The notes under the pieces: model-generated
Told to the model about the DNA's origin: nothing
What the model saw: the letters and a program-made list of their open reading frames with translations, nothing else
Databases searched by the model: none
DNA from: Escherichia phage ST32
DNA length: 53,092 nucleotides
Strand: one strand, 5' to 3'
Sequence record: NC_047830.1
In this document: one piece after another, positions 1 to 53,092 of the stretch
Position numbering within the stretch: the stretch's first letter is position 1
Layout: every line of letters begins with the position of its first letter
Translations under genes and position numbers: made by a program

Positions 1-172
1 TTGGATACGGTGAAGGCTGACGTTTGTCAGTTATATGCGAGAAGAGATTCGATGCGTTAGCGTCGTTTCTCTTTGAGCTAGAATAAAACAAGTAAATTAA
101 ATATTTATTTATTCCCAATATTGCTACAATATTAAGAGTAATATTAGGAATGCGTAAAGTCAAAACCAAATG

Positions 173-238
173 GTACATGGTCGGTCAACTGTACCTGGAT
201 AGTAATTCGTTCATGGTCGGTCAGCTGTATCTCGCCGA
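173..238 (+). repeat. two direct copies of CATGGTCGGTCA(A/G)CTGTA (about 173-200 and 211-236); third related copy at 3596-3614
   Basis: repeat read directly from sequence; first copy flanked by inverted GGTAC/GTACC. Confidence 0.6.
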
Positions 239-317
239 AATTTGTTCGAATGGAAAACCGACTATTAAATAATTTTTTTTTATAATTTTTTTTTTATTTC
301 AATATTGCTACAGAATT

Positions 318-401
318 AATGAGACTAGAATTCGTAACAAAGCTACGAGACTCGAATTGTTACGAATTGTTACGATATTAACGAGACTAGAATTGTGGCA
401 A
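318..401 (+). repeat. iteron-like cluster: three copies of GAGACT(A/C)GAATT plus tandem GAATTGTTAC x2
   Basis: direct repeats at about 321, 347 and 383 in the non-coding leader upstream of the RNA polymerase gene. Confidence 0.6.
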
Positions 402-588
402 TATTATAATTTTTTTATTTTGGGCCAGCGGGGAGGGGAAGCCCAACGTCCTATCGGACTTAAAATACGGTCCCTACTCCAACTTTTTCCTACAGCCTAT
501 CGGCTTTCAAACAACACCAAGTTAGGCGCTTCGCTTATGGGTCAAGGTCAAAGTCTCCGTGCTGTTGTAACAATGGCACAGGTTTGTG

Positions 589-606
589 ATATTAGTTGGA
601 AGTGAA
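589..606 (+). promoter_or_regulatory. conserved phage promoter-like motif (ATTAGTTGGAAGTGAA), upstream of RNA polymerase gene
   Basis: member of an 11-copy family with consensus CATTAGTTGGATGTGAA, all in intergenic DNA upstream of + strand genes. Confidence 0.5.
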
Positions 607-672
607 TTGTGTAATGGCTACGCTATTATAATCCGTTTCAGTTAAATCATACACAATCTTGGAGACTTACAA

Positions 673-2613
673 ATGACTACTATCACCACTCAAACTATCA
701 AATCCGTTGTTCCTGCTATCACTGCTCTGGTATACCGTGCCAAAGAGAAACAGAACTATATGCAGCCTCAGACTTGTGCTATTGCTGCCTTAGCCATCTT
801 CAAGATGATGACGTCTTTCACTCGTGATGACGTTGTTCCTGCCATCGCGATGGTTGAGCTGGCTTCTGCTTCTATTGCTGATGCCAACCGTTATAACAAC
901 GATTTGAAAGCAATGCACTATGTTGACCCAGCTATCAACCTCATTGGTCTGGCTAAGCACTTTGGCTTCATTACCATGAACGAAGACAAGTCATTCCAAC
1001 AAACTGATACATGGGTTGAACTGGTTACAACCAAAGACACAGCAGTGCCATTCACTGAACGTGTTACATCTGAATCTCGTCGCAAGCCTTTCGTTAAAGG
1101 TGGCAAAGTTAAGCCATCCAAGACTCTGAAAGCTGCAATCGAATTCCTGCAAGATACTGAGTACCATGTGGAGACTGAGATGGTTCGCATCATCCAGTCC
1201 ATGCTTGAGCAACGTACTTATGGCGGCTTGCAGATGCCAGAAGCAATCCAGACTGAACTCCATGTTTGGAACAATGCTGTAGCAATGATGAATCAGGACA
1301 CGCTGTATTCTGACTACTTTGCTGATAACCGTGGTCGCCTGTATCATGTAGCATGTGCTGGTCCTAACCCACAATCATCTGACTTTGCTCGTTGCTTGTA
1401 TTCTCACAATGTTGAGAACATCGTTAAGAAGTTTAACGAAGATGGTTCTACTACCATTGCATACAACATGTTCATGGCAGAGCTGGAAGATATTTCCGGT
1501 GGTGAATGGTGCAGTGCTAAGCGTCTGACTTATGTTGCTCAGAATCCAGCTGGTTCACTTGCTCGCATGATGAACATGCCTAAAGCTGAACGTCCTTCTA
1601 AGCCATTCACTTATGTTCGTCTGGCTCTGGATTGGTTCAAGTTTGAGACTACAGGTGAATGCGATTCTCGTGTAGGCTTTGGCTTAGATGCTAAATGTTC
1701 TGGTACTCAATATCTGGCATTCATTGCTGGTAACATGGAAATGGCTCGTGCAACAGGTCTGGTTGATTCTGAGACTAAAGCATCTGACCCATACCAGTTG
1801 AGTCTTCGTGAACTGTTGAAGCTGCTGGATAAATCTTCAATGAAGCCATCTCCTGAAATCATGGATGAATTCTTGAATCCGAAAGCTGGTCGTAAGTTTA
1901 TCAAAACTCCATACATGGCTATTCAATATGGTGGTGGTAAAGCTGCATTGACTGGCTCTTCTGACTTCATTAGCTACATGACAGAAGCACTCCAGATTCC
2001 TATGGAGAAAGCTGAGGCATTTGCTGAACTGTGTGTGGAAGCAATCCATAACGCATTGGGTGCTAAGATTAACATGTTCATTGAGAAAGCTGCTGATGCT
2101 GCATACAACCGTTGTGTTGAACTTGGTAAAGAGTATATCACATATCGTCACACTGATGGTCAGGTTGTAATGAAGCCTTGCTTCCCATCTCGTGAAATCT
2201 GTGAGGCATTCAGCATTCGTGTTGATTCTCAAACTCGTGTCATCTTTGGTCAGATTCAGGAGAATAAGCCTTGGACCATTCGTGAATCCAATCCAACTAA
2301 AGAAGAATTCAAGCGTACTTTCGTTGTTAACTACATTCAAGGTATTGATGCACTTGTTGCTCGTACTGTTGCAGTTAAAGCTAAAGAAGCTGGTCTTCGT
2401 GGCTTCACTTCAATCCATGATTGTTTCCGTTGCTGTTTGGCAGATGCTCCACGCATGATGGAAGTTATTCGTGCAGCATATGTTGAAATCTTTGTAACCA
2501 ACAATCAATTCGAGAATCTGTCTAAGCAACTTGGTGGCATTCAGATGTATCATGAGAACATCGTAACCGAAGAGCTTCTGATGAGCGAACACGCTTACTA
2601 CTTCTGCCAGTAA
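673..2613 (+). CDS. single-subunit DNA-dependent RNA polymerase, compact (646 aa)
   Basis: T7 RNAP-like motifs in order: GLDAKCSGTQ (motif A), RKFIKTPYMAIQYGGG (motif B), IHDCFRC (motif C); GGAGA RBS 7 nt upstream of the ATG. Confidence 0.85.
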   Translation: MTTITTQTIKSVVPAITALVYRAKEKQNYMQPQTCAIAALAIFKMMTSFTRDDVVPAIAMVELASASIADANRYNNDLKAMHYVDPAINLIGLAKHFGFITMNEDKSFQQTDTWVELVTTKDTAVPFTERVTSESRRKPFVKGGKVKPSKTLKAAIEFLQDTEYHVETEMVRIIQSMLEQRTYGGLQMPEAIQTELHVWNNAVAMMNQDTLYSDYFADNRGRLYHVACAGPNPQSSDFARCLYSHNVENIVKKFNEDGSTTIAYNMFMAELEDISGGEWCSAKRLTYVAQNPAGSLARMMNMPKAERPSKPFTYVRLALDWFKFETTGECDSRVGFGLDAKCSGTQYLAFIAGNMEMARATGLVDSETKASDPYQLSLRELLKLLDKSSMKPSPEIMDEFLNPKAGRKFIKTPYMAIQYGGGKAALTGSSDFISYMTEALQIPMEKAEAFAELCVEAIHNALGAKINMFIEKAADAAYNRCVELGKEYITYRHTDGQVVMKPCFPSREICEAFSIRVDSQTRVIFGQIQENKPWTIRESNPTKEEFKRTFVVNYIQGIDALVARTVAVKAKEAGLRGFTSIHDCFRCCLADAPRMMEVIRAAYVEIFVTNNQFENLSKQLGGIQMYHENIVTEELLMSEHAYYFCQ

Positions 2614-2633
2614 CAACTATGTGCCAAGGATGG

Positions 2634-2650
2634 CATTAGTTGCATGTGAA
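2634..2650 (+). promoter_or_regulatory. conserved phage promoter-like motif CATTAGTTGCATGTGAA
   Basis: motif family member; 29 bp upstream of the 2679 start. Confidence 0.5.
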
Positions 2651-2678
2651 TCTAATAAAACAATTTGGAGACTTTATA

Positions 2679-2846
2679 ATGTTTACAGTGACCTTAGTAA
2701 CCTATTACGGCAAACAAGTTTGTGAGAAGTTTGAGACTTTAGAAGAAGCAAGAGCTTTTGCAGCTCGTGAAGAGAATATCTATGTAGAGTGTGAAATCAC
2801 TGATGGTGATATGTCATACGAAGTGGTTAAGCCTGCACTCAACTGA
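2679..2846 (+). CDS. hypothetical small protein
   Basis: ORF with GGAG RBS 8 nt upstream of ATG 2679; the track start at 2640 lies inside the promoter motif. Confidence 0.5.
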   Translation: MFTVTLVTYYGKQVCEKFETLEEARAFAAREENIYVECEITDGDMSYEVVKPALN

Positions 2847-2858
2847 TTCCTAATATTC

Positions 2859-2887
2859 GGACAATATTGTTGCATGTAATATTGTCC
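2859..2887 (+). repeat. inverted repeat GGACAATATT-N9-AATATTGTCC with a GCATGT box in the spacer
   Basis: perfect 10-bp arms read from sequence. Confidence 0.6.
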
Positions 2888-2897
2888 CGATATTCGA

Positions 2898-2914
2898 CAT
2901 TAGTTGGATGTGAA
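2898..2914 (+). promoter_or_regulatory. conserved phage promoter-like motif CATTAGTTGGATGTGAA
   Basis: exact consensus copy; no annotated ORF immediately downstream. Confidence 0.5.
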
Positions 2915-3298
2915 GTAAAAGAATACGGAGAAATATTCCGCATGTCATGTTGAATCATTCTAGAAACATTCAGCATGTCAGCTTTGAGTTACAGTGTTGT
3001 AATGATGTGGCAATCATTGAACTCCCTAGGTAGGCCACCTACAGTTCCAGCAACCATGACTTAGAGTAGGAATATCTATCCGAAACTTGGACTTCACCTA
3101 TAGCATGTTCAATTGCGACAATATTGCTCCATCTCCTATTATAAAGGCCCACCCACAAGCCGGGAGATAACTTTGGTAATATTGGAACTTTTGGACATGC
3201 TTCTTTCTTTCAATCAGAATTCGAAAGAAGAGAAGAAGTCGGACAAAGCCGCGAAACTAATCCCGTAGCCCGCCCCGATTTTGAGCAACAAATATTGT

Positions 3299-3310
3299 GA
3301 CAATATTGTC
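3299..3310 (+). repeat. perfect 12-bp palindrome GACAATATTGTC (operator-like)
   Basis: self-complementary 12-mer; related half-sites CAATATTG recur through 2860-3560 and at 110-130, 300-310. Confidence 0.5.
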
Positions 3311-3750
3311 GCAGTATGGCATGTAAATATTGCTACAAATTGGCATGTTGGAATGTGGCAGAATTGTTAGAGGACTAATCACCTCGAAGATACAATCGTC
3401 TACCAATCTGGCATGTTAATTTTGTAACAGTATTTGTGCCAATTTCGCATGTAATAGCTGTATCAGTATTAACCCAATATTCTTGCAACCCGCATGAATA
3501 CTGGCTTCCAGCCAAGCGAAGGCTTTATCATCGCATGTAAATATTGTGACAATATTGGGATAAAACCCTTTATTTAATTAGTTTTATTATGCTGTACATG
3601 GTCGGTTTTCCGTACCTATTGCGCCACTTCTTGATGTGCCAAATACATTCCAAGATAGGAGCAAACCTGTAATTAATGATGCATGTTTAATTGTGACAAA
3701 ATTCGTCTATTTGGCAGATGAGTTAGTTGCAATTAAGCATGTCCATTTAT

Positions 3751-3767
3751 CATTAGTTGCATGTGAA
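3751..3767 (+). promoter_or_regulatory. conserved phage promoter-like motif CATTAGTTGCATGTGAA
   Basis: motif family member; about 190 bp upstream of first early gene. Confidence 0.5.
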
Positions 3768-3873
3768 TAAGACCAAATCTCTGTAAATTTTGCTGAAATT
3801 GTGTGACAGATTTTAGAGAGATTATGTCTCCAAGCTAATCATTGTAGTTTTTCGGCACTTGCTGTGTCACATA

Positions 3874-3935
3874 CTCCCTACAGCTTTAAGGTGGATTGAG
3901 GTAAGACAAGACCTCCACAATCGTTATGTAGGGAG
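3874..3935 (+). promoter_or_regulatory. 5' leader hairpin (9-bp outer stem CTCCCTACA/TGTAGGGAG enclosing an inner stem); candidate RNase III-type processing or translational control element
   Basis: perfect inverted repeat 3874-3882 / 3927-3935, 24 nt upstream of the 3959 start. Confidence 0.4.
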
Positions 3936-3958
3936 TTCTTTTAACTTAGGAGAATAAA

Positions 3959-4177
3959 ATGACTCGTTTTAAAGATTTGGAAGATGGTGCAATCTTCTTT
4001 ACGCGTGGTGGAGAACACCTGCAAAAAGTTTTGGAAGATGATATTAATGTAAATGCAGTATTCGTTGGTGATTCTAACATTGGTGTTTTATTAAATGACA
4101 ATGAGAGAACTTTTACCGAGGAGGAGTTTAAAGAAATCTCAGCCTCTGATTTAGTTCAAGAGCCAATTGAAGTTTAA
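3959..4177 (+). CDS. hypothetical early protein
   Basis: ORF with AGGAGA RBS. Confidence 0.55.
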   Translation: MTRFKDLEDGAIFFTRGGEHLQKVLEDDINVNAVFVGDSNIGVLLNDNERTFTEEEFKEISASDLVQEPIEV

Positions 4178-4216
4178 TGCAGGGGGGAGTAAACCCTCCA
4201 AATTCGGAGAGCAGAA

Positions 4217-4453
4217 ATGAATTACGCGCTGTATCAATACATCAATCGTGACGGTGTTGTTTCTCATGCTTTGGTTAATACTGTAACTAAGGCAGTAATG
4301 TTGGCCGACACGGTGATTTATGGAGAAAGAGGGCGTCTGGTTTGGAAACCTGCTGCACACCCTGAATATGTTTGGCTTGCAATTCAAAATGACAAGCACA
4401 ACAAAATTGTGGCAATGGCTGTTCACCCTCAATTCATTAAAGCACGAGGTTAA
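4217..4453 (+). CDS. hypothetical early protein
   Basis: ORF with GGAGAG RBS. Confidence 0.55.
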   Translation: MNYALYQYINRDGVVSHALVNTVTKAVMLADTVIYGERGRLVWKPAAHPEYVWLAIQNDKHNKIVAMAVHPQFIKARG

Positions 4454-4455
4454 TC

Positions 4456-4644
4456 ATGGACTTCATCGTCTACTTTAAGTTAAATGGTGTGGAGCAAAGA
4501 TTGTACTTCAATTCTTTACTTCGTTTGCAACAGTGGGCGGAGAAGTTTGTTGGGTATGACTTTGAATACATCAACGCATGTACACCTGACGAACATGAGG
4601 AAATCGTGTTCAGTTCTTTAAATCAAATTCTGGAGGCCAAATGA
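4456..4644 (+). CDS. hypothetical early protein
   Basis: ORF with GAGG RBS, tightly packed after the previous gene. Confidence 0.5.
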   Translation: MDFIVYFKLNGVEQRLYFNSLLRLQQWAEKFVGYDFEYINACTPDEHEEIVFSSLNQILEAK

Positions 4645-4835
4645 AGGGCAAGTATGAAAACATATTGCTAAAGTCTCCAAATGGAGTGTTTTATGTGTGC
4701 ACTCCTGAATATAAATTTGCAGCAATGTACCTCGAAAAGTTAAGAGGTTGGATTCCAGTAAATGTGAAAGTGAGTGTGCTGAAAGAGTGTACACTCATTG
4801 GCCGAAATCTAAAATCAAAGGCGGGTTGGTTGTGA
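4641..4835 (+). CDS. hypothetical early protein
   Basis: ORF with GGAGG RBS, ATGA start/stop overlap with upstream gene. Confidence 0.5.
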   Translation: MKGKYENILLKSPNGVFYVCTPEYKFAAMYLEKLRGWIPVNVKVSVLKECTLIGRNLKSKAGWL

Positions 4836-5077
4836 GCCAGTTTAAGTTAAAAGCAGATTTAATCGAGTTGGCCTCTTATGAAGAGAAGGTCGAATTCATT
4901 CAGGAGCGTTTGGTTGTTAACTATGGTGGTTGGTGGGATATTGCAACAGATGAGCTAGTCACCATTGTTAAAGAAGAATTCGGCATTGAGCTGACCAATA
5001 AGCAATTTCTTGATGATGTTCTCACAGATAAAGTCGTTAAAGAAATTACAACCAATTTCATGACAAGTGTTCAGTAG
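4832..5077 (+). CDS. hypothetical early protein (start uncertain; track ORF begins at TTG 4748)
   Basis: GTG 4832 overlaps the upstream TGA (GTGA) and has an AAGGCGGG RBS; the TTG at 4748 has no spacer after its SD. Confidence 0.4.
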   Translation: MSQFKLKADLIELASYEEKVEFIQERLVVNYGGWWDIATDELVTIVKEEFGIELTNKQFLDDVLTDKVVKEITTNFMTSVQ

Positions 5078-5086
5078 GAGTATTAA

Positions 5087-5260
5087 ATGAACGACCAGCA
5101 ATTCAACACATTCATGCAGCAAATTAATCATCAAGAACTGATGGATGCCATTAAAGGCAAGAAGCCAGTCGAGCGTAAATACCGTAAAATTGATAATTAT
5201 ATGCCAACAATCATTGCATGTGTTGGTGTTGCTATTGTTCTCTACTTCCTGGTGAAATAA
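5087..5260 (+). CDS. small membrane protein (57 aa, C-terminal hydrophobic segment)
   Basis: ORF below the track cutoff, translated by hand; AGGAG RBS. Confidence 0.4.
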   Translation: MNDQQFNTFMQQINHQELMDAIKGKKPVERKYRKIDNYMPTIIACVGVAIVLYFLVK

Positions 5261-5355
5261 TGTCAATTGTTAAGAAATTAGTATTCTGTATTTTAATGTT
5301 CCCTTTGGTGCTGCTCGTTGTGGGCAGCTTCATGTACTTAAACTAAGGTAATTAA

Positions 5356-5667
5356 ATGGCTTCTTTACTCGAATTCTCAAATATTGCAAATGTTGCTAAG
5401 AATTCTATTCCTAAAAATCCAGATGTAGTTGCATACATGCGTGTTGATGTGAGTTTGTTGGCCTTTGTAATGGACCACATCAACCTTGTTGAAGAGCAGT
5501 TGCATCAAGCCAATGAAACAATTGATACTCTTCGTGAACTTCGTACAGCAGAGCAAAGTGCTTACGATGAACTGATGGAGCAGAAGAACAAGCTCCAAGA
5601 ACAGTTGGCAGATGCACTTCAACAAATTGAAGAACTGACGCCAACAGCCAGCTCAGCAACCAAATAA
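5356..5667 (+). CDS. hypothetical protein, predicted coiled coil
   Basis: ORF with AAGG RBS; heptad-like charged sequence. Confidence 0.55.
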   Translation: MASLLEFSNIANVAKNSIPKNPDVVAYMRVDVSLLAFVMDHINLVEEQLHQANETIDTLRELRTAEQSAYDELMEQKNKLQEQLADALQQIEELTPTASSATK

Positions 5668-5682
5668 CAATTGGGAGTTATT

Positions 5683-5943
5683 ATGGCGACTAAGACCGGA
5701 ATGATGATTGTCCCAAGCCGTAATAACTCTTTAAGCGGCTTTACACCATATAAAATCTATGAAGTAATTTCTGGCACTGGTGAAGCAAACCTGTCAGAAG
5801 TTGCTTTGAAGTTGGGCCGTATGGTCCACTCCGAAATCTCCTGTAACGTAGTTGATGACGAAGGTAAAATCCGTTTTGTAACAATGGATTTCTTTCGTGA
5901 ATTTAACCTCAAATCTGAATTGGGAGTTCTGTACCATGAATGA
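5683..5943 (+). CDS. hypothetical protein
   Basis: ATG 5683 preceded by GGGAG; track start is TTG 5671. Confidence 0.5.
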   Translation: MATKTGMMIVPSRNNSLSGFTPYKIYEVISGTGEANLSEVALKLGRMVHSEISCNVVDDEGKIRFVTMDFFREFNLKSELGVLYHE

Positions 5944-6118
5944 GGATGATGTTGTTTGCCCGAAGTGTGGCAGCAATAACGTAGACCATGTAACACACGA
6001 AGCAGTGGGAATGTATGGTCCCGTAGTTCTGGACAGTGCATTCTGTGTAGATTGTGGTTTAAACATTTATCGTGGAAAACTTATAGACAACAGTGGGAAT
6101 ATCCCGCCAAAAGGATAA
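5936..6118 (+). CDS. zinc-ribbon protein (CPKCG...CVDCG)
   Basis: two CxxC pairs; ATG 5936 overlaps upstream stop. Confidence 0.45.
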   Translation: MNEDDVVCPKCGSNNVDHVTHEAVGMYGPVVLDSAFCVDCGLNIYRGKLIDNSGNIPPKG

Positions 6119-6120
6119 TC

Positions 6121-6348
6121 ATGAAATTTAAATGTGTTGCTTCAACCAAAGATTATGTTCCAGTTGGCTTCATCGTTGAAGGTGAAGCTATCTCACCTTT
6201 GGAATTTAAAGTGACTAAATCTGCTGAGAATGTTTCTCCAGCATTTCGTAAAGGTGCTGTAGTTCCTATGAATGGTGCATTCTGGACATGGCAGCGTGAC
6301 CATGAAGCAGAATTTGCAGATATTTGTGAACAAGGTTTATTGCAATGA
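6121..6348 (+). CDS. hypothetical protein, paralog of 6345-6575
   Basis: AAGGA RBS; N-terminus MKFKCVAST.. resembles the next gene's MTKFKCVKST.. Confidence 0.5.
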   Translation: MKFKCVASTKDYVPVGFIVEGEAISPLEFKVTKSAENVSPAFRKGAVVPMNGAFWTWQRDHEAEFADICEQGLLQ

Positions 6349-6575
6349 CAAAGTTTAAATGTGTGAAATCAACCTCCTCATCTGAACATACTCCGAAAGT
6401 TGGGGATGTGATTGAGGGAGAACTTATCCACATACAGAGAAGACACGGAACAGACACTCGAATAGTTATTTCGAATGTTGGAAACCGAATGGCTGCAAAC
6501 GGAAGGCCATATTGGAACATTGGTGAAAAGGTTCCGCTAAAAGGTAGTGTCTGGTCCTGGGAAGAAGTCAAATAA
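6345..6575 (+). CDS. hypothetical protein, paralog of 6121-6348
   Basis: ATGA overlap with upstream gene; shared KFKCV..ST..VG..EGE motif. Confidence 0.5.
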   Translation: MTKFKCVKSTSSSEHTPKVGDVIEGELIHIQRRHGTDTRIVISNVGNRMAANGRPYWNIGEKVPLKGSVWSWEEVK

Positions 6576-6638
6576 TTTCCTCAACCACTTTTGTAATGAG
6601 AGTGGTTGCTGAATATTATTAATTAACTTGGAGCATTT

Positions 6639-6929
6639 ATGAAACAGCGTACTCGTTTACAACGTGACCCAGCCACAGGTCGCTTGTTACCAGCATATTT
6701 GAAAGTTGGTGACTTAGTTTACACTCGTGACTTTGCTTTTGATATTTGTCCAAGCAAAGCGTATGAAGTTCTTGCCACCAGCCTGTCTGGTCCTAAAGTG
6801 ATATTTGGTGCGCTTGAGCCAATCCAATTAACAGGAACTCAGTTTGTCATTAAAGACGAATCTGGTTGCAATCGTATCTTCAATCTCGAAGGTGGTTTAT
6901 CCAAATGGGAGAAGGTGAAGCGTGGGTAA
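6639..6929 (+). CDS. hypothetical protein
   Basis: ORF with GGAG RBS. Confidence 0.55.
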   Translation: MKQRTRLQRDPATGRLLPAYLKVGDLVYTRDFAFDICPSKAYEVLATSLSGPKVIFGALEPIQLTGTQFVIKDESGCNRIFNLEGGLSKWEKVKRG

Positions 6930-7155
6930 GAACTATATCGAAATGTTTAAGCAACTGTCCATCAATGGGCAGGAGTTCTTGCTAAACGATGCAAGGCAAG
7001 ATATTGAGCTGTCTGATAAATACAGTTACTCATATCAGAGAACTATTGTAAAATGGACGTTCTCTTATATATCTTACAATCTCCCAGGAGAAACGCTTGT
7101 AATTAGCGGTTCTGGTGATTCAGTTTTAGCAGCTTTGGAGAAATTAAAGCAATGA
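6922..7155 (+). CDS. hypothetical protein (GTG start)
   Basis: GAAGG RBS 6 nt upstream of GTG 6922. Confidence 0.45.
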   Translation: MGKNYIEMFKQLSINGQEFLLNDARQDIELSDKYSYSYQRTIVKWTFSYISYNLPGETLVISGSGDSVLAALEKLKQ

Positions 7156-7439
7156 ACAAGAATTCAATCTTACGTTATGTTGGTAAAACAAACTACAACT
7201 TTACCAACGGTAAGAAGTACAAAATCGTCGCAGGTCGTGGTGACGGGGTTCCTCGCAACAACGGTACACTCGGTGCGTATATTCAATCTCCTTTGGGTTT
7301 TGTCGTTAATGACGATAACCGCAATTTATGTTATCGTACATTCTCCGATAATTGGGAACTTGTGAAAGATTCTGGTGAAGTTAGTTGGTATAAACCTGAA
7401 TCAAACATGGACCCAATTCCAATTTCAAAGGTGATGTAA
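7152..7439 (+). CDS. hypothetical protein
   Basis: ORF, start overlaps upstream stop. Confidence 0.5.
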   Translation: MNKNSILRYVGKTNYNFTNGKKYKIVAGRGDGVPRNNGTLGAYIQSPLGFVVNDDNRNLCYRTFSDNWELVKDSGEVSWYKPESNMDPIPISKVM

Positions 7440-7636
7440 TGCGAGTAAATACTCATTTGTACAGCCACAAAAGCCACAGTCCTATGAACATCTTTGCTGG
7501 ATGGACTCTGTGGTTTGTTGGTGAAGAATGTAGTCCTTGGCATAACGTCGAGTGCAAATTCTTTCCAGTGAAGCCTACCAAAAAGCAAATCCGCAAATTG
7601 CGTAGGAAGTTTATAAACGATTGTAAGTCCTGTTAA
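7439..7636 (+). CDS. hypothetical Cys-containing small protein
   Basis: ORF with AAGGTGA RBS. Confidence 0.45.
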   Translation: MRVNTHLYSHKSHSPMNIFAGWTLWFVGEECSPWHNVECKFFPVKPTKKQIRKLRRKFINDCKSC

Positions 7637-7677
7637 ATTAACAAGGAGCATTCATTGAGTGTTCCTGATTAATCTAA

Positions 7678-7694
7678 CATTAGTTGAGTGTGAA
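7678..7694 (+). promoter_or_regulatory. conserved phage promoter-like motif CATTAGTTGAGTGTGAA
   Basis: motif family member, 20 bp upstream of gene 7715. Confidence 0.5.
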
Positions 7695-7714
7695 TAGCAA
7701 CTTCTGGAGGGCTT

Positions 7715-8197
7715 ATGTACAAATTTAACCCAATGCAAGATGGCATTACGCACATAAATATCTACACTCAAGGAAAGACGCAACTAGGCCGTGCATTGTC
7801 GAATCTATTTGATTGTGAATTTACTGTGCCAGGTTACGGAGATTTTAAGTCTTTGGAGGGATTTTGGTATTACTACCTCACAGGATGTAAGCATGAAGAA
7901 TTAAAATCTCTTGGAGGTTTTGCAGCAAAGAGCTTTGGCAGGAAATTTCCTTTTGACAGAATAGATGAAGAATCTATTGGCCCAGTGGGAGAACAGCGGG
8001 AAGTAATACTTGAAGCAATACGCTGTAAACTGCGACAGAATAAGTGGATTTGTAAGTTGTTGAAAGAATCAGAATTGCCACTGGCACACTACTACGTGCC
8101 TAAAGGAAAAGAGTACTCCATGCAGTATTCAATATCAAAGTTCCAATGGCAGGTCGAAGAATTTGAAAGGTTGAGAAAACTTTTGAAAGGTGTTTGA
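7715..8197 (+). CDS. possible NADAR/YbiA-like domain protein (low-confidence family assignment)
   Basis: GGAGGG RBS; ordered motifs HINIYT, ALSNLF, FKSLEGFWYY, EVILEAIRCKLRQN resemble the YbiA/NADAR fold as I recall it. Confidence 0.55.
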   Translation: MYKFNPMQDGITHINIYTQGKTQLGRALSNLFDCEFTVPGYGDFKSLEGFWYYYLTGCKHEELKSLGGFAAKSFGRKFPFDRIDEESIGPVGEQREVILEAIRCKLRQNKWICKLLKESELPLAHYYVPKGKEYSMQYSISKFQWQVEEFERLRKLLKGV

Positions 8198-8235
8198 TTA
8201 TCAGGGTGCATTTACGAGTGTACCCGAATAATCCA

Positions 8236-8251
8236 ATTAGTTGGATGTGAG
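8236..8251 (+). promoter_or_regulatory. conserved phage promoter-like motif (AATTAGTTGGATGTGAG)
   Basis: motif family member upstream of gene 8323. Confidence 0.45.
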
Positions 8252-8322
8252 GGACAAAGCTATTCCGTGGTTAGCAATGTCACTGAAACTTAAACTGTAA
8301 TTAACTTAAGAGAATCTTAATC

Positions 8323-8700
8323 ATGGCACAATATTCAGATGTAAACACTGGCATTATCGGTCCTAACGGCTTCAAGAAAGACCCAAAACATCCTGACATT
8401 CGTGGACGTATTAACGTTGACGGAATCTGGTATTGGGTATCTGGCTGGAACAAGCAAGCAAATGGTAATGAGTTTACCTCACTTGCATTAACCATCATGA
8501 CCCAAGAACAGGTTGACGAAATGATGCGTAAGCGTGAAGAGAAGGCTAAAGCCAAAGCTCAACCTCAAGCCGCTGCCCAACAGCAACAGCAACGCCAGCA
8601 ACCTTCTGCACAACAGCAAGCACCTGCTCAGCAACAGACGCAGAACAGTAACTACAATCCGAACGAGCCGAAAGACTTCGACGACGACATTCCGTTCTAA
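8323..8700 (+). CDS. small protein with Q/A-rich linker and SSB-type acidic C-terminal tip DFDDDIPF
   Basis: last 8 residues identical to the E. coli SSB C-terminal tip; N-terminal about 70 aa is a possible mini OB fold. Confidence 0.65.
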   Translation: MAQYSDVNTGIIGPNGFKKDPKHPDIRGRINVDGIWYWVSGWNKQANGNEFTSLALTIMTQEQVDEMMRKREEKAKAKAQPQAAAQQQQQRQQPSAQQQAPAQQQTQNSNYNPNEPKDFDDDIPF

Positions 8701-8713
8701 TTGGAGATGCCCT

Positions 8714-8833
8714 ATGAAAATTTTATGTTTTGTAGGGCTACATAATTGGGAGATTTCTCATACAAACGATTATGTAACCTTTTGGGTGTGTAAGCACTGT
8801 TCAGCAATGCGTGAGGAATATCATGGCAACTAA
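8714..8833 (+). CDS. possible small Cys-containing protein (39 aa)
   Basis: GGAG RBS 6 nt upstream of ATG 8714; overlaps start of next gene; weak. Confidence 0.3.
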   Translation: MKILCFVGLHNWEISHTNDYVTFWVCKHCSAMREEYHGN

Positions 8834-9719
8834 CGTTATTGAAATACCTGCCAACTTGGTCAAAACTGGCGACGTTGTAATTCATGAAGGTAAAGAGTAT
8901 CTGATTGGGTATGTCTTCAGAATGGGTGTAGTTCAACTGCAATATTCTGGTGGATGTTTCAATTTTGAGTGGGACCAGGCAGTCAAAATCTTGGATAAAC
9001 GTCCTACTACAGACTCCTTTGCAAAACCGGGCGCAACAACACGCGCAGTATTGGCAAGTCAAGTTCGACCCGGCAACACTTTATCTTATGGAATCAGGCT
9101 CTTTAAGATAAAGGAAGTTAAAGACCTGGGGGAAAGTGAGGTTCGCTTAATCCACGAAACAGGCTACTTTGACTTTTTACACAACCGCGTAGTCCATATT
9201 GTTAACGAGCCACCAGCTTTGGAAACTCCAACAATGGCATTCAACACCGAGATAAAGCCAGTGTTCCTTCCTTACGAGGGAGCAGTGAAACCATTCTCAG
9301 ATGAAGAAGATGTTAAAGGTGCTGATGTTGAAGTTGGCGATGTTATCCGGTATAAAGGTGATTGGGCAACTGTCACAAATGCGTACAAACACCCAAATTC
9401 ACCATACAATAAAATCAATATTAACTACGGCGACGTAAAAGGTTTGCAAGTACGTCTGATATTAACTGGAACTTATTCGAGAAAGGTAAAAGCAGTAATG
9501 GAAACATTAAATATTCAAAATGCAATCGAAGCACAACGCATTCTTCTGCAAAAGCTGGAGCAAATGCTTGATTTAACCCAGCTTCCCCCAACAGAAGATG
9601 GCAAGATGGCAATTGGCAATGCATCAATTCGCGTGGACAAGGCAACAGTTGTTAAGGCCGCACGCGATGAAATGAAAGCTGCCGCAAGCAAATCCGCAGA
9701 GCTTATCAAGAAGCTGTAA
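8823..9719 (+). CDS. hypothetical protein
   Basis: ATG 8823 with GAGGA RBS; two similar KTGDVV / EVGDVI segments. Confidence 0.6.
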   Translation: MATNVIEIPANLVKTGDVVIHEGKEYLIGYVFRMGVVQLQYSGGCFNFEWDQAVKILDKRPTTDSFAKPGATTRAVLASQVRPGNTLSYGIRLFKIKEVKDLGESEVRLIHETGYFDFLHNRVVHIVNEPPALETPTMAFNTEIKPVFLPYEGAVKPFSDEEDVKGADVEVGDVIRYKGDWATVTNAYKHPNSPYNKININYGDVKGLQVRLILTGTYSRKVKAVMETLNIQNAIEAQRILLQKLEQMLDLTQLPPTEDGKMAIGNASIRVDKATVVKAARDEMKAAASKSAELIKKL

Positions 9720-9774
9720 TTAACAGAGGTCATTCCACTTCGAGTGGCCTCGATTAATTATTACCGGAGCATTT

Positions 9775-10125
9775 ATGAAAACTTTATACATTGCACTAAC
9801 AATTCTTTTCGGAGTATTCGCATTCAAATCGGAAGCGTCTGTTCGTAACTTCCAATGTGGCGGATACAAAATGTCCGTTGAAACAATTACAATGAGCCAG
9901 CCACTCATTGCAACAATTTCTTTGCACGAAGGTACTTGGATTGAGATTCCAGACAACGGAAATCCTAACCCAATGTCCACGGTGTTCTATAACACACAGA
10001 GCAGTAAGCTGGCTTTAGTTGGTGTTGACGCTGAGGAACGTCTAGTGCTACAGATTTATCGTGACATTGACTTCTTTCATGCCAAATTTCCACTGTTATC
10101 AACATATTGTAAGGAAGTTAAATGA
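9775..10125 (+). CDS. secreted or periplasmic protein with N-terminal signal peptide
   Basis: MKTLYIALTILFGVFAFKSEA signal-like N-terminus; GGAG RBS. Confidence 0.6.
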   Translation: MKTLYIALTILFGVFAFKSEASVRNFQCGGYKMSVETITMSQPLIATISLHEGTWIEIPDNGNPNPMSTVFYNTQSSKLALVGVDAEERLVLQIYRDIDFFHAKFPLLSTYCKEVK

Positions 10126-10355
10126 CGTCATCCGAATTTACCATTGATGGAGTACCGTACTTACTTGAATCCAGTTGCGAATATCGTCACTGGTCAGTAA
10201 TTCGCGACCGAGTAGTTAAATTCTTGGAGCGAGTAGGTAAAGATGCAGCTATTCTGACTACAGCCACAGTAGAAGGGACAACCGAAATTAATCGGGAGCT
10301 TGTATCTTTTAAATTAACCATCAACCCAACAGGAAATCCATTCCGTGAAAGTTGA
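10122..10355 (+). CDS. hypothetical protein
   Basis: ORF with AGGAAG RBS, ATGA overlap. Confidence 0.5.
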   Translation: MTSSEFTIDGVPYLLESSCEYRHWSVIRDRVVKFLERVGKDAAILTTATVEGTTEINRELVSFKLTINPTGNPFRES

Positions 10356-10614
10356 AGAACTGGCTGACCAACTTAAGGCAGCAAAACGAGAGTCTGCAAA
10401 TCAATCAGAACGTGTTGCAAAACTGAAAGGGCAAGGCTCAACATCCGAAGAAATCCAACTATTTACAGATAATGTCTGGTTTTCAATGAATCGTGCACAG
10501 TTTATCCAGATTCAGGAAGAACGACTTACTGAACTGGAGAAGCGTGTAGAAACACTTGAGAACTTGCTGGAAACACTGCAAGAAACTTTGGACCAGGAGC
10601 TGAAAAATGTCTAA
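10345..10614 (+). CDS. hypothetical coiled-coil protein (GTG start)
   Basis: ORF, charged helical sequence. Confidence 0.45.
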   Translation: MKVEELADQLKAAKRESANQSERVAKLKGQGSTSEEIQLFTDNVWFSMNRAQFIQIQEERLTELEKRVETLENLLETLQETLDQELKNV

Positions 10615-11023
10615 CGTTAAGCTAGGCCAACGCTCCCTTGACAGATTAAAGGGTGTAAATCCTTCATTGGTGGCAGTTTTCAAGCGTGCATGTGAAACAA
10701 TGCCGTTTGATGTAACTGTTCTTGAAGGTTTGCGCACTTATGAGCGTCAGCAGGAGCTTTTAAAGCAGGGTGCAACCAAAGTTTCAGTTAGCCGACACAT
10801 GTCAGGCAATGCTTTAGATATTGCACCGTATCCAATTGACTGGAATGACCTCGAACGATTCAAAGTTTTAGCTCATCACATGTTCAAAGCTGCAAAAGAG
10901 CTTGGAATTACCATTCGTTGGGGTGGGAACTGGAGCCGTATTGATGAAAATCAGCCGTATCCGCCACTTGCACCAGGTAAGAAGAAGCTGATTGATATGC
11001 CGCACTTCGAACTTCCAGCATAA
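10607..11023 (+). CDS. peptidoglycan peptidase, M15 family (T5-endolysin-like L-alanyl-D-glutamate peptidase)
   Basis: SRHMSGNALDIAPY and DMPHFE metal-binding motifs; 138 aa; AGGAG RBS. Confidence 0.8.
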   Translation: MSNVKLGQRSLDRLKGVNPSLVAVFKRACETMPFDVTVLEGLRTYERQQELLKQGATKVSVSRHMSGNALDIAPYPIDWNDLERFKVLAHHMFKAAKELGITIRWGGNWSRIDENQPYPPLAPGKKKLIDMPHFELPA

Positions 11024-11043
11024 CTTCATCAATGGAGCATCCG

Positions 11044-11322
11044 ATGGAATATCAGGAAATACCGAAAGAGTTAGAGCGTATGCAATCTCGCACATCTCGT
11101 GCAGAGGCAGAACTCCACCAGCATTTGTCAAACTATGTGTACGATTCTCGAAATCTCAGATACGAAATTTCGGTAGATGGTTGTTGCTATCCGGTAACAT
11201 ATGATGAGAAGACCGCCATCTTAGACATATTAGTGAAGGGTGGAAAAGAGCGGATTGAACAGCTCAAAATCCTTAATGCGGAACTTCAAGGCATGTGGGA
11301 GAAACTCAATGCAAAACGATAA
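11044..11322 (+). CDS. hypothetical protein
   Basis: ATG 11044 has GGAG 6 nt upstream; track start 11032 lacks an RBS. Confidence 0.5.
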   Translation: MEYQEIPKELERMQSRTSRAEAELHQHLSNYVYDSRNLRYEISVDGCCYPVTYDEKTAILDILVKGGKERIEQLKILNAELQGMWEKLNAKR

Positions 11323-11857
11323 CATTACTCAAGCAGTAGAACAGCTTAAGTCCTGGCGTAGAGATGAAACCTTATTGGTTCGTTTCTACACAGGCGAAAC
11401 TAATTCTGAATTTGTAGATGCGTGGATTGATGGCCTGTCTTGGCGTCACTATGATTTCGACATGAGAGACTATTTGCATGAAGAATACGGCATTGAATAT
11501 CCAGAAGACGGCACATATGACGTAATTGAATCAAATGAAGAGGATGTTACCGAAGTTTGCTTTGTTGACGGACTTTTCAGCATTCGTAAATATGACAAGT
11601 TCAACGAACTGCTTGTTGATACTGATTTGGACGTAATTCTTGCAGCATTCCGCAGTGGTGATATTGATATTTTCACTGTAGACGATTTGAATGACAAGGT
11701 TATTTGCCGATGTAATTCAATTGCGGATTATTTCCAGCAATATGATGGCATAGAAGTTCCAGACCATCTTCGTCCATATATTGATTGGGATGCAGTTGCG
11801 AGAGATTACGGAAGTGATTACACTTTCTCCGAAGGGATACTATTCTCAAATGCGTGA
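11309..11857 (+). CDS. acidic protein; possible DNA-mimic/antirestriction type (speculative)
   Basis: GGGAG RBS before ATG 11309; strongly D/E-rich; C-terminal YIDWDAVARDYGSDY motif. Confidence 0.5.
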   Translation: MQNDNITQAVEQLKSWRRDETLLVRFYTGETNSEFVDAWIDGLSWRHYDFDMRDYLHEEYGIEYPEDGTYDVIESNEEDVTEVCFVDGLFSIRKYDKFNELLVDTDLDVILAAFRSGDIDIFTVDDLNDKVICRCNSIADYFQQYDGIEVPDHLRPYIDWDAVARDYGSDYTFSEGILFSNA

Positions 11858-12089
11858 TTTAAATATTTCTGAACTTGAGGCTGGATTGATTGTTCACCAC
11901 CAGCCTCGAAACACTTTCTATCGTATTCTTGGGCCTACAAAGATTAAAACTCACTGCGGAAGTTGGGTGGATGGGTTTGCTTACCAAGAAGTGAAGAAGT
12001 ACGGGGACCATACTTTCTTAAGTATTGATTCTTCTACCATCTACACACGACCGAAAGAGTTATTTGACTCGGATTGGAAAACACTGTAG
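11850..12089 (+). CDS. hypothetical protein (start uncertain, 11790 also possible)
   Basis: ORF overlapping upstream stop. Confidence 0.4.
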   Translation: MRDLNISELEAGLIVHHQPRNTFYRILGPTKIKTHCGSWVDGFAYQEVKKYGDHTFLSIDSSTIYTRPKELFDSDWKTL

Positions 12090-12159
12090 TTCCAGGCGGG
12101 TTTCTTCGAAGTGCCAAGCGGGTTTTGTGCTCGCATTGGCCTTCGGCTTTAGTCTGAAA

Positions 12160-12176
12160 CATTAGTGGGATTTGAT
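12160..12176 (+). promoter_or_regulatory. promoter-like motif CATTAGTGGGATTTGAT with upstream TCTGAAA
   Basis: degenerate family member in the ORF-poor region 12090-13091. Confidence 0.4.
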
Positions 12177-12300
12177 TCTGGCCACTTAGGGAAGAAAGGC
12201 ATTATACACTTATCGCCAAATGGGTGTCAAGCACTTTCTTCATTTATTTAATTTTATTCTTATTATTCTTTTTGTTTGGAATATTGGAATAATTCTGAAA

Positions 12301-12317
12301 CATTAATTGGAATTGAA
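12301..12317 (+). promoter_or_regulatory. promoter-like motif CATTAATTGGAATTGAA with upstream TTCTGAAA
   Basis: family member. Confidence 0.4.
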
Positions 12318-12437
12318 TTAGTGTAATTCTGTCTGTACTCTTTTCCACTAGCAATTGTAGAGGAAGTCCACTGCAATAAGCGCAGCCTCAAACAACCAAG
12401 TCTGGACAACTTGGGAAGAGAGTACAGCACAAAATTA

Positions 12438-12454
12438 CATTAGTTGGAATTGAA
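12438..12454 (+). promoter_or_regulatory. promoter-like motif CATTAGTTGGAATTGAA
   Basis: family member. Confidence 0.45.
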
Positions 12455-13091
12455 GAAACAACATCAGATAATAACTTTGTAACTCGGTAGACCGTTGCGG
12501 CCGCATCGTGCGAGAATGTTCAACTCATTCTACAAAGTTATTTTCGATGGAATGTTTCCATCATATACATTTATCTTTTAACATAGGCCAAAAGGGCCAG
12601 AATACTTATTCGCAGAAAAGCTATTCACTTGTTATAGGCGATGTATTGGGATGAATTGGAACTAAATAAGCAAGCTGTTAGGGCTGAATAATTAGAGGGT
12701 TATGCCTCATGCTTATGTTAGTCATTCGAAAATAGGTTTGTGCCACAAGCTGCTGGTGCTCTGAGGAAGTCGGACAAACAGGGCTTAGAGTGGCATAATC
12801 CGCACAAAACCGCGCCACCAGCTATGCCAAAGCAGGTGGATTGGGTGAATGTATTGGGAAGGGTTGCAAAGCCTCTGTGACACGCCTGAGCCGCAAGGCG
12901 ACGACACTCATGTGATTAGCGTATCGCACCCTAACGGGAGTAACCCTTCACCAATGCAGTTATCCAGAATTGACACAAACGGTAGGCAGCGGCCCGATTT
13001 TCGGCCTTCCTGCGCTACCCTGTGGCCTGTTCCTGGGCCAAAAGATGAGAAGAGAAGTCACAAACACTGAATCGAAAATTGGAGAGTTCCT

Positions 13092-13295
13092 ATGGTTCAA
13101 AAATATGGTGTAATTGATAGCGAAAACTTCCAGTTCAAAGGTTTCACAATTGATGAATTGTTGGAGCTTGTTGAGGGCTGGGAGATGAATGCAAAAGCAA
13201 TAGGTAGTGACCTTGGTGACATGACCGGTGACTTAGCTATTGGTCCCAAAATTATGCGCGACTTGATTGCCAAAATTAAGGAGCTGCAAAAATGA
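13092..13295 (+). CDS. hypothetical protein
   Basis: ORF with GGAGAG RBS. Confidence 0.5.
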   Translation: MVQKYGVIDSENFQFKGFTIDELLELVEGWEMNAKAIGSDLGDMTGDLAIGPKIMRDLIAKIKELQK

Positions 13296-13582
13296 TTCGC
13301 AAACATTCTATCCGGGTCATTAAGGCCCGGAATATCCACACAGGAGAGATGGAAGCATTTGCTTTCTTGGGTGGAAAGTTTTACTTATTTGGTTGGGAAG
13401 GAAGCGAATCAAAGTTTAATTTCTTTATGAATATGTATTCGATTAAAGAGTTGTTAAACAATGCGACCTATGCCCCATCATTCATGGAGTATTGCTTCGG
13501 CAAGCCAGTCGAGCATCTTCTGTCCAAATCCTTCATTTACAGCTGGACAACAAACCAGCCAATGTACGGAGTTCCATTTTGA
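13292..13582 (+). CDS. hypothetical protein
   Basis: ATGA overlap, AAGGAG RBS. Confidence 0.5.
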   Translation: MIRKHSIRVIKARNIHTGEMEAFAFLGGKFYLFGWEGSESKFNFFMNMYSIKELLNNATYAPSFMEYCFGKPVEHLLSKSFIYSWTTNQPMYGVPF

Positions 13583-13869
13583 ACTTACAAGACAAATCTA
13601 AAGAAGAGTTGATTGAGATTATCCAGAAAGAGCACGAACTCGCTGGCATCACAATTAACTTTGAACTCCAGGCAATGCAAGCTGTTGCCCTGGGTCATGG
13701 TCTAATGGCTACACTCATTCATGCCAAGAATGTGTTAGGCGTTGACAACGAAAAATACCAAATTCTGGAGAAAGCTGCGCAAGAGCGGATTTCGCAGTGC
13801 TTGGTGACATTAGTTGATTTGGGAATCGACGCAGAAACTGCGAACAAACGTATCCTACAAGGCCACTAA
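13579..13869 (+). CDS. hypothetical protein (TTG start, uncertain)
   Basis: TTGA overlap with upstream stop, GGA 8 nt upstream. Confidence 0.4.
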   Translation: MNLQDKSKEELIEIIQKEHELAGITINFELQAMQAVALGHGLMATLIHAKNVLGVDNEKYQILEKAAQERISQCLVTLVDLGIDAETANKRILQGH

Positions 13870-13871
13870 AA

Positions 13872-14546
13872 ATGTCTTATCATGATGATGACAAAGAGAT
13901 TGCACTATCAACGTGTAAGCAATGGCTCAATGATAATGATGCCGTCTATCTTGCCAAGGAAGATGTTATCATTATGTGGGTCCATTTTAATCCAGAATCG
14001 AAGCGCGGTGAGTGGCAACGCTACAAGATGAAAGAGGCTTGTCGCATAATTAAAGCCACACGCGCTGGCTTCTCTGCCATGAAATATATTAAGCCGGAGA
14101 TGCTGATGCTTGCTGCACAGGAAGAAGAACGTGCATATAAGCAGGCTGTTAAATCTCGTTCAACTGTTCCTCCAGAGTTCTTTAATTTGGAGCGCGCTGG
14201 ACACTTCAACAATTTAGAAATGTTGACACTGTGCCTGTTGCAAGAATTAGTTGGAAGAGGACAAAACATTGAAGCTGTTTGTCTTGGAGAACTCATGAAA
14301 GAGTTGTTCTTGGCAAAGGGCTTTGCTGTGCCAAACCGAACTTTACGCTGGAAATTGTTGCGAGCAGTCGCGCAAGAAGCTGGTGTAGTTGTTCGTGACA
14401 GAACTAACCGACTTACCGTAACAGGAGTTGGGCGTTTTGTAGCAATCCAGATTGAGGGTTATGACGAATCAATCATCACTGAACTCACTGTCGCTGAGAC
14501 AAAGGATTTAGTAAATAAAACACTAGAACGATTCAATAGATATTGA
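13872..14546 (+). CDS. hypothetical protein (224 aa)
   Basis: long ORF, ATG start. Confidence 0.6.
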   Translation: MSYHDDDKEIALSTCKQWLNDNDAVYLAKEDVIIMWVHFNPESKRGEWQRYKMKEACRIIKATRAGFSAMKYIKPEMLMLAAQEEERAYKQAVKSRSTVPPEFFNLERAGHFNNLEMLTLCLLQELVGRGQNIEAVCLGELMKELFLAKGFAVPNRTLRWKLLRAVAQEAGVVVRDRTNRLTVTGVGRFVAIQIEGYDESIITELTVAETKDLVNKTLERFNRY

Positions 14547-14576
14547 GTCGTTTGACGAATCAGAGCAGTTCTGAAA

Positions 14577-14594
14577 CATTAGTTGGATGTGGAA
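14577..14594 (+). promoter_or_regulatory. conserved phage promoter-like motif CATTAGTTGGATGTGGAA with upstream TTCTGAAA
   Basis: family member, 75 bp upstream of gene 14670. Confidence 0.5.
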
Positions 14595-14669
14595 AGAGAA
14601 AGGCTCTTTAATTTTATCTAAGTCACGTCACCGTGGCGTGCAAAACTATTCAATATAAGGTATATACAA

Positions 14670-15008
14670 ATGGCTAAGATTGTAACCGTAACTCAGTACG
14701 AAGCTAACGATGGTTCCCTGTTCCTGACCGAAGCAGAGTGTAATGCACATGACTTCAAACTGGAAAACGGTGCTAAAATTGAGAAAGCTGCCGAAGCGTA
14801 CCTGAACACCGTTGGCGCTATCGACCGTTCTCGCTCCATGCAGAAGAACACCATCGAGCAGTTCCTGGCATTCTACCTGCCGTGGGTTGAAGCTGGTGAG
14901 CCGGAAGTTGAGCGTACTAAGTTCGATACCCCGAAAGAAGCTAAAGTTGCTGACGCAAGTGTTGCTGATGCAGCAGAAGCTGCTGTTGAAGAAGCTCCGG
15001 TATTCTAA
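14670..15008 (+). CDS. abundant acidic protein, function unknown
   Basis: strong AAGGT RBS; codons of the highly-expressed E. coli type (CTG, CCG, CGT, GAA), unlike neighbours; promoter motif upstream and hairpin downstream. Confidence 0.7.
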   Translation: MAKIVTVTQYEANDGSLFLTEAECNAHDFKLENGAKIEKAAEAYLNTVGAIDRSRSMQKNTIEQFLAFYLPWVEAGEPEVERTKFDTPKEAKVADASVADAAEAAVEEAPVF

Positions 15009-15084
15009 GTTGCCGATGGCAAACTTGAGAGACTAAGCTAAATCGATCTGGCGTGCACTGGAAGTTTTCCGGTGCTGCCTTGAA

Positions 15085-15107
15085 CCCACTCTGAAAGGAA
15101 GAGTGGG
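15085..15107 (+). terminator. perfect 8-bp hairpin CCCACTCT-GAAAGGA-AGAGTGGG after the abundant gene, no U-tract
   Basis: inverted repeat read from sequence; lacks the T-run of a canonical intrinsic terminator. Confidence 0.35.
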
Positions 15108-15908
15108 CTTCAATGAGCATTCTTGTGATTAGAGCTGGGAGGTAGGCCGATGCCCAAGCTCATGGCCCAGACGAGAGTGTTCATTGAAGTAGTTTTCTGA
15201 GTCTTACGACGGGCCTAAACTGCCTGGAGTTATTGCGACTGTTTTATTCATTTAAAATAAATGCAAATGATTCTGAAATGCGAGTTGCGGCTTAATTAAA
15301 TTTAAGTCCTCTCCGTGGTCTTCCAATCCCACGTAACCAAATTTGGCGCATTGTGGCTTCGAGATGTGATTAATAAATCGGAGCAATAATTAATTTGTAT
15401 TCTGCGATGCAATGCAGGCTTAAGTCCCTCAGTGCGCGTGGGGATGTGACAGAGTACAAACTTAATTATGCAGTTGGATATTTCCGGAGGACGGACGAGC
15501 ACACTGGAATGTCTTCAATTGGTTTAGTGTGAGAAGCTATGCCAATGTGAAACGTAACTCCTTGAGGAAGTGCTCCTCTGGATTTCCCTCCACACAGGAA
15601 TCTCAAGCCTGTGGCAGTGACTTCGAAGCTGCACTGCGTAACCTAATTCACCCTAAAGTGAGTTGCCCTGAGCATGGAAATAAACTGCTCATAACCGATG
15701 GTATCTACAAAGGTAGATTAAATCAGGTTGCCTGTTGGTACTTGGGTTCAACACCTGCTTGCACTCGCAAAGTAGTGCCTTGTACCTGAGATGAAGTGAG
15801 TCGGGACCATCAATCCCACGTTATGTCAAAACACAGTAGGCGACTCACGGATTCTACAAGCCTCGCAGTTCGGGAAAACCTGCGTTATCAAAACCCCCCC
15901 TATTCTTT

Positions 15909-16003
15909 GGACGAGTAGCTCAGAAGGTTTGCATTGTGCTCAGTCAGGTAGAGCAATCTGTTCGACAGATGTGTCGTTGGTTCGAATCCAACCTCGTCCG
16001 CCA
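15909..16003 (+). tRNA. tRNA-like gene, non-canonical (anticodon possibly UCG, Arg); may be a pseudo-tRNA
   Basis: 7-bp acceptor stem GGACGAG/CTCGTCC, T-arm GTTGG-TTCGAAT-CCAAC, encoded CCA; but a roughly 20-nt insertion (AGAAGGTTTGCATTGTGCTC) sits in the D-arm and the anticodon arm is ambiguous. Confidence 0.55.
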
Positions 16004-16028
16004 CTCTCAACAATAACATGGAGTCCTC

Positions 16029-16169
16029 ATGGACATTGATGCATTAGACAATTTGGACTTCGGTGCTGCCGAAGAAGCAATTGAAGAACTCAAGAAGAAG
16101 CAGGACGAAGAAGCAATCGTTCCTGGTGCTGGCGATAATGACTGCTCAAGCGGTGCGTGTGCCATCTAA
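16029..16169 (+). CDS. possible small acidic peptide (46 aa) ending in DCSSGACAI
   Basis: ORF below track cutoff, GGAG 7 nt upstream; starts 26 nt after the tRNA. Confidence 0.3.
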   Translation: MDIDALDNLDFGAAEEAIEELKKKQDEEAIVPGAGDNDCSSGACAI

Positions 16170-16177
16170 GGTGATTT

Positions 16178-16414
16178 ATGCAACAGCTTAAATCAATAGT
16201 TCTTGGCGTCCTGACTGCATTTGGTATTCTCATTGCAGTGTTCCTCAAAGGCAAAAGCTCAGGCAAAGCCGAGGGGCGTCAGGAAGCCACAGAGAAGCAA
16301 CTGGATTCATTAAAAGAATCTATCGAGATTAAATCGCATGTTCAGAAAGAAGTGTCTAGCAGTTCTGATAGCAATGTCGATAGTGAGTTGCTCTCAAAGT
16401 GGGTTCGTAAGTGA
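16178..16414 (+). CDS. i-spanin (Rz-like): N-terminal transmembrane segment plus charged periplasmic domain
   Basis: AAGGTGA RBS; hydrophobic IVLGVLTAFGILIAVFL then charged sequence; overlaps a lipoprotein ORF in another frame. Confidence 0.55.
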   Translation: MQQLKSIVLGVLTAFGILIAVFLKGKSSGKAEGRQEATEKQLDSLKESIEIKSHVQKEVSSSSDSNVDSELLSKWVRK

Positions 16415-16547
16415 TTATTGCTTAATTGCACAACCAATATATTTGGATGTTGCAGAAGTGAAAATACTATCACGCGAAACCAAAACACAGATTTTAGTCC
16501 ACAATGAAACGTGGGCACAAAAGTGTTCGAAACTTACCCGACAGTGA
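16338..16547 (+). CDS. o-spanin (Rz1-like) outer-membrane lipoprotein
   Basis: signal peptide with lipobox IVSC; starts inside the i-spanin gene in the +1 frame and extends beyond it. Confidence 0.55.
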   Translation: MFRKKCLAVLIAMSIVSCSQSGFVSDYCLIAQPIYLDVAEVKILSRETKTQILVHNETWAQKCSKLTRQ

Positions 16548-17403
16548 GTGAACAAGACGGACGTCTATAACTTCCCACATAAAGTCGAGGGAGTGCGCGA
16601 CTTTAAATAACGAGACTCTAGCAACTTGTTGCGATGGTGGTGTAAGCCCATGCGTTTGGAAGCAGGACTCCAACTCAAACAAACCTGCAAATTGCTCTGG
16701 GCATAACAATTGAAATTGCTGCCTCGCATTGAACGCGAGAAAGTTCAGGTAGTCACTTCCTAGAACAGTGTCCGAGAACACCCTCGCCAAAGTGCTTGAG
16801 AACGTTAGCTCTGTCTTGCCAGCATTAATGGCACGTTGGCCGCGTAAAGGCCACAGCGTCTGACCAACGTATCGGTCACCAAATTCAATGGATTCGTAGA
16901 GTTAATTAAACCTGCACGATGGGATAGGGATGTAGCATCCGAGGCCGACTGTGTAATTGTGAACTTCGCGTTCGCCGAATCCGCCAATCGGGAGAAAGTG
17001 CTGTGGACGATATTGTATCGTAGGTGGTCGCATTCCACCCTCCCAACTTCTACCAAACAGTTATGCCTCTGTTCAAAAGGCTCAAGAGAGCGTCTGGCAT
17101 ACCGTAGCGATACGGCTTAGTTGCGCTGATTGTGTTGTGCAGAAAGAAAGTTCAGGCTTTCGTTTGGGTTACTCCTCATCCCGAAGTTAGCTGGATTCAA
17201 AATCCAGACTATGTTCCTATACACATGAAATATGCAAGTCGAGGGTTCTTAATGTTCAAACATGATGCGAGCATTAAGCGGGTTTATACTTTTCCCCGAT
17301 GGTCCCCATAAACAAGGCTGATTCACTTGGGCGGTTCGAATCAAATTTAATAAGTGTTTTGTAATAGTCAGGGCACTTACTTAAATTTTAACTGGAGAGA
17401 AAC

Positions 17404-17634
17404 ATGAAAACTGCTGAAATTGCCGAAGAGATTTATAAGGCCGTAATAGCCAACCAAATCACAAGTGAAGTCCTGCACATGGATATTGAAGAAGTTCGCA
17501 ATGCCTTTGGTGGTTTTGCAATCTTGTCAATAGAGGCTGCGGAAGCACTGACAAACACGTACAATCAACGCGAATATGAAAAGCGTTCTGTACTAAATGC
17601 GTCGCTGAAAGAAATACAGGCGTCATTAAAATAA
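17404..17634 (+). CDS. hypothetical protein
   Basis: ORF with GGAGAG RBS. Confidence 0.55.
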   Translation: MKTAEIAEEIYKAVIANQITSEVLHMDIEEVRNAFGGFAILSIEAAEALTNTYNQREYEKRSVLNASLKEIQASLK

Positions 17635-17690
17635 TACCATTATCATGGTGCGGAGCTAATTAATCTCCCACCATATGAACCGGAGAGCAA

Positions 17691-18341
17691 ATGATTACTG
17701 CAACACTCGTTGACCACATGGGCAGCGACCTCACAACTGTTAATGCTGCACGAGTTTCTTATGGTGCAGAGTCGCATGAAATATCTTTACGTGACGAGAA
17801 GCTGATTGAGTTTCTTGCAAAGCATAAGCACATTACGCCGTTTCGCCACGCACAGGTAACATTGCGTTGCAAAGCTCCAATCTTCATTGCACGTCAGCTT
17901 GGCAAACATCAAACTGGCTTTAGTTGGAATGAGGTTAGCCGTCGTTACAAAGATGGTGAAGCAATCTCTATTGAATGCTTTGTACCAGATGTTGTATTTG
18001 GTCGTCCTGAAAAGTTGATGACTCAGACTGCACAACCGTTGCCACAAGATTTTGCTGACGATATTCATTATCGCATGGAAAGCCATAACAAGGCTTGCAT
18101 CGCAGAGTATGAAACGTTAATTGGTTTGGGGATTGCCCCAGAGCAAGCTCGCATGGTTCTTCCACAATCCATGATGACTGAATGGATTTGGACTGGCTCA
18201 CTTTATGGCTGGGCATCTATGTATAATCAACGTTCCTCCGAACATGCGCAATATGAAGTTCGCTTGTTTGCGGAAGAAGTGAATAAAATCATGTCAGAAC
18301 TGTTCCCAATTTGTTGGAAGGCTCTGACCAACCAGGAATAA
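17691..18341 (+). CDS. thyX: flavin-dependent thymidylate synthase (ThyX)-like
   Basis: ThyX blocks VNAARVS, HITPFRH, KAPIFIARQ, SWNEVSRRY, ARMVLP; canonical RHR appears as KHQ. Confidence 0.8.
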   Translation: MITATLVDHMGSDLTTVNAARVSYGAESHEISLRDEKLIEFLAKHKHITPFRHAQVTLRCKAPIFIARQLGKHQTGFSWNEVSRRYKDGEAISIECFVPDVVFGRPEKLMTQTAQPLPQDFADDIHYRMESHNKACIAEYETLIGLGIAPEQARMVLPQSMMTEWIWTGSLYGWASMYNQRSSEHAQYEVRLFAEEVNKIMSELFPICWKALTNQE

Positions 18342-18345
18342 ATAA

Positions 18346-20109
18346 ATGAACGTCAAGCAATGTGTGGCTAAGATTAAGCACGATGTACCAGACTGTAAAT
18401 CCACATCTGGCAAGTCTTTACAGGTTTGGTTGAATGTCGATGAAGCTGGTAATAAGAACTTCTCTGGTTACTGCTTTGCGTGTGGCGTTCTAGTACCAAA
18501 TCCTTATGGCAATAATCCGGAGAACATTCCAGAGATTAAAGTCAAAACTCCAGAAGAAATTCAGGAAGAAGTTGATGAAATCACTGCTTGTCCTCCGTTT
18601 GATTTAACCCATCGCAGCATTGAGCCAGAATTTTGGAAAGCTGCTGGTGTTCGACTTCTGTATTCAGAGTATGATGGAAAGACTCCAAATGCTCTGGCAC
18701 ATGGCTACACCAAAAATGGCAAACTTGTTCGTTGGAAGATTAAACTTCTGAACAAGAAAGTCATGTGGTCGGTTGGCGACACTCAGGGTAACGACCCTTA
18801 CAACTGGATGGCTGCAAAAGCAATTGGCGGTAAGACACTGTTCATCACAGAAGGTGAAGAAGACTGTATCGCATTGCGTCAAATCCTCAAAACTATGAAC
18901 CGTGGTGGTGCATACGAAGATTTGGATTTTGCTGTAATTAGTTTGAGTGACGGGAGTGATTCCGTACACAAATGTTTGTCACCAGTTGCAGAAGAAATTA
19001 AGCAACGTTGGGAGCAGGTTGTTATCGTATTTGATGATGATGAACCTGGACGTAAAGCTGCAAAAGAAGCGTGCCGATTGTTGCCTGGTGCAATGATTGC
19101 AACACTTCCAGCTAACGATGCCAACGATTGTTTGAAGCGTGGCTTGCTGAAAGCTACTCAATCTGCTGTTGTGTTCCGTGCTGCTCGTCCTCTGCCCACA
19201 GCACTTGTCAACAAAGAACTTCTTATGGAAGAGCTTGATGACGAGGTTGAACAGGGTGTGGATTATCCTTGGCCTAAGTTAACCGACTTAATGTTTGGTC
19301 AACGTCGAGCCGAAGTTATTACAATTGGTGGTGCAGAAGGTGGTGGTAAAACTACACTGTCCCGTCAGATTGTGCACCACAACATTACCAAGCATGATTG
19401 GGGAGTGTTTACTGCATACATGGAGGAAACTCCTACAGAAACACTGCGCCGAATGGCTGGCCTTAATGACAACTTGCCATATTGGGAACCTGCGTTCACT
19501 CGTGAAGACCCTCGATATGATGAAGCTAAGTTCCGTCAAACTGCTGCGAAGATGCTTCGTAACATGGAGATTTGGGACCGCAAGCAAGCTGGAGAAGACC
19601 CTTATGAAACCTGGGATGGGTTAAAGACGATTCTTCGTCAGATTGGACCAGACATTGATATGTTTGTCCTTGATAACTTAACCTACTTATCGGAAGGGAT
19701 TTCTGCCTCAGAGAAGAACGACTTCTTAGGTAAGCTGTATGCAGATATTACTAAGCTGGCAGACCAATACCAGTTCCATGTAAATATTCTGTCACACCTT
19801 AACCCTGTGGCAAAAGGCCAACGACCTCATGAAGATGGTGGACGTATTAAGAAGTCAGACTTTACTGGCTCTCGTGCTGCTGCTAAATATTCTCATGGTA
19901 TGTTCGGCTTTGAGCGTAATAGCCAGGCAGTTGACCCAAACTGTTCTATCATTCGTTCCATTAAGGCTCGTAAGAGTGGTAAAACAGAAGGCTTTAAGAC
20001 TTACTACGACACCGAATCTGGTCGAATCATCCAACGTTCTTGGGATGACTCGCTGTTCGAAACCAAAGAGATTGTTCAGCTTACTAAGAAGAACGGTCCA
20101 CACCAATAA
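18346..20109 (+). CDS. primase-helicase (T7 gp4-like)
   Basis: N-terminal Cys zinc motif (CFACG), TOPRIM-like FITEGEEDCIAL, Walker A GGAEGGGKTT. Confidence 0.85.
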   Translation: MNVKQCVAKIKHDVPDCKSTSGKSLQVWLNVDEAGNKNFSGYCFACGVLVPNPYGNNPENIPEIKVKTPEEIQEEVDEITACPPFDLTHRSIEPEFWKAAGVRLLYSEYDGKTPNALAHGYTKNGKLVRWKIKLLNKKVMWSVGDTQGNDPYNWMAAKAIGGKTLFITEGEEDCIALRQILKTMNRGGAYEDLDFAVISLSDGSDSVHKCLSPVAEEIKQRWEQVVIVFDDDEPGRKAAKEACRLLPGAMIATLPANDANDCLKRGLLKATQSAVVFRAARPLPTALVNKELLMEELDDEVEQGVDYPWPKLTDLMFGQRRAEVITIGGAEGGGKTTLSRQIVHHNITKHDWGVFTAYMEETPTETLRRMAGLNDNLPYWEPAFTREDPRYDEAKFRQTAAKMLRNMEIWDRKQAGEDPYETWDGLKTILRQIGPDIDMFVLDNLTYLSEGISASEKNDFLGKLYADITKLADQYQFHVNILSHLNPVAKGQRPHEDGGRIKKSDFTGSRAAAKYSHGMFGFERNSQAVDPNCSIIRSIKARKSGKTEGFKTYYDTESGRIIQRSWDDSLFETKEIVQLTKKNGPHQ

Positions 20110-20195
20110 CAGAGCTGCTACGCTGCATGGTTCGCCCACCAGCGTGGCCCTCACCAATCCATTGGAGCCATACTGTGTTGTATCCTTGGGAAAAT

Positions 20196-22109
20196 ATGTA
20201 TGCCAGTGACATTGAAACAACTGGTCTGTTGGAGCAAATGCGCAAGCAAGCTGCACCACGTCTTCACAACATCGGGTATATTGATGTTCTGACTCGTGAA
20301 GAAACTGTAATAGAGTGGACCGACAGAAAGTCTATCCAGGCATTTCTGGATACAGGCCCGACACTAATCATGCACAACGGCGCAACCTTTGACTTCGAAG
20401 CACTGAGGTTCCTGGGCTACGACGTTTCAAAATGTACACTAATTGATACTTTGTTTATCAGTTGGTATCTGCAACCTCGTCGTGTTAAGCACGGCTTAGA
20501 AGGTTACGGTGAAGAGTTTGGCGTGCCAAAACCAGTCATTGAAGATTGGGAAAATCAAACTCAAGAAGAATACAACCATCGTGTGATGGAAGACTGCAAG
20601 ATTCAGTTGAAGCTGTGGGAACAGCAGTACCTTCAACTCTTGAAGATTTATAAGTCTCCTAGCGAAGTTAAACGCTTCGTTGAATACTTAATGACAAAGG
20701 CTCGCCAACAAGTTATTCAACAACGTACTCGCTGGAAGCTGAACATTGAGAAGGCATTGGCATTTAAGGCCAAGCTGGAGCCAATGATTAAAGAGAAGAC
20801 GGACGCATTGGAAGCATCAATGCCGCGTGTTCCAGAATATGTTATCAAAACCCGTCCAGCTAAATGCCACAAGATGAACGGGCAACTGTCTGCCACTGGA
20901 ATTAAGTGGAAGGCTATTTGTGATGCGAACGGTTTGGACTGGAAAGACCCAGACCTGGCCATCAAAGTTCTTAAAGGTTATAAGAAGCCTAATGCTGGTT
21001 CACATGTTCAAATCAAAGATTGGTTGTTCAGCCTAGGCTGGGAACCAGAAACATTTAAGTTTGACCGTAATAAGGAAACAGGTGAAACTCGCCAGATTCC
21101 ACAAATCACTGTGAAGGATGAAGATGGCAATCCTGAAATATGTCCGAGCTTGCATAAGCTGGCGGAAAGAAACCCCGACTCTGGTATTCAACATCTTATT
21201 GGGATGGGCGTGTATAAACACCGTCTGTCTGTTGTTAATGGCTTCCTTCGCGACGTCGATGAAGATGGGTTCCTTACTGCACGATGTGGTGGCCTTACCA
21301 ATACTTTACGCCTTAAACATCGCGAACTTGTTAACCTCCCTTCTATTCGTGTATTTGGCGGTGAAGAACTGCGTTCAATGCTGGAAGCGTGGCGTGAAGA
21401 CTACGAACAGTTAGGCTCTGACTTGTGCTCACTGGAAGACCGTTGTAAGCACCACTTCCAGTGGATGTATGACCCTGAATACGTTAAGAAGCAGTTGGCA
21501 CCAGACTATGATGCTCACCTTGCAATCGGCGTAATTGGTGGATTTATTACCGAACAAGAATCTCAGGACCACAAGGACGGAATTAAGAAGTGTAAACAAC
21601 GTCCAATGTTTAAGACCACAAACTATGCTTGCCAGTATGGTGCTGGTGTACCAACTGTAGCTCGTTCTGCTGGCTGTGACCAGACTACTGCTGCACGACT
21701 GCATAAAGCATATTGGGACTTGAACTGGTCTATTAAAGAGATTGCTGCAAACACCAAAGTTATCACAGTTGATGGTCAGATGTGGCAACAGAATCCAGTA
21801 AACAAATTCTGGTATTCGTTGCGTACAGAGAAAGACCGCTTCTCCACATTGTGTCAGGGTACTGGTGCATATGTGTTTGATGTTTGGTGTAACAACATCA
21901 TTGCAATTTGTAATGAGCGTTGGGGCTGTGACCCACTTCTGTCCGGGCAATTCCATGATGAATTGATTCTCCAAGTTAAGAAAGGCTTCCGTGATTTGTG
22001 GACGGACTTGCTTAATGAGGCAATGGACCGAACCAACAAAGAACTTAAACTTAACCGTGATTGTGCATGTGATGTGCAGTTCGGTGATAACTACGCAGAG
22101 ATTCACTAA
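20196..22109 (+). CDS. DNA polymerase, family A (T7 gp5-like), with 3'-5' exonuclease domain
   Basis: Exo I MYASDIETTGL; pol motifs KTTNYACQYGAG and FHDELIL; track ORF begins at 20127, ATG 20196 matches the T7-type N-terminus. Confidence 0.85.
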   Translation: MYASDIETTGLLEQMRKQAAPRLHNIGYIDVLTREETVIEWTDRKSIQAFLDTGPTLIMHNGATFDFEALRFLGYDVSKCTLIDTLFISWYLQPRRVKHGLEGYGEEFGVPKPVIEDWENQTQEEYNHRVMEDCKIQLKLWEQQYLQLLKIYKSPSEVKRFVEYLMTKARQQVIQQRTRWKLNIEKALAFKAKLEPMIKEKTDALEASMPRVPEYVIKTRPAKCHKMNGQLSATGIKWKAICDANGLDWKDPDLAIKVLKGYKKPNAGSHVQIKDWLFSLGWEPETFKFDRNKETGETRQIPQITVKDEDGNPEICPSLHKLAERNPDSGIQHLIGMGVYKHRLSVVNGFLRDVDEDGFLTARCGGLTNTLRLKHRELVNLPSIRVFGGEELRSMLEAWREDYEQLGSDLCSLEDRCKHHFQWMYDPEYVKKQLAPDYDAHLAIGVIGGFITEQESQDHKDGIKKCKQRPMFKTTNYACQYGAGVPTVARSAGCDQTTAARLHKAYWDLNWSIKEIAANTKVITVDGQMWQQNPVNKFWYSLRTEKDRFSTLCQGTGAYVFDVWCNNIIAICNERWGCDPLLSGQFHDELILQVKKGFRDLWTDLLNEAMDRTNKELKLNRDCACDVQFGDNYAEIH

Positions 22110-22381
22110 TGAAAACTGTATATTCTATTTTTGATGTACAGGAATCAGAGCACCACATGTTTGCTACCGATTCCGAAGTTCTCGCAAAGGACGCTGTAAT
22201 TGCGTTCCTTGAAAAGATTAAGGACAAAGTTTTCGCTTCGTCCGACCCACAGTCTCAAGCATTTAACGATGAGACATTTAAAAGCCTCCAAACTTTAATT
22301 TCGGCAACGTCTTCATTTGAAGAGCTGTCCGAAGCATTAGTTGGATATGACTTCCGACTTGCTATGTTGCAGGTCGACTAA
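22109..22381 (+). CDS. hypothetical protein
   Basis: ORF, TAATG overlap. Confidence 0.5.
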   Translation: MKTVYSIFDVQESEHHMFATDSEVLAKDAVIAFLEKIKDKVFASSDPQSQAFNDETFKSLQTLISATSSFEELSEALVGYDFRLAMLQVD

Positions 22382-22411
22382 CTCCTAAACTGAAATTTAA
22401 AGGTACTCAAA

Positions 22412-23278
22412 ATGGCATTTGCTGCTCCTACACTGGCCTCGAACAAGACTCCTTCTGCTGCACCATTACTGGAAGCGGGTGGTTATCCTGCTCGTGTTTG
22501 CCGTATTATCGACCTGGGCTTACAGCCTGGTTCTGCTAAATATCCTACTCCTTCCTTGAAACTTCTGGTGACTTTCGAACTGCTCGACGAGTACATGAAA
22601 GAGGTTGACAGTGAAGGTAAAATGGTCATGGTCCAAGACCCAGACGAAGATGACGGCATCATGATGGCGAAGAATCTTGAAGACAAGCCGCGTTGGTTTG
22701 ACTTTGAGTTTACCTATAATGCTGACGGCTTCATGGGTGAGAACTCCCACATCTACAAATTCGCTAAAGCGATTGATGCACTGGAAGTTAAACCGAATCT
22801 GGAACAAGGTATTCAGGGCCATCCTGCCAAGAACCTGCCAGATTGGTTGGGCGAACCTCTGATTGTTGGCATTGTTCAGTATACCAAGCAGTCAGGTAAG
22901 AATGCTGGCCAGGTTGCAAACAAAGTTGCTACCTTCTCTCCGATGAAATCTAAGGAGAAGAAAGAGGCTAAAGCTCTGGTTAACCCGACTGTCTTCTTTG
23001 ACATGTCTGAGCCGGACCTGGAAGTATTCAACAAACTGCCAGGTGGCGAATCTCCGTATGCAATCAAGAACCGCATTACTTCCGGTGTTGATTTCTATAA
23101 GACTAAGCTGTCTGCACTGTTAGGCGGTAAACCTGCCGATGAAGGCGCTGTACCGAATCAGGCTTCTGATGAAGAAGTTGATGCAGCTATGAAAGCTGAA
23201 CTGGAAGCACAGGCTGCTGCAAAAGCACAGCGTGAAGCGGAAGGTGGTGCTGCTGGCGGTACGGGTATGCCGTTCTAA
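22412..23278 (+). CDS. abundant protein, possible ssDNA-binding/annealing protein (ends ...GGTGMPF)
   Basis: host-like high-expression codon usage; position between DNA polymerase and exonuclease; C-terminal PF tip; followed by a terminator. Confidence 0.6.
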   Translation: MAFAAPTLASNKTPSAAPLLEAGGYPARVCRIIDLGLQPGSAKYPTPSLKLLVTFELLDEYMKEVDSEGKMVMVQDPDEDDGIMMAKNLEDKPRWFDFEFTYNADGFMGENSHIYKFAKAIDALEVKPNLEQGIQGHPAKNLPDWLGEPLIVGIVQYTKQSGKNAGQVANKVATFSPMKSKEKKEAKALVNPTVFFDMSEPDLEVFNKLPGGESPYAIKNRITSGVDFYKTKLSALLGGKPADEGAVPNQASDEEVDAAMKAELEAQAAAKAQREAEGGAAGGTGMPF

Positions 23279-23288
23279 TTATAAATAT

Positions 23289-23313
23289 GGCTCCTTCGGG
23301 AGCCTTTAATTTT
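23289..23313 (+). terminator. intrinsic terminator GGCTCC-TTCG-GGAGCC plus TTTAATTTT
   Basis: perfect 6-bp stem, UUCG tetraloop, T-rich tract. Confidence 0.65.
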
Positions 23314-23326
23314 GGAGCTTACCAAA

Positions 23327-24349
23327 GTGAGTAAGAAACGAGTTTTGTTGCTGGTTGACGGCGACATGGTTGCATTCAGCCACTGTGCTGCTGAGGAATA
23401 CGGCAAAGATTCAGAAGATATTAACTTTGCTAAGATTCAAATGTCAATGGATTCCAAGATGGAATTCCTTGCGAAACGTGTGGGAGCTACAGAAGTAGTC
23501 ACCTGCATTTCACCATCCAAAACATTCCGTAACGTTCTTGCCGAGAATTACAAAGGCAACCGTGATGACGTATGGCGACCAGAAAACTTGAAGAATGCGA
23601 AAGCACATCTTATGGTTGCCTGGAATGGCGTATGGATGAAAGGTCTGGAAGCAGATGACCTCCTTGCTGTATTCGCACGTCATGAATACGAAATGACAAT
23701 GGGTAAACGTAATGAGATTAAGAGCCTCAAGCGCATTGGTCCTTGCACATATGATGAAGTCTGGATTGCGTCGCTGGACAAAGACTTGCGACAAATCGGG
23801 CAGAATGGTGGTGCTGGTCCGGTAATTAAACATTACCAATGGGAACGAGAAACCCAAGGTATTGGTGAGAAGGTTGTAACTCCGCAGGATTACGGCGAAC
23901 TCAAATTAATCATCAAGGACAATGGCAAATCGAAGAAGAAAGAAGTTAAAGGCAATGGCCCTAAATTCTTCTTGCATCAATTGCTTATTGGCGACTCAAC
24001 AGATAACGTTATGGGTTGCGGAGTTCTTGAAGAAAGAATCTACAAAACTGGTGCCAAAGCCGGAGAAACTTATTTCCGTCGTGATGGTATTGGTGCAGTT
24101 GCTTCATTCGAAATGCTGGATGGTACAACCTCCTATGCAGAAGGTTTGAAGAAAGTTATTGGTGCATACATTATGCGCTTCGGAGATGGTTGGGAACAAG
24201 AGCTGCTCAAAGTGGGCCGTCTTGTTTACATGCACCATCAAATTGAAAAGGGTAATTGTGTTCGCTTGTGGCATTACAAGAACATTAACGAATACTTTGA
24301 CCTTAAAGAGAATCGTATCCTCACTCAAGAAGAGTACCTCCAGAAATAA
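23327..24349 (+). CDS. 5'-3' exonuclease / flap endonuclease (T7 gp6-like)
   Basis: N-terminal RVLLLVDGDMVAF PIN-like motif; GTG 23327 follows the terminator; track start TTG 23312 lies in the T-tract. Confidence 0.8.
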   Translation: MSKKRVLLLVDGDMVAFSHCAAEEYGKDSEDINFAKIQMSMDSKMEFLAKRVGATEVVTCISPSKTFRNVLAENYKGNRDDVWRPENLKNAKAHLMVAWNGVWMKGLEADDLLAVFARHEYEMTMGKRNEIKSLKRIGPCTYDEVWIASLDKDLRQIGQNGGAGPVIKHYQWERETQGIGEKVVTPQDYGELKLIIKDNGKSKKKEVKGNGPKFFLHQLLIGDSTDNVMGCGVLEERIYKTGAKAGETYFRRDGIGAVASFEMLDGTTSYAEGLKKVIGAYIMRFGDGWEQELLKVGRLVYMHHQIEKGNCVRLWHYKNINEYFDLKENRILTQEEYLQK

Positions 24350-24360
24350 TTGGAGTTGGA

Positions 24361-24885
24361 ATGGCTTACGGTTATTGTGGAACGGAAGCCAAGTTTGTAT
24401 CTTGGCTCCAATCTGCTATTCGAAGTGTTTGGTCTAAACACCCAAGCAAACTCGCGCTGATACAATCTCGACGCATTGCATTGAAGGTCGGTGACTCAAA
24501 GAAACCAATCTTCCACATTCAATGCTACCATTGCAAGAAGTTGTATAAGCTCAAAGAGATTGAAGTAAACCACAAAGTTCAGGTTGGTGGCCTCCTTAAG
24601 TTGGAAGACCTACACCGATTTGTGGACAACCTTTTACTGGTTCAGCCAGAAGATTTGGAGTTGCTGTGTAAAGATTGTCACGGCATTATTACATACATGG
24701 AACGATATGGTGTATCACGACGTGATGCAGTCATTGAGAAGAAGTGTATTGCATTTGCCAAATTGTCTGACGAAGAGCAAATTGCCAAGTGCAATCTTGC
24801 TAAAATAGAGCCAGTTCCTAAAACCAAAATCGGACGCAAGAATGCTGTTCGAGAATACCTGAGAAAGAATCTTAATGTCTATTAA
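24361..24885 (+). CDS. HNH endonuclease
   Basis: CYHC...EVNHK...CKDCHG; free-standing gene between exonuclease and ligase. Confidence 0.65.
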   Translation: MAYGYCGTEAKFVSWLQSAIRSVWSKHPSKLALIQSRRIALKVGDSKKPIFHIQCYHCKKLYKLKEIEVNHKVQVGGLLKLEDLHRFVDNLLLVQPEDLELLCKDCHGIITYMERYGVSRRDAVIEKKCIAFAKLSDEEQIAKCNLAKIEPVPKTKIGRKNAVREYLRKNLNVY

Positions 24886-25630
24886 GCTCCTCGCTGATGG
24901 TACAAGATATACAAAGGCTCACGCACATGATTGGGAAGACCCAAACTGTCTTATTCGTGGTCGATGCGAATTGTACATCAAAATTGACGGCATACGAGCG
25001 ATTCGTAATGCTTCTGGTGAGGTATGGAGCCGCAACTCTAAACCTCTCCCTCACTGCGACCATCTCAAATTTAAAGATGCAGAAATCTTTCGCGGTTCCT
25101 GGAACGAGACTTCATCTATCCTTGGGCGTATCGACCCTCCGACCGTACCGTTATCGCAAGAAAACGTTTACGAGTTGAGCGATGGTGCTGTTGACCCACG
25201 CCTGTACATCGGCTGGTGCAAAGACCCAAGCAATGAAAACCTTAAGGCATTGATGGATAAATATCTGGCGCTTGGTCATGAAGGTATCATTGTCCGTGAT
25301 GCAAGAGGTAAATGGTGGAAGATTGTACCATATAAATATGCCGATGTGAAGATTACTGGTATGAAAGAAGGTACTGGTGCTCTTAAAGGTATGTGTGGTT
25401 CTATCTCTTCGAACTATGGCAGTGCTGGTTCAATGGTGAAAGATTGTCTGGCAGACCACGGTATTCCAGAATCTAACCCATTGATTCGTAAGTGGTTGTG
25501 GGAACATCGCCACGAGCTAATTGGTTCGATTATGCAAGTTCGATATCGTGAGAAGACAGAAGCTGGTAAGTTCCGGTTCCCGTCACTCGTTCGTTTACGT
25601 GCAGACAAAAGTGAGGAAAGTTTTGATTAA
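24875..25630 (+). CDS. ATP-dependent DNA ligase
   Basis: KxDG adenylation motif (KIDGIR). Confidence 0.8.
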   Translation: MSIKLLADGTRYTKAHAHDWEDPNCLIRGRCELYIKIDGIRAIRNASGEVWSRNSKPLPHCDHLKFKDAEIFRGSWNETSSILGRIDPPTVPLSQENVYELSDGAVDPRLYIGWCKDPSNENLKALMDKYLALGHEGIIVRDARGKWWKIVPYKYADVKITGMKEGTGALKGMCGSISSNYGSAGSMVKDCLADHGIPESNPLIRKWLWEHRHELIGSIMQVRYREKTEAGKFRFPSLVRLRADKSEESFD

Positions 25631-26249
25631 GCGACTAGCTGTTATTCTCAATGGACCTCCTGGCTGCGGTAAAGACACCATCGCAAATAAGATTGTTGCT
25701 GCCGAGGAATCATACTTTCTCGGTAAGCGCAAGTTCATTAAACACCAGTTTAAGGATGCACTGTATGAGCATACTGCCAAACACTTTCAAGTTGATGTGG
25801 ACAAGTTTATTCACTACGCTTCGGACCGTGACCTCAAAGACTCTATCTCCCTTGCAGGTCTTGGTGGCAGAACACCTCGTCAGGCTCTTATTCACGTTAG
25901 CGAAGATGTGTATAAGCCTCGCTACGGACAAGACTACTTCGGTAAGGTTGAAGCTGCTCGTGTTGAAGAACTCGCGGGGCGTATGGGTGGCATTATTAAT
26001 GTCATTTATCCCGATGGCGGTTTTGGTGATGAAGTCGTTGCCATTGAGTCTGCTTATGATTTTGTCCTCATTGTGCGTTTGCATCGTGATGGTTTTGATT
26101 TCACGGGCGATTCTCGCAGATACATCAACCTCCCAGACACACCTACCCGCGTAACAGTGGACGAACATTTAGTTGATGGTAAAGTGGGTGATTCTGTATT
26201 CAAAGTGTTCAACTGGATTGAACGCGTAACTTATCAAGTAGAGAAATAA
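25623..26249 (+). CDS. deoxynucleoside monophosphate kinase (T4 gp1-like P-loop kinase)
   Basis: P-loop NGPPGCGKDT, FKDAL and INLPDT motifs; TTG 25623 with GAGG RBS; track ORF starts inside the ligase gene. Confidence 0.7.
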   Translation: MIKRLAVILNGPPGCGKDTIANKIVAAEESYFLGKRKFIKHQFKDALYEHTAKHFQVDVDKFIHYASDRDLKDSISLAGLGGRTPRQALIHVSEDVYKPRYGQDYFGKVEAARVEELAGRMGGIINVIYPDGGFGDEVVAIESAYDFVLIVRLHRDGFDFTGDSRRYINLPDTPTRVTVDEHLVDGKVGDSVFKVFNWIERVTYQVEK

Positions 26250-26251
26250 TC

Positions 26252-26839
26252 ATGTCTTGTATGACTCAAGTTGTTGCTGTAAAGCGAGTGCATCCTAATG
26301 CGAAATTACCTGTGTACGCTACTGCTGGCGCTGCTGCTGCTGACGTTTGCACTATCTCCGATAGCACTGTTGTTATCAATCCCGGCTGCTCTGCTGTTTT
26401 CGATACTGGCCTCCAGTTCGAGATTCCAGTTGGATACGAACTCAAAGTTCATAGCCGTTCTGGTCATGGCTTTAAGTCTGGTATTCGCCTGGCAAACTGT
26501 ACAGGAATTCTGGACTCCGATTATCGTGGCAATCTTATGGTTAAGCTGCACAACGATTCGGACACAGCCTTTGTGGTTCAACCAGGTGAACGTATTTGTC
26601 AAGTGCAAGTTAGTAAAGCTACTCAACACCATTTCGTTGAAGTTGACAGCTTGAATGAAACTGCTCGTGGTGTAGGTGGCTTTGGTTCTACTGGACGTGT
26701 AGAAGTTGGTGAGCATGGCAACAGCCGTATAGTACCTGGCAGTTATGACCCAAGCCTTGTCGTGCATTCGAACGGTTCACACACCCACCATATCACTGAA
26801 ATCGGTGCCCACACTCACGGGGCCGAACGTTACAAATAA
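26252..26839 (+). CDS. dut: dUTPase (trimeric type) with His-rich C-terminal extension
   Basis: RSGHGFKSG...GILDSDYRG motifs; extra C-terminal about 45 aa with HTHH / AHTHG. Confidence 0.85.
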   Translation: MSCMTQVVAVKRVHPNAKLPVYATAGAAAADVCTISDSTVVINPGCSAVFDTGLQFEIPVGYELKVHSRSGHGFKSGIRLANCTGILDSDYRGNLMVKLHNDSDTAFVVQPGERICQVQVSKATQHHFVEVDSLNETARGVGGFGSTGRVEVGEHGNSRIVPGSYDPSLVVHSNGSHTHHITEIGAHTHGAERYK

Positions 26840-26857
26840 GCACCCATTGGAGCATCC

Positions 26858-27064
26858 ATGTTAGAGCAGTTGGAAGAACTCCTTTCGCACCTCAATGCGG
26901 AAGATAATAAAATGGCCTTAGAGTTTAAGGCCAAGTTAAAACAACTCCAAGAGAAAGCAGACAAAGATGCCTTATGGCGTGAATGTTTGGAAGCTGGAGG
27001 AGTTGATAACTGGTCCTGGTATTCTGAATCTCTTCAAGAGTATTGGGACACCTACGATTATTAA
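26858..27064 (+). CDS. hypothetical protein
   Basis: ORF with GGAG RBS. Confidence 0.5.
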   Translation: MLEQLEELLSHLNAEDNKMALEFKAKLKQLQEKADKDALWRECLEAGGVDNWSWYSESLQEYWDTYDY

Positions 27065-27081
27065 TCTGGAACCTATCTGAA

Positions 27082-27411
27082 ATGAAACTGTCCTCACCTG
27101 TTGTAGTAAATAACCGCAAAGTTAAATTTGCATATCTCAAGTCTAATGTCACCTCCACTGGTGGCGGGACTTATCTCACCCGTGCACTTGCAGTTCGCAA
27201 CGAAACAGGTGCGGATGTTATTGTTTTCATGCTCCCTCATGGTGAAAACACAATCAAGAACGTCGAACGTATCAAGCGTGGGCGCGAAGATTTAATGTCG
27301 GCTGTTAAGCCGCTGATACTGCCATTTAAGATTGTGGTGGTTGTTGGTTCTACCCAAGCATATCTTGAAGATTTCTACAAAGATATGGCCTGGAGCGATA
27401 TTAAATATTAA
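27082..27411 (+). CDS. hypothetical protein (possible small terminase subunit by position)
   Basis: ORF upstream of large terminase; weak RBS. Confidence 0.4.
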   Translation: MKLSSPVVVNNRKVKFAYLKSNVTSTGGGTYLTRALAVRNETGADVIVFMLPHGENTIKNVERIKRGREDLMSAVKPLILPFKIVVVVGSTQAYLEDFYKDMAWSDIKY

Positions 27412-27428
27412 GCGACACGCGTAATTAG

Positions 27429-27456
27429 GGAGGCTATCTGGCCTCCTATCTTATTC
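27429..27456 (+). terminator. hairpin GGAGGC-TATCTG-GCCTCC followed by T-rich tract
   Basis: 6-bp perfect stem, downstream TATCTTATTC. Confidence 0.4.
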
Positions 27457-27466
27457 GGAGTCGCTT

Positions 27467-27652
27467 ATGCGCACAATACAATGTCCTAACTGCCACTATG
27501 AAATTGCAGAAGATGATTTCATAACGCAGCAATGTCCTATCTGTGATTCATACATGCCACTAAACCGCCTGTATTTAAAGGCCGATTCTGGTTTAGGCAG
27601 CATCATTCGCATCAATCCCGTGCAAACTCAGCCATTAGTGGATTGTGATTAA
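27467..27652 (+). CDS. zinc-ribbon protein (CPNCH...CPICD)
   Basis: GGAG RBS; two CxxC pairs. Confidence 0.5.
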   Translation: MRTIQCPNCHYEIAEDDFITQQCPICDSYMPLNRLYLKADSGLGSIIRINPVQTQPLVDCD

Positions 27653-27671
27653 AAACAAAGAGAACGAATCA

Positions 27672-29690
27672 ATGTCAAAGACTGATGACCTCGGACCGGA
27701 GTTTAATGATACAGTAGCCTCGTATCTTGCCAAGCACTACGGTGACGTATTAAAAGTCTCAAGAGAAAGATTCTGTATTCTATCTTTGCCATTGCTCCGT
27801 CGATATATTTCAGAAAATACTGCAATAGTTGACAGCTATGAAGAACAAATTCAAGCAGAGTTAGAAGGCCAGGGTCTTGAAAACGATGCTGTATTGCGTT
27901 CCGTTTTCAGAGCACAACTTGAGCGTCTTCGCTCTGGCGACAAGAAAGACTCGACTGCCTATGCAGATGAGTTGAAGAAAGGTATTCAAGCAGGTGTTAC
28001 TGACCGTGTTGCAGGTTCCACATTGGAGGAGCCAAACTCGGAGTATGATAACACCGATGAACTTGTAGACAAGATTCTGCATGACCCACATAACGTGGAC
28101 CCAACTGTAATCCCTGCCAAGGTTGCAGAACGTGTTCGCAAAATCTTGATGAAAAGTTTCGAAGCCTTTGGTAAATGGCAGTTCCATATCCAAATGGGAT
28201 TTCCATTTCAAGCACAAGACTTTCACGATGTAATATTCAGTGTTGGCCAGAAGGTTGTTGATGGTGAGATTGACCGCTTAATAGTGACCATTCCTCCACG
28301 ACACTCTAAGACTCAGCTCATGAGTATTGCATTACCCTTGTATTCATTTTGCCACAATGAATCAAGCCATAACATTATCACCTCGTATGCAGAAGACGTT
28401 GTTCTTGAATCGAGTGGTTACATTCGTGCTGTAATGATGGACCCACTGTTCCAACGCATATTCCCGAAGGTGAGAATCGACCCTAACAAACGTTCTCTTG
28501 AACGCTGGGGTACAACCAAAGCTGGAGTTATGCACGCAGTACCTACTGGTGGTAAGCTAACTGGTAAAGGTGCTGGACTTCTTGTTGCAAAATACTCCGG
28601 TTGTTTCGTGGTGGATGACGTTATCAAGCCGAAAGATGCCTACTCTGACACAGTTCGAGCAGAAATCAACGACCGATTTGATAACACCTTTATGTCACGT
28701 CTTGCCAACGATGGTTGCATAACTGATTCGTACGGAAACCAAATTAAGTGTGCCCGTACACCAATGGTTATCATCATGCAGCGGGTTCACGACCAGGATT
28801 TAGTTGGTTATATACTCCGTGGTGGCTCTTCTGATAAATACCATTATCTCAATATCCCAGCGATTATTGAGAAAGGTGTTGGAAGTGCTGAATGGTATGA
28901 TAAGTTAATCAAGAAGCAGAACTACACTCATGCTATTCCCATTCTGTATAATTTGAACAGGAAGGAAGAGAAGTCTGCATTATGGCCTTCACGTAAGAGT
29001 TTAGAATCTCTGGAGGCAATGAAAGAGTCTAACCCATACACATACAATTCACAGTATGCTGGCGACCCATCTGCACAAGGCCACGGCCTTATCAAAGAAG
29101 ATTGGTGGCAAGAGTATGAGCCAGACGTTTTCGACAGAAGTCGCATAGTCAGAAGTTTTATTACAGCGGATACGGCATCAACTGCCAAATCCTATTCTGA
29201 TTATTCGGTCCTTAAGCATTGGGGCGTGACTAAAGAGCGTGATGTTTATTGTTTAGATATTATGCTCGGTAAGTTTGAAACTCCAGAACTCAAGACTGCT
29301 ATTATCGACTTCTGGAACAAATGCAACAAGTTGGACTTGAAGTGTGTAGGTTGTATTCCTCGTGCACTGTACATGGAAGACAAGTCTGCCGGACAATTCT
29401 TGAACCAACAATTTATCAGAGATGGGAGTGTCCGAGTTTTACCATTGCCTCGTGATGGGATTAATGGTAATGACAAGGTAACTCGATTCCTTAACGCAAT
29501 CCCATATTTCTCACAAAAGAGAATATTCTTCCCTGCTGGTCATGAACACATCGACCACGTTAGACGTGAAATACTTGGATTCACTTCTTTGGGTAGTGGT
29601 ACTGGACACGACGATTGTGTCGATAACGTTTCAGATATGGTTGCAATCGAATTCTCAGGCCCAAGTGCCAACTACTCCGCATGGATGTAA
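27672..29690 (+). CDS. terminase large subunit
   Basis: about 670 aa; C-terminal nuclease-like GTGHDDCVDNVSD; position before portal; start could be GTG 27645. Confidence 0.7.
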   Translation: MSKTDDLGPEFNDTVASYLAKHYGDVLKVSRERFCILSLPLLRRYISENTAIVDSYEEQIQAELEGQGLENDAVLRSVFRAQLERLRSGDKKDSTAYADELKKGIQAGVTDRVAGSTLEEPNSEYDNTDELVDKILHDPHNVDPTVIPAKVAERVRKILMKSFEAFGKWQFHIQMGFPFQAQDFHDVIFSVGQKVVDGEIDRLIVTIPPRHSKTQLMSIALPLYSFCHNESSHNIITSYAEDVVLESSGYIRAVMMDPLFQRIFPKVRIDPNKRSLERWGTTKAGVMHAVPTGGKLTGKGAGLLVAKYSGCFVVDDVIKPKDAYSDTVRAEINDRFDNTFMSRLANDGCITDSYGNQIKCARTPMVIIMQRVHDQDLVGYILRGGSSDKYHYLNIPAIIEKGVGSAEWYDKLIKKQNYTHAIPILYNLNRKEEKSALWPSRKSLESLEAMKESNPYTYNSQYAGDPSAQGHGLIKEDWWQEYEPDVFDRSRIVRSFITADTASTAKSYSDYSVLKHWGVTKERDVYCLDIMLGKFETPELKTAIIDFWNKCNKLDLKCVGCIPRALYMEDKSAGQFLNQQFIRDGSVRVLPLPRDGINGNDKVTRFLNAIPYFSQKRIFFPAGHEHIDHVRREILGFTSLGSGTGHDDCVDNVSDMVAIEFSGPSANYSAWM

Positions 29691-29905
29691 ATATGGCGGT
29701 TATCACTCGTTTAGATGCCCGCTCACGCAAGAACAACTCCTTCCAGATTCAAGATTTGGAAGGAAACATTTTATGTGTGATTGAGGCAGTTTCTACCACA
29801 GAAAGCGACTGTGTTAAGTTAAAGCACGAGTCAAATCTGCGACTCCACACCTCCGACAACATTCAAATTGTTAAGGGTAATGGAACTATTCTAAGGAAGA
29901 AATAA
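29681..29905 (+). CDS. hypothetical protein
   Basis: ORF overlapping terminase stop. Confidence 0.4.
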   Translation: MDVNMAVITRLDARSRKNNSFQIQDLEGNILCVIEAVSTTESDCVKLKHESNLRLHTSDNIQIVKGNGTILRKK

Positions 29906-31221
29906 TGACTTCCAAGAAGAAAAACAATCTTTCTGTTAAAGTTGCAGATGGGTTAGAAAACCTTGTAACGGGGTTAGGCGGTCAGGCAGATAAGTCCACT
30001 TTCAACCAGTGGACTTTCTCGAATAAGAACGCGAACTATCGCGAACTTATGAACCGCTTCCGTGAGGACTGGGTTGCACAGAAAGTGTGTACCGTCATTC
30101 CTCAGGACATGACGCGTAAGTGGCGACATATTGATAGTGAAGAAGGACGCAAGGCGGATAAGAAACTTCGTATCCGTAAGCTGTTCCGTGAAGCATATCA
30201 ATGGGCCAGATTGTATGGTACTTCATTTGTTCTGCTCGACCTGAAAGGTACGGGCAAACTTGATACACCATTGCGACTGGATAACTTGAAGACTGGATGT
30301 ATTAAATCCATGAGAGTTATTGACCGCTCACGCCTATTTGCCGCAGGAACTATGGTTCTGGACCCTTTGAGTCCTCACTATGGTTTGCCAGAGTACTACA
30401 CTTTGGCTGGATATCCCGGCTATATCCACTACACTCGTTTTCTTCGGTTCGAGGGTACTGAACTGCCGCTGTTCGAATTCCAACGTAACATGTGGTATTC
30501 CGATTCGGTACTTATTCCACTGTTGAAAACGATTGACCAATTCTACACAACTGCTGCTGCTGCTGCCAGCCTTGCACAAGAAGCCACCATTGATGTGGTA
30601 ACTGTTGAAGGCTTACAATCTCTGCTTACATCGCCGGAAGGTGAAGCTGCTGTGATGAAGCGCTTCAAACTTATGAAGCTGGCAAAGAGTATTTATAACG
30701 TCTTAATTCTCGACAATACTGAGAAGTATGACACCAAGTCAATTGCACTATCTGGTGTGAAAGATTTGATTTGGGAATACTTGAAGATAGTTGCTGCCGC
30801 AGTTGGTATTCCGGCTACACGTTTCCTTTCTGCATCTCCAGACGGTATGAATGCTACGGGCGAATCTGACCTCGTAAACTATATCGACTTGTTGACAGGC
30901 TTGCAGACTTCTGTGTTCGACCCTCGTTTAGATGTGGTAGACAAGATTGTCCAGGCGCACTTTGGCATTGAAGAATATAACTACGAATGGTTAGATATCT
31001 TCCCTGAATCCAATGTTGAGAAAGCGAAGCGAGCTAAAGATTTGGCATTCGCTGTTGACCTGTTGGTTAACAATGGCACCATAACTACCGAAGTTGCAAA
31101 CGAAGTCATGTTCCATTCGGGCGTGTTCGGAACTTGTGACCTTGGCAAGCCAAATCCTAATCCTCCTAACATCCAAAAGGGTAACGCAAGTGAAGCAAAA
31201 CCAAAACCTGGTTCAGCTTAA
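29905..31221 (+). CDS. portal protein (by position and size)
   Basis: 438 aa ORF after terminase, AAGGAAG RBS. Confidence 0.55.
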   Translation: MTSKKKNNLSVKVADGLENLVTGLGGQADKSTFNQWTFSNKNANYRELMNRFREDWVAQKVCTVIPQDMTRKWRHIDSEEGRKADKKLRIRKLFREAYQWARLYGTSFVLLDLKGTGKLDTPLRLDNLKTGCIKSMRVIDRSRLFAAGTMVLDPLSPHYGLPEYYTLAGYPGYIHYTRFLRFEGTELPLFEFQRNMWYSDSVLIPLLKTIDQFYTTAAAAASLAQEATIDVVTVEGLQSLLTSPEGEAAVMKRFKLMKLAKSIYNVLILDNTEKYDTKSIALSGVKDLIWEYLKIVAAAVGIPATRFLSASPDGMNATGESDLVNYIDLLTGLQTSVFDPRLDVVDKIVQAHFGIEEYNYEWLDIFPESNVEKAKRAKDLAFAVDLLVNNGTITTEVANEVMFHSGVFGTCDLGKPNPNPPNIQKGNASEAKPKPGSA

Positions 31222-32254
31222 CGACGAAGATACCGTGAATGAAGTAGTTTTGTTGAACGACAAGGCTACTTTAACGACCCGTCGTTTACGTGACTCTGGC
31301 GAAATGATTGCAGAATGCACCATCGCTCGTACTGGCATTATGCTGTACAAAGCGAAAGAACTTGGTGAAATCGCAAAACATCTGGACCCAGAATCTATTT
31401 GCCGTGTTCGTACCAAGCCGGAAGTATTATTTGACGAAGCAACCATCGAAGGCTGTCGTTCAATTCCGGTAACTATCGGCCATCCGAAAAATGATGTTAA
31501 CATCAAGAACAACAAAGAACTCCAGAAAGGGTTCATCGAAGGGCGTCCAGTTGCAGACGGCTCTTTCTTGGCTGCATCAATCGTTTTGAATGACGAGCAA
31601 GCTATTCGATTAGTTGATTCTGGTGTTGACCAAATCTCCTTGGGCCATAATGCCGAACTGGCTGTATCAGAAGATGATGAAGCCGACTTCGATAAAGTCC
31701 GCATTATCCCTAACCATGCTGCAATTGTTGTTCGTGGTCGTGCTCAGACTACTCGCATTGGTGACTCTGGTGAAGAGATTGCCATTGTTGATAAGGCAAC
31801 CTTTGATGTTGTTGAAGCAGAGCGTGATGCAGCGCTTGACAAGATTAATGTCCTTGAACAGAAACTTGCTGATGCAGAAACTGCACGACTATCCGATGAA
31901 GCTATTCAGGCTGAGGTAGACAAACGTGTAGTTGCTCGTACAGCATTGCTTGTTGATGTGGCCCGTCTTGGCGACGAGTTCTCCAACCTCGATTTCTCCG
32001 GCAAGACCGATGCAGAAATTAAGTTGGCTGTAGTTAATAAATTGCATGACAAGGATTTCAGCGATAAGAGCGAAGACTATATCTCCGCCCGTTTCGATGC
32101 AGCTCTTGAAGATTGCGATTCCATTACTTTAGGAGATGCCCTGAATCAGTCTATGCAATTCGCTGCTAAGAAAGATTCAGAAGCTCGTAAACCTAAAGTT
32201 TCTATTTCCGAAGAAGCTAACAAACGTCGTTTAGAACGCTTCAACTCTTTATAA
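31190..32254 (+). CDS. head maturation protease / scaffolding protein (putative)
   Basis: position between portal and capsid genes; C-terminal coiled-coil-like charged region; GTG start 31190 (track 31094 overlaps portal). Confidence 0.45.
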   Translation: MKQNQNLVQLNDEDTVNEVVLLNDKATLTTRRLRDSGEMIAECTIARTGIMLYKAKELGEIAKHLDPESICRVRTKPEVLFDEATIEGCRSIPVTIGHPKNDVNIKNNKELQKGFIEGRPVADGSFLAASIVLNDEQAIRLVDSGVDQISLGHNAELAVSEDDEADFDKVRIIPNHAAIVVRGRAQTTRIGDSGEEIAIVDKATFDVVEAERDAALDKINVLEQKLADAETARLSDEAIQAEVDKRVVARTALLVDVARLGDEFSNLDFSGKTDAEIKLAVVNKLHDKDFSDKSEDYISARFDAALEDCDSITLGDALNQSMQFAAKKDSEARKPKVSISEEANKRRLERFNSL

Positions 32255-32263
32255 GGTAAGACA

Positions 32264-32737
32264 ATGCCAAAGCAAGATTGGTCTATTAATACTGGTGAAG
32301 CATATGCAGGTGAACAATACGGCCTGGCTACCACCAACTCCCAGCGCCTGACTTACGTTGCCGAAGAAGAAATGGCAAACTTTGGTCTGGCCGTTGTTCA
32401 GGGTACGGCATCTAATCAGGTTAAACCTGGTATTGGAGAAGACGGCACTGTTCTGGGCATTACTATGCGCCAGCTTAACATCGAATCTGCTACCCGTCCT
32501 GGCGACGGTACTGTTGCAATCAAAGTTGGCTGGCCTCTGGGTGTTATGCTGTCTGGCCCAATCATGGTCAAACTGAAAACTGCAATCACCGACAAGAACA
32601 TTGGTGTATCCACCAAGGGTGAATTTGGTGGAGTTGGTGCTGGGTATACTAAGGCAACCAACCTGACTGCACTGCGTTATCCAGCTTCCGCTGGCGATGT
32701 TGTTCCGGTCATGATTAACGTAGTCCCAAAGCCGTAA
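32264..32737 (+). CDS. abundant capsid-associated protein (decoration-type), with candidate frameshift extension
   Basis: strong AAGGTAAG RBS; host-like high-expression codons; slippery CCCAAAG 5 nt before stop. Confidence 0.6.
   Translation: MPKQDWSINTGEAYAGEQYGLATTNSQRLTYVAEEEMANFGLAVVQGTASNQVKPGIGEDGTVLGITMRQLNIESATRPGDGTVAIKVGWPLGVMLSGPIMVKLKTAITDKNIGVSTKGEFGGVGAGYTKATNLTALRYPASAGDVVPVMINVVPKP
32725..32731 (+). other. candidate -1 programmed ribosomal frameshift site C_CCA_AAG
   Basis: X_XXY_YYZ heptamer in the zero frame of gene 32264-32737; the -1 frame is open from here to 33030. Confidence 0.5.
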
Positions 32738-32817
32738 CGCCACCTCCGGCTCCTACAGTATCTGCTGTAGCAGGAGTTGTAACTGCTGACGCATCTGTAT
32801 CTGATGCTACTGTAACT

Positions 32818-33030
32818 GTGGACAAGCTGTTTAAGTTTGAGAACTCCACAGCAACAGACTATAACTTCACTGTTACACCTCCCGTGACTGGTGTTTCCGT
32901 GGCGGCAAACGGCACTGTGACTGTCCTGAATGAGACAACCACAGATACTTCTGCGACAATCAAGGCAACAAATAAAACAGCATCTGGCGTAACTGCAACC
33001 AAAGAAATTACCATTACGCCGAAGGCTTAA
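32818..33030 (+). CDS. Ig-like (Thr/Val-rich beta) domain ORF, probably expressed as the -1 frameshift extension of 32264-32737
   Basis: no RBS or ATG; frame open from 32719; TVTPPVTGVSVAANGTVTV..ITITP sequence. Confidence 0.45.
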   Translation: MDKLFKFENSTATDYNFTVTPPVTGVSVAANGTVTVLNETTTDTSATIKATNKTASGVTATKEITITPKA

Positions 33031-33085
33031 GTTGCACTGGCGCAATTAATAGTTGCGCCTCACCAAACAATATGGATTAAATTAC

Positions 33086-34093
33086 ATGCCAAAGATGATT
33101 AAACTGGCGGACGGTTCTGAATTCGAACTGAACGACGCTATCACCCGTATTCAGGATTCTGGCACTGTTGTCCTGAATGACGACGATGCAGTATTCTTTC
33201 AACGCCAGCTTGAGTTCATTGAAGCTCAAACTTATGACACCCTGTATCCAGAACTGGAAGCTCGTGCTGCTTTCGGTGTGGACACTACTGGTGGTGCTGG
33301 CGTAAACACTCTGACCTACCGTTCTTACAACCATGTCGGTAAAGCTCAGGTAATTAACGCCCGTGCAACCGACCTGCCGAAATCCAGCATTTCTGGCAAA
33401 GAATACAGCATCCCTGTTAAATCAGTTGGTACTGCATTCGACTACGATATTGACGAAGTAGCTTCTGCTGCTGTTACTGGCCTCCCGCTGGAAACCCGTA
33501 AAGCAAATGCTGCTATCCGTGGTTACGAACAGTATGTTAACTCTGCTGCATGGTACGGCGATAAGGCTAACGGCTTTGTTGGCTTCTTCGAAAACCCAGA
33601 CATTACCAAAGCAACTGTTGCTGCTGGTACTGGCGGTTCTACTAAGTGGGCCGAGAAGACCCCGACCGAAGTTATTGCCGACCTGACCACTGCTGTGTCT
33701 GCAATGTATGCTTCTACTCTGAAGATTATGCGTCCTGACGAAATCTGGATGCCTGTTGAGCATGAGCAGTACATCTTCAACACTGCACGTTCTGAGCAGT
33801 CTGACAAGACGATTGGTCAGTTCTTCATTGACAACAACCAGTTCATCAACTCCCGCGATAAAATCAAGGGTCTGAACGCAATCAAAGGTCACGGCGATTC
33901 TGGCTCTGACTGCTTCGTTGTTGTTTGCCGCAATGCAATGGGCAACCGTACCTTCCGTCTGCGTGAACCTCTGCCACTGACCTGGCAACCGGTACAGCTT
34001 CATGGTCTGGTTTATGAAGTTCCTGGCCGTGGTCGTTTCGCTGGCTTCCAAGCGATGTATCCGGCAGCAATCTCCATCAACTCCGGCATCTGA
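33086..34093 (+). CDS. major capsid protein
   Basis: about 335 aa, host-like high-expression codon usage, position in head module; start uncertain (TTG 33053 / ATG 33086 / ATG 33095). Confidence 0.7.
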   Translation: MPKMIKLADGSEFELNDAITRIQDSGTVVLNDDDAVFFQRQLEFIEAQTYDTLYPELEARAAFGVDTTGGAGVNTLTYRSYNHVGKAQVINARATDLPKSSISGKEYSIPVKSVGTAFDYDIDEVASAAVTGLPLETRKANAAIRGYEQYVNSAAWYGDKANGFVGFFENPDITKATVAAGTGGSTKWAEKTPTEVIADLTTAVSAMYASTLKIMRPDEIWMPVEHEQYIFNTARSEQSDKTIGQFFIDNNQFINSRDKIKGLNAIKGHGDSGSDCFVVVCRNAMGNRTFRLREPLPLTWQPVQLHGLVYEVPGRGRFAGFQAMYPAAISINSGI

Positions 34094-34099
34094 TAAATA

Positions 34100-34119
34100 G
34101 GGCGGGACTATTCTCGCCC
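34100..34119 (+). terminator. 8-bp hairpin (GGGCGGGA/TCTCGCCC, one G-U) after the capsid gene, no U-tract
   Basis: inverted repeat read from sequence. Confidence 0.35.
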
Positions 34120-34139
34120 ATAACTTAAGAGAAATAGTA

Positions 34140-34580
34140 ATGCAGATTAAGAACAACGAATCACGCAACCTTCAATTCTTCTTCTCTAAGAAGGGAAAGT
34201 CTGGCAAATCTGAACTGGACTTTATTCACATTCCTGGTGGCGCAACTGTAGAAATCGACGATGAAATCTACAAATCTCTTACGGCATCTCTGACGGAAGT
34301 TGAAGAACTGCGCGAAGAAGTGGTTCCGCTTGATGACGAGAATATCGGTGCTTCTGTTAAGACCGGTAAAGAAGCTCTTGTCATTAAAGAGTATTACAGC
34401 ACTGGCAAAACTCGCAAAGTCAACCTGGTTAAAGAAGCAATCAAAGCTGGCTCTCTTACCATTGTTGAACGTGTGAAAGTTGGTATGCCTGACATTGATG
34501 CTATTCTGACTAAGAATGGTATTGATATTAAGGGTATGCCGGAAGACGTTAAACTGGCACTCTACGATAAGTTGGCGTAA
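34140..34580 (+). CDS. head-tail joining / structural protein (hypothetical)
   Basis: ORF in structural module. Confidence 0.5.
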   Translation: MQIKNNESRNLQFFFSKKGKSGKSELDFIHIPGGATVEIDDEIYKSLTASLTEVEELREEVVPLDDENIGASVKTGKEALVIKEYYSTGKTRKVNLVKEAIKAGSLTIVERVKVGMPDIDAILTKNGIDIKGMPEDVKLALYDKLA

Positions 34581-34970
34581 ATGATAACACTGACCGATTT
34601 GGTTAAACGTTATCCGGCAATGGCTGACATGACCCCAGAGCGTTTTGACATATTAGTTGAAGATGCGAAACTTATCATGGGGACAATCGAATCGCGTTGG
34701 TGTGGGTTTTATGACCCAGCTATGGCATCGCTTATAGCGCATTGGTCTGCAACAATTGATGACCTAATGCCTGGTGATGCCGCAATGCCAGCTATGCCTG
34801 TTAGTCGTACCGATGTGGACGATGTTCAGGTAGAGTTTAGCGACCGAATCATTTCAACAATTCCATATGTTGAAGCTGATTTCATGTCTACTGTGTACGG
34901 TCAACGTTACTTGCAATGGCGGCGAATGGCATTTGCTGGGCCGAGGGTTAGCCCTGGGTCACAGTTTTGA
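34581..34970 (+). CDS. head-tail joining / structural protein (hypothetical)
   Basis: ORF abutting upstream stop. Confidence 0.5.
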   Translation: MITLTDLVKRYPAMADMTPERFDILVEDAKLIMGTIESRWCGFYDPAMASLIAHWSATIDDLMPGDAAMPAMPVSRTDVDDVQVEFSDRIISTIPYVEADFMSTVYGQRYLQWRRMAFAGPRVSPGSQF

Positions 34971-35329
34971 TTAACCAGCGTCGAGCATTTAACCGCTACA
35001 CAACCACTCGTATGTATCTTGAGGTATATCAAGAGGGCTACTACGATGACAAAAATAATTGGGTTGGTGATTCATATGCTCCAAAGAAACCCATCCGATG
35101 TACTCCCATACCTTATGGTGACAGGGATTCTGGCGTAAGCGGCCAATCGCTTAAAGCTACAGAAGTCGGAGAGCGCCAACCTGCATTCATGCAAGTACAT
35201 TCCCGAACTGAAATGCCGATGAAGTCTATCCTTACTATCTACGGCCTTCGTTATAAAGTTATTTCTGTTTCTGACTACAAGGCGGCTGGGTTCTTTGAAG
35301 TCATTGCTGCTAAGGAGTTAGAGAAATGA
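34967..35329 (+). CDS. structural protein (hypothetical)
   Basis: ORF, TTGA overlap. Confidence 0.45.
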   Translation: MINQRRAFNRYTTTRMYLEVYQEGYYDDKNNWVGDSYAPKKPIRCTPIPYGDRDSGVSGQSLKATEVGERQPAFMQVHSRTEMPMKSILTIYGLRYKVISVSDYKAAGFFEVIAAKELEK

Positions 35330-35838
35330 TTTACGATGAAGATATTCAGGCGATGAAGGATATTGTGGACGTCTGTGTTGGCGTCCCACGCTTCTCTTAT
35401 GAGATGCAGATAAACGCACCTCGACCAGCTGATAACTACGCCGCAATAAAGTGTGTGTCGTCAGTTAATCCAGGCTTTGATGAAACTCGAATCGAAGTCC
35501 GTAATGGTGAGGAAGTCTTTGTTACGAGAGGGATTCGAATTCTAACTTTCTACATTCTCTTCTCACGTCGTGGGAGTGAATATGTTAAGTTCGACAATTC
35601 CTTCTTCCGTCCAGATGTTCAGGCCATGCTTAAGAGCAAAGGCTTTGCAACACTCGACAAAAATCCACTGAATCTTGCCTCGTTAACTCTTGAGACGAAT
35701 TGGGAATTCCGAGAAGGAATCCAAATCAAATTCAATGTTCTGCGTGAAGACGTAATGAATATTGGAACAATGTCTGACGCCAGTGTTGGCGGCAAATTCT
35801 ATGATGGTGGTGAACCCATCCTAATTAAGGGAATCTAA
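35326..35838 (+). CDS. structural protein (hypothetical)
   Basis: ORF with GGAG RBS, ATGA overlap. Confidence 0.55.
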   Translation: MIYDEDIQAMKDIVDVCVGVPRFSYEMQINAPRPADNYAAIKCVSSVNPGFDETRIEVRNGEEVFVTRGIRILTFYILFSRRGSEYVKFDNSFFRPDVQAMLKSKGFATLDKNPLNLASLTLETNWEFREGIQIKFNVLREDVMNIGTMSDASVGGKFYDGGEPILIKGI

Positions 35839-37287
35839 ATGGCAATTCCAATTTCCGATATCATCCAGGTCAACATCGCGGTATCTCCGAATGCTGTTGC
35901 CGTGGAGGGTTTTGGTCCGCTCCTGTTCTTGAGCAAGCAGTTTGTTCCAGCGCCGGGCGAACGTGTTCCTGTGCGCCAGTATACCAGCATGGCTGCTGTA
36001 TCTGCTGATTTCCCATCCGGTGAAATTTACAATGCAGCTTTAGCGTGGTTTTCTCAGAAACCGACTCCGAAGTATTTCCTTGTGGGTGCTATCACTCATG
36101 AAGATGTTACTCCGGCAACTTCTGGGTCTGTCACGGCATCTGCTGCTGCAACTCTGGAAACTATCACTGCGTTAACCAATGGCGTGCTGTCCATTAACGT
36201 TGATGGCGTAGACCGTTCTACCGCTCCAATCAACTTCTCTTCTGCTCACGACTTTGATGCTGCTACCTCCATGGCAAACGCGGCACTGGTTGCTGCTGGT
36301 ATTCCAGTAACCATGTCTAACAGCGAAGGTACTTTCAAAATTGTTACCAAGTCTGTAGGTGCTAAATCCATTATTGGTGACGTATACGGCTCTGCTGCTC
36401 CAGCATTCAAACTGGATGCGGAATCAAGTCCGGTGTATGTGCATGGTACTGATGAAGTATCTGCAGGTTCCGACCTGAACGCAATCCTAAACTCAACGTT
36501 CGACTTCTTCTTCGTTGCAATCGACCGCAAATATCGTGGCAGTTCTTCTGGCAATGTTCAGATGACTGTTGCTAAGTGGGCAGAAGCAAACGAGAAAGTG
36601 TTTGGCTGGGCCGATAACGACCCACAGATTCTGGTTGTTGGTGCAGAATCTAGCTTCAAACGAGCTAAAGAACAGAACCTCCAGCGTACCCTGCTGGTAT
36701 ATGACGCCTCTGACAATGGTGACGAATATCCAGAGATTTCTATCCTGGGCCGTGCATCTACTGTCAACTTCAACGTTGCAAACTCTGCACTCGTTCTGGC
36801 ATTTAAACAAGGTCCGGCTATCAAGACTGCTGACCTGTCCCCGAACCAGCTCGCTGCACTTGAGCGTGTAAATGGTAACGCATTCATCAACGTTGGTGGG
36901 AACACTATGTTCTACAACGGCAAGATGGCTGACGGCACTTGGTTCGATACCGTTCAGGGTGTATCTTGGCTGACCTCTAAAGTTCGTGCCAACGTGTTCA
37001 ACCTGTTCTATACCTCTACGACCAAGATTCCTTGGACCGATACTGGTGTGGCTCTGGTGAACCAACAGGTTACTCTGGCTCTGGAACTGGCTGTGACTAA
37101 TGGTCTGATTGCTCCAGGTTACGACAACGAAGGCAACTTCTACCCAGATGGTTACAAAGTCTTGTCTACCGACTTGGCTCTGATGCAATCTCAGAAAGGT
37201 GCTCGTATCTGGGAAGGTACTTCCTTCATTGCGATTGGTTCTGGTGCACTGCAAGGTGCAGTTATCTCCGGCAACTTCGTTCAGTAA
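35839..37287 (+). CDS. tail sheath protein (putative)
   Basis: 482 aa, host-like codon usage, immediately upstream of tube-sized gene, chaperone pair and tape measure. Confidence 0.65.
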   Translation: MAIPISDIIQVNIAVSPNAVAVEGFGPLLFLSKQFVPAPGERVPVRQYTSMAAVSADFPSGEIYNAALAWFSQKPTPKYFLVGAITHEDVTPATSGSVTASAAATLETITALTNGVLSINVDGVDRSTAPINFSSAHDFDAATSMANAALVAAGIPVTMSNSEGTFKIVTKSVGAKSIIGDVYGSAAPAFKLDAESSPVYVHGTDEVSAGSDLNAILNSTFDFFFVAIDRKYRGSSSGNVQMTVAKWAEANEKVFGWADNDPQILVVGAESSFKRAKEQNLQRTLLVYDASDNGDEYPEISILGRASTVNFNVANSALVLAFKQGPAIKTADLSPNQLAALERVNGNAFINVGGNTMFYNGKMADGTWFDTVQGVSWLTSKVRANVFNLFYTSTTKIPWTDTGVALVNQQVTLALELAVTNGLIAPGYDNEGNFYPDGYKVLSTDLALMQSQKGARIWEGTSFIAIGSGALQGAVISGNFVQ

Positions 37288-37297
37288 GGTGCGATAA

Positions 37298-37753
37298 GTG
37301 AAACAATATTCTTTCTATAATACCGACCTCATTATCGACGGTGCTCGTGTAGATGGTTTTACTTCTGGTAACTCCATTATCACTGCTCGTCGTAACGCAC
37401 CTCAACACCTGCCTGTTATTGACGCGTATGGTAAGTTGGCTGTAGCTACTACGGCTGACTTATCCGGCACTATTACTTTCCCGCTTCTGCAAACCGCAGA
37501 CTGGAACGAAATCCTGTACAGCCGTGCTCAGTTAACTCAGGCAACTGGCCTGTCTGGTAACAAATCTCTGTGGCAACCGCTCCAGATTCAGATTGTTGAC
37601 AAGATGGGTGATGTGCTGGTCAATGGTGTAAACGGCGCTATCTTGCAGCAACCTGCAATTCAGCGTGGTGTGTCCTTCACGTCTAACGTGTGGTCTATCT
37701 TTGTAGAGCGCCTCCAGATTAAGACTGGCTCTTATCCGGAAATTGGCGTTTAA
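37298..37753 (+). CDS. tail tube protein (putative)
   Basis: 151 aa ORF after sheath gene; AAGGTG RBS before GTG start. Confidence 0.6.
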   Translation: MKQYSFYNTDLIIDGARVDGFTSGNSIITARRNAPQHLPVIDAYGKLAVATTADLSGTITFPLLQTADWNEILYSRAQLTQATGLSGNKSLWQPLQIQIVDKMGDVLVNGVNGAILQQPAIQRGVSFTSNVWSIFVERLQIKTGSYPEIGV

Positions 37754-37764
37754 TTGGAGTAAGT

Positions 37765-38223
37765 ATGGCTTGTGAATTGCTTCAACGTGAATTCACAAAC
37801 TCCAAAGGCGAAACAGTGTTAGTCGTTGTTCGACAATTGTCGGCTTCGGCTGCACTGTCTCTTCACGCGGAGTTGGTAAGCAAGTTAGGCTCACGAGTAT
37901 TTCCATTCATCGAAGGTAAATATAACTTCGCTGATATTATATACTTGATGCAGCAAGTAGAGCATACCGTATTCACAGAATTGTTTAAGCGTGTTATCAG
38001 CATGCACTCGTCCATAGACGGACAAGAAATCAAACCTGCATTATATGATATGCAGTTCAATGGCGAATTGATGTTGTCTTGCCATGTCTTTGCTTTCGTG
38101 CTCGAAGCAAACTTCCTTGATTTTTTCAAGCAAGGGCTCGAAATCAACGAACAGAGACGATTGGAGGCGGAGGAAGCATCCAAGCTGGCAGAGCAGAAGA
38201 ATTCGAGTCCGGAGACAGTTTAG
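37765..38223 (+). CDS. tail assembly chaperone
   Basis: position between tube and tape measure; overlapping ORF in another frame; T6 slippery run. Confidence 0.6.
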   Translation: MACELLQREFTNSKGETVLVVVRQLSASAALSLHAELVSKLGSRVFPFIEGKYNFADIIYLMQQVEHTVFTELFKRVISMHSSIDGQEIKPALYDMQFNGELMLSCHVFAFVLEANFLDFFKQGLEINEQRRLEAEEASKLAEQKNSSPETV

Positions 38224-38299
38224 TATCCCTGTTCCCCGACATAAAATATTTTCTGCATCGTCCTATAATCGAAGACAGTTCTCTCTGCAAGTTACGTGA
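38084..38299 (+). CDS. tail assembly chaperone frameshift extension (expressed as fusion via +1/-2 shift at 38121-38126)
   Basis: ORF in +1 frame relative to 37765-38223, no RBS at its ATG, extends 76 nt beyond the chaperone stop. Confidence 0.4.
   Translation: MSLLSCSKQTSLIFSSKGSKSTNRDDWRRRKHPSWQSRRIRVRRQFSIPVPRHKIFSASSYNRRQFSLQVT
38121..38126 (+). other. candidate programmed frameshift site (TTTTTT followed by C) in tail chaperone gene
   Basis: homopolymeric T6 run inside the 140-nt two-frame overlap. Confidence 0.45.
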
Positions 38300-38382
38300 A
38301 TTGCAAGATGGAACCTATTCGATTATGGACTTATTGCTATTCCACGACATTCTCGATTTGCGTAAGAAACTCGAACCAGTAG

Positions 38383-41300
38383 ATGAAGACAATGGCTAAT
38401 CAAAAAGATTTAATGAAGTTGAGCGTTAATGAGTTAATTGCATTAGGCTCTCAAAGCGGTCTGACTTTCCATGCTGGTATGAAGAAGTCGCACATGGTTC
38501 AACAACTTAGTGCGAGCGCTGCTTCGGGATGGCTGGATACAAATGCAGAATTAATGGGTGGGTCGTTTGAAGATGACAGTTTAATTACTGAATCTTTGGG
38601 CGACTCTTCCATGATTTCAGACGCTGCCCACATTGCACAAGTGCTTTCAAGTGCTGGCTACACAGAAGCATTTCATGCAGCAATGAATGGCCCAACACAC
38701 CATGTAGAAGCTGTTCACGCATACATGGAAAGGCTTGGCGTCAACACAGATGATGTGTGGATGCACATGCCAAAGCCAAATCCGAACTTACCGCAAGGTA
38801 GCTTCAACATGCTTAATGCCTATATGCGAGATACTTTGCAAGGGCATCAAGATATTATGCCAGAAATCCCAGGCCACTATGCTGGGGATATTATGGCTGA
38901 ATACTCCACCAACCGTGGAAACATTGCCGACTCATACAACTACATGGCTCACATGTATGTTGACCGTGAGCAGTACAGCAATCATGAACAATACGCAAGA
39001 GACATTAGTCGAGTTGCCAAACGTCTGGAACAAGAGTTACCCGCAGCCTTTAAGGAAGTTGGGTATACCTCGGCCTCTAATGTAGGAAATAAATCGGCCC
39101 CACATATTTCTTACATGGATGCACTTCCTCAGATTGGCTCTCATTCAATTGTTTCTGGCATTGCACATCCTCGTGCGCCTCTTAACGCATCTGGACTTCC
39201 TCTTGGTTCATATGGTTCTGGCATAAATCCAGAATACTCCCTCACTGCATCATTAACTGGTGGCACAGGTTGGAGCGAACCAAGCAAGGCTTTATATTCC
39301 TCTATTAGTGAAGCTGTTAAATCTGCTGCCAAAGTTTATTCTGGCTCCAAAGGGATGATGAATACTCGTCACGAAGTATCTGACCGTGACATGATTATGG
39401 ACAGCGCAACTCGCTATACAGATTTGGAAGAAGCCAGAAGCGGGTATGAAAACCTTCGTTCTGAACTTGCAGATGAACCAGCTTATTCTGCATCGAGTGT
39501 TCGAGCTATTCTCGAAAACACTTACGACAAAATGGATGCCGAACCTGTTCGCATTCCAAAGATGAAGGGAGCTTCACAGCGAATCGAAAAAGATTCGCAA
39601 CCAACATCTACAGAATTTACAGCACAACTTGGAGAGGCCACCAATTGGAACTCTGCAAGAATGCGTCGTGAGGAAATTGCGATTGCAAATATGGATAGTG
39701 CTGGATTCCGTGATGTATCAGACTATGGCACAGGACGTTCCGAGTCTCCCGTCAGATTCCACGACTTAGAACAGGGTAGCCAAGAGTGGTTAGACTTCCG
39801 TAAAAATTATGACATAACTGGCTCAACTGTTGGAACTTTCTTAGGAAACAACCCGTACACCCGACCTTGGGCGGGAATGATTGACAAGATTGGTCTATCT
39901 CGTAGTAAAGAGCACAGCGATTTCACCAAGAAGATGTTCGCTGATGGTCACAGGACGGAAGAAGAAGCACGCGCTCGTGTTGGTAAGGAATTTGGATTCG
40001 ATATCAAACAAACTGGCGCTATAACAAATGACAACTATCCCGCCTTCATGTATTCTCCTGATGGTCTTATTGGCGATGATGCCATTTGGGAGCATAAGAA
40101 TCCGCAAAGGGCTGGTAAGTTTGCTGACCTTCTTAAAGGCGACCATCCAGATTACATGGACCAAATTCAATTTGGTATGCACGTTTCTGGCCGTTCTCGT
40201 GCTTTGTTCTCACAAACCATCAACGACGAAACACGTTCGCAATGGATTGAGAAGGACGAAGGATGGTACGAGAGAAACCGAAATCGCCTTGATTCTGTGC
40301 TTGGCCGCCTTGATGCTGGGCGAGAGTTTGTTAGAAACAATGCTGGACTAGACCGAGAAGAACTGATTGCTGGTGCAAGAAGTGCAATGACTGGTGACGG
40401 AATCTGGAAGGATATTCGTCAAAGGTCAACTCGTGGCTATTCTGCCGTTGCTGGAACTCCAGAAGACCCATTCATTGGTTCACGTTCTTCATACAATCCA
40501 ACGGCATCTTACTCAGACTACCAGCCAAACTTTGTAATGCACGAGCAAAACTTTCCAGCAACCACAGGAAATGGGGATACTGGAAACGACTCGATGGCAT
40601 TGTCTGTTAAGAAAGGTATCCTTGCTGCTCAGGAAGAAAACAGGCAGAAGGGTATCGGTGCAGATGCAGACTTTAACGGCAAAGCCGATTCAATGGGTTG
40701 GGACCGCGAAAGATTTGATGCTGCCAATGGCGGTGGATATTCTGGCGGTGGCGGTGGTCGTGGCGGTAACTTCACAAGTGGTGGCAACTACTATGATGAC
40801 TACGGTCGCATGGGTGGTTCACTAGCTGCTGGTATTGCTGGTGGCAGTATTGGTTCAGCAACCAACGGAGTTATGCAAGCATTGATGGCAACTCCTGCCG
40901 GACGTATGGCTGCTGTGGGCATTGGTGCTATTCAGATTGGCAATGAAGCTGCTGAATACATGAATGACTTTATCGGCAATTCGCTTGATGCTGGTGTGAT
41001 AAATCCTAATGAATACTCTTCTATGTCGCAAGGCTTGGAGATGTTAGGACTAAACTCCCAACAAGCGGCACGTCTGAATCAAACCGCACATAGTGCCTAC
41101 AACACCATGCTTAACGGCGACCCCAGCGCCGCTGTGAACATCGTTCGCGGCAGTAGGGGATTGCTCACCATAGGTGATATTCGTGCGACAGGCGGCGACC
41201 CTGTGGCCCTGGCTCGCATCATGCAGGAAAGGGGCAAGGAGCGTGGCTGGAGTCAGGCCCGTATCGCAGGTGCTGCCGAAATGGCTGGCCTGAATGGGAT

Positions 41301-42108
41301 GGCGCGAGCCTACGACCGCACTGAATACAGTCATGAGCAAGCTGGTTCGGTGGTAGAAGCGGGTAGAAACTCTGACTTTGCCGAAGGTATGGCCCAATCG
41401 GAAATGTTGCAGGGAAGCCGCGCACGGATGCTGCCGAGCTATAACGTGCCACAAAGTGTCTTATCTAACGGTGCTTCCGTATTTGAGGCTGGCAGTGATG
41501 CACTTGATAGTGTACGCACTGGATTCAACAATACGCGAGAATTTGCTGGAAGTGTTTACGACTTTATCGCCCAAGAAGAATCTGGCGGTCGTGAATATAA
41601 CAAGGATGGTTCCCGTGTAACAAGTCGTACTGGTGCTCGTGGGATAATGCAGATTCTTCCTTCAACAGCCCGTGACCCAGGATTTGGAATCAGGCCATCT
41701 GATGGAACTCCGGAAGATGATGCGCGAGTTGGTCGTGAATACTATGACGCAATGTACAAGCGTTATGGCGACCACGAAAAGGCAATGGCTGCTTACACCG
41801 ATGGTCCTGGCACTGTTGACAAAGCTGTTGATAAGAATGGGTTGGATTGGCTAACTGCTGTTCCTGTACAAGCACAGAATCGCGTCAAAGCATTCCGTGA
41901 ATGGTCCAAGTCTTCTCAGTCTTTGGAAGAAGGTGCTACAGGGTTTACTCGTAATGGAATGTCATACGGTCAAACCCAAACTGTTGTTAATGTTAAGATT
42001 GATGCTAAGGTCAACAACCAGACTGCCTCTGCTACAGTGGCAATTCCTGGTGGCCAGACTGTAACTCAACAGATGAACATGAACAACGGTGCGCAACAAA
42101 GAAGATAA
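38383..42108 (+). CDS. tape measure protein with embedded YqaJ-like nuclease domain and C-terminal lytic transglycosylase domain
   Basis: 1241 aa after tail chaperones; N-terminal Rho-N/SAP-like segment; QGSQEWLDFR...ITGSTVG...SPDGLIGDD..WEHKNP (YqaJ-like); GARGIMQILPSTARDPGFG (SLT-like); Gly-rich tract. Confidence 0.75.
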   Translation: MKTMANQKDLMKLSVNELIALGSQSGLTFHAGMKKSHMVQQLSASAASGWLDTNAELMGGSFEDDSLITESLGDSSMISDAAHIAQVLSSAGYTEAFHAAMNGPTHHVEAVHAYMERLGVNTDDVWMHMPKPNPNLPQGSFNMLNAYMRDTLQGHQDIMPEIPGHYAGDIMAEYSTNRGNIADSYNYMAHMYVDREQYSNHEQYARDISRVAKRLEQELPAAFKEVGYTSASNVGNKSAPHISYMDALPQIGSHSIVSGIAHPRAPLNASGLPLGSYGSGINPEYSLTASLTGGTGWSEPSKALYSSISEAVKSAAKVYSGSKGMMNTRHEVSDRDMIMDSATRYTDLEEARSGYENLRSELADEPAYSASSVRAILENTYDKMDAEPVRIPKMKGASQRIEKDSQPTSTEFTAQLGEATNWNSARMRREEIAIANMDSAGFRDVSDYGTGRSESPVRFHDLEQGSQEWLDFRKNYDITGSTVGTFLGNNPYTRPWAGMIDKIGLSRSKEHSDFTKKMFADGHRTEEEARARVGKEFGFDIKQTGAITNDNYPAFMYSPDGLIGDDAIWEHKNPQRAGKFADLLKGDHPDYMDQIQFGMHVSGRSRALFSQTINDETRSQWIEKDEGWYERNRNRLDSVLGRLDAGREFVRNNAGLDREELIAGARSAMTGDGIWKDIRQRSTRGYSAVAGTPEDPFIGSRSSYNPTASYSDYQPNFVMHEQNFPATTGNGDTGNDSMALSVKKGILAAQEENRQKGIGADADFNGKADSMGWDRERFDAANGGGYSGGGGGRGGNFTSGGNYYDDYGRMGGSLAAGIAGGSIGSATNGVMQALMATPAGRMAAVGIGAIQIGNEAAEYMNDFIGNSLDAGVINPNEYSSMSQGLEMLGLNSQQAARLNQTAHSAYNTMLNGDPSAAVNIVRGSRGLLTIGDIRATGGDPVALARIMQERGKERGWSQARIAGAAEMAGLNGMARAYDRTEYSHEQAGSVVEAGRNSDFAEGMAQSEMLQGSRARMLPSYNVPQSVLSNGASVFEAGSDALDSVRTGFNNTREFAGSVYDFIAQEESGGREYNKDGSRVTSRTGARGIMQILPSTARDPGFGIRPSDGTPEDDARVGREYYDAMYKRYGDHEKAMAAYTDGPGTVDKAVDKNGLDWLTAVPVQAQNRVKAFREWSKSSQSLEEGATGFTRNGMSYGQTQTVVNVKIDAKVNNQTASATVAIPGGQTVTQQMNMNNGAQQRR

Positions 42109-42141
42109 GGAGTTGGGGAGAAATCCCCAGCTTTCCTTTTA

Positions 42142-42158
42142 CATTAGTTGAATATGTA
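42142..42158 (+). promoter_or_regulatory. promoter-like motif CATTAGTTGAATATGTA
   Basis: family member, 24 bp upstream of gene 42182. Confidence 0.4.
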
Positions 42159-42181
42159 TTAATTTCAATAGGTATATCGCA

Positions 42182-43291
42182 ATGCCGTGGCTACGCAGAG
42201 TTGAAGTAATAGTTTCACGTAAAGAAGACCCAAGCATTCGGACGGTATTTAAATCACATCGTATTGATTTTGAAGTCCGTTCCACTGTTGGGTGGCCCGC
42301 CGATACAGCAAACATAACTCTGTTTAACTTGTCGTTAGAAGAAGTTAAGTTCCTCCAAGACAAGTCCTACGGAGATATGTATATTGAAATTCGTGCAGGG
42401 TATGCAGAAGATGAACGCTCCGATTCTGGTGGCGGGGCTTCTAGCGGTGGTGTTAAGAAGTTTGGTCAAAAGGCTGAACAGAGTGACCGCGTAACAGTGT
42501 CCACCTCACTGCCAACCATCTTCTCTGGCATTATCACAAACGCAGTTGGCTACAGAAAGCCTCCTGAACATGTAACACAACTGTTCTGTATTTCTAAGGC
42601 ATATGGTGCATCAACTGATTTCAAACAGCTGACTGCAATCAAACCTGGAACCAAGCTCATTGATGCAATGCGCTCAATGTGTTCTGACTATGGATTCAAT
42701 ACCATCTCCACATTTGGTGTTGAAGATTCAGTCCTTGAAACAGTAATGCCTCGTGGGCGTGTGTTTCATGACACATTCTTGAATGAATTTCGTAACATGC
42801 TTGGCGAATACAATTTGCTATACACTGTTACAACTGGTGAAGTTCAAATCTTCCCAGACACCTTTGGTGATAAAGATGCAGTAAACAGAATGTCCAAAGA
42901 CAGAGAGCCAGTTAAGCTGGATGCCAACTCAGTCATTGGAAATCCTGTTGCTGGAATCTGCACCTATACTTTAAACACATTCCTAAACCCATCTTTCCAA
43001 CCAGGGATGATTCTTGATGTATCTCCTTTGCTGGGAGACGAACTACTTGCCAATGGTGTAACCTCTGTTTCAGGGGAAGGTATTGTTCTTAACACAGACC
43101 AGTCCGTATTCCGGTGGGCTGTTGAAGACAAATACTTCATCATGGAAGTTGTGCATAAAGGCTCGACTCACTCAACCATTTATCAAACATCAATCACTGC
43201 AATATTGGGTGGCAATACAATGATGGGTGGTAAGGAAGCTGCGTGGCAGGAAATGTATGCTAACAGTGGAATGGCAATGGAGTCATTTTAA
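42182..43291 (+). CDS. tail/baseplate structural protein (hypothetical)
   Basis: ORF after tape measure. Confidence 0.55.
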   Translation: MPWLRRVEVIVSRKEDPSIRTVFKSHRIDFEVRSTVGWPADTANITLFNLSLEEVKFLQDKSYGDMYIEIRAGYAEDERSDSGGGASSGGVKKFGQKAEQSDRVTVSTSLPTIFSGIITNAVGYRKPPEHVTQLFCISKAYGASTDFKQLTAIKPGTKLIDAMRSMCSDYGFNTISTFGVEDSVLETVMPRGRVFHDTFLNEFRNMLGEYNLLYTVTTGEVQIFPDTFGDKDAVNRMSKDREPVKLDANSVIGNPVAGICTYTLNTFLNPSFQPGMILDVSPLLGDELLANGVTSVSGEGIVLNTDQSVFRWAVEDKYFIMEVVHKGSTHSTIYQTSITAILGGNTMMGGKEAAWQEMYANSGMAMESF

Positions 43292-44178
43292 TGTCTATCT
43301 TTGATACCGACCTCATTGGTGGTGTGTCCTCCGGCTTGAAGAATTTCAGCTACGGGCATCATCCATCTATTGTTATGTGGTCCAATGGACCTGCATCTCA
43401 GAAGGAAGAGGAATCTGGGCTGTTTGGTGGATTTGCGAAATCGCTTGAGAGCTTACCTGTTGTTGGTGAAGCTGCCACCGAAAGTTTTAACTCTTTTAAA
43501 TTTGATGCAATGGTTAGTGAAGAACATGCGTCTGAAACAACTGTAACCAAGTTCCCTGTTAGTTCTGGCTTCATGGTTAGTGACCATGTTATTAACCAGA
43601 ACAGGGTACTTAAGCTGACTGCCGTTGCTGTCAACATGCAGAACTCCTCCATGTGGTCTGCATCTGTACAAGGTTTATCTGTTGCTTCTGGCGCAATCTT
43701 CAATAGCCCAATCATCCCAATCCTTGGTGGAATTGCTGGTGGCGTTGCTTCTGCATTTGAAACAAGCAACCGAATACAGTCTACCTACGATTTGTTTAAC
43801 AGCTTCCGTGTTACGGGGCAGAAGTTATACATTTCCACCATTCTGGGGCCTTATTTGAATTGTGTAGTAACCTCAATCAAAACCAAACATGATAAGATGA
43901 CTTCTGCAATGTTGTCAGTTGAAATCTTGTTTGAAGAATTGCAGACAGTAGGTGAAGATGTTCTTGCCAGCGAAGCTCGTAAGGCAATGGAATCAATGTC
44001 TGATTATTCTGAATTTGCGAAGGTTGCTCAAAGTTTGGGGATGGGTGTTCTTGGAGGTGTTCCACTTCCAGGACTTGGTGCTCTTGGCACTCCTCCAACC
44101 AAACAGCTATCCAACTTGAAAGGTAAGTTGAGTAAACTTGCTTCTCCACTTTCTTCTATCAAGGGACGTATCCTATGA
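43291..44178 (+). CDS. tail/baseplate structural protein (hypothetical)
   Basis: ORF, TAATG overlap. Confidence 0.55.
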   Translation: MSIFDTDLIGGVSSGLKNFSYGHHPSIVMWSNGPASQKEEESGLFGGFAKSLESLPVVGEAATESFNSFKFDAMVSEEHASETTVTKFPVSSGFMVSDHVINQNRVLKLTAVAVNMQNSSMWSASVQGLSVASGAIFNSPIIPILGGIAGGVASAFETSNRIQSTYDLFNSFRVTGQKLYISTILGPYLNCVVTSIKTKHDKMTSAMLSVEILFEELQTVGEDVLASEARKAMESMSDYSEFAKVAQSLGMGVLGGVPLPGLGALGTPPTKQLSNLKGKLSKLASPLSSIKGRIL

Positions 44179-44537
44179 TTGAGCAGGAACATCAAGCTCT
44201 AAAACAGATTGCTGAACTTCTGCCCACCGGATATGTGAAGAGTGTTCCTTACAATATAAGTAAGGATGTTTCGTTTGAATTTAATGGTGTGACAGTTAAA
44301 ATGTCTGCACTGTATTTAAACGAATACTTAAACTGCTACATGTTTGACCTGGCTTGGGGAGCAACGGATAAGATATTCGGCATCCCAATTCGATGTGGGA
44401 TTAATATCCTTAAGCAGTACAAAACTCCGCTACCAAACATGTATGCAGCCAACACAGTATTCCCTGGTGAAGAAGTAACAAGCTACAGGCAACTCTACCT
44501 GTTCATTATTGACGAGAGTGTACTTGAACGTGGCTAG
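44175..44537 (+). CDS. baseplate protein (hypothetical)
   Basis: ORF with AAGGGA RBS, ATGA overlap. Confidence 0.5.
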   Translation: MIEQEHQALKQIAELLPTGYVKSVPYNISKDVSFEFNGVTVKMSALYLNEYLNCYMFDLAWGATDKIFGIPIRCGINILKQYKTPLPNMYAANTVFPGEEVTSYRQLYLFIIDESVLERG

Positions 44538-45324
44538 TCATAACAATAACCAAAATGCTCCTGACATTAACACAAGTTATCCAGGGCACATCTACAACTT
44601 CGATGACAAAACACAAACGTGTGAAGTCCAGCTTGCAATCGAAAACCTGTTTGTGGGTTATGCCGAAGCCTATACCTTGCAGCCGAAACAAAGGTTGCAG
44701 GGTGTTCCTGTACAGTTTATTCAGGGTGGTGGCTGGAGTTTAACCCACCCTGTTCCCGATGGTACACCATGTTATGTTCATTTCTCACAACGAGGAATAG
44801 ACCACTGGTTGTCCCAGAACAAAGACAGCGCTGGCTTAATAAATGGGCGCCCTGCTCCTGAGTTTAGCCAACTGTTTTCCCACAATGCTGCTGTGTGCAC
44901 TATCGGGACTCAACCTTTGACCAAAGTTATTCCAGGATTTAATGGTGGAGTAGCAGAACTGCGCAATGCAGACAGAAGCCAAAGGCTGACACTGCACGGC
45001 GACGGTTTAATTGAAATCATTACTGGCGCTGCGAAGATTCAAATCACAAAAGATTCGGAGATTCTTGTTGAAGTTACGTCGCAAGCTACAGTTAAAGCGC
45101 CGCAGATTACATTGGATGGCGACACGACCGTTACAAAATCCTTAACAGTGATGGGTGGCATGGCTGTATCTGGCACTAAAGATGGCTCCACTGCAACGTT
45201 CACTGGCAACTTTAAGATGGATGGCAACATGGTTCAAACTGGTTCCCTCACTCTTAACGGTATTAAGGTTGATGGTCACACTCACACTAACCCAGAAGGC
45301 GGCGATGTTGGGCCGATGAAATAA
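44509..45324 (+). CDS. baseplate spike protein (gpV-like), start uncertain
   Basis: C-terminal beta-helix-like repeats ending VDGHTHTNPEGGDVGP; non-ATG start (TTG 44509 or GTG 44530). Confidence 0.55.
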   Translation: MTRVYLNVASHNNNQNAPDINTSYPGHIYNFDDKTQTCEVQLAIENLFVGYAEAYTLQPKQRLQGVPVQFIQGGGWSLTHPVPDGTPCYVHFSQRGIDHWLSQNKDSAGLINGRPAPEFSQLFSHNAAVCTIGTQPLTKVIPGFNGGVAELRNADRSQRLTLHGDGLIEIITGAAKIQITKDSEILVEVTSQATVKAPQITLDGDTTVTKSLTVMGGMAVSGTKDGSTATFTGNFKMDGNMVQTGSLTLNGIKVDGHTHTNPEGGDVGPMK

Positions 45325-45695
45325 TGGCTGGAAATTTAGCTCTTGATTCAAACCACGACATTATTATTGGGCGTGGAACAACCCGTATTTCAGGTGCTGC
45401 TCAAGTTGCTCAATTGGTTAAGTGCAGATTGCTGACAATATTCGGCGAATGGAAGCTCGACAATTCGTTGGGCTTACCGTGGTTCGAAGCAATCTTTGCC
45501 AAGCAAGTTCGTCCTTCGGATATTGAGGCTGCAATAGCCAACATTATCCGAGGGACTGCTGGTGTTCAGCAACTGCTTTCCATAGATATTGATGCAGACT
45601 ACCGAGACAGAAAACTTGGAATCTCCTTCACTGCATTGTCTGATTATGGCAACATTACGGAATTCTTAACATGGCAACAATCCAATACGGCGTAA
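45324..45695 (+). CDS. baseplate wedge protein (gpW/gp25-like, low confidence)
   Basis: 123 aa ORF between spike and J-like gene. Confidence 0.45.
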   Translation: MAGNLALDSNHDIIIGRGTTRISGAAQVAQLVKCRLLTIFGEWKLDNSLGLPWFEAIFAKQVRPSDIEAAIANIIRGTAGVQQLLSIDIDADYRDRKLGISFTALSDYGNITEFLTWQQSNTA

Positions 45696-46828
45696 CAGAG
45701 AATGGCTTTGTTCGCAAGCCTGTGGCTGACGTTGTAGCTAACCTCAATAACAAATTTATTGCCGCATTTGGTTCCAACTTTGACATAAGTCCAGAATCTC
45801 CTGATGGGCAATATATCGGAATCATGGCCGACGAAATAGCCTCGTGCTGGGAACAGGCCGAACAAGTGTTTAACGCCTTCCGTCCTGGTGCTGTATCTGG
45901 TATTGGGCTGGATAACATTTGCGAATTAACAAACACTGTTCGATATGTTGACAAGCCTTCACAGGCAACTGTTTTGTGCAAAGGTGATTCAGGAACTGTT
46001 GTACCTGCTGGCTCTGTTGTAACTGACGGAACCATGCGCTTCACTCTTGATACAGACGTAACACTTCCAGGTGACGTAACTGTTATCGCAGAAGAAGCTG
46101 GCGAATATTACATCGCACCAAACTCCATCAACAAAATCGTAACTCCTGTTGCTGGTTGGACTTCTGTCAACAACGAAACAGCTGGAGAAACTGGTATTAA
46201 CTATGAACCGGACCCACAACTCCGTGCACGTCGAGAAAGGACTACGGCAGTCAGTAGCACAGCCACAGTCGAAGCAATCTATGCTTCACTCGCTGACCTC
46301 GATATTGATTACATTCGTGTTCGTGATAATGATACCGGCTCTCCTATTGGCAGTCAGCCTTCGGGCACTGTATTTGTTGTAGTTGATGGCGGCACTAGCA
46401 ATGATATTGCACGTCGAATCTACAATGCCAAGACTGGCGGTGTTCCGACACATGGCGATATCACAATCACTGTTACAGACTCGAAAGGCTATCCGCACGA
46501 TATTCATTTCAGCCGACCAACTTACACAGACATTTATGTCAAAGGTACGTTCCGTCGCCGTGCAAATGCCAACCTGAGTTCTAACGATGCTATTCGTCAG
46601 TTAACCGAAGCAACTGTTAACTATCTCAACTCCCTGCAACCAGGTCAGAGTGTGGTATGGTCTAACATGTTTGCTCCAATTATGGCTGCAACACAGTCGC
46701 TTGAAATTGATTCATTATTTATTGGTATTGCTCCAAGCCCATCCGGGACAGCAACCATTGATTTGGATATTGACAAGCGTGCTCGTGGCGTTGCTGCAAA
46801 CATAACTTACACAGATGTGACAGTATAA
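45671..46828 (+). CDS. baseplate J-like protein
   Basis: 385 aa ORF in baseplate cluster. Confidence 0.55.
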   Translation: MATIQYGVTENGFVRKPVADVVANLNNKFIAAFGSNFDISPESPDGQYIGIMADEIASCWEQAEQVFNAFRPGAVSGIGLDNICELTNTVRYVDKPSQATVLCKGDSGTVVPAGSVVTDGTMRFTLDTDVTLPGDVTVIAEEAGEYYIAPNSINKIVTPVAGWTSVNNETAGETGINYEPDPQLRARRERTTAVSSTATVEAIYASLADLDIDYIRVRDNDTGSPIGSQPSGTVFVVVDGGTSNDIARRIYNAKTGGVPTHGDITITVTDSKGYPHDIHFSRPTYTDIYVKGTFRRRANANLSSNDAIRQLTEATVNYLNSLQPGQSVVWSNMFAPIMAATQSLEIDSLFIGIAPSPSGTATIDLDIDKRARGVAANITYTDVTV

Positions 46829-46829
46829 T

Positions 46830-47471
46830 ATGGCTGGTAAACATGGCTTAGACATGCTGCTTTCGCAGTATGCACTTTCACCAAACTTACGCAAATATAT
46901 CTCCATCTTCTTGGAGGAGTTTGCAGAAGTTAAGAAGGCCATGGCTGACTCAATCAAGTACAGATACTTAGCAGACTCATTCGGCATCATGGTTGACGAC
47001 CTTGCATATCTTGTAGGGGCTTCTCGTGTAATACATGGTGCCGCAGCACTTGGGTACTTTGGCTTCTATGCCAACCCAGGTGCATTCTCTGCTGGTGATG
47101 ACAATAACCCAAGTGTTGGTGGTATTCTGAAATCAGATTACGACAGAGACTCTGGGGACTTTGTTCGAACAGATGCACAGTTGAAGGATGCAATACGTGC
47201 CCGAATCATCAAGATAACTGGCAACTGTACAATCGAACAAATCATCATGTACATTGAGTTGGTTGTGGGAAGGGAACTGAAACTTCAAATCGTCGAAGGA
47301 TTTCAGACAATGGATTATGTTGTTCATGAAATGTTGTCTGTACCTGAGAAAGTTCTTATGGCGCACATGCTTCCAAACTTTAAACCTGTTGGTGTTAAGA
47401 TTACCCTCAGGGATGCTGGAGGCAATATCGCCTTGGTCTATGGTTCCAAAGATTATCCTCCGGAGAAATAA
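46830..47471 (+). CDS. baseplate/tail protein (gpI-like, hypothetical)
   Basis: ORF by position. Confidence 0.5.
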   Translation: MAGKHGLDMLLSQYALSPNLRKYISIFLEEFAEVKKAMADSIKYRYLADSFGIMVDDLAYLVGASRVIHGAAALGYFGFYANPGAFSAGDDNNPSVGGILKSDYDRDSGDFVRTDAQLKDAIRARIIKITGNCTIEQIIMYIELVVGRELKLQIVEGFQTMDYVVHEMLSVPEKVLMAHMLPNFKPVGVKITLRDAGGNIALVYGSKDYPPEK

Positions 47472-48619
47472 TGACACAACGTCTTAAGTTTAATTTTCCC
47501 TGGGCGCAAGATGGTGAAGTTAAAGACCCGGACTTGGACACCTCTGCACCAAGTTTTATTGAAAACAGATATGCCGACGTAGGTTGGGAAGTTGAGAAGC
47601 CACCTAACGAGTGGCAAAACTTCTTGTCGCAGATTAGTGACTTGAAGATTATCTCGCTCTTGTTTAGTGGTGTCGCTGAGTTTGATTCCAGTGTGACCTA
47701 TCAGGTTGGTGCAGTTTCATCGCTCGATGGTGTTGTTCGTGTCTACACTTCCACAGGTTGGGAAGAGGTACTTAACCTCAAGAAGGTTGATTACCTTAAT
47801 GACATTAGCAACTTGAAGTCTATCTACGATAACCACTTGGCTGCAACCAACCCCCACAAGGATACTGTAGACACTGTAGTTAACAAGACTTACAGCAAGT
47901 CTACCATTGATGATGCCTTTGGGAGTAAAACAGACCCAAGAACCATTGTATACCACAAGCTGCAAACTGGCCGTGTTCACCAAGAAACTCCTCAACAGCT
48001 TGGGACACTTCCAACATCTGGTGGTAAGTTCTCTGGCCCTGTGTCACTCATAGGTGGAATGAAGTTTGGAACAAACATCTCAATCCGAATGAACCCAGGA
48101 AATGGCAGAATTGAGATGCGTGCTGGAAACAGGATTCTATCCATTGATGCACTTGGCAATGTTCTGTGGAGCATAGTTGGTGGTGAGGAATATCCAGTGA
48201 TGACTGAACTGAATTATTCAGAATTTCAGATTCGCTGGGGAAACAGGTTCGCACTTCCTCAACCATACCTTGACATGAACATGAAAACATCTATCAACGA
48301 TGCCATGTCAGTTCGTGGGTGGACTATTAGTACGTCGGATGCCCCGGTATTTCATCCCAAGGGTGGGATTAAAGTTGATGACAACACAATAACCTTTGAA
48401 GGTTTTGATGTTAACTGCCCAACGTCAATCGTCATGTATGGAAGAAATGCTGGTGGAAATCTTATCACAGCAAGGTCCATAAAGGCTCCGTCTGCTGGGT
48501 ACACTTCAATGGAAACCCTGCTGACAAACATGGGATTCACCTCTGCTGTTTGGGTCGAGAGAATTACCTGTTACCCAACTCTTACCGCATATCAACAATC
48601 AATGTTAGTGAGGCCATAA
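47471..48619 (+). CDS. tail fiber / baseplate-distal protein (putative)
   Basis: ORF with GGAG RBS before the fiber genes. Confidence 0.5.
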   Translation: MTQRLKFNFPWAQDGEVKDPDLDTSAPSFIENRYADVGWEVEKPPNEWQNFLSQISDLKIISLLFSGVAEFDSSVTYQVGAVSSLDGVVRVYTSTGWEEVLNLKKVDYLNDISNLKSIYDNHLAATNPHKDTVDTVVNKTYSKSTIDDAFGSKTDPRTIVYHKLQTGRVHQETPQQLGTLPTSGGKFSGPVSLIGGMKFGTNISIRMNPGNGRIEMRAGNRILSIDALGNVLWSIVGGEEYPVMTELNYSEFQIRWGNRFALPQPYLDMNMKTSINDAMSVRGWTISTSDAPVFHPKGGIKVDDNTITFEGFDVNCPTSIVMYGRNAGGNLITARSIKAPSAGYTSMETLLTNMGFTSAVWVERITCYPTLTAYQQSMLVRP

Positions 48620-50016
48620 TGGCAATTCGTCCTAAACTGAACCGAGTCTGGACCTCAAACAACTCTGTCGCAAGACGTGACCCAGGTGATGCAAAATATC
48701 TCAAGGGCTGGGTTGCAGAGATTCCAACTTACCAGGTTCTTAACTACCTGCAATACAAGATTGACACCACAATGCTTGCACAAGCAGAACGTGGAATCTT
48801 TGAGTGGGGCAGTGATGTAAGTTATGGCGTTGGTAGTTTGGCTTGGGACGAAACAGACAAAACCATTTATGTTTGTACTGTAGCCAGTCCTAGCAAAACA
48901 CTACGCCCAAGTGCAAACTCTGCACAGTGGAGTCCAAGCTCCATTCAAGTTTCTCGTGCAAATTACGACTCAATTGTTGCAGCAATCAATGCGCACATTG
49001 CAGACGTAACCTCAAACCCGCACAAAGTAACTGCTGCACAAATTGGTGCATATGACAAATCAGAACTTGATTCAATTGTTGCCAACTATCGTGCAATGGT
49101 TCAAGCACACGTAACGGATTACAACAACCCGCACAAACTTACTGCAACTCAAGTTGGTGCCGTCCCTGTAACTGGTGGTGCATATACAGGTGAAGTAACC
49201 TTCACGACTGTTTACTTAAATGATTCCAAGACTGCCCAGATTGTTAATGATGGTGGTGGCCTGTACCTTCGTAATGGCAGCTACTATCTTGGCATCAATG
49301 GAACTACGGGCAAGGCAGAAACTGGCACTGCTTCAAGCAAGTCTGCTATTGTCACGGAACTAAACTTCCCAGATGTTAAGGCGGCACAAGAACCAAGATA
49401 TGCTGCTGAACTTCCGGCATATGAAATGTCACTTATCAAGTCTGTAAACATTCTCCGTGGCGCTGGAATTTTCAACACATTTGCAACAGAACCTGCCTAC
49501 AATGAGGCTCTTGGTGGGGCACTGGCTTTTGTAACCCCCGATGTTGGTTCTGCGGGTATAAACTGGTTCAACAATACGCAATTGTCGAATGGCTCCAGGT
49601 ACACGATATGTATAGACTATACGAAGATTGTTCAAGATGGTGCGGATGGCAACTGGCAATTTGGCTTTGGTATGGAAACCTTGAAGGTTCTCGTATGTTT
49701 TGACGGTGGCGTCATTCTGCGATACAGAAACCCGTCAGGAGTACTTGTAAACACTCCCAAGACTATTAGTCCTGCTGTTGCAACTGTCGGGAAATGGTCA
49801 AGAATTTGTGTAACAGTGGCTGACTCCACTGCAAGAATATTTGTTGACGGTGTTCTTGTGGCTCGACACAGTATTCCAGGAATAGATTCCAACAACCGTA
49901 GGCCAACACTATCGACGTGGACCAAATCTTCTGCCATTACAAGGGCAGAGTTTGCTGTACGGTCCCTTCGTATTTGGGACAGTGCGCTGTCAAATGAACA
50001 AGTCTCAACTCTATAG
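48619..50016 (+). CDS. tail fiber protein
   Basis: 465 aa; repeated NPHK(V/L)TA(A/T)Q(I/V)GA segments; GTGAGG RBS, TAATG overlap. Confidence 0.6.
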   Translation: MAIRPKLNRVWTSNNSVARRDPGDAKYLKGWVAEIPTYQVLNYLQYKIDTTMLAQAERGIFEWGSDVSYGVGSLAWDETDKTIYVCTVASPSKTLRPSANSAQWSPSSIQVSRANYDSIVAAINAHIADVTSNPHKVTAAQIGAYDKSELDSIVANYRAMVQAHVTDYNNPHKLTATQVGAVPVTGGAYTGEVTFTTVYLNDSKTAQIVNDGGGLYLRNGSYYLGINGTTGKAETGTASSKSAIVTELNFPDVKAAQEPRYAAELPAYEMSLIKSVNILRGAGIFNTFATEPAYNEALGGALAFVTPDVGSAGINWFNNTQLSNGSRYTICIDYTKIVQDGADGNWQFGFGMETLKVLVCFDGGVILRYRNPSGVLVNTPKTISPAVATVGKWSRICVTVADSTARIFVDGVLVARHSIPGIDSNNRRPTLSTWTKSSAITRAEFAVRSLRIWDSALSNEQVSTL

Positions 50017-50024
50017 GATTCAAA

Positions 50025-51071
50025 ATGGCTAAAGGTTATTCTTTAGATGCACTGGTTAACGAGCACTACATGAAGTCTCGTACCAACCTGGACAATACAA
50101 AATTGGACACCCTCACAGGGATGGATAGCGTTGGGGTGTATTACCAATCGTACAATGCTTATGCCACGACTTCAAACAATTACCCAGCAGGTGCTCAGGC
50201 AGGAACTCTTGAAGTGTTACCTCACAGCGCCAATATACTTGGCAGGGTGATGCAGCGATATACTACATACAGCTCGATGCGTTGTTGGGTTCGTAGCCAA
50301 AGATATGCCTCAGATGATGAGTCGTTTGGGAGTTGGGTGGAGCTTATAAATGTGAACAACATTTATAACGCAATCTACCCTATCGGTATTGTCCTCCAAT
50401 TTGATAATGCCACCAACCCGAACAACATGTTTACCGGAACTGTGTGGGAACAAATTGTAGACGGTCGTTCTGCCCGTGCTGCAACTGGTCCACAAGCCGG
50501 GACGACTGCGGGTCAAATTGGTTCAGTGGCTGGGTCGGATACTGCCACCATTGCTGTAGCCAACCTTCCAGGCCACACGCATGGAATGCAGAACCACACT
50601 CACAGTATTGCAGCCCACTCACACACGATGGCCCACACCCACAGCATTAACCATGACCATGGGGCAGTAAGTACCAATACCACTGGTGGGCATACCCACT
50701 CACTAAGTGGCACAGCTAACGCTGCTGGTGAACATACTCACCCAATATCTCAGGGCGATAACGCCAACGTACGAAATGGTAGGGTTGCTTCTTCAAACTC
50801 CGCTCAGACGCACGTAGGTTCGACAAACGGTGCTGGCAACCATACCCACAGCATTAGCGGCACAGCCAATAGTGCTGGCAACCACGCACATACAGTGGAC
50901 TTACCTAACTTCACAGGTACAAGTGGCGGCTCTAGTGCAGGAAGTACAGGAGGTACGGCACTAACCACTGGTGGCCCTAGCAACAACACTACGACCTCAA
51001 CTGGTGACGGCACAGCACTCAATGTGTGTAACTCCGTACACTACTATGCCTTCTGGAAACGGGTGGCTTAA
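50025..51071 (+). CDS. tail fiber protein with His-x-His repeats
   Basis: repeated GHTHS / NHTHS / EHTHP / NHAHT motifs typical of metal-binding fiber repeats. Confidence 0.65.
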   Translation: MAKGYSLDALVNEHYMKSRTNLDNTKLDTLTGMDSVGVYYQSYNAYATTSNNYPAGAQAGTLEVLPHSANILGRVMQRYTTYSSMRCWVRSQRYASDDESFGSWVELINVNNIYNAIYPIGIVLQFDNATNPNNMFTGTVWEQIVDGRSARAATGPQAGTTAGQIGSVAGSDTATIAVANLPGHTHGMQNHTHSIAAHSHTMAHTHSINHDHGAVSTNTTGGHTHSLSGTANAAGEHTHPISQGDNANVRNGRVASSNSAQTHVGSTNGAGNHTHSISGTANSAGNHAHTVDLPNFTGTSGGSSAGSTGGTALTTGGPSNNTTTSTGDGTALNVCNSVHYYAFWKRVA

Positions 51072-51078
51072 GGAACTC

Positions 51079-51420
51079 ATGGAACGTTTATCTATTCAGA
51101 TGTTTGTGGACCTAATGCACCAATATGGTGTTTGGCATGGATTGCTGGCTGGTCTGACGGCTTTAATCCGTGGGGCATACGAAAGTGAGGGATTAAGCAA
51201 AGCGTTGCTGGATGCAGCGCTATGCAGCCTGATTGGTCTGTTTGCCTTTCATGTTGCTGGCACGTTCGAAACTTTCACGACTAACGTCACAATGCAGTTA
51301 GTGTTGGCTATTGTGATTGGTGTCATTGGTGCAAACCTCATTATCACAACTGTCAGGGAAAGTTTCTCTGGCGCAATCAAACAACTTAACCCTTTAACGT
51401 GGTTCAAGAAGGCACGATGA
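51079..51420 (+). CDS. holin-like membrane protein (three hydrophobic segments)
   Basis: AAGGA RBS; hydrophobic segments; immediately upstream of a cell wall hydrolase; track ORF starts inside the fiber gene. Confidence 0.5.
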   Translation: MERLSIQMFVDLMHQYGVWHGLLAGLTALIRGAYESEGLSKALLDAALCSLIGLFAFHVAGTFETFTTNVTMQLVLAIVIGVIGANLIITTVRESFSGAIKQLNPLTWFKKAR

Positions 51421-51437
51421 AATGATAAGGAACTCGA

Positions 51438-51992
51438 ATGCTATCATTCAAAGTCCTTGCACTTCTGACAGCTTTAGTTCACATCAACGCCCCAGCTTCG
51501 GTTGGGGCAGTGAATTCTGCTATTACAGATTTTGCAAGTCATTCTTATTTAAATGGAAGTCTGAAACTATCTTCTTCACAACGCAAAGAGCTAGAATGCT
51601 ACACTAAAGTTATCTGGTATGAAGCTCGCGGAGAAGACAAACATGGAAAGATTCTGGTAGCTAATGTCGTCCGTAATAGAACTGAGTTCGGGAAGCCATT
51701 CGCTAACACCGTTTGTGATGTTGTCTATCAACGCAATCAATTTGCATGGACACGAGAAGCAAAGAAGAAGAATGCTCAATGGAAGCATGTAGCAAAGATT
51801 AATTATGCCACAGAACAACAACAAGTTCTGGACACCATTAATGTTGCAATCTCTTTTGTACTATTTAATCAACCCTCTGTCACCAAAGCAACCCACTTTT
51901 GTACAGCATCGGAGAAGTGTAACTTCAAGAATGTCAAAGGTTTGGGACGTTATGGTGGCCATAAATTCTATGAGTATCTAGGAAATCTGTAA
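51438..51992 (+). CDS. cell wall hydrolase (SleB/CwlJ-like) with N-terminal signal peptide
   Basis: signal-like [24 protein letters not shown]; [17 protein letters not shown] hydrolase motif. Confidence 0.7.
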
Positions 51993-53092
51993 TGGCTTAC
52001 ACTACCTTTTCACAAACCAAGAATAACCAACTATTAGAGCCAATGTTCTTTGGTCAGAACGTTAACGTTGCTCGATATGACCAACAGAAGTACAACATCT
52101 TCGAGAAGTTAATCGAGAAGCAGTTATCTTTCTTTTGGCGACCTGAAGAGGTTGATGTTAGCCAGGACCGAATTGACTATGCTGGTCTTCCTGAGTGTGA
52201 GAAACACATCTTCACCAGCAATTTGCGATACCAAATCCTGCTTGATTCCATTCAGGGACGTGGACCAACTACAGTTTTGCTGCCAATTGTGAGCATTCCT
52301 GAGCTGGAAACTTGGATTGAAACTTGGTCATTCTCAGAGACAATTCACTCTCGTTCTTACACTCATATTATTCGTAATATCGTGACAGACCCAAGTGTAA
52401 TTTTCGATGAAATTGTGGAGAATGAGCACATTAAAATGCGTGCAATCGGCATCTCCCAATATTATGACGAGCTTCAACATCTCACTTCCATGTGGCATCT
52501 GCATGAAGATGAAGTAGACCTGCGTGAGCTTAAGAAGAAGCTGTATTTATGCCTCATGTCCATCAATGCACTGGAAGCAATTCGCTTTTATGTCAGTTTT
52601 GCTTGCTCATTTGCCTTCGCTGAACGCAAGTTAATGGAAGGAAATGCCAAGATTATTCGCTTAATTGCTCGTGATGAAGCACTACATTTGACTGGAACTC
52701 AACACATGCTGAACCTTCTTGCAAGTGGTGTTGATGACCCAGAAATGGCTGAAATTGCTAAAGAATGTCGTCAAGAATGCCAAGAAATGTTCGAAAATGT
52801 GGCCCAACAAGAGAAAGATTGGGCTGATTATTTGTTCAAAGATGGCTCAATGATTGGCTTAAATAAGCAAATTCTATGCGGATATGTGGAATATATCACG
52901 AATATTCGTATGCAAGCAGTTGGATTGGATGCTCCATTCAAAGGTGCTACTAACCCGATTCCTTGGATTAACGCATGGTTGAATTCGGATGCTGTACAAG
53001 TCGCTCCACAAGAAACGGAGATTAGTTCGTACCTTGTCGGGCAGATTGATTCCGAAGTGGACACCAATGCTCTGGGCGGATTTGAATTATGA
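51992..53092 (+). CDS. nrdB: ribonucleotide reductase class Ia small subunit (NrdB)
   Basis: near-collinear match to my recollection of E. coli NrdB (N-terminus [35 protein letters not shown]-terminus [14 protein letters not shown]); stop codon is the last 3 nt of the window. Confidence 0.9.

What the first reader, a model, noticed from the sequence alone, without database searches (positions are those of the whole stretch)
589..42158. Conserved 17-25 bp promoter-like motif family (consensus TTCTGAAACATTAGTTGGATGTGAA)
Eleven copies of CATTAGTTG(G/C)ATGTGAA-like sequence occur at 589-606, 2634-2650, 2898-2914, 3751-3767, 7678-7694, 8236-8251, 12160-12176, 12301-12317, 12438-12454, 14577-14594 and 42142-42158. 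All are on the + strand in intergenic DNA, usually 20-200 bp upstream of a start codon. Length, strict conservation and placement are what is expected of promoters for a phage single-subunit RNAP rather than sigma70 promoters. Ten of the eleven lie in the early and middle region and only one in the structural region, so late genes may use a different signal.
Basis: seen in the sequence. Interest (0 to 1): 0.5.

Follow-up and report, generated by a model that had tools for sequence, protein, structure and literature searches.

The report
Predicted promoters for phage's own RNA polymerase
A 17-base motif repeated 12 times on the gene strand is almost certainly the promoter read by this phage's own small T7-type RNA polymerase; the same motif was annotated as a putative phage promoter in the type phage phiEcoM-GJ1 and has never been tested experimentally.

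Summary
CATTAGTTGGATGTGAA-like sequences occur 12 times (the 11 reported plus 22335-22351), all on the + strand, against 0.25 expected by chance. Eleven of the 12 lie in non-coding gaps.

The window is a complete genome of a phiEcoM-GJ1-like myophage (Chaseviridae, Carltongylesvirus). It encodes a 646-aa single-subunit RNA polymerase with a T7 fold at 673-2613.

The GenBank record of phiEcoM-GJ1 already annotates the same motif, at matching positions, as "putative phage promoter 1-9". This is therefore a rediscovery.

New support for the promoter reading:
- The motif is an island of conservation at matching intergenic positions in four genera whose flanks have diverged.
- It travels with the polymerase into metagenomic relatives and an integrated relative (52-54% identity). 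It changes at 44% and is absent at 35-41%.
- Hairpins sit directly upstream of several copies.
- There is no sigma-70 -10 box and no consistent RNA fold.
- One copy precedes the polymerase gene itself.

I found no experimental mapping. The 2022 ICTV family profile says the family's promoters are "not yet identified".

The parts
673..2613 (+). Gene for the 646-aa single-subunit RNA polymerase, the presumed reader of the motif
   Evidence: Pfam PF00940 E=3.7e-18. AlphaFold model pLDDT 91, best PDB matches T7 RNAP and mitochondrial RNAPs, E=4e-19, about 14% identity. Motif C IHDCF at 581-585. Beta-strands at 506-537 lie where T7 has its specificity loop (inference).
590..606 (+). Motif copy TATTAGTTGGAAGTGAA, 66 nt upstream of the RNAP start codon
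   Evidence: A matching copy lies upstream of the RNAP gene in GJ1 (572), PP101 (356), PA_03 (173), L007 (9950), L008 (2135) and L032 (9400). Not annotated in the GJ1 record.
2634..2650 (+). Motif copy CATTAGTTGCATGTGAA, 28 nt upstream of the ATG at 2679 (55-aa protein, phrog_32102)
2898..2914 (+). Motif copy, perfect consensus CATTAGTTGGATGTGAA, at the head of the ORF-poor stretch 2915-3750
   Evidence: Equals GJ1 'putative phage promoter 1'.
3751..3767 (+). Motif copy, 191 nt upstream of the first small early ORF (3959)
   Evidence: Equals GJ1 promoter 2.
7678..7694 (+). Motif copy CATTAGTTGAGTGTGAA, 20 nt upstream of ORF 7715-8197
   Evidence: The GJ1 scan found no copy between 3836 and 7047, so GJ1 has no counterpart.
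8235..8251 (+). Motif copy, 71 nt upstream of the ssDNA-binding protein gene (8323-8700), preceded by a conserved hairpin
   Evidence: Conserved upstream of the SSB gene in GJ1, PP101, PA_03 and SSEM1. Equals GJ1 promoter 3.
12160..12176 (+). First of three tandem motif copies in an ORF-poor stretch, followed by a 15%-GC segment
   Evidence: Equals GJ1 promoter 4.
12301..12317 (+). Second tandem copy, 141 nt after the first
12438..12454 (+). Third tandem copy, 137 nt after the second
   Evidence: Its downstream flank equals that of GJ1 promoter 5.
14577..14593 (+). Motif copy, 76 nt upstream of ORF 14670-15008 (phrog_17419)
   Evidence: Conserved in GJ1, PP101, PA_03 and SSEM1. Equals GJ1 promoter 7.
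22335..22351 (+).
   Evidence: Equals GJ1 promoter 8.
42142..42158 (+). Motif copy with a degenerate 3' half (CATTAGTTGAATATGTA), 23 nt upstream of the baseplate-hub gene
   Evidence: Equals GJ1 promoter 9. Matching weak copies in PP101, PA_03 and SSEM1.
42109..42134 (+). Terminator-like hairpin (11 pairs, then a T-rich tail) directly after the tape-measure gene and 7 nt before motif copy 42142
   Evidence: A hairpin of different sequence holds the same place in PP101, PA_03 and SSEM1.
27633..27649 (+). Sub-threshold motif-like site CATTAGTGGATTGTGAT, overlapping the start of the large-terminase ORF (27645); uncertain
   Evidence: Score 15.5, within the range reached by shuffles (maximum 16.6). 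A comparable weak site lies before a terminase-region ORF in PA_03 at 26632.
14245..14261 (+). Weak in-gene motif-like site AATTAGTTGGAAGAGGA inside ORF 13872-14546; uncertain
   Evidence: Score 11.2. Equals GJ1 'promoter 6'. Present in PP101, PA_03 and SSEM1 (scores 16-19), but inside a conserved coding sequence, so its conservation says nothing.

Best explanation
The 12 copies of R-CATTAGTTG-(G/A)A(T/A)G-TG(A/G)A are the promoters recognised by the phage's own 646-aa single-subunit, T7-fold RNA polymerase (gene at 673-2613).

Proposed sequence of events, inferred by analogy with T7-group phages:
1. Host RNA polymerase first transcribes the polymerase gene, which lies at the left end of the genome inside the predicted terminal repeat.
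2. The new enzyme binds the invariant 5' block CATTAGTTG as duplex DNA.
3. It melts the DNA around the 3' block TG(A/G)A.
4. It starts RNA synthesis at or just after that block, rightwards, in the direction of all genes.

Proposed roles of the copies:
- The copy in front of the polymerase gene (590) would give positive feedback.
- Copies at 2634-14577 would drive early and middle genes.
- Copies at 22335 and 42142 would re-start transcription into the replication and late regions. The 42142 copy sits directly after a terminator-like hairpin.

Shown here: the motif's statistics, strand and placement, its conservation, its co-occurrence with the polymerase family, and the absence of sigma-70 or RNA-structure features. 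Inferred: binding by this polymerase, the start site, and the timing.
For: - Statistics: 12 copies against 0.25 expected, all on the + strand. They are clearly separated from background in a weight-matrix scan and are the top family in motif-blind searches.
- Placement: 11 of 12 lie in the roughly 13% of the genome that is non-coding, mostly 20-191 nt before a start codon.
- The enzyme exists: Pfam RNA_pol and a T7 RNAP fold.
- Conservation: the same motif lies at matching intergenic positions in GJ1, PP101 (Suwonvirus), PA_03 (Myducvirus) and SSEM1 (Loessnervirus). Column agreement is 0.79-0.96 in the motif against 0.51-0.65 in the flanks.
- It follows the polymerase: copies occur in a Hafnia prophage-like element (RNAP 52% identical) only in the phage part. 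In L007 (54%) it is nGTTAGTTGG...TGA. In L008 (44%) it is CATTAGTTG....ATGGAGaata. It is absent from L009 (41%) and Vibrio VPs20 (35%).
- The candidate specificity-loop segment SIRVDSxTRVIFGQ changes in step with the motif.
- Hairpins lie directly upstream of several copies, and their structure rather than their sequence is conserved.
- No conserved -10-like element lies 13-18 nt downstream.
- There is no consistent RNA fold.
- The GJ1 depositors annotated the same sites as putative phage promoters.
- Multi-copy exact matches in IMG/VR are confined to contigs of 52-57 kb, the size of Chaseviridae genomes; three have the exact lengths of GJ1, Mangalitsa and flopper. About 11 single hits elsewhere fit my rough estimate of the chance expectation.
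Against: - I found no transcript 5' ends, binding data or in vitro transcription for any member of the family. The ICTV 2022 profile says the promoters 'have not yet been identified'.
- The base after the motif varies (T, G or A), and the 3' block is TG(A/G)A rather than the TATA-G of classical T7-group promoters, so the start site cannot be placed.
- Only two good copies serve the 30 kb of late genes.
- Three copies (2898, 12160, 12301) are not followed closely by an ORF.
- The link between specificity loop and motif rests on a handful of lineages and an unaligned structural inference.
Confidence: 0.8

Rival explanations
1. The motif is a promoter element for the host RNA polymerase redirected by a phage factor, in the way T4 MotA/AsiA uses a -30 'MotA box', or it is the binding site of a phage activator or repressor. 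It would then not be the recognition sequence of the phage polymerase.
For: - The motif contains a -35-like TTGGAT/TTGGAA/TTGCAT.
- One copy (12438) is followed by GATAAT at 17 nt.
- Most early proteins are of unknown function, so a DNA-binding factor cannot be excluded.
- The ICTV profile regards the polymerase's promoters as unidentified.
Against: - Across 43 sites from six genomes there is no information 13-18 nt downstream, where a -10 box would lie.
- The motif is asymmetric and single, not a dyad or direct-repeat operator.
- It is kept across hosts as different as Escherichia, Pectobacterium, Proteus, Pantoea and Hafnia, and it changes with the phage polymerase rather than with the host.
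Confidence: 0.1
2. The motif acts at the RNA level, as a processing site, a binding site for an RNA-binding protein, or an antitermination signal in polycistronic transcripts.
For: Strand-specific, intergenic placement in the direction of transcription is also what an RNA element would show.
Against: - There is no common secondary structure. The motif pairs with different partners at each site, and the mean z-score is -0.96.
- Conservation is of primary sequence over 17 nt, with unconstrained flanks.
- One copy lies about 130 bp from the predicted physical left end and others lie directly after terminator-like hairpins, where little upstream transcription would reach them.
Confidence: 0.04
3. 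The motif is a replication or packaging element (iteron-like origin repeats, or a terminase or nuclease recognition site).
For: - Three copies are clustered at 12160-12454 around a 15%-GC stretch.
- Three copies lie in the predicted terminal repeat.
Against: - Nine copies are dispersed singly, each before a gene, over 42 kb.
- All share the orientation of the genes.
- Spacing in the cluster is about 140 bp, not iteron-like.
- A role of the clustered copies in transcription-primed replication, as in T7, would be a consequence of promoter function and not an alternative to it.
Confidence: 0.03

Closest known systems
'Putative phage promoters 1-9' annotated in Escherichia phage phiEcoM-GJ1 (GenBank EF460875; genome paper Jamalludeen et al. 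2008, cited)
   Same: Same 17-20 nt sequence and same relative positions. GJ1 promoters 1, 2, 3, 4, 5, 7, 8 and 9 correspond to window copies 2898, 3751, 8235, 12160, 12438, 14577, 22335 and 42142. GJ1 promoter 6 corresponds to the weak in-gene site 14245.
   Different: The window has further good copies at 590 (present but not annotated in GJ1 at 572), 2634 (degenerate in GJ1), 7678 and 12301 (no GJ1 counterpart). The GJ1 annotation is a prediction. I could not read the paper itself because it is not held.
Promoters of T7-group single-subunit RNA polymerases (T7, T3, SP6, K11; consensus sequences recalled from memory)
   Same: - A conserved, asymmetric element of about 17-23 bp in the direction of the genes.
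- Intergenic placement, often just after a terminator.
- Read by a phage-encoded polymerase of the same fold.
- Two conserved blocks separated by a variable stretch.
- The best ungapped register against SP6, K11 and T3 puts motif position 1 at -17 (7-8 of 17 matches, shared ATTAG-type 5' end).
   Different: - No window sequence comes within 4 mismatches of 18 of any of the four consensus promoters.
- The 3' block is TG(A/G)A, not TATA.
- No conserved G run follows.
- The enzyme is about 240 residues shorter than T7 RNAP and only about 14% identical.
- One copy precedes the polymerase gene itself, which from memory is not the case in T7.
T4 middle promoters (MotA box at -30 plus a sigma-70 -10 box; recalled from memory)
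   Same: A phage-specific upstream motif in front of early and middle genes of a myovirus.
   Different: No -10 element accompanies the motif, and the phage carries its own polymerase.

Membership tests
phiEcoM-GJ1-type 'putative phage promoter' motif of Cleopatravirinae (Chaseviridae) | Sequence matches the annotated 20-mers (nnnCATTAGTTGGATGTGAA-like) | tested here: met
   The annotated GJ1 features, extracted and compared with the window copies, are identical or differ at 1-3 positions.
phiEcoM-GJ1-type 'putative phage promoter' motif of Cleopatravirinae (Chaseviridae) | Same relative genomic positions (after the RNAP gene, before the SSB gene, ORF-poor stretch at about 10-12 kb, before the baseplate-hub gene) | tested here: met
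Promoters of T7-type single-subunit RNA polymerases | The genome encodes a single-subunit RNAP of the T7 / mitochondrial fold | tested here: met
   Pfam PF00940 E=3.7e-18. Model pLDDT 91. Foldseek match to T7 RNAP E=4e-19, probability 1.0.
Promoters of T7-type single-subunit RNA polymerases | Conserved asymmetric element of about 17-23 bp, in gene orientation, intergenic, in many copies per genome | tested here: met
Promoters of T7-type single-subunit RNA polymerases | Transcription by the phage enzyme starts at a fixed base at the 3' edge of the element and is resistant to rifampicin | not testable with these tools
   I found no transcript data for any chasevirus.
Promoters of T7-type single-subunit RNA polymerases | Two-part architecture: an upstream binding block, then an A+T-rich melting block (TATA) followed by +1 G | tested here: inconclusive
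   Two blocks are seen: CATTAGTTG and TG(A/G)A, with 4 variable positions between them. The 3' block is not TATA and the next base varies.
Promoters of T7-type single-subunit RNA polymerases | Promoter sequence co-varies with the polymerase, in particular with its specificity loop | tested here: inconclusive
   The motif is kept at 52-98% RNAP identity, altered at 54% and 44%, and absent at 41% and 35%. The candidate loop segment changes in parallel. The lineages are few and the loop assignment is inferred.
Promoters of T7-type single-subunit RNA polymerases | Sequence similarity to the T7, T3, SP6 or K11 consensus | tested here: not met
   No site within 4 mismatches of 18. The motif consensus shares 5-8 of 17 positions with them (the consensus sequences were recalled from memory). 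It is therefore a separate specificity class, not a member of those promoter sets.
Sigma-70 or MotA-type host-polymerase promoters | A -10 hexamer at a fixed distance downstream of the upstream element | tested here: not met
   No information above background 13-18 nt after the motif in 43 sites. Sigma-70-like matches in the window are not above the shuffle expectation.

The most novel reading that the evidence does not exclude
The motif is the cognate promoter of an unusually compact (646 aa), deeply diverged T7-fold polymerase. Its layout adds two functions not described for this family.

1. A self-amplifying loop. A phage promoter sits in front of the polymerase gene, inside the terminal repeat, and this arrangement is conserved in at least seven relatives.
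2. A transcription-primed origin, formed by the tandem copies at 12160-12454 around a 15%-GC stretch and an opposing perfect sigma-70 consensus.

If confirmed, the enzyme and promoter would also be a new small orthogonal transcription system.
Probability: 0.3. Interest if true: 0.5.

Novelty: already known. Interest (0 to 1): 0.3.

Why it matters
Chaseviridae are the myoviruses that carry a T7-type polymerase, and their family profile still lists the promoters as unidentified. A well-supported promoter set is the starting point for mapping the transcription programme of these phages, which are being studied as therapy and biocontrol agents. The set described here has 12 copies, conserved across four genera and in an integrated relative. 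It also defines a testable polymerase and promoter pair that is 240 residues smaller than T7's. As a discovery it adds little, because the motif was annotated in the type phage's GenBank record. What is added here is comparative support, four extra copies, and the copy in front of the polymerase gene.

Tried and rejected
- Sigma-70 reading. I looked for a -10 box at a fixed distance in a 43-site logo and found none. Consensus scans were not above shuffle expectation.
- RNA-structure reading. I folded +/-30 nt around each copy and found no shared structure. Rfam finds only the tRNA.
- Classical T7, T3, SP6 and K11 promoters. None is present.
- A second late-gene motif. The k-mer family search, all-against-all 18-mer clustering and a gap-restricted search gave no further + strand family outside 1-3800.
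- A distinct motif in the distant subfamily (Vibrio VPs20). Only a weak candidate with 2-4 copies turned up, CTCGCCCACTAGAATTTGG. I did not pursue it.
- Literature. I found no transcript mapping or biochemistry for this polymerase. The phiEcoM-GJ1 genome paper and the Erwinia Y2 paper are not held.
- Residue-level mapping of the T7 specificity loop, AT-rich recognition loop and intercalating hairpin. The fold search returns no residue alignment, so the loop assignment stays an inference.
Full report
**What the window is.** Megablast of the first 20 kb gives 94-96% identity to Escherichia phages EcoM1, SA91KD and DE15, and 90% to phiEcoM-GJ1. GJ1 is classified in Chaseviridae, Cleopatravirinae, Carltongylesvirus. 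At 53,092 bases the window is about one unit genome (GJ1 is 52,975). My gene model places all genes on the + strand, as is reported for related phages. ORF 673-2613 (646 aa) matches Pfam RNA_pol (E=3.7e-18).

**The observation.** CATTAGTTGGATGTGAA with up to 3 mismatches occurs 12 times, all on the + strand, against 0.25 expected (maximum 2 in 100 shuffles).
- All 11 reported copies are there, with 1-base offsets in three.
- A 12th copy at 22335-22351 was missed.
- A weight matrix separates the 12 (scores 21.5-29.9) from the next best + strand site (27633, score 15.5, inside the shuffle range).
- Two searches that did not use the motif (all-against-all 18-mers, and 16-mers restricted to non-coding gaps) return it as the top family.
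- Eleven of the 12 lie in the roughly 13% of the genome not covered by my ORF model. The 12th lies in the last 47 nt of an ORF.
- In a logo of 43 sites from six genomes, information is confined to R-CATTAGTTG-(G/A)A(T/A)G-TG(A/G)A, plus a weak T at -4. The core of that logo is biased by how the sites were selected; the flanks are not.

**It has been described before.** The GenBank record of phiEcoM-GJ1 carries nine features named "putative phage promoter 1-9". Their sequences are this motif.
- They correspond to window copies 2898, 3751, 8235, 12160, 12438, 14577, 22335 and 42142, plus the weak in-gene site 14245.
- Copies 590, 2634, 7678 and 12301 have no annotated GJ1 counterpart. GJ1 does have an unannotated copy at 572.
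- The prediction was never tested as far as I can find. [quoted passage not shown]
- Papers on ST32, PP101, Mangalitsa, the Yersinia phages and Tiny contain no promoter mapping.
- A 2025 survey of T7-like polymerase and promoter pairs does not mention this family.

**Comparative evidence.** With a matrix built from the window alone, the motif is found on the + strand at matching intergenic positions in three other genera: Pectobacterium phage PP101 (Suwonvirus), Proteus phage PA_03 (Myducvirus) and Pantoea phage SSEM1 (Loessnervirus). Their polymerases are 66-72% identical to the window's.
- Sites anchored on the motif show column agreement of 0.79-0.96 within it and 0.51-0.65 in 60-nt flanks.
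- In metagenomic relatives the motif follows the polymerase with modification. L007 (54% identity) has nGTTAGTTGG...TGA. L008 (44%) has CATTAGTTG....ATGGAGaata. L009 (41%) and Vibrio phage VPs20 (35%, Nefertitivirinae) have none.
- In a Hafnia alvei chromosome an integrated relative (52%) carries good copies only in its phage part, including one before and two just after the polymerase gene.
- Multi-copy exact matches in IMG/VR are confined to contigs of 52-57 kb, three of which have the exact lengths of GJ1, Mangalitsa and flopper. About 11 single hits elsewhere are in line with my rough estimate of the chance expectation.

**The polymerase.**
- By sequence it is barely recognisable as a T7 relative (phmmer E=0.003 to T7 RNAP, matching only around motifs A and C).
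- An AlphaFold model from 42 homologues is confident (pLDDT 91, pTM 0.85).
- Its best PDB matches are T7 RNAP and mitochondrial RNAPs (E=4e-19, about 14% identity).
- It is about 240 residues shorter than T7 RNAP. In the sequence alignment, residue 205 aligns with T7 residue 408, so most of the deficit lies in the N-terminal part.
- Beta-strands at 506-537 lie 46-77 residues before the catalytic Asp583, where T7 has its specificity loop. This is an inference, not a residue alignment.
- That segment is SIRVDSxTRVIFGQ in all lineages with the standard motif. It is SIRLDPRTRVIFGN in L007, AIRVAANVNVNFGN in L008 and SLFLGTGEQTMYFGK in L009.

**Local architecture.**
- A terminator-like hairpin (42109-42134) follows the tape-measure gene and ends 7 nt before copy 42142. 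PP101, PA_03 and SSEM1 have hairpins of different sequence at the same place.
- A hairpin with compensating changes precedes the copy before the SSB gene, and hairpins precede the post-polymerase copy in GJ1 and PA_03.
- No -10-like element follows the motif, and sigma-70-like matches are not enriched.
- The RNA around the copies has no shared fold.
- No T7, T3, SP6 or K11 consensus promoter is present. The best register against the SP6, K11 and T3 consensus puts motif position 1 at -17, with 7-8 of 17 matches (consensus sequences from memory). That register would place +1 right after the motif, but that base varies, so the start site is open.

**Mechanism proposed.** Shown: the motif, its placement, its conservation and its co-occurrence with the polymerase family. 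Inferred by analogy with T7-group phages:
1. The host polymerase makes the first polymerase mRNA.
2. The phage enzyme then binds CATTAGTTG, opens the DNA near TG(A/G)A and transcribes rightwards.
3. Copy 590 gives positive feedback on the polymerase gene.
4. Copies from 2634 to 14577 serve early and middle genes.
5. Copies 22335 and 42142 re-start transcription into the replication and late modules.

I put this at 0.8. The rivals are a host-polymerase or regulator site (0.1), an RNA element (0.04) and a replication or packaging repeat (0.03).

There are two good copies beyond 22 kb, not one, and a sub-threshold site at the start of the terminase gene. No other repeated + strand motif was found in the late region. 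Whether late genes are read through from upstream promoters or use an undetected signal cannot be decided from sequence.

**Verdict.** The function remains unproven experimentally, and the proposed experiments are simple.

Noticed in passing
window 2840-3760, also 100-420: A second, strand-specific repeat family fills the ORF-poor stretch between motif copies 2898 and 3751: GCATGT followed by the near-palindrome AATATTGTGACAATATTG. Twelve of the genome's 21 + strand GCATGT lie here, with only one reverse copy. About 9 AATATTG-type units occur here and at 117 and 389. The same family follows the polymerase gene in L007, PP101 and SSEM1. These may be host-polymerase early promoters, operators, or elements tied to the terminal-repeat boundary.
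   Followed up: partly
window about 460-3237: Alignment with phage Mangalitsa, whose PhageTerm-predicted direct terminal repeat spans 1-3234, suggests the window's terminal repeat is about 460-3237. On that reading the polymerase gene and motif copies 590, 2634 and 2898 would be present at both ends of virion DNA, and copy 590 would lie about 130 bp from the left end. The right boundary falls at an inverted repeat (cttctttc...gaaagaag, about 3200-3236). The most A+T-rich 60 nt of the genome (261-320, 10% GC) lies about 140 nt to the left of the predicted left end.
   Followed up: partly
window 12160-12460: The three tandem motif copies flank the second most A+T-rich segment of the genome (12235-12294, 15% GC). 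A perfect sigma-70 consensus, TTGACA-18-TATAAT, sits on the minus strand at 12230-12201, in a genome whose genes are all on the + strand. This resembles the T7 primary origin (tandem phage promoters plus an A+T-rich segment; from memory). It is a candidate replication origin or antisense transcript.
   Followed up: partly
L032 (Hafnia alvei chromosome) 6881-21947; L007 18330-19304; L008 151-1035: Relatives of this polymerase (44-54% identity) lie next to integrase genes. In L032 the element is integrated in a bacterial chromosome, in the order host genes, integrase, holin, hydrolase, polymerase, ArdA. Other homologues come from Lelliottia and Pseudomonas genome records. The ICTV profile describes Chaseviridae as lytic, so temperate or integrated relatives with a single-subunit polymerase may be worth a look.
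   Followed up: partly
window 2285-2303 (- strand): A motif-like sequence, TCTTTAGTTGGATTGGATT (score 13.3), lies on the minus strand inside the polymerase gene. It recurs at the matching place in GJ1 (2273) and PP101 (1993). It is inside conserved coding sequence and below the chance threshold, so it may mean nothing.
   Followed up: no
window 607-633; PP101 (L002) about 305-320; PA_03 (L003) about 120-140: The 12-mer ATGGCTACGCTA is conserved near the polymerase gene's upstream region in three genera. In the window it is followed by a perfect TATAAT at 627-632. It lies downstream of the phage-type motif in the window and upstream of it in PP101 and PA_03. It is a candidate host promoter for the first round of polymerase synthesis.
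   Followed up: no
window 15909-16003: A 95-nt tRNA gene. ARAGORN calls it tRNA-Leu (CAG), and Rfam tRNA scores 43.8 bits. A 95-nt tRNA gene in the GJ1 record (14456-14550), probably the counterpart though I did not align the two, is annotated as tRNA-Arg that may contain an intron.
   Followed up: no
L004 (Vibrio phage VPs20) 2473-2491, 3555-3573, about 5108, about 20998: The distant subfamily (Nefertitivirinae, polymerase 35% identical) lacks the motif. It has a weak candidate of its own, CTCGCCCACTAGAATTTGG, in non-coding gaps on the + strand. Only two copies fall within 3 mismatches.
   Followed up: partly

Follow-up and report, generated by a model that had tools for sequence, protein, structure and literature searches.

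The RNA polymerase gene and its leader

The window analysed here comprises the whole genome (53,092 bp) of phage ST32, a member of the Chaseviridae (Carltongylesvirus), and this genome is encoded entirely on the + strand. Its first gene, as in phiEcoM-GJ1, occupies positions 673..2613 (+ strand), starts with ATG and encodes an RNA polymerase (RNAP) of 646 aa and 72.7 kDa. This open reading frame is the published ORF1 of ST32, a gene that is already known (PMC6266442): its coordinates, length, mass and pI match those of ORF1 exactly, and at the sequence level the two do not differ. The gene is orthologous to gp01 of phiEcoM-GJ1, the hallmark RNAP of the Chaseviridae, and the two phages share the gene, its first position and the promoter motif described below. 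Identity is 92% to GJ1 gp01 and 99.8% to the enzyme of vB_EcoP_Bp7, the range among Carltongylesvirus RNAPs being 92-99.8%, and every phage record that matched the ST32 RNAP (107/107) was of the Chaseviridae type.

A Shine-Dalgarno-like TGGAGA (660..665, + strand), also given in Table 2 of PMC6266442, lies 7 nt before the ATG. An in-frame TAA at 643..645 (+ strand) closes the frame 9 codons 5' of the start, so that the upstream leader cannot be translated as part of the protein, something that the sequence-only reading had named as evidence that would count against it. Further upstream, a sigma-70-like promoter (TTAACG-18-TATTAT, 378..407, + strand) is the homolog of a site that is annotated in phiEcoM-GJ1 as a host promoter, and it probably serves early transcription of the RNAP gene. 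The sigma-70 consensus scan served solely to place this annotated GJ1 promoter; across the genome, neither sigma-70 nor terminator consensus scans gave any enrichment over shuffles. In an Rfam scan, a tRNA was the sole match.

Catalytic core and shortened front end

The product matches the Pfam RNA_pol profile PF00940 over residues 323-621 (66 bits, cut-off 22, E=3.7e-18) and the phrog_414 'RNA polymerase' profile with E=8.6e-98. The elements of a T7-type active centre can be aligned in order along the + strand: the T/DxxGR motif at 1324..1338, with D218, R220 and R222 corresponding to T7 D421, R423 and R425; motif A at 1672..1713 (residues 334-347), with the catalytic D339 corresponding to T7 D537; motif B at 1885..1938 (residues 405-422), with R407, K411, Y419 and G420 corresponding to T7 R627, K631, Y639 and G640; and motif C at 2401..2433 (residues 577-587), with H582 and D583 corresponding to T7 H811 and D812. 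All of these residues are invariant in an alignment of 38 sequences with identity down to 36%. The ordered motifs A, B and C that had been recognized from the letters alone are thus confirmed. Motif A had been placed near residue 336, a few residues short of D339; with D339 matched to T7 D537, the enzyme is 198 residues shorter up to this point, in line with the claimed figure of about 200.

An AlphaFold2 (AF2) model of the enzyme has a pLDDT of 91 and a pTM of 0.87 and is confident from residue 4 on. In a Foldseek search its best match was T7 RNAP (3e2e_A; E=1.6e-18, probability 1.00, TMq 0.60), followed by the yeast and human mitochondrial RNAPs with E values of about 1e-14 to 1e-16. By its sequence, ORF1 is a Chaseviridae-type (phiEcoM-GJ1 gp01-type) single-subunit RNAP, a miniaturised member of the T7 family in which all catalytic motifs are intact. 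A search of the literature found no report of promoter-specific, DNA-dependent RNA synthesis by an RNAP of the ST32 type.

In addition to T/DxxGR and motifs A, B and C, the ST32 enzyme shares with T7 RNAP the right-hand fold, the aromatic tail at the C-terminus, a candidate specificity-loop hairpin and the region equivalent to T7 residues about 205-345. It is 237 residues shorter than T7 RNAP (883 aa; PDB 1CEZ, 1QLN, 3E2E), the differences including 9 residues in the hairpin described below, about 38 in the thumb and about 28 in the fingers; unlike the T7 enzyme, it is encoded by a myovirus. The reduction in size by about a quarter is due to miniaturisation of the DNA-binding front end and the thumb.

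In order to map the shortened region we relied on a profile-profile alignment of the compact clade with RNAPs of T7 length, since a direct HMM built from the compact clade matched T7 RNAP in the core alone and left the N-terminus unmapped. Residues 9-645 of the query aligned to T7 106-883 (probability 100, E=7e-41), with a gap of about 38 residues in the thumb; the alignment is confident from about residue 85 on and of low confidence for residues 1-85. Similarly, ST32 residues 16-645 span positions 154-816 of phrog_414, compared with positions 2-816 for T7 residues 30-883. Within this low-confidence stretch nothing was aligned to T7 residues about 1-105, among them the AT-rich recognition loop (93-101), for which an unrelated element may substitute. 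The Pfam profile RPOL_N (PF14700) had no match within residues 1-206 even at E<=10; in the controls it gave 120.7 bits with T7 itself and 71 bits with P0231, which is of T7 length.

The N-terminal domain of T7 RNAP first binds the promoter and later undergoes a massive refolding that forms the RNA exit path. The sequence-only reading held that the ST32 enzyme lacks about 200 N-terminal residues that in T7 RNAP form this domain. The enzyme is indeed shorter and has no detectable RPOL_N, but the thumb accounts for about 38 of the missing residues, and the domain has been reduced rather than lost outright. At the N-terminus about 150 residues are left (residues 1-148, 673..1116, + strand), predicted at a pLDDT of 86-91 to form a miniaturised, winged-helix-like module with helices at 6-27, 32-46, 57-73 and 87-97, a beta-hairpin at 100-110 and a further helix at 112-118. 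The hairpin (970..1002, + strand) aligns, with moderate confidence, to T7 residues about 229-246 and is a candidate equivalent of the T7 intercalating hairpin. When the isolated N-terminal model was submitted to Foldseek, no significant match was obtained and T7 was outside the top 50. The specificity-loop region (residues 505-548, 2185..2316, + strand) aligns to T7 about 736-775, which contains the T7 loop (739-770), and has predicted beta-strands at 506-510, 513-516, 522-525 and 534-537; on the evidence of alignment and model, the specificity-loop hairpin appears to be retained. Taken at the level of sequence and predicted structure, the deficit of about 200 residues before motif A is real, yet it does not amount to a simple loss of the N-terminal domain.

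Comparison of homologous sequences indicates that the compact form is conserved in all of the Chaseviridae as well as in a large clade of metagenomic sequences. The 119 homologs retrieved, with identity down to 35%, are mostly 626-670 aa long, and the 110 clusters obtained at 50% identity and E<=1e-30 are mostly 600-760 aa. Compact-clade members that carry N-terminal extensions are still without RPOL_N, which is present in the T7-length control. The N-terminal sequence KSVVPxI... is likewise conserved in the clade.

The 17-bp motif family

The genome contains a repeated 17-mer with the consensus CATTAGTTGGATGTGAA, which matches at 12 places with <=3 mismatches, all on the + strand of the whole genome; 0.25 matches are expected, and the maximum in 100 shuffles was 2. 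Eleven of the 12 copies are intergenic, although open reading frames cover 89% of the + strand, and the most frequent 9-mer of the genome is CATTAGTTG. These properties are promoter-like and agree with the earlier suggestion that the family is a natural candidate for the promoter of this polymerase.

A weak copy, TATTAGTTGGAAGTGAA (590..606; this and all following copies on the + strand), lies 67 nt 5' of the RNAP ATG, and the same position is occupied in Erwinia phage Y2 and Proteus phage Myduc. Directly 3' of the RNAP stop codon is a copy with 1 mismatch (2634..2650), followed by an exact consensus copy (2898..2914) and a copy at 3751..3767, which correspond to 'putative phage promoter 1' and 'putative phage promoter 2' of phiEcoM-GJ1, respectively. 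Another (7678..7694) lies 21 nt 5' of the open reading frame 7715..8197, and the copy at 8235..8251, before a gene annotated as SSB, corresponds to GJ1 'putative phage promoter 3'. Three copies (12160..12176, 12301..12317 and 12438..12454) stand in a stretch poor in open reading frames. The remainder are found between the frames 13872..14546 and 14670..15008 (14577..14593), 3' of the DNA polymerase gene within a small open reading frame (22335..22351), and between the gene for a 1241-aa tail fibre and the next structural gene (42142..42158). The transcription start site is uncertain because T directly follows the motif at 8/12 sites; T at +1 is unusual in T7-type promoters.

The 17-mer is not new: the same 20-mers are annotated as 'putative phage promoter' in phiEcoM-GJ1 (NC_010106), where this has been so since 2008, and in vB_EcoM_SA91KD (OL960574). 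Consensus promoters for the Chaseviridae RNAP have been described (PMC6989608, PMC8472413); according to the ICTV profile, promoters of the Chaseviridae 'have not yet been identified' (PMC12842549), and a 2025 survey of T7-like promoter specificity in NAR makes no mention of the Chaseviridae RNAP family.

We observed the motif at syntenic sites in Y2 and Myduc. In a Hafnia prophage with an RNAP of 52% identity, it is the top repeated 11-mer. Neither Vibrio phage VPs20 (Nefertitivirinae) nor a Pseudomonas brenneri prophage has the motif, and k-mer counting in these two gave no convincing replacement. The specificity-loop sequence is nearly constant across the subclade that shares the motif and different in subclades without it; since no alternative motif emerged in the motif-less relatives, this co-variation of promoter and loop is qualitative only.

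A compact polymerase and its candidate promoters

The gene, its motifs and fold, the domain deficit, the lack of a split domain (see below) and the statistics and conservation of the motif family were computed directly. Taken together, they are probably best explained by a functional, miniaturised, Chaseviridae-type RNAP of the T7 family that transcribes the genome from about a dozen 17-bp promoters. We infer the following order of events. Host sigma-70 RNAP would transcribe the first gene, that of the RNAP, from promoter-like sites in the 600-nt leader, and the 73-kDa RNAP would then transcribe the remaining genome from the dozen or so CATTAGTTGGATGTGAA promoters ahead of gene blocks. Such a scheme resembles that of T7, in which an early RNAP gene likewise drives a one-strand genome, and the candidate promoter is 17 bp long. 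Catalysis would be carried out by the canonical palm and fingers. That the ST32 RNAP itself reads the 17-mer, and with which of its elements, we likewise infer: promoter reading would most likely fall to the specificity-loop beta-hairpin (about 505-548) together with the winged-helix-like module (about 30-120), with the 'wing' at 100-110, the candidate equivalent of the T7 intercalating hairpin, marking the upstream edge of the bubble. Compared with T7, residues about 1-105 with the AT-rich loop would be missing, along with some of subdomain H and about 38 residues of the thumb. Such an enzyme may act without further factors, and we tentatively propose that the 73-kDa RNAP, with its 150 or so N-terminal residues, is a self-sufficient, promoter-specific enzyme.

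The most substantial competing view, which we nevertheless consider rather unlikely, is that a phage or host protein is needed to bind or melt duplex promoters and, alone or with the enzyme, supplies part of the recognition of the 17-mer. Among the T7-type enzymes that have been characterised, N4 RNAPII alone has an N-terminal domain and a thumb cut back to a comparable degree. It is a heterodimer of gp15 (269 aa) and gp16 (404 aa) with truncations in both elements, binds single-stranded DNA only, needs gp1 and gp2, and uses a short, AT-rich promoter; with 673 aa in total and the same two truncations as the ST32 enzyme, it is inactive on duplex DNA without gp2 (PMC4496689). In both enzymes, about 220-230 residues separate T/DxxGR from the N-terminus. 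A further precedent comes from the mitochondrial RNAPs Rpo41 and POLRMT, the second-best structural match, whose T7-type cores melt promoters with the help of additional elements and which rely on Mtf1, or on TFAM and TFB2M (PMC4496689 Table 1); they differ in being much larger and in having N-terminal extensions. In ST32 itself, the lack of a detectable AT-rich recognition loop or RPOL_N domain would fit a cofactor, as would the approximately 15 conserved promoter positions, which appear to exceed what a single specificity loop usually reads. A speculative candidate is the SSB-annotated protein of 125 aa (8323..8700, + strand), which has no Pfam SSB domain, is encoded behind a consensus promoter and is the sole early protein besides RNAP conserved in all six genomes compared (6/6). 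However, such conservation is expected from replication alone, and no homologs of N4 gp1 or gp2 were found by phmmer among all six-frame open reading frames (best E=0.22 and 1.6 for the two queries), although a cofactor of analogous structure may exist. Moreover, the ST32 RNAP is a single 646-aa chain associated with a long, specific motif, unlike the short, AT-rich promoters of N4 RNAPII (-7 to +2), and a folded winged-helix-like module with its hairpin is still predicted to be present. With the T7-length profile N4 gp16 reaches 76 bits, compared with 18-38 bits for compact-clade profiles; since the N4 subunits are nearer to the T7-length profiles, the truncations are parallel and not a matter of shared ancestry.

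The other readings bear on the length of the protein and on the function of the motif. N4 RNAPII is also a precedent for a split T7-type polymerase, in which the missing N-terminal domain would be supplied by another open reading frame as a second subunit, and some database matches of 280-420 aa span half the profile, although these may be contig fragments. We consider a split very improbable in ST32, where the window is the complete genome and where the conserved family length of 630-660 aa counts against it. Profiles of T7-type N-terminal regions (1-110, 1-200 and 1-325) matched nothing among 614 six-frame open reading frames (best E=0.06), and the idea is rejected on this basis, which upholds the sequence-only reading. 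That the short length is an artefact of a mis-called start or a degraded gene is scarcely credible and is refuted by the sequence. Annotated starts do vary (655 in phiEcoM-GJ1, 749 in SA91KD), the GJ1 RNAP has 648 aa by CDS length and an 'aligned protein size' of 648 (PMC6266442 Table 2), and one database cluster representative has 704 aa; but the in-frame stop rules against a longer frame, and nothing in the ST32 reading frame corresponds to the 58 residues by which the 704-aa representative is extended. The conserved N-terminus, the invariant catalytic residues and a model confident almost from the first residue likewise speak for an intact gene. Finally, it is improbable, if less so than a split, that the 17-mer serves a host factor, a phage repressor or activator, or RNA processing. 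Three copies are clustered in the ORF-poor 12.1-12.5 kb and one precedes the RNAP gene itself, both of which would suit such a role. Against this, the sites lie strictly on one strand, in intergenic positions 5' of genes, and the motif has neither dyad symmetry nor sigma-70 hexamer architecture. It co-occurs with an RNAP subclade and is lost where the specificity loop differs. Its length and ATTA...TGAA layout resemble those of promoters of the T7 group (T3, SP6, K11).

Since both the gene and the candidate promoter had already been published, the value of the locus as a discovery is low, and the remaining interest lies in mechanism. In more than 100 phages with sequenced genomes, and in a large clade known from metagenomes, less than half of a T7-type N-terminal domain suffices, together with a short thumb. 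If the ST32 enzyme is self-sufficient, the winged-helix-like module and the specificity loop would replace the AT-rich loop, the six-helix promoter-binding domain and subdomain H of T7, and duplex recognition, melting and the refolding from initiation to elongation would be accomplished with a far smaller apparatus. It would then represent a minimal architecture for promoter-specific transcription and provide a compact polymerase-promoter pair, with a gene of 1.9 kb and a promoter of 17 bp, that is orthogonal to T7, T3 and SP6. If instead the enzyme depends on a cofactor, the N4 RNAPII paradigm would be extended to a second phage family.

The polymerase gene and its family

The polymerase gene (673..2613, + strand) has an ATG start, with a ribosome-binding site (TGGAGA) 7 nt 5' of it, and encodes a protein of 646 aa with a computed mass of 72.7 kDa and pI of 6.09. 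The ORF list that Liu et al. (2018) give for ST32, whose complete genome makes up the window, has the same entry (673-2613, 646 aa, 72.7 kDa, pI 6.09), and its ORFs at 2640-2846, 3959-4177 and 4217-4453 and tRNA at 15,909-16,003 likewise agree with the window (PMC6266442). That tRNA is labelled tRNA-Arg in the same paper (PMC6266442); ARAGORN returns tRNA-Leu with anticodon CAG at 15909-16003, and the length of 95 nt suggests a long-variable-arm (class II) tRNA, a better fit to Leu. DNA identity is ~94% with other Carltongylesvirus phages and ~89% with phiEcoM-GJ1, and the gene is annotated as RNA polymerase in all annotated relatives. The record PP952070.1 ('Staphylococcus phage Pel53', host S. 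hyicus) shares 88% DNA and 93% polymerase identity with the ST32 coliphage group, which suggests host misassignment or contamination.

Membership of the T7-type family is supported by matches to Pfam RNA_pol (66 bits; gathering score, 22) and phrog_414 (E=8.6e-98). Motifs A, B and C of the sequence-only reading were borne out, and the catalytic residues pair with those of T7 RNAP as follows: D218, R220 and R222 of T/DxxGR correspond to T7 D421, R423 and R425; R407, K411, Y419 and G420 of motif B to R627, K631, Y639 and G640; and H582 and D583 of motif C to H811 and D812. The motif A aspartate is D339 (T7 D537), not a residue at about 336. None of these residues varies in an alignment of 38 sequences with identities down to 36%. 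An AlphaFold2 model built from this alignment was confident (pLDDT 91, pTM 0.87), and its top PDB match was T7 RNAP (3e2e_A, E=1.6e-18, TMq 0.60), followed by the yeast and human mitochondrial enzymes.

Short length is characteristic of the family. Close homologs (n=119, identity down to 35%) are mostly 626-670 aa long, and the 107 phage records that matched were without exception of Chaseviridae type. An exhaustive profile search retrieved 2,305 cluster representatives at E≤1e-3, 110 of them at E≤1e-30 and mostly 600-760 aa; T7-length proteins first appear at E ~1e-22, with alignments that start at their own residue ~270-370, equivalent to query 140-205. Some metagenomic compact-clade members (P0092, P0121, P0133, P0141, P0115 and P0113) carry N-terminal extensions of 100-250 residues. 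The extensions read (P0092, P0115, P0113) are low-complexity, N/T-rich or acidic, and a Pfam scan of P0092, P0121, P0133 and P0141 found no RPOL_N. In the 98% identical cluster representative P0001 (704 aa), 58 additional N-terminal residues have no equivalent in the window's reading frame and probably stem from fusion to an upstream ORF when a permuted genome was assembled.

Location of the deficit relative to T7 RNAP

We considered whether the missing N-terminal domain might be encoded separately or hidden in the leader. Profiles of T7-type residues 1-110, 1-200 and 1-325 detected nothing among 614 six-frame ORFs of the complete genome (best E=0.06), and a split polymerase was rejected on this basis. 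An in-frame TAA at 643-645, nine codons ahead of the ATG, closes the reading frame and therefore excludes the leader from the protein, so that a mis-called start was also rejected. Neither of the two findings that the sequence-only reading had named as contrary to it was thus obtained.

That reading had the enzyme lacking about 200 N-terminal residues, the promoter-binding domain of T7 RNAP. The deficit is real and conserved, but a miniaturised form of the domain is still there, and some of the missing residues belong to the thumb. Relative to T7, motif A is offset by 198 residues and motif C by 229. We compared a compact-clade profile with that of 25 T7-length polymerases (T7 and 24 representatives); the match spans query 9-645 and T7 106-883 (probability 100, E=7e-41), with the alignment confident only from residue ~85 on. 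T7 ~205-265 aligns with 86-125 as helix, beta-hairpin and helix, the intercalating hairpin being 9 residues longer in T7, and T7 290-345 aligns with 135-180. The thumb has a gap of ~38 residues and the fingers are ~28 residues shorter than those of T7. Residues 1-85 are paired with T7 106-185 at low confidence. As an independent check, query 16-645 covers positions 154-816 of phrog_414, compared with 2-816 for T7 30-883. With Pfam RPOL_N, T7 scores 120.7 bits, but residues 1-206 gave no match at a threshold as loose as E≤10. Overall, nothing corresponds to T7 residues ~1-105, where the AT-rich recognition loop (93-101) lies, and subdomain H is retained in part at most.

Modelled separately, residues 1-148 (pLDDT 86) form four helices (6-27, 32-46, 57-73 and 87-97), followed by a hairpin (100-110) and a fifth helix (112-118). 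Searched with Foldseek, this model gave no significant match, and the weak matches were winged-helix domains nearly throughout. As modelled, the N-terminus keeps a small folded module of DNA-binding type, whose 'wing' aligns with the intercalating hairpin of T7. In the AlphaFold2 model and T7 alignment, beta-hairpins are also kept in the specificity-loop region (505-548), whose sequence is nearly constant within the subclade sharing the promoter motif and different in other subclades.

The 17-bp motif and possible cofactors

The 17-mer CATTAGTTGGATGTGAA has 12 matches at up to 3 mismatches (0.25 expected), all on the + strand, and 11 are intergenic while ORFs fill 89% of that strand. Information content does not extend beyond the 17 positions, and the commonest 9-mer in the genome is CATTAGTTG. 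In phiEcoM-GJ1 and SA91KD the 17-mer carries the label 'putative phage promoter'; the phiEcoM-GJ1 annotation reportedly stems from Jamalludeen et al. (2008). Its ATTA start, A-rich 3' end and 17-bp frame resemble T7-group promoters (T3, SP6, K11), a likeness that we regard as a lead. The proposal that this motif is the promoter of the enzyme is plausible. Syntenic copies of the motif occur in Erwinia phage Y2 (polymerase 71% identical) and, with positions 10-12 changed, in Proteus phage Myduc (66%), and the motif is the top repeated 11-mer of a Hafnia alvei prophage (52%). It was not found in a Vibrio Nefertitivirinae phage or a Pseudomonas prophage, in both of which the specificity loop differs. 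Work on PP101 and a review also discuss the motif (PMC6989608, PMC8472413); according to the ICTV profile, the promoters of Chaseviridae 'have not yet been identified' (PMC12842549).

Dependence on a cofactor is a serious rival to autonomous promoter recognition. N4 RNAPII, among the smallest family members, has truncated N-terminal and thumb domains, binds only ssDNA and requires gp1 and gp2 (PMC4496689). The direct parallel is weakened, however, since N4 RNAPII is a heterodimer; its subunits are nearer to T7-length profiles than to the compact clade, N4 middle promoters are short and AT-rich, and the ST32 genome has no gp1 or gp2 homologs. A candidate partner is a 125-aa protein annotated as SSB (8323..8700), the sole early protein besides the polymerase kept in all six genomes compared, to ~35% polymerase identity, although this conservation may reflect replication alone. 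It matches phage-specific PHROGs only, with no Pfam SSB/OB domain.

Proposed transcription scheme

A two-step scheme appears most likely. Host RNA polymerase would transcribe the polymerase gene from sigma-70-like leader sites, of which 378-407 is the counterpart of a host promoter annotated in phiEcoM-GJ1. The phage enzyme would then transcribe the single-strand-oriented genome from the putative 17-bp promoters, read by the specificity loop and winged-helix module.

A weaker motif copy, TATTAGTTGGAAGTGAA, lies at 590-606, 67 nt 5' of the polymerase ATG, and a copy occupies the same place in Erwinia Y2 (L006:188) and in Proteus Myduc (L007:173); expression of the polymerase gene may thus be reinforced by its own product, in contrast to T7 gene 1. 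Three tandem copies (12160, 12301, 12438; ~140 nt spacing) occupy the ORF-poor stretch 12090-12850, which has no Rfam match; two of the three are annotated as promoters in SA91KD. AATATTGCTACA-like elements (20 matches genome-wide at up to 2 mismatches, 6.6 expected) cluster in the leader (100-420) and at 2860-3560, within 1.1 kb of ORF-free sequence that follows gp02, and include TGTCACAATATTGTGACA palindromes at 3291-3307 and 3540-3556. These elements could act as host promoters or as operator sites.

In Myduc (L007:1-3202), Mangalitsa and 4HA13 the long direct terminal repeat that PhageTerm predicts includes the polymerase gene, and virion DNA would thus hold the gene twice. Homologs of the compact enzyme also occur in chromosomal prophages of Pseudomonas brenneri (CP122540.1, locus L010) and Hafnia alvei (NJFP02000002.1, locus L011), so integrated relatives of the 'strictly lytic' Chaseviridae exist. 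The former runs from myovirus baseplate and lysis genes through the polymerase and small early genes to an integrase adjoining host genes; the latter has a weak integrase match upstream, ahead of holin and hydrolase genes and the polymerase.

The polymerase gene and the 17-bp motif are already published, and the literature searched yielded no biochemical characterisation of the enzyme.

Follow-up and report, generated by a model that had tools for sequence, protein, structure and literature searches.

A Conserved Untranslated Spacer behind the RNA Polymerase Gene of a Chasevirus: Probable Structured Leader RNA around a Terminal-Repeat End

The region between genes 1 and 1.1 of phage T7 contains the promoters phi1.1A/B, the RNase III site R1.1 and the primary origin. 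In T7, transcription is also implicated in end formation, and ColE1 offers a precedent for a long structured RNA upstream of an origin. The T7 pause signal is a single element of 15-18 bp with a 7-base core (bioRxiv 10.64898/2026.02.12.705533). For the chaseviruses, which have been isolated as therapeutic and biocontrol phages, the transcription signals, the origin and the mechanism of end formation are undescribed; according to the ICTV profile their promoters have not been identified, and no transcriptome of the family was found in the literature.

Here, we analyze a spacer at 2847-3958 in the genome of Escherichia phage ST32 (NC_047830.1). The window, 53,092 nucleotides long, is a complete phiEcoM-GJ1-like myophage genome (Chaseviridae, Carltongylesvirus), with 85-97% DNA identity to Carltongylesvirus genomes and the layout of phiEcoM-GJ1. 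The RNA polymerase (RNAP) gene occupies 673-2613, and the spacer lies just 3' of it. We will argue that the spacer, on balance, probably encodes on its + strand a structured leader or noncoding RNA transcribed by the phage RNAP, with the cut site of the terminal repeat (DTR) embedded in it.

An initial annotation had described this stretch as a repeat-rich, AT-rich gap of 1.1 kb. The gap is real, and the analysis confirms the absence of ORFs, the box array, the palindromes, the CATGGTCGGT element and the leader hairpin. No ORF of 60 aa or more is present, the longest being of 51 aa (3113-3268 on the + strand and 3946-4101 on the - strand). The GC content is indeed low (38.2% vs 44.1% for the genome, among the lowest 1-2% of 1.1-kb windows), but the bias is modest, and the most AT-rich stretch nearby (261-300) lies outside the spacer. 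The noncoding spacer has 62-69% identity between genera; the RNAP gene has 71-75%, and shuffled sequence gives 40-43%. The alignment shows conservation in blocks. Distant chaseviruses have an equivalent gap, but with other boxes, and in Myduc, ZPAH14 and VPs20 the homologous gap is likewise unusually structured. None of the literature searched describes this arrangement, i.e. a structured spacer with a DTR end inside that recurs across a phage family.

The conservation might be explained by small proteins below the ORF cutoff, as the initial annotation itself had pointed out. Some GenBank records annotate three to seven small hypothetical proteins in the spacer, and an antisense frame of 32 codons (2850-2948) is open in most genera. 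However, stops or frameshifts in other genera hit eight of the nine candidate frames, the indels in the spacer are not multiples of three, and the genes of this genome are all on the + strand. With reading frames that are not conserved across genera, the small-ORF explanation was rejected, and we give it virtually no chance of being correct.

The hexamer GCATGT occurs in 12 + strand copies in the spacer, out of 21 in the 53-kb window, where about 0.44 would be expected by length; the original count of at least 12 boxes thus stands. The associated claim that each box is followed by an AATATTG-type sequence is true of a part of them, exact AATATTG following three boxes and an A/T-rich half-palindrome ending in TTG about eight, but not of every box. 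The palindromes GACAATATTGTC at 3299-3310 and GGACAATATT-N9-AATATTGTCC at 2859-2887 are both exact. A 17-bp palindrome, AATATTG-N3-CAATATT, forms the larger unit and has 20 matches at up to three mismatches (4.6 expected), 12 of which are clustered at 117-405 or 2852-3556. The CATGGTCGGT elements bracket the DTR, and they do so likewise in PM1, PYps23T, SA91KD and phiA050. A composite element, GCATGT-N4-7-TGYNRCA, is present in six copies, all within 3103-3700. The option that the boxes constitute a second promoter class was considered and rejected: the composite is never found upstream of genes elsewhere, and the upstream half of the promoter motif is absent. The coordinates of all features are collected in Table 1.

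Table 1. Features of the spacer and of the related module left of the DTR, in window coordinates.
Feature	Position	Strand	Basis and remarks
Related noncoding module left of DTR	100-460	+	palindromes 117-133, 301-317, 389-405; CATGGTCGGT at 176, 212; T-runs; purine-rich tract; putative DTR left end TCG/GAC (455/456)
Stem-loop SL-0, GGACAATATT-N9-AATATTGTCC palindrome	2857-2890	+	predicted fold; box 2872 in loop; directly upstream of promoter motif 2899
GCATGT boxes	2872, 2940, 2973, 3103, 3319, 3343, 3411, 3447, 3533, 3681, 3737, 3759	+	motif count
Phage-RNAP promoter-like motif ATTAGTTGGATGTGAA	2899-2914	+	phiEcoM-GJ1 'putative phage promoter 1'; conserved in 10 of 10 aligned genomes
Stem-loop SL-A, boxes 2940 and 2973	2943-2980	+	MFE fold; + strand -13.9 kcal/mol, z -3.4; - strand z -0.8
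Stem-loop H2	3019-3047	+	outer helix GAACU/AGUUC invariant, inner helix covarying
Stem-loop SL-B, about 100 nt	3102-3201	+	predicted basal helix of box 3103 with reverse copy ACATGC 3195; capped by H3
H3, near-invariant loop UAUUAUAAAGGCCCACCCACAAGCC	3131-3168	+	covariation, including GGC/GCC to GCC/GGC in Myduc
Lone reverse GCATGT copy in spacer (ACATGC)	3195	-	motif count
Hairpin H4	3202-3238	+	MFE fold; 3' arm is purine-rich tract GAAAGAAGAGAAGAAG, directly before DTR end
DTR right end, cut near GAAGTC/GGAC (3240/3241)	3236-3245	.	placed by homology mapping of relatives' ends
Overlapping perfect palindromes AATATTGTGACAATATT and GACAATATTGTC	3291-3317	+	predicted small hairpin
Stem-loop SL-C (core 3341-3418)	3318-3440	+	predicted pairing of box 3343 with box 3411; TGTGGCA and AATATTG-type motifs as further arms; apical part conserved
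Long-range helix CCCAATATTCTTGCAA/TTGTGACAATATTGGG enclosing boxes 3492, 3533	3473-3559	+	predicted (MFE fold)
T-rich, AT-rich spacer, about 19% GC	3560-3597	+	sequence varies between genera, composition conserved
CATGGTCGGT-N4-YGTAYCT element	3597-3617	+	includes TGGTC (T7-type primase site); paralogues left of DTR at 176-196, 212-232
Stem-loop SL-F (core 3681-3742)	3669-3760	+	predicted pairing of box 3681 with box 3737; GUGAC with GUUGC, two wobble pairs
Second promoter-like motif ATTAGTTGCATGTGAA	3752-3767	+	phiEcoM-GJ1 'putative phage promoter 2'; includes box 3759
Stem-loop SL-G	3776-3823	+	predicted (MFE fold)
Leader hairpin	3873-3936	+	followed by ribosome-binding site (~3947-3952) and first gene 3959-4177

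According to the predicted folds, the boxes and palindromes appear mostly to be arms of conserved, strand-specific stem-loops. GCAUGU can pair with a second GCAUGU by four Watson-Crick pairs with a G.U pair at each end, while its complement ACAUGC cannot pair in this way, which would explain the 12:1 strand bias of the boxes. Box-with-box pairing is found in the MFE fold, where 8-10 of the 12 boxes are predicted to be in helices. Covariation was assessed on 7-11 related sequences, and four stem-loops (H2, H3, SL-C and SL-F) passed the controls, in up to 11 genomes from about eight genera. In H2, 100% of the cells are paired and three pairs show compensatory double changes. For SL-C (11 genomes) compensatory changes are seen in 9 of 19 pairs, and for SL-F in 7 of 23; for each of these three stem-loops the covariation score was reached by none of 500 shuffles. 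The basal helix of SL-B was not recovered by RNAalifold, owing to alignment shifts, yet it appears in the single-sequence folds of every genus. At the position of SL-0, a strong hairpin is found in every genus compared, with + strand U.G pairs in phiA050 and PM1.

The two strands differ considerably in their predicted folding. SL-F has -37.6 kcal/mol (z -7.7) on the + strand and -14.6 kcal/mol (z -2.1) on the - strand, and the corresponding z values are -4.3 vs -1.5 for SL-B and -5.5 vs -3.8 for SL-C. The 520-nt tile 3241-3760 has a z value of -9.8, while 14 control tiles average -1.7 and go no lower than -4.5. It should be noted that the strand difference in the MFE of the whole region is not diagnostic alone, because coding windows can differ equally (by up to 61 kcal/mol in the controls), and the strand-asymmetry argument relies instead on the per-domain values and the covariation. 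The + strand is furthermore G-rich genome-wide, and part of its folding advantage is therefore generic. RNA folding parameters give much stronger folds than DNA parameters. We infer that it is RNA that folds, with single-stranded DNA of the + strand as a possible alternative. A search with the covariance models of Rfam 15 gave no family, three sub-threshold miRNA-model matches (E >=0.03) being taken as noise. A tRNA scan of the spacer gave nothing, and an IMG/VR scan with the 16-mer of the H3 loop returned known chaseviruses and chance matches, and nothing else.

These folds weaken another claim of the initial annotation, namely that the palindromes look like operators for a dimeric DNA-binding protein. 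In a wider formulation, a dimeric protein of the phage or the host would bind them as operators or iterons, and the inner end of the left repeat could then be an injection-stop region like that of T5. Consistent with this are the three perfect and about nine near-perfect 17-bp palindromes. They are made up of 8-bp palindromes set 11 bp apart, their sequence is retained between genera, and they recur on the left side of the DTR, where only weak structure is predicted (z -2.6). AATATTGTGACAATATT and GCATGT are conserved in sequence rather than covarying, as expected for protein-binding sites, and in T5 the left terminal repeat contains a large untranslated region, rich in repeats and palindromes, that holds the injection stop signal (bioRxiv 10.1101/866236). 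However, the identical sequences build covarying helices favoured on the + strand, and such strand-specific folding with compensatory changes is not what a constraint on duplex DNA would leave. In addition, searches of ten early proteins with Pfam and PHROGs gave no HTH or other DNA-binding domain (all but one being of 'unknown function' in PHROGs), the sigma-70 promoter scan showed no enrichment (10 sites vs 12 expected), and a T5-type ordered DnaA-box cluster is absent, TTWTNCACA occurring once in the spacer (3770) and six times in the genome. Binding of this kind seems very unlikely to us, although a host factor might be the palindrome-binding protein. By hand comparison, the operators of CRP, ArcA, Fur and LacI were rejected for the palindromes, the spacing being unfit. 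The one early protein not returned as 'unknown function', encoded at 5356-5664, also has weak coiled-coil-type matches (E ~6e-4) to integrase and SbcC-like families.

The earlier suggestion of an early control region fits the data, as two promoter-like motifs conserved across the aligned genera and the leader hairpin precede the first downstream gene. Three copies of the promoter motif (ATTAGTTGSATGTGAA) had been assigned to the spacer; two are inside it (2899 and 3752), but the third, at 2635, is just outside. The leader hairpin has a predicted energy of -25 kcal/mol (z -3.8), and a CUCCC...GGGAG hairpin is present at the leader position in most genera.

In the mechanism that we propose for the structured leader, the spacer is the family-conserved untranslated gap between the RNAP gene and the first early/middle genes of the chasevirus. 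The phage RNAP would transcribe it from the promoter-like motifs at 2899 (and 2635), running on into gene 3959, and the + strand RNA would form at least seven long stem-loops in a row, with the GCATGT boxes, TGTGRCA motifs and AATATTG palindromes as helix arms. This cis-acting leader may be processed at the long duplexes, in the manner of T7-style RNase III sites, and may control the entry of phage-polymerase transcription into the early/middle genes, the terminase cut site being embedded in it. Processing at duplexes combined with transcription control is our best guess for the leader function.

The main landmark of the region, the right end of a DTR of about 2.8 kb inside the spacer, had been overlooked in the initial annotation. 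The window contains one DTR copy, which was placed by homology to relatives. The DTR ends reported for six relatives map to ~456 and ~3240, and the spacer therefore straddles the right end, comprising the last 400 bp of the DTR, the end itself, and 700 bp of unique DNA. The ends of PM1, Y2, Mangalitsa, 4HA13, Myduc and Faunus map within about 5 bp of position 3240, on the basis of both copies in the record (PM1, Y2), of PhageTerm (Mangalitsa, 4HA13, Myduc) or of the opening point of the record (Faunus) (PMC12842549, PMC6753284, PMC8762354). The end in ZPAH14 is likewise inside its own gap, which makes seven relatives with the DTR end within the spacer, while that of PYps23T differs (2908). The right end is located between two stem-loops and just past a purine-rich tract, and such a tract precedes the DTR end also in PM1, Y2, 4HA13, Mangalitsa, Myduc and ZPAH14.

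This location raises the option that the stem-loops and elements flanking the DTR are cis signals, acting as RNA or as extruded or displaced DNA, that mark the terminase cut or pause the phage RNAP. The model for this is the pause site at the T7 concatemer junction (bioRxiv 10.64898/2026.02.12.705533), together with the short-repeat arrays beside the T7 terminal repeat. The recurrence of the end inside the spacer in the seven relatives points in this direction, and both DTR ends come after a purine-rich tract and a TC/G(G or A) junction. Related palindromes and CATGGTCGGT elements, as well as a 54-nt inverted repeat, flank the DTR on both sides at similar distances, an arrangement kept in PM1 and others, and Myduc has the module of SL-B and purine tract duplicated beside the cut site. 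On the other hand, the box array is at the right DTR boundary only, most of the stem-loops are hundreds of bases from the cut, and no small terminase subunit or terminus-binding protein was identified. We put forward a packaging role only tentatively; it is compatible with the structured-leader explanation and not exclusive of it.

For the T7-style origin suggested in the initial annotation, the position just after the RNAP gene agrees, but no positive test lends support. In a transcription-primed scenario, likened to the T7 primary origin or to ColE1 RNA II, a transcript from 2899 would reach the AT-rich stretch 3560-3597 and the TGGTC at 3599 and there serve, as an R-loop or as a primer, the T7-like DNA polymerase and primase-helicase, both of which are encoded by the phage. 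The spacer GC is among the lowest of the genome, and the AT/T-rich stretch keeps its composition from genus to genus; after it comes a near-invariant (T)GGTCGG that contains the conserved TGGTC. However, the nearest upstream promoter motif, that at 2899, is about 660 nt from the AT-rich stretch, whereas the two are adjacent in T7, and the motif after that (3752) lies 3' of the stretch. DnaA and IHF sites form no clusters in the spacer, the skew profile is uninformative on the origin, and the CATGGTCGGT element also occurs twice left of the DTR. The T7-type primase pentamers [GT][GT]GTC show a mild enrichment on the - strand (8 vs 4.6), which is mostly a by-product of the palindromes. The spacer might have an origin role; priming by the 2899 transcript we consider unlikely.

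Going beyond the leader, the chaseviruses could make an undescribed large structured noncoding RNA of 0.35-1 kb, composed of modules with inter-pairing GCAUGU and acting beyond mRNA processing. This is a speculative and rather doubtful extension. Possible roles would be those of a ColE1-like replication primer, of a cofactor in terminal-repeat formation, or of a trans-acting RNA that usurps a host function or acts against a host defence and that possibly multimerises via its self-complementary motifs. If real, the RNA would rank with the largest noncoding elements conserved in small lytic phages, at a site where T7-like systems have their signals for transcription, replication and packaging together. 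At minimum, the genome annotations of the family and the choice of genome start point can be corrected. A gap left unannotated or misannotated as 'hypothetical proteins' is converted into precise, testable elements, namely the homology-mapped cut site of the 2.8-kb DTR, the four covariation-supported stem-loops, and the GCAUGU-pairing rule for the one-strand array.

The putative RNA resembles large structured noncoding RNAs of phages and prophages, such as GOLLD and ROOL, and ColE1 RNA II in having several hundred nucleotides, multiple covarying helices, conserved loops and no coding capacity. The differences are that the spacer matches no Rfam 15 family in sequence or structure, that no + strand terminator was found before gene 3959, and that the RNA may lack defined ends. 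In T5, too, a long terminal repeat with the earliest genes has at its inner end a large, conserved region that is free of genes and full of palindromes, repeats and inverted repeats (bioRxiv 10.1101/866236), but that region is wholly within the repeat and has eight DnaA boxes, whereas in the chasevirus the repeat ends mid-region, a DnaA-box cluster is lacking, and the repeats form strand-specific, covarying predicted helices. With the T7 concatemer junction (class II pause/terminator and flanking short-repeat arrays), the spacer shares orientation-dependent short motifs or arrays beside the terminal repeat, in a phage with its own single-subunit RNAP; the T7 signal is, however, a single element, compared with 12 boxes here, 8-10 of them in predicted helices. 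The T7 gene 1-1.1 region, finally, is about five times shorter than the chasevirus spacer, which has at least seven long predicted stem-loops made from self-pairing repeated motifs, an AT-rich stretch about 660 nt from the upstream promoter motif, and the terminal-repeat end within it. The two regions agree, on the other hand, in their place directly behind the gene for a single-subunit RNA polymerase, and in having promoter motifs for the phage polymerase, RNA hairpins and a stretch rich in A and T; in both, small early genes come next, and transcription is rightward throughout.

The genome layout in the window, which starts after nrdB, matches that of the relative phiEcoM-GJ1 (GJ1), and every gene lies on the + strand. 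The initial annotation had described the region 2847-3958 as an AT-rich, ORF-free array of repeats, and this is confirmed almost item for item. The GC content is 38.2%, compared to 44.1% genome-wide, and there is no ORF of at least 60 aa. The GCATGT box, named below by its start position, occurs in 12 + strand copies in 1112 bp (0.44 expected; 21 in the whole 53 kb) and in a single copy on the - strand, and AATATTGT (5/5 genomic copies) and GACAATATTG (4/4) are restricted to the region. The two palindromes quoted are exact, the CATGGTCGGT element is present as one of three in the genome (176, 212 and 3597), and the leader hairpin has a folding energy of -25 kcal/mol. As to the three promoter-like motif copies claimed, two (2899 and 3752) are found inside the region and the third is not. 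In a repeat search, the true unit proved to be the 17-bp palindrome AATATTG-N3-CAATATT, which as a rule lies 0-2 nt 3' of GCATGT.

Genes, box pairings, covarying stem-loops and related boxes (window positions unless a relative is named)
Feature	Position	Strand	Genomes	Details
Single-subunit RNA polymerase (RNAP) gene	673-2613	+		
55-codon gene	2680-2846	+		
Gap after 55-codon gene	up to next gene at 3959			
Box 2940 : box 2973		+		predicted pairing
Box 3103 : single reverse copy at 3195		+		predicted pairing
Box 3343 : box 3411		+		predicted pairing
Box 3681 : box 3737		+		predicted pairing
H2	3019-3047	+	7	100% paired; double changes in 3 pairs
H3	3131-3168	+	7	95.7% paired; double changes in 4 pairs, incl. 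Myduc GGC/GCC to GCC/GGC
SL-C	3341-3418	+	11 (~8 genera, two from metagenomes)	double changes in 9/19 pairs
SL-F	3681-3742	+	8	double changes in 7/23 pairs
GTATGA(GAC) boxes	ZPAH14 L016 3078-3450; VPs20 L017 2649-3058	+		often beside CTATG/CATAG motifs

Elsewhere in the genome, GATC is present in only two copies in 53,092 bp, an extreme avoidance of Dam/MboI-type sites. A 95-nt tRNA-Leu(CAG) is found by ARAGORN at 15909-16003; the GJ1 annotation has one 95-nt tRNA (record 14456-14550), given as a tRNA-Arg that 'may contain an intron'.

The gap is a hallmark of the family and is under selection. In Myduc, PM1, Y2, ZPAH14 and VPs20, the RNAP gene is likewise followed by 1.0-1.35 kb devoid of genes. 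Over aligned columns, the noncoding region is 62-69% identical across genera, compared to 71-75% for the RNAP gene and 40-43% for shuffled controls, with RNAP protein identities to those genera of 66-76%. Members of the Cleopatravirinae have 9-13 GCATGT copies in the gap, on the + strand only; ZPAH14 and VPs20 share the architecture with a different box, having seven GTATGA(GAC) copies in place of GCATGT, also on the + strand only. In several GenBank records, hypothetical proteins are annotated across the gap. We have also considered the region as coding sequence, which is rejected since the frames are broken across genera: eight of nine candidates gain stops or frameshifts in other genera. 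A 32-codon - strand frame at 2850-2948 (MTCGI...LHIQLM...) is open in most genera, but GJ1 and Mangalitsa have it interrupted; conservation of the promoter motif and the hairpin probably accounts for it. A record under the name Staphylococcus phage Pel53, with S. hyicus as the host, shares 90% identity with this region of a coliphage; its host assignment looks doubtful.

The folding calculations correct the earlier reading of the repeats, as they are predicted to be the arms of + strand helices. The + strand fold pairs boxes with boxes, and box 2872 is in the loop of a predicted hairpin. GCAUGU is self-complementary as RNA if both end pairs are G.U. Its complement ACAUGC lacks this property, and the one-strand distribution of the boxes would thereby be explained. 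For the stem-loops H2, H3, SL-C and SL-F, the observed covariation score is reached by 0 of 500 column shuffles each, and the slid-partner controls collapse. SL-B (3102-3201) folds in every genus as a hairpin of ~100 nt capped by H3, with lower stems that differ in sequence. Using dinucleotide-preserving shuffles, the fold z-scores on the + and - strands are -4.3 vs -1.5 for SL-B, -5.5 vs -3.8 for SL-C and -7.7 vs -2.1 for SL-F (energies of -37.6 vs -14.6 kcal/mol), and this asymmetry is present in six genera. The 520-nt tile 3241-3760 has a z-score of -9.8, compared to a mean of -1.7 (SD 1.1, minimum -4.5) for 14 tiles elsewhere in the genome, and Myduc, ZPAH14 and VPs20 likewise have unusually structured gaps. 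With DNA folding parameters, the same shapes are obtained with less than half the energy. It should be pointed out that the whole-region difference between the strands is not special, being matched by some coding windows, and the argument rests therefore on the individual domains and the covariation. The idea that the palindromes are DNA operators is still alive, as they are conserved at the sequence level and occur also to the left of the direct terminal repeat (DTR).

Chasevirus genomes are non-permuted, with DTRs of ~3 kb (ICTV profile, PMC12842549). Both copies are included in the records of PM1 (2665 bp) and Y2 (2608 bp), PhageTerm annotations exist for Mangalitsa, 4HA13 and Myduc, and the Faunus record opens at the same point. 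The DTR starts of these six relatives align to window 455-460 (CCTATCG followed by GACTTAAAATACGG), and their ends fall at most ~5 bp from 3240/3241 (GAAGAGAAGAAGTC followed by GGACAAAG). The region thus consists of the last ~400 bp of the DTR, its end, and ~700 bp of unique DNA. The record of the distant ZPAH14, whose RNAP is 34% identical, has 3373 bp repeated at its two ends, and this repeat, too, stops within the post-RNAP gap. A purine-rich tract precedes both DTR ends in every genome examined; it is purine-rich on the + strand and leads into a TC-G(G/A)-type junction (window 430-456 and 3222-3241), also in ZPAH14 (L016 3330-3373; L018 ~3520-3557) despite the low RNAP identity. Relative to each other, the two ends are oriented as direct rather than inverted copies. 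A role of the region in DTR end formation is a rival explanation that draws on several features: related palindromes bracket the DTR on both sides, as does a 54-nt inverted repeat, and CATGGTCGGT elements are located 250-280 bp before its start and ~357 bp after its end, the same in PM1. In addition, Myduc has a tandem duplication beside the cut site (L015 2767-3202) of the module formed by SL-B and the purine-rich tract (~218 bp, with a GCATGT box, an H3-type stem-loop, the tract and GGTGAC), and its PhageTerm repeat end comes after the second copy. PYps23T is an exception, with a published repeat of 2339 bp (window 601 to 2908) whose junctions are both immediately 3' of ATTAGTTGGA, within two promoter-like motif copies; this may be a genuine alternative or may be an artefact of PCR template switching at this 10-mer, which is repeated.

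The region is most likely a transcribed, untranslated spacer. Chasevirus promoters are given as unidentified in the ICTV profile (PMC12842549). Rightward promoter-like motifs at 2635 and 2899 are kept in 10/10 genomes of the alignment, which covers seven genera or lineages of the Cleopatravirinae, and no + strand terminator-like site was found upstream of gene 3959. A transcript made by the phage RNAP from these motifs would therefore include the stem-loops SL-A to SL-G as well as the leader hairpin. The predicted duplexes are long (17-27 bp), near-perfect and rich in A-U and G.U pairs, and long, nearly perfect duplexes are substrates of RNase III. Because of this resemblance, we infer as the default function that early/middle mRNA would be processed and controlled here. 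The near-invariance of two loops (that of H3 and the SL-C apex) suggests that they have specific partners, over and above generic processing.

Some further observations concern transcription. At 591-631, within the inferred DTR and a short way upstream of the RNAP gene, a singly mismatched promoter-like motif (ATTAGTTGGAAGTGAA) precedes a perfect TATAAT (~626-631), and this is probably a host promoter from which the RNAP is expressed early; the annotated sigma-70 promoter of GJ1 (364-393) would fall outside the DTR. The top sigma-70-like match of the first 4.5 kb (GTGACA-N18-TACAAT, 10/12; 3841-3870, - strand) faces left across a block conserved in all genera, GGCAC...GTGTCACA, and could drive an antisense transcript. 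BLAST similarity to differing relatives begins exactly at promoter-like motifs (window 2633-2650 and 2897-2914; query 34 and 298), which suggests that they are recombination breakpoints between mosaic modules.

The region may also be a transcription-primed replication origin; an origin was initially proposed by analogy with T7. The best remaining argument for this is the AT/T-rich spacer at 3560-3597, conserved in composition and followed by a near-invariant (T)GGTCGG with a T7-type primase site; the promoter spacing, however, is unlike that of T7. Another option, a T5-style injection-stop region, would fit the genomic context, but the content differs, as a DnaA-box cluster like that of T5 is absent from the region. 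The origin, end-formation, operator and injection-stop roles are not mutually exclusive.

No description of the region was found in the chasevirus literature searched. We rate it as a structured intergenic leader that adjoins the RNAP gene within a T7-like transcription system and is here fused with the boundary of a long terminal repeat. Among the precedents, the closest is the interval between genes 1 and 1.1 of T7, which has promoters, an RNase III hairpin and an origin, and which the chasevirus region resembles in greatly expanded form.

Follow-up and report, generated by a model that had tools for sequence, protein, structure and literature searches.

Escherichia phage ST32 (Carltongylesvirus, Chaseviridae) carries two small neighboring genes whose proteins are similar in length and at their N-termini, which raises the questions of whether the two are paralogs, where the second copy came from, and whether their products act together or apart. 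We addressed these questions in the complete ST32 genome of 53,092 bp (NC_047830.1), hereafter the window. Gene A, the conserved paralog, occupies positions 6121-6348 of the plus strand (75 aa, pI 5.24), and gene B, the variable paralog, positions 6345-6575 of the same strand (76 aa, pI 9.58). These coordinates are exactly those of ORF12 and ORF13 in the published ST32 ORF table, and a sequence-only reading that had singled out the pair gave the positions, lengths and N-termini correctly. The ST32 paper annotates ORF12 and ORF13 merely as hypothetical proteins resembling gp10 and gp11 of phage phiEcoM-GJ1, and neither "paralog" nor "duplicat" occurs in its text; it describes neither the A/B paralogy nor the other features that we report here, namely the fusions, the variation in copy number and a hypervariable core in B. 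At the nucleotide level, the A/B region is 93.5% identical to Carltongylesvirus phages (phiEcoM-GJ1 group, Chaseviridae).

In a single-pair BLASTP comparison, 34% of the 71 aligned positions of A and B are identical (E=1e-9). When all 229 ORFs of the window are compared with one another, the pair scores E=3e-7, and no other pair of small genes falls below 1e-3. Their Smith-Waterman score of 84 was reached by none of 5000 shuffles (mean 22, sd 4.3, maximum 52). Similarity limited by chance to the 25 N-terminal residues would have undone the claim of tandem paralogy, and this was examined directly: without the first 24/28 residues the score is still 56, again matched by 0 of 5000 shuffles (mean 20, maximum 50), with KSAENVSPAFRKGAVVPMNGAFWTWQ aligned against RMAANGRPYWNIGEKVPLKGSVWSWE. 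Since the C-terminal parts alone thus exceed every shuffle, the likeness extends well beyond the N-terminus. Profiles built separately from the A and the B orthologs also align with each other (hhalign probability 97%, E=5e-11), and both proteins match the same PHROG profiles over their full length, phrog_18786 (A, 1.4e-32; B, 3.7e-19) and phrog_24403 (A, 1.6e-8; B, 3.5e-7), which include phiEcoM-GJ1 gp10 and gp11 and belong to the same family as A and B; these entries carry no function. Our own family HMM recovers A at 1e-22 and B at 1e-26 and finds no further copy in the window. The tandem paralogy is therefore upheld by BLASTP, shuffles, hhalign and a common PHROG.

A chance or low-complexity resemblance, or ORFs that are not real genes, has a next to negligible probability: the short length of the ORFs speaks for it and nothing else does, whereas the two proteins are significantly similar over their whole length and fall in a common PHROG, the genes are under purifying selection, and conservation extends to three families of phages, all of which speaks against it. 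Both genes are under purifying selection (dN/dS 0.14 for A and about 0.2 for B), which, together with the conservation of the family in Chaseviridae, Schitoviridae and Drexlerviridae, argues that they are real genes. Chance similarity is excluded, and to judge from sequence comparison A and B are real, anciently diverged paralogs.

Structure prediction gives the two proteins one fold. In the AlphaFold2 models, built with a 26-sequence alignment, B (pLDDT 91.6, pTM 0.76) is a five-stranded all-beta domain with strands at residues 2-9, 22-32, 35-44, 62-64 and 70-75 and a long beta2-beta3 hairpin. A has the same topology (mean pLDDT 87, rising to 92-97 over residues 1-60), with an additional C-terminal helix at residues 62-73 that is modeled at low confidence. 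A and B are thus predicted to be SH3-like small beta-barrels of five antiparallel strands, and the models match known SH3-like barrels in structure. In the family signature, strand 1 carries M-x-KFKC, strand 2 opens with VG-x-x-x-EG and the C-terminus has G-x-x-VPL-x-G-x-x-W-x-WEEV; G20, G67 and W72 are invariant, and F4, C6, G25, G60, P64 and W70 nearly so. Searches of Pfam, NCBIfam and PDB sequences with A and B returned no matches. The SH3-like barrels already known (eukaryotic SH3, the KOW domain of NusG/Spt5, the C-terminal domain of PhnA/YjdM, PsaE and Tudor) share 5-20% identity with A and B, differ from them in signature and are not matched in Pfam. In particular, A and B gave no Pfam SH3 match up to E 1, and so do not classify as canonical, PxxP-peptide-binding SH3 domains, no Pfam match to a KOW domain of the NusG/Spt5/ribosomal L24 type, and no Pfam match to PhnA, in which a Zn-ribbon and a C-terminal barrel lie in one protein.

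The nearest conceptual parallel is the GoF/MotB.1/Frd.2 set of phage T4, early proteins with an LSm-like fold that are diverged paralogs related mainly by predicted structure (PMC12152347). Like A and B, these are small beta-barrel paralogs encoded by early genes of a virulent coliphage. They are longer, however (119-141 aa, described as having N-terminal LSm-like motifs and further domains, as against 75-76 aa), and their genes neither adjoin one another nor are coupled in translation; descriptions of them include no cassette of hypervariable alleles. We also tried A and B as relatives of GoF and MotB.1, and rejected this at E 0.2-0.8 by hmmsearch and hhalign. The models of A and B begin with a strand rather than a helix, and together with the lack of similarity to GoF or MotB.1 this places them outside the LSm/Sm-like group. 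The comparison bears on a reading in which A and B are barrels of LSm, KOW or Tudor type that bind nucleic acid or the transcription machinery and modulate RNA stability, termination or translation, much as has been proposed for GoF, perhaps with the RNA hairpin that follows B. We regard this as unlikely: A is acidic and B alleles reach a net charge of -9.5, a poor fit to a common RNA- or DNA-binding surface, there are no Pfam KOW, LSM or Tudor matches, neither GoF nor MotB.1 is similar in sequence, and the models lack an N-terminal Sm helix.

The family, made up of small barrels about 65 residues long, is rare. An exhaustive HMMER search of 1.84 billion cluster representatives retrieved 34 clusters at E<=1e-3, and all members of checked origin come from phage genomes or phage-like contigs. 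A tblastn scan of about 50,700 phage genomes found the overlapping A-B pair in all of the approximately 44 Carltongylesvirus records, and single copies in N4-like Schitoviridae (Gamaleyavirus and Kaypoctavirus, 35-41% identity), in T1-like Drexlerviridae (Veterinaerplatzvirus) and in the chasevirus Erwinia phage Faunus; a scan of IMG/VR with a narrower alignment gave three loci, apparently of genomes already examined. Some members have additional modules: Gamaleyavirus proteins are extended by a helical tail, Veterinaerplatzvirus proteins by a phrog_7411 domain, and one further protein (P0054) by a Cys-rich C-terminal domain. Two metagenomic proteins (P0058 and P0062) are fusions of a barrel with DUF7279, and in the N4-like Klebsiella phage VLCpiP4b a DUF7279 gene (2706-2906 of locus L007) directly follows the barrel gene. 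ST32 itself encodes a DUF7279 protein of 65 aa further downstream (7439-7636, plus strand; PF23945, E=2.1e-15), and a literature search on DUF7279 found no functional data.

The sequence-only reading had explained the pair by local duplication followed by divergence, an account that the comparisons do not demonstrate. A and B share only 34% identity. In a neighbor-joining tree, the A types form one clade (60-100% bootstrap) that includes the single copy of Faunus and the C-terminal domain of a fusion protein, and the B types form a separate clade (70% bootstrap) that is not sister to it, while the deep nodes are without resolution. B is as close to the N4-like phage proteins (35-41% identity) as to A (34%), so that the two copies are not each other's closest relatives, as a local duplication would have left them. 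The identity level, the non-sister clades and the proximity of B to N4-like proteins together argue that the split is ancient or that the second copy was gained by recombination. Gain of copies does occur in present-day phages, as a third copy in phage FXie-2024a attests.

The two genes differ sharply in how they vary. Among 16-17 Carltongylesvirus genomes, A has a mean amino acid identity of 93% (dN 0.04, dS 0.29), close to the 94% of each of the flanking genes g5683 and g6639, and B one of 66% (dN 0.23, dS 1.26, which is saturated). A column-wise profile of nucleotide identity confines the divergence of B to the center of the gene. Mean pairwise identity is 0.85-0.98 in A and 0.73-0.85 in the first ~75 nt of B, falls to 0.44-0.66 in a hypervariable core at 6421-6540 (plus strand), returns to 0.82 in the last 30 nt (6541-6570) and reaches 0.94-0.99 over the stop codon and the hairpin behind it (6571-6630), the most conserved stretch of the region compared. 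The core spans codons 26-66 approximately, and its variable codons, about 26-60, fall in the predicted fold on the outer half of the beta2-beta3 hairpin and the loop that follows; an 8-codon indel within it, in the predicted hairpin, yields alleles of 68 aa. Net charge ranges from -9.5 to +4.7 among B alleles and from -3.4 to -0.4 in A, and at least four or five B allele types combine freely with two A types. The contrast between A (pI 5.2) and B (pI 9.6) in ST32 had suggested a conserved charge complementarity, which we discarded given this range of B alleles.

Simple positive selection as the main signal on B is rejected on dN/dS values below 1 together with saturated dS: the ratio is 0.29 in the center of the gene, against 0.13-0.14 at both ends. 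Saturated dS with dN/dS of 0.2-0.3 points here to old, shuffled alleles and not to a fast sweep. Taken together, the data indicate that the alleles of B are long-separated lineages, reshuffled by recombination while the scaffold stayed fixed, and not the product of a recent duplication racing apart. In this respect the locus resembles the mosaic accessory genes of phages ("morons" and early-region allelic cassettes): a deeply diverged center sits between conserved flanks, alleles reassort among genomes that are otherwise ~90% identical, and insertion takes place at a conserved intergenic hairpin. Unlike in the usual allelic cassettes, the mosaic boundaries fall inside the B gene, so that the barrel scaffold is kept and the hairpin and loop are exchanged.

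The RNA hairpin directly after B lies at 6582-6608 (plus strand), and the fold of 6570-6640 has an energy of -17.7 kcal/mol (z=-3.8). In SA91KD the corresponding site bears a terminator annotation, and the hairpin may be a terminator, an attenuator or an RNA-processing site. It also marks the boundary at which extra copies insert. The sequence-only reading had called A and B early genes, and this roughly holds: they lie in a cluster of small early/middle ORFs between the RNA polymerase and SSB genes, downstream of promoter motifs at 2634, 2898 and 3751. The motif annotated as a promoter in phiEcoM-GJ1, CATTAGTTGSATGTGA, has 10 matches in the window against 0.16 expected, all on the plus strand (590-605, 2634-2649, 2898-2913, 3751-3766, 7678-7693, 8235-8250, 12160-12175, 12438-12453, 14577-14592 and 22335-22350); the copies at 2634, 2898 and 3751 are exact, and the next ones downstream of A and B are those at 7678 and 8235. 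Between them, these ten matches seem to delimit the units of transcription across the left third of the genome. The nearest phage-type motif upstream of A and B (CATTAGTTGCATGTGA, 3751-3766, plus strand) is the likely start of the unit that holds them, and from the positions of the motifs we predict that this unit comprises ~18 small ORFs from ~3751 onward. Within it, A and B are probably co-transcribed, and the ATGA stop/start overlap of 4 nt between them (6345-6348, plus strand), which is retained as an overlap of 1 or 4 nt in the relatives examined, suggests that they are also translationally coupled.

Members of the family in chaseviruses always sit in the same slot, between a g5683-like and a g6639-like gene, in one to three copies, and they have been added, dropped, put in another order or fused there. 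In ST32, the slot reads Zn-ribbon gene, A, B, hairpin. In FXie-2024a, it reads A, B, hairpin, third copy, hairpin, and a repeat of TGGGAAGAAGTTAAATAA, the conserved 3' end, together with the hairpin bounds the inserted third copy. A divergent chasevirus contig of 52.8 kb (L022) has the reverse order, with a domain labeled X ahead of an A-like one, as separate genes with an ATGA overlap. In two other contigs (L023 and L026), X and A are fused into a single polypeptide of 146-149 aa whose second domain lacks a start codon, and in two contigs from independent samples (L024 and L025) A is followed by a 147-aa protein of two fused domains, the C-terminal one of which groups with the third copy of FXie-2024a (90% bootstrap). 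Faunus has one A-like copy. Fused two-domain proteins were found in five metagenomic contigs, as three distinct fusion proteins. Faunus excepted, an A-type domain always has a second domain alongside it. Where separate genes in one genome correspond to a fusion in the same slot of a relative, the products can be expected to act together (the gene-fusion or "Rosetta stone" argument), and these fusions suggest that A and B probably work as a pair.

The slot also accepts unrelated genes. The Zn-ribbon gene directly upstream of A (5936-6118, plus strand; 60 aa), with a CxxC...CxxC pattern and sub-threshold Zn-ribbon matches, is a presence/absence cassette of the slot, and 8 of 17 relatives carry one. 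Its matches to Lar restriction-alleviation proteins are likewise sub-threshold (PF14354, E=0.005; TIGR03655, E=0.088). This readiness to take in cassettes, as well as a third copy, is one reason to consider that A and B work independently, A in a conserved role and B as a separate, often-exchanged accessory factor (for example in counter-defense or host range), their adjacency reflecting no more than a slot that accumulates members of the family. The single copies found in many phages, the free recombination of A and B allele types and the evolutionary dynamics of B, so unlike those of A, fit such independence as well. It is harder to reconcile with three distinct fusion proteins on five contigs in the same syntenic slot, with a stop/start overlap retained genus-wide, and with the constant pairing of A-type domains outside Faunus. 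We consider independent action possible, at well below an even chance.

Our preferred reading, which we hold tentatively and at somewhat less than an even chance, is that A and B form one functional two-barrel unit in which A is constant, B offers an exchangeable surface, and the partner is variable and probably a host protein. In such a unit the two barrels would act together as two domains of one device, A (barrel and C-terminal helix) being the invariant subunit and B supplying a beta-hairpin that protrudes, together with a loop, both of which vary by allele in sequence, length and charge. B alleles would be exchanged among phages by recombination at the conserved ends of the gene, and the surface that varies among them would bind a partner that itself varies and is most plausibly a host protein. 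In this way the pair could tune how the phage deals with different host strains, via host take-over or counter-defense. Physical association of A with B, protein binding and a host target are what we infer here. Several observations weigh against the two-barrel unit. Single-copy members in Faunus, N4-like phages and Drexlerviridae indicate that one barrel can suffice. The free reassortment of A and B alleles argues against an allele-specific interface and fits independent functions equally well. The dN/dS ratio stays below 1 even in the variable core of B, and the opposite charges of ST32 A and B are not conserved.

The sequence-only reading had associated such genes with host interaction or anti-defense. 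For this the evidence is circumstantial: the hypervariable center of B is in its favor, and against it stand the dN/dS ratio below 1 in that center and the lack of any functional link found. Pfam, NCBIfam, PHROGs, PDB and the literature hold nothing that ties the family to a function, no annotated match to a characterized anti-defense protein was found in Pfam, NCBIfam, PHROGs, PDB sequences or BFVD, and literature searches on phiEcoM-GJ1, and on Chaseviridae with anti-defense, returned no functional data. A bolder version of the two-barrel unit would make A/B a modular specificity device, in which each hairpin/loop allele of B recognizes a different host factor or defense protein and recombination at the ends of B and at the RNA hairpin swaps or stacks specificities. 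The third copy of FXie-2024a and the fused double domain of L024 could be cases of stacking; we see only a small chance that this version is right. If true, it would be a small, previously undescribed polymorphic host-interaction system, with a single-domain form in N4-like and T1-like phages.

A/B is a feature of an ordinary kind, diverged paralogs among the small early genes of a phage. It gains some interest from the hypervariable cassette inside a gene, from the fusions that occur naturally and from the varying number of copies. Most early genes of virulent phages lack a known role, and this pair is a tidy, testable example. Carltongylesvirus phages are under consideration for biocontrol, and the allelic cassettes could account for differences in how their infections turn out from strain to strain. 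Should the B hairpin bind targets of host defense or take-over, the B alleles would serve as ready-made probes of these; otherwise two "hypothetical proteins" have still gained a fold and a family, and the locus is shown to be of an ordinary kind.

We also note several irregular records of the family. A 2177-bp ENA metagenome contig encodes a 114-aa in-frame chimera (P0043) that joins residues 1-46 of g5683 to residues 8-75 of A; unless it is an assembly artifact, it implies a deletion of ~320 bp that took out the Zn-ribbon gene along with the first strand of A. In TH25 (L017; MT446399, a record marked UNVERIFIED), the B copy at 1747-1956 is missing profile positions 1-6 and stands apart from A, through either a 5' truncation or a sequencing error. 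"Staphylococcus phage Pel53" (L021; PP952070) bears the host label Staphylococcus hyicus, which we consider doubtful: the phage is a Carltongylesvirus, its gene order is the same, and in the A/B region it is ~87% identical to E. coli phages.

Other genes around the locus are also variable or resemble one another. A 103-aa coiled-coil-like gene upstream of A (5356-5667, plus strand) has a mean amino acid identity of 65% among relatives (dS 1.13), with a recognizable ortholog in only 10 of 17 loci, and looks like another mosaic hot spot of the same transcription unit. Three neighbors of 86-96 aa (g5683, 5683-5943; g6639, 6639-6929; g7152, 7152-7439; all plus strand) resemble each other at the level of motifs (YKIYEV / KAYEVL / KKYKIV, and VVDDEGKIRF / VIKDESGCNRIF / VVNDDNRNLCYRTF). 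Tests of whether they belong to the A/B family or to a second one gave hhalign E-values of 0.001-0.05 at probabilities below 25%, with 0.02-0.05 for the likeness among the three, and a cross-match to phrog_18403 at E 0.0078. The three may represent another set of paralogs, older than A and B, and with support this weak we claim them neither as such nor as members of the A/B family. The sole other paralog pair in the all-vs-all comparison of the 229 ORFs is formed by two adjacent tail-fiber genes (47471-48619 and 48619-50016, plus strand), which both match phrog_8147; across 297 aa their products are 23% identical (E=4e-13).

Follow-up and report, generated by a model that had tools for sequence, protein, structure and literature searches.

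The gene at positions 7715..8197 (+) of the 53,092-nucleotide stretch of Escherichia phage ST32 analysed here (NC_047830.1; this whole stretch is referred to below as the window) encodes a very diverged, stand-alone and core-only member of the NADAR superfamily, and its closest relatives are the His-type 'phage NADARs' typified by T4 gp30.3/AdfN. Membership of the superfamily can be regarded as settled. The most likely job of the protein would be to strip DarT1-type ADP-ribose from guanine in phage DNA, by which replication would be restored. For the full chain, that is, a His-type NADAR N-glycohydrolase that counters DarT1-type guanine ADP-ribosylation, we estimate a probability of roughly 40%. 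The protein is noteworthy in that it is invisible to curated models, that a lysine constraint has been lost across the very large clade to which it belongs, that its gene forms a promoter-equipped cassette and that this cassette resides in a small Chaseviridae genome. It represents a diverged instance of an already known kind of phage protein, and no new kind of system.

The 160-aa ORF runs from the ATG at 7715 to the stop codon at 8195-8197 in the ORF listing, exactly where the earlier note had located it, and a Shine-Dalgarno sequence, GGAGGG, lies 3 nt 5' of the ATG (7706..7711, +). The window is that of a phiEcoM-GJ1-like phage (Chaseviridae, Cleopatravirinae, Carltongylesvirus), and the ST32 region is 86-95% identical to those of phiEcoM-GJ1-like myoviruses. 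Phages of this kind have a single-subunit RNA polymerase of their own, encoded in the window at 673..2613, and use phage-specific promoters. The nearest relative of the region is PP952070.1, 'Staphylococcus phage Pel53', for which the deposited host is Staphylococcus hyicus. This host label looks doubtful, given that Pel53 has a Chaseviridae genome with 88% DNA identity to the window, the hosts of whose other relatives are Escherichia, Yersinia and Shigella.

The NADAR-fold gene is flanked by an ORF with a DUF7279 domain and by the gene for a single-stranded DNA-binding protein (SSB). The former, a 65-aa ORF (7439..7636, +; Pfam DUF7279, E 2e-15), is itself accessory, occupies the same variable slot and is absent there in Pel53 and phiEcoM-GJ1 (GJ1). 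The SSB homologue (8323..8700, +) gave no Pfam SSB match at E ≤ 0.1, and it has a long Gln/Ala-rich linker (AQPQAAAQQQQQRQQPSAQQQAPAQQQTQ) followed by an acidic DDDIPF tip. Further along the window, a 205-aa ORF (11240..11857, +) has a weak match to ArdA antirestriction proteins (E 7e-4, 20.6 bits, below the 27-bit cut-off). It occupies the position of the 'putative antirestriction protein' of GJ1 and of the 'replication inhibitor protein' of Pel53, and might be a second counter-defence gene.

As a single sequence, the protein was recognized by none of the curated models. The Pfam scan gave no match at E ≤ 10, including PF08719, PF08010 and PF22397, and the NCBIfam scan gave none either, which was also the outcome for T4 gp30.3 itself. 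BLASTP of the window protein against T4 gp30.3 returned no match, and the PHROGs matches were phrog_652 and phrog_11222, both described as of 'unknown function'. The sole PDB match obtained with the single sequence, to a thioredoxin-like protein (phmmer, E 0.16), was judged spurious. The Pfam and NCBIfam negatives indicate that the family is too diverged for curated models. The profile search that the earlier note had proposed as a check came back empty at the level of the single sequence, but reached NADAR by family profile and by profile-profile comparison. With a family profile made from an alignment of 39 homologues, the best PDB match of the family HMM was 8BAU (E 8.8e-4), which is the Phytophthora nicotianae NADAR (PnNADAR) with ADP-ribose. 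Further, hhalign linked the family both to the T4 gp30.3/AdfN family, represented by an alignment of 35 sequences (96.7%, E 3.6e-10, 137 columns), and to the YbiA clade (80.8%, E 1.3e-5, 135 columns); for scale, gp30.3 against YbiA gave 97.6%. Among the 39 relatives, one reached E 0.05 with PF08719 and two matched PF08010 at about 9e-4; all gp30.3 homologues carry PF08010. The closest deposited homologue, that of Pel53 (95.6% identity), is annotated as 'DUF1768 family protein', DUF1768 being the former name of NADAR.

The motifs on which the earlier note had based its low-confidence assignment to the NADAR/YbiA family were all found, in the order given there, and MAFFT alignment with E. coli YbiA paired them as it had described: HINIY with INFY, LSNL with FSNF, SLEGFWYYYL with SEHYFQAQK, FGRK with MGRD, and LEAIRCKLRQN...LL with RKALRAKFEQH...LL. 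The C-terminal glycine-rich part, reported as not evident, is indeed missing, with the D..WG.G..G.N.LG stretch absent in the same alignment. The AlphaFold2 model (pLDDT 96.3) was predicted to have the YbiA fold, with an alpha-helical core and two small flanking beta-sheets, and the only fold matches of the model were to NADAR structures, namely those of YbiA, PnNADAR and the G. lovleyi NADAR. Among predicted viral structures, the protein's own family ranked first (TM about 0.8), and the next named matches were all viral NADAR/YbiA-type proteins except for one Marseillevirus 'dual specificity phosphatase'. The family HMM, the hhalign links to gp30.3/AdfN and YbiA and the predicted fold together bear out the assignment, and the outcome that the earlier note had named as refuting it, a lack of NADAR/YbiA profile matches or a different predicted fold, did not occur.

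NADARs are divided into three types by a residue in the last strand, which is Glu in YbiA, Asp in the DarT1-associated proteins and His in phage gp30.3; in PnNADAR the key residues are Glu43, Lys50 and Glu125, and K75, G78 and R79 cover the pyrophosphate (PMC11543638, PMC11125620, PMC12945103). The Ser of the SNF motif and the Glu of the S-x-E motif line the substrate channel (PMC12945103). We counted residue conservation over 205 members of the family. The ribose-positioning Glu, E48, was present in all 205 and aligns with E43 of PnNADAR and E36 of AdfN. H125 in the last strand was present in 204 members, and in the alignment its counterpart in gp30.3 is the invariant H123; relative to YbiA, its register is ambiguous by one residue, with hhalign placing it on H126 and MAFFT on E125. 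The S29 column was occupied by Ser or Thr in 204 of the 205, and N30 was found in 200. The stretch A71-K72-x-x-G75-R76 aligns with A74-K75-x-x-G78-R79 of PnNADAR, and K72 and K105 are also conserved across the family. Furthermore, the C-terminal helix is present (residues 141-159), and R154 aligns with R149 of gp30.3; RB69 AdfN is inactivated by losing this helix (PMC11257639). H13, N15 and Y17 of strand 1, together with W51, K105, P122 and Y126, are invariant residues that are specific to the family and have no canonical counterpart, and the clade carries the signature H-x-N-x-Y ... S-x-E-G-F-W-Y ... A-K-x-x-G ... K ... L-P-x-x-H-Y-Y. The feature at 7715..8197 is accordingly annotated as a NADAR-fold CDS of the His type (gp30.3-like), on the basis of the ORF, homologues, profile matches, AlphaFold2 model and residue conservation, with H13, N15, Y17, S29-N30, E48, W51, A71-K72, G75-R76, K105, P122, H125-Y126-Y127 and R154 as key residues.

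The canonical phosphate-binding Lys at the seventh position after the conserved Glu (Glu+7) is replaced by L55. Over the 205 members, the residue in the Glu+7 column was Leu in 62, Ser in 41, Lys in 32 (16%), Ala in 26, Gly in 10 and Phe in 9. This Lys (K50 in PnNADAR, K95 in the NADAR of E. coli C7 and K43 in AdfN) serves to coordinate the pyrophosphate, and when it is mutated, activity or rescue from DarT1 is lost (PMC11543638, PMC11257639). Its absence suggests that ADP-ribose may be bound differently or that the substrate may differ. An alternative pairing of K59 with AdfN K43, produced by hhalign through a 4-residue gap, was rejected: column 59 is variable (K in 17 of 39), the MAFFT alignment has no gap in the helix, and divergent members and Ackermannviridae copies have Lys exactly at Glu+7. 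At positions 79 and 82, 39% of the Lys-less members carry Arg or Lys, against 3% of the Lys-containing ones, and the window protein has R82. The pattern is suggestive only, and would fit a basic residue at 79/82 that compensates for the lost Lys from a loop which binds adenine and ribose in PnNADAR. The D..W segment, of which D130 and W133 contact the phosphates in PnNADAR, is absent from the window protein.

The NADAR-fold gene is an accessory cassette. In phiEcoM-GJ1, nothing lies between a 95-aa ORF, the homologue of window 7152..7439, and 'putative phage promoter 3' before the SSB gene, while in SA91KD two unrelated small ORFs occupy the cassette slot. Pel53 has the NADAR gene, which is the only close copy among 44 related records. 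A hairpin-plus-promoter module is duplicated, with one copy on each side of the gene, and the two repeat units of ~60 bp (7637-7699 and 8198-8256) agree in 44 of 63 aligned columns. The upstream hairpin (7636..7675, +; dG -14.9 kcal/mol, z -5.35 against shuffles) has a 5-bp outer stem, an internal loop and a 10-bp inner stem, and aligns with the hairpin before promoter 3 of phiEcoM-GJ1 and with the SA91KD and Pel53 copies. The downstream hairpin (8196..8232, +; dG -14.7 kcal/mol, z -5.33) has the same architecture. Their stems differ by compensatory changes (AGGAGCA/TGTTCCT versus GGGTGCA/TGTACCC), which suggests that selection acts on the RNA structure itself. Since no U-run follows either hairpin, they may be processing sites or terminators for the phage polymerase rather than intrinsic terminators. 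In SA91KD, the single hairpin copy precedes the SSB promoter and is annotated there as a rho-independent terminator.

Promoter-like sites were scored with a matrix derived from the nine putative phage promoters that are annotated in phiEcoM-GJ1 and that themselves score 23.0 to 31.6. The upstream site of the phage-RNA-polymerase type, TAACATTAGTTGAGTGTGAA (7675..7694, +), scored 24.1. The downstream copy, TCCAATTAGTTGGATGTGAG (8232..8251, +), scored 17.1; it is aligned with the annotated promoters of GJ1 and SA91KD as the counterpart of GJ1 'putative phage promoter 3' and serves the SSB gene at 8323..8700. A pattern search gave ATTAGTTGGATGTGAGGGACA at 8236-8256 as its single match in the window, where none is expected by chance. 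Across the window, 15 (+) sites and 2 (-) sites scored above 10. The (+) sites, with the core CATTAGTTGGAT.TGAA, are at 587, 2631, 2895, 3748, 7675, 8232, 12157, 12298, 12435, 13805, 14242, 14574, 22332, 27630 and 42139, and several of them, e.g., 587, 2631 and 12435, have no counterpart among the nine GJ1 promoters.

From these matches, the NADAR gene is predicted to be transcribed from its own phage-polymerase promoter, the promoters behind the matrix being annotated and unverified ones. The gene is probably co-expressed with the replication genes and not expressed by mere early read-through. The earlier note had placed it among early genes; this needs qualification, as the gene is not just one in an early-gene run but appears to carry a promoter of the phage-RNA-polymerase type and sits with replication genes. 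Its variable presence as an accessory gene (absent in GJ1 and SA91KD, present in Pel53) and the flanking module fit a counter-defence gene.

In the mechanism that we propose, an ADP-ribosylated nucleobase is bound in the YbiA-fold cleft of the protein. Two residues, E48 where helix 1 begins and H125 in the last strand, would grip the distal ribose between them and favour hydrolytic cleavage of the N-glycosidic bond between ribose and base, while K72 and G75-R76, possibly with R82, would cover the pyrophosphate. Transcription by the phage RNA polymerase from the gene's own promoter, beside the SSB and replication genes, would supply the enzyme. For the guanine-directed role the precedents are strong. 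All three phage NADARs tested, T4 AdfN/gp30.3, NADAR-Bas32 and NADAR-Bas60, neutralise DarTG1 (PMC11257639), adfN is conditionally essential on DarTG1 hosts (10.1101/2025.11.20.689424), and every NADAR assayed hydrolyses guanine-ADPR (PMC11125620, PMC11833690). Nevertheless, T4 AdfN did not rescue DarT1 toxicity outside the phage context (PMC11125620), so NADAR activity is no guarantee of protection.

The family of the window protein is broad. Its homologues form 60 clusters at 90% identity, and at least 545 phage records contain one, including Ackermannviridae and many jumbo phages, with almost all copies annotated 'hypothetical'. The family HMM retrieved 2,110 clusters (50% identity) at E ≤ 1e-3, 709 of them at E ≤ 1e-30, and the distribution is mostly over myoviruses and jumbo phages. 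One homologue, gp04 of Proteus phage Myduc, is 69% identical to the window protein. According to tblastn, the clade occurs in Henunavirus (Vequintavirinae of Erwinia), and no E. coli rV5-like phage was among the best 60 of 187 tblastn records. In Ackermannviridae, the homologue lies between histone-like and MazG-like genes and adjoins topoisomerase II genes. Multi-domain relatives (DUF4326-NADAR, NADAR-SLOG and Macro-linked) reach up to 683 aa. When the domain architectures of 63 multi-domain relatives were scanned, the partners were DUF4326 in 29, SLOG of the YAcAr type in 29, a DprA-like domain in 10 and Macro in 3, and single cases carried Pyr_excise (pyrimidine-dimer DNA glycosylase), BRCT, DUF488-N3a or an I-TevI DNA-binding domain. 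The Pyr_excise, BRCT and I-TevI fusions may indicate that some members, at least, act on DNA. Erwinia phage RAY (4498-5852) has a NADAR-SLOG protein with the homologue as its N-terminal half, encoded directly downstream of a Macro-domain gene. These architectures are those of Iyer et al. (PMC9503650), and the clade was thus probably counted as NADAR there, though curated models miss it. On DUF4326 and rhodanese-phosphatase, a literature search yielded nothing further than that paper.

These partners bear on a somewhat unlikely reading, in which the protein is an active NADAR-fold N-glycosidase on a soluble ADP-ribose derivative and blunts NAD+- or ADPR-based immunity, with no DNA repair involved. 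Candidate substrates would be an immune second messenger, for instance a cyclic ADPR isomer or an ADPR linked to a base or an amino acid, or else a side product of RNA repair or of the cleavage of NAD+. The relatives are very often fused to SLOG or to DUF4326, a predicted ribose-phosphate phosphatase, with Macro adjoining or fused, and Iyer et al. argue that the network targets low-molecular-weight ADPR derivatives, reading the DUF4326/SLOG/Macro fusions as pointing to such soluble compounds and not to DNA adducts (PMC9503650). Loss of the pyrophosphate Lys, together with the family-specific invariant His, Asn and Tyr, likewise suggests a changed ligand. However, all NADARs assayed act on base-linked ADP-ribose in nucleic acids (PMC11543638, PMC11125620, PMC11833690, PMC12945103), and degradation of an immune signal has been shown for no NADAR. 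The window protein stands alone, and a scan of 39 further ORFs in the early/middle region (2.6-17.7 kb) revealed no Macro, ART, SLOG, Nudix or DUF4326 partner. A few relatives, moreover, carry the DNA-directed domains Pyr_excise, BRCT and I-TevI DNA-binding. A bolder version of the argument, which we consider unlikely, is that the large clade has evolved a substrate not yet known for NADARs, either another ADP-ribosylated base or an ADPR-derived immune signal handled with DUF4326/SLOG/Macro partners; the clade would then be a new class of counter-defence enzyme and not another AdfN.

It is distinctly unlikely that the target is a nucleic-acid adduct other than the guanine-N2 product of DarT1 (ADPR-cytosine, -adenine or -thymine, or guanosine-ADPR in RNA), by whose removal the protein would counter a different ADP-ribosyltransferase toxin. 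NADAR specificity does vary, with some members reversing cytidine-ADPR or acting on guanosine-ADPR in RNA (PMC12945103, PMC11833690), and the base pocket could be given another shape by the aromatic-rich helix (W51-Y52-Y53-Y54) and by Y126-Y127, which stand in place of canonical residues. Nevertheless, thymidine-ADPR was reversed by no NADAR tested (PMC11125620), the His-type relative AdfN is guanine-directed (PMC11257639), and the sequence points to no particular alternative base.

A weakened or inactive NADAR that works by binding, whether by sequestering an ADP-ribose-containing molecule or by attaching to a host ADP-ribosyltransferase, seems improbable. It would accommodate the missing Lys, which is essential in E. 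coli C7 NADAR and AdfN, and the anti-DarT factors AdfA and AdfB do act by toxin binding (PMC11257639). Yet E48 and H125, which flank the scissile bond, are almost absolutely conserved in the counts given above, a pattern typical of a working enzyme, and K72 and K105 are conserved as well in a family of ~2,100 clusters; a two-hybrid test, furthermore, showed no binding of AdfN to DarT1 (PMC11257639). Finally, the empty single-sequence scans and the weak thioredoxin-like match might suggest that the likeness to NADAR is an artefact and that the protein has a different fold or comes from a different family, or it might be a YbiA-like housekeeping N-glycosidase of riboflavin intermediates, but we give these possibilities almost no weight.

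If the protein indeed acts against DarTG1, as we favour, orphan-antitoxin-like NADARs would extend from T4-like, T5-like and rV5-like phages to the small Chaseviridae, and a function would be gained for a family present in at least 545 phage genomes, among them many jumbo phages used in therapy and biocontrol. A family that lacks the 'essential' Lys and keeps the Glu/His pair also offers a natural experiment on NADAR mechanism and specificity. As current Pfam and NCBIfam models miss the clade, a new model would improve phage annotation.

Several known systems can be set beside the window protein. The viral DUF4326-NADAR-SLOG/Macro modules (PMC9503650) draw on its own family, which supplies such architectures and has a similar phage distribution, whereas the window copy is single-domain and stands without such partners in the region of a 53-kb Chaseviridae genome that was searched; NADARs have been reported to be rare in small phages (PMC9503650). 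DarG1 (BC4488 family; the G. lovleyi protein 8BAT and the NADAR of E. coli C7) differs by an Asp in the last strand where the window protein has His. At 219-234 aa, DarG1 is also longer, with N-terminal extensions that form a DNA channel, while the window protein has 160 aa and no extension; its essential K95 and its DarT1 operon partner both lack an equivalent in the window. Relative to YbiA and the canonical NADARs (PF08719; E. coli YbiA 2B3W, PnNADAR 8BAU), the last-strand Glu, E125, is changed to His, and the Lys at Glu+7, D130, W133, the Gly-rich loop and the PF08719 match are missing.

T4 gp30.3/AdfN (PF08010, Phage_30_3) is the closest of these systems. The two proteins differ in that identity is ~23%, that the window protein has no PF08010 match and that the essential K43 of AdfN corresponds to its L55. 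The window family adds an N-terminal strand with H-x-N-x-Y, a W-Y-Y-Y helix and H-Y-Y, and is often fused to DUF4326 or SLOG; anti-DarTG1 activity has been demonstrated for AdfN, whereas for the window family it is suggested by analogy with AdfN, NADAR-Bas32 and NADAR-Bas60. On the other hand, both lack the glycine-rich D..WG.G segment, and both have the Glu in S/G-x-E-G-F (E48 versus E36), the His of the last strand (H125 versus H123), the A-x-x-x-G motif and a C-terminal helix with a conserved Arg at its end (R154 versus R149). In each case, a core-only NADAR domain of ~150-160 aa is encoded by a stand-alone phage gene.
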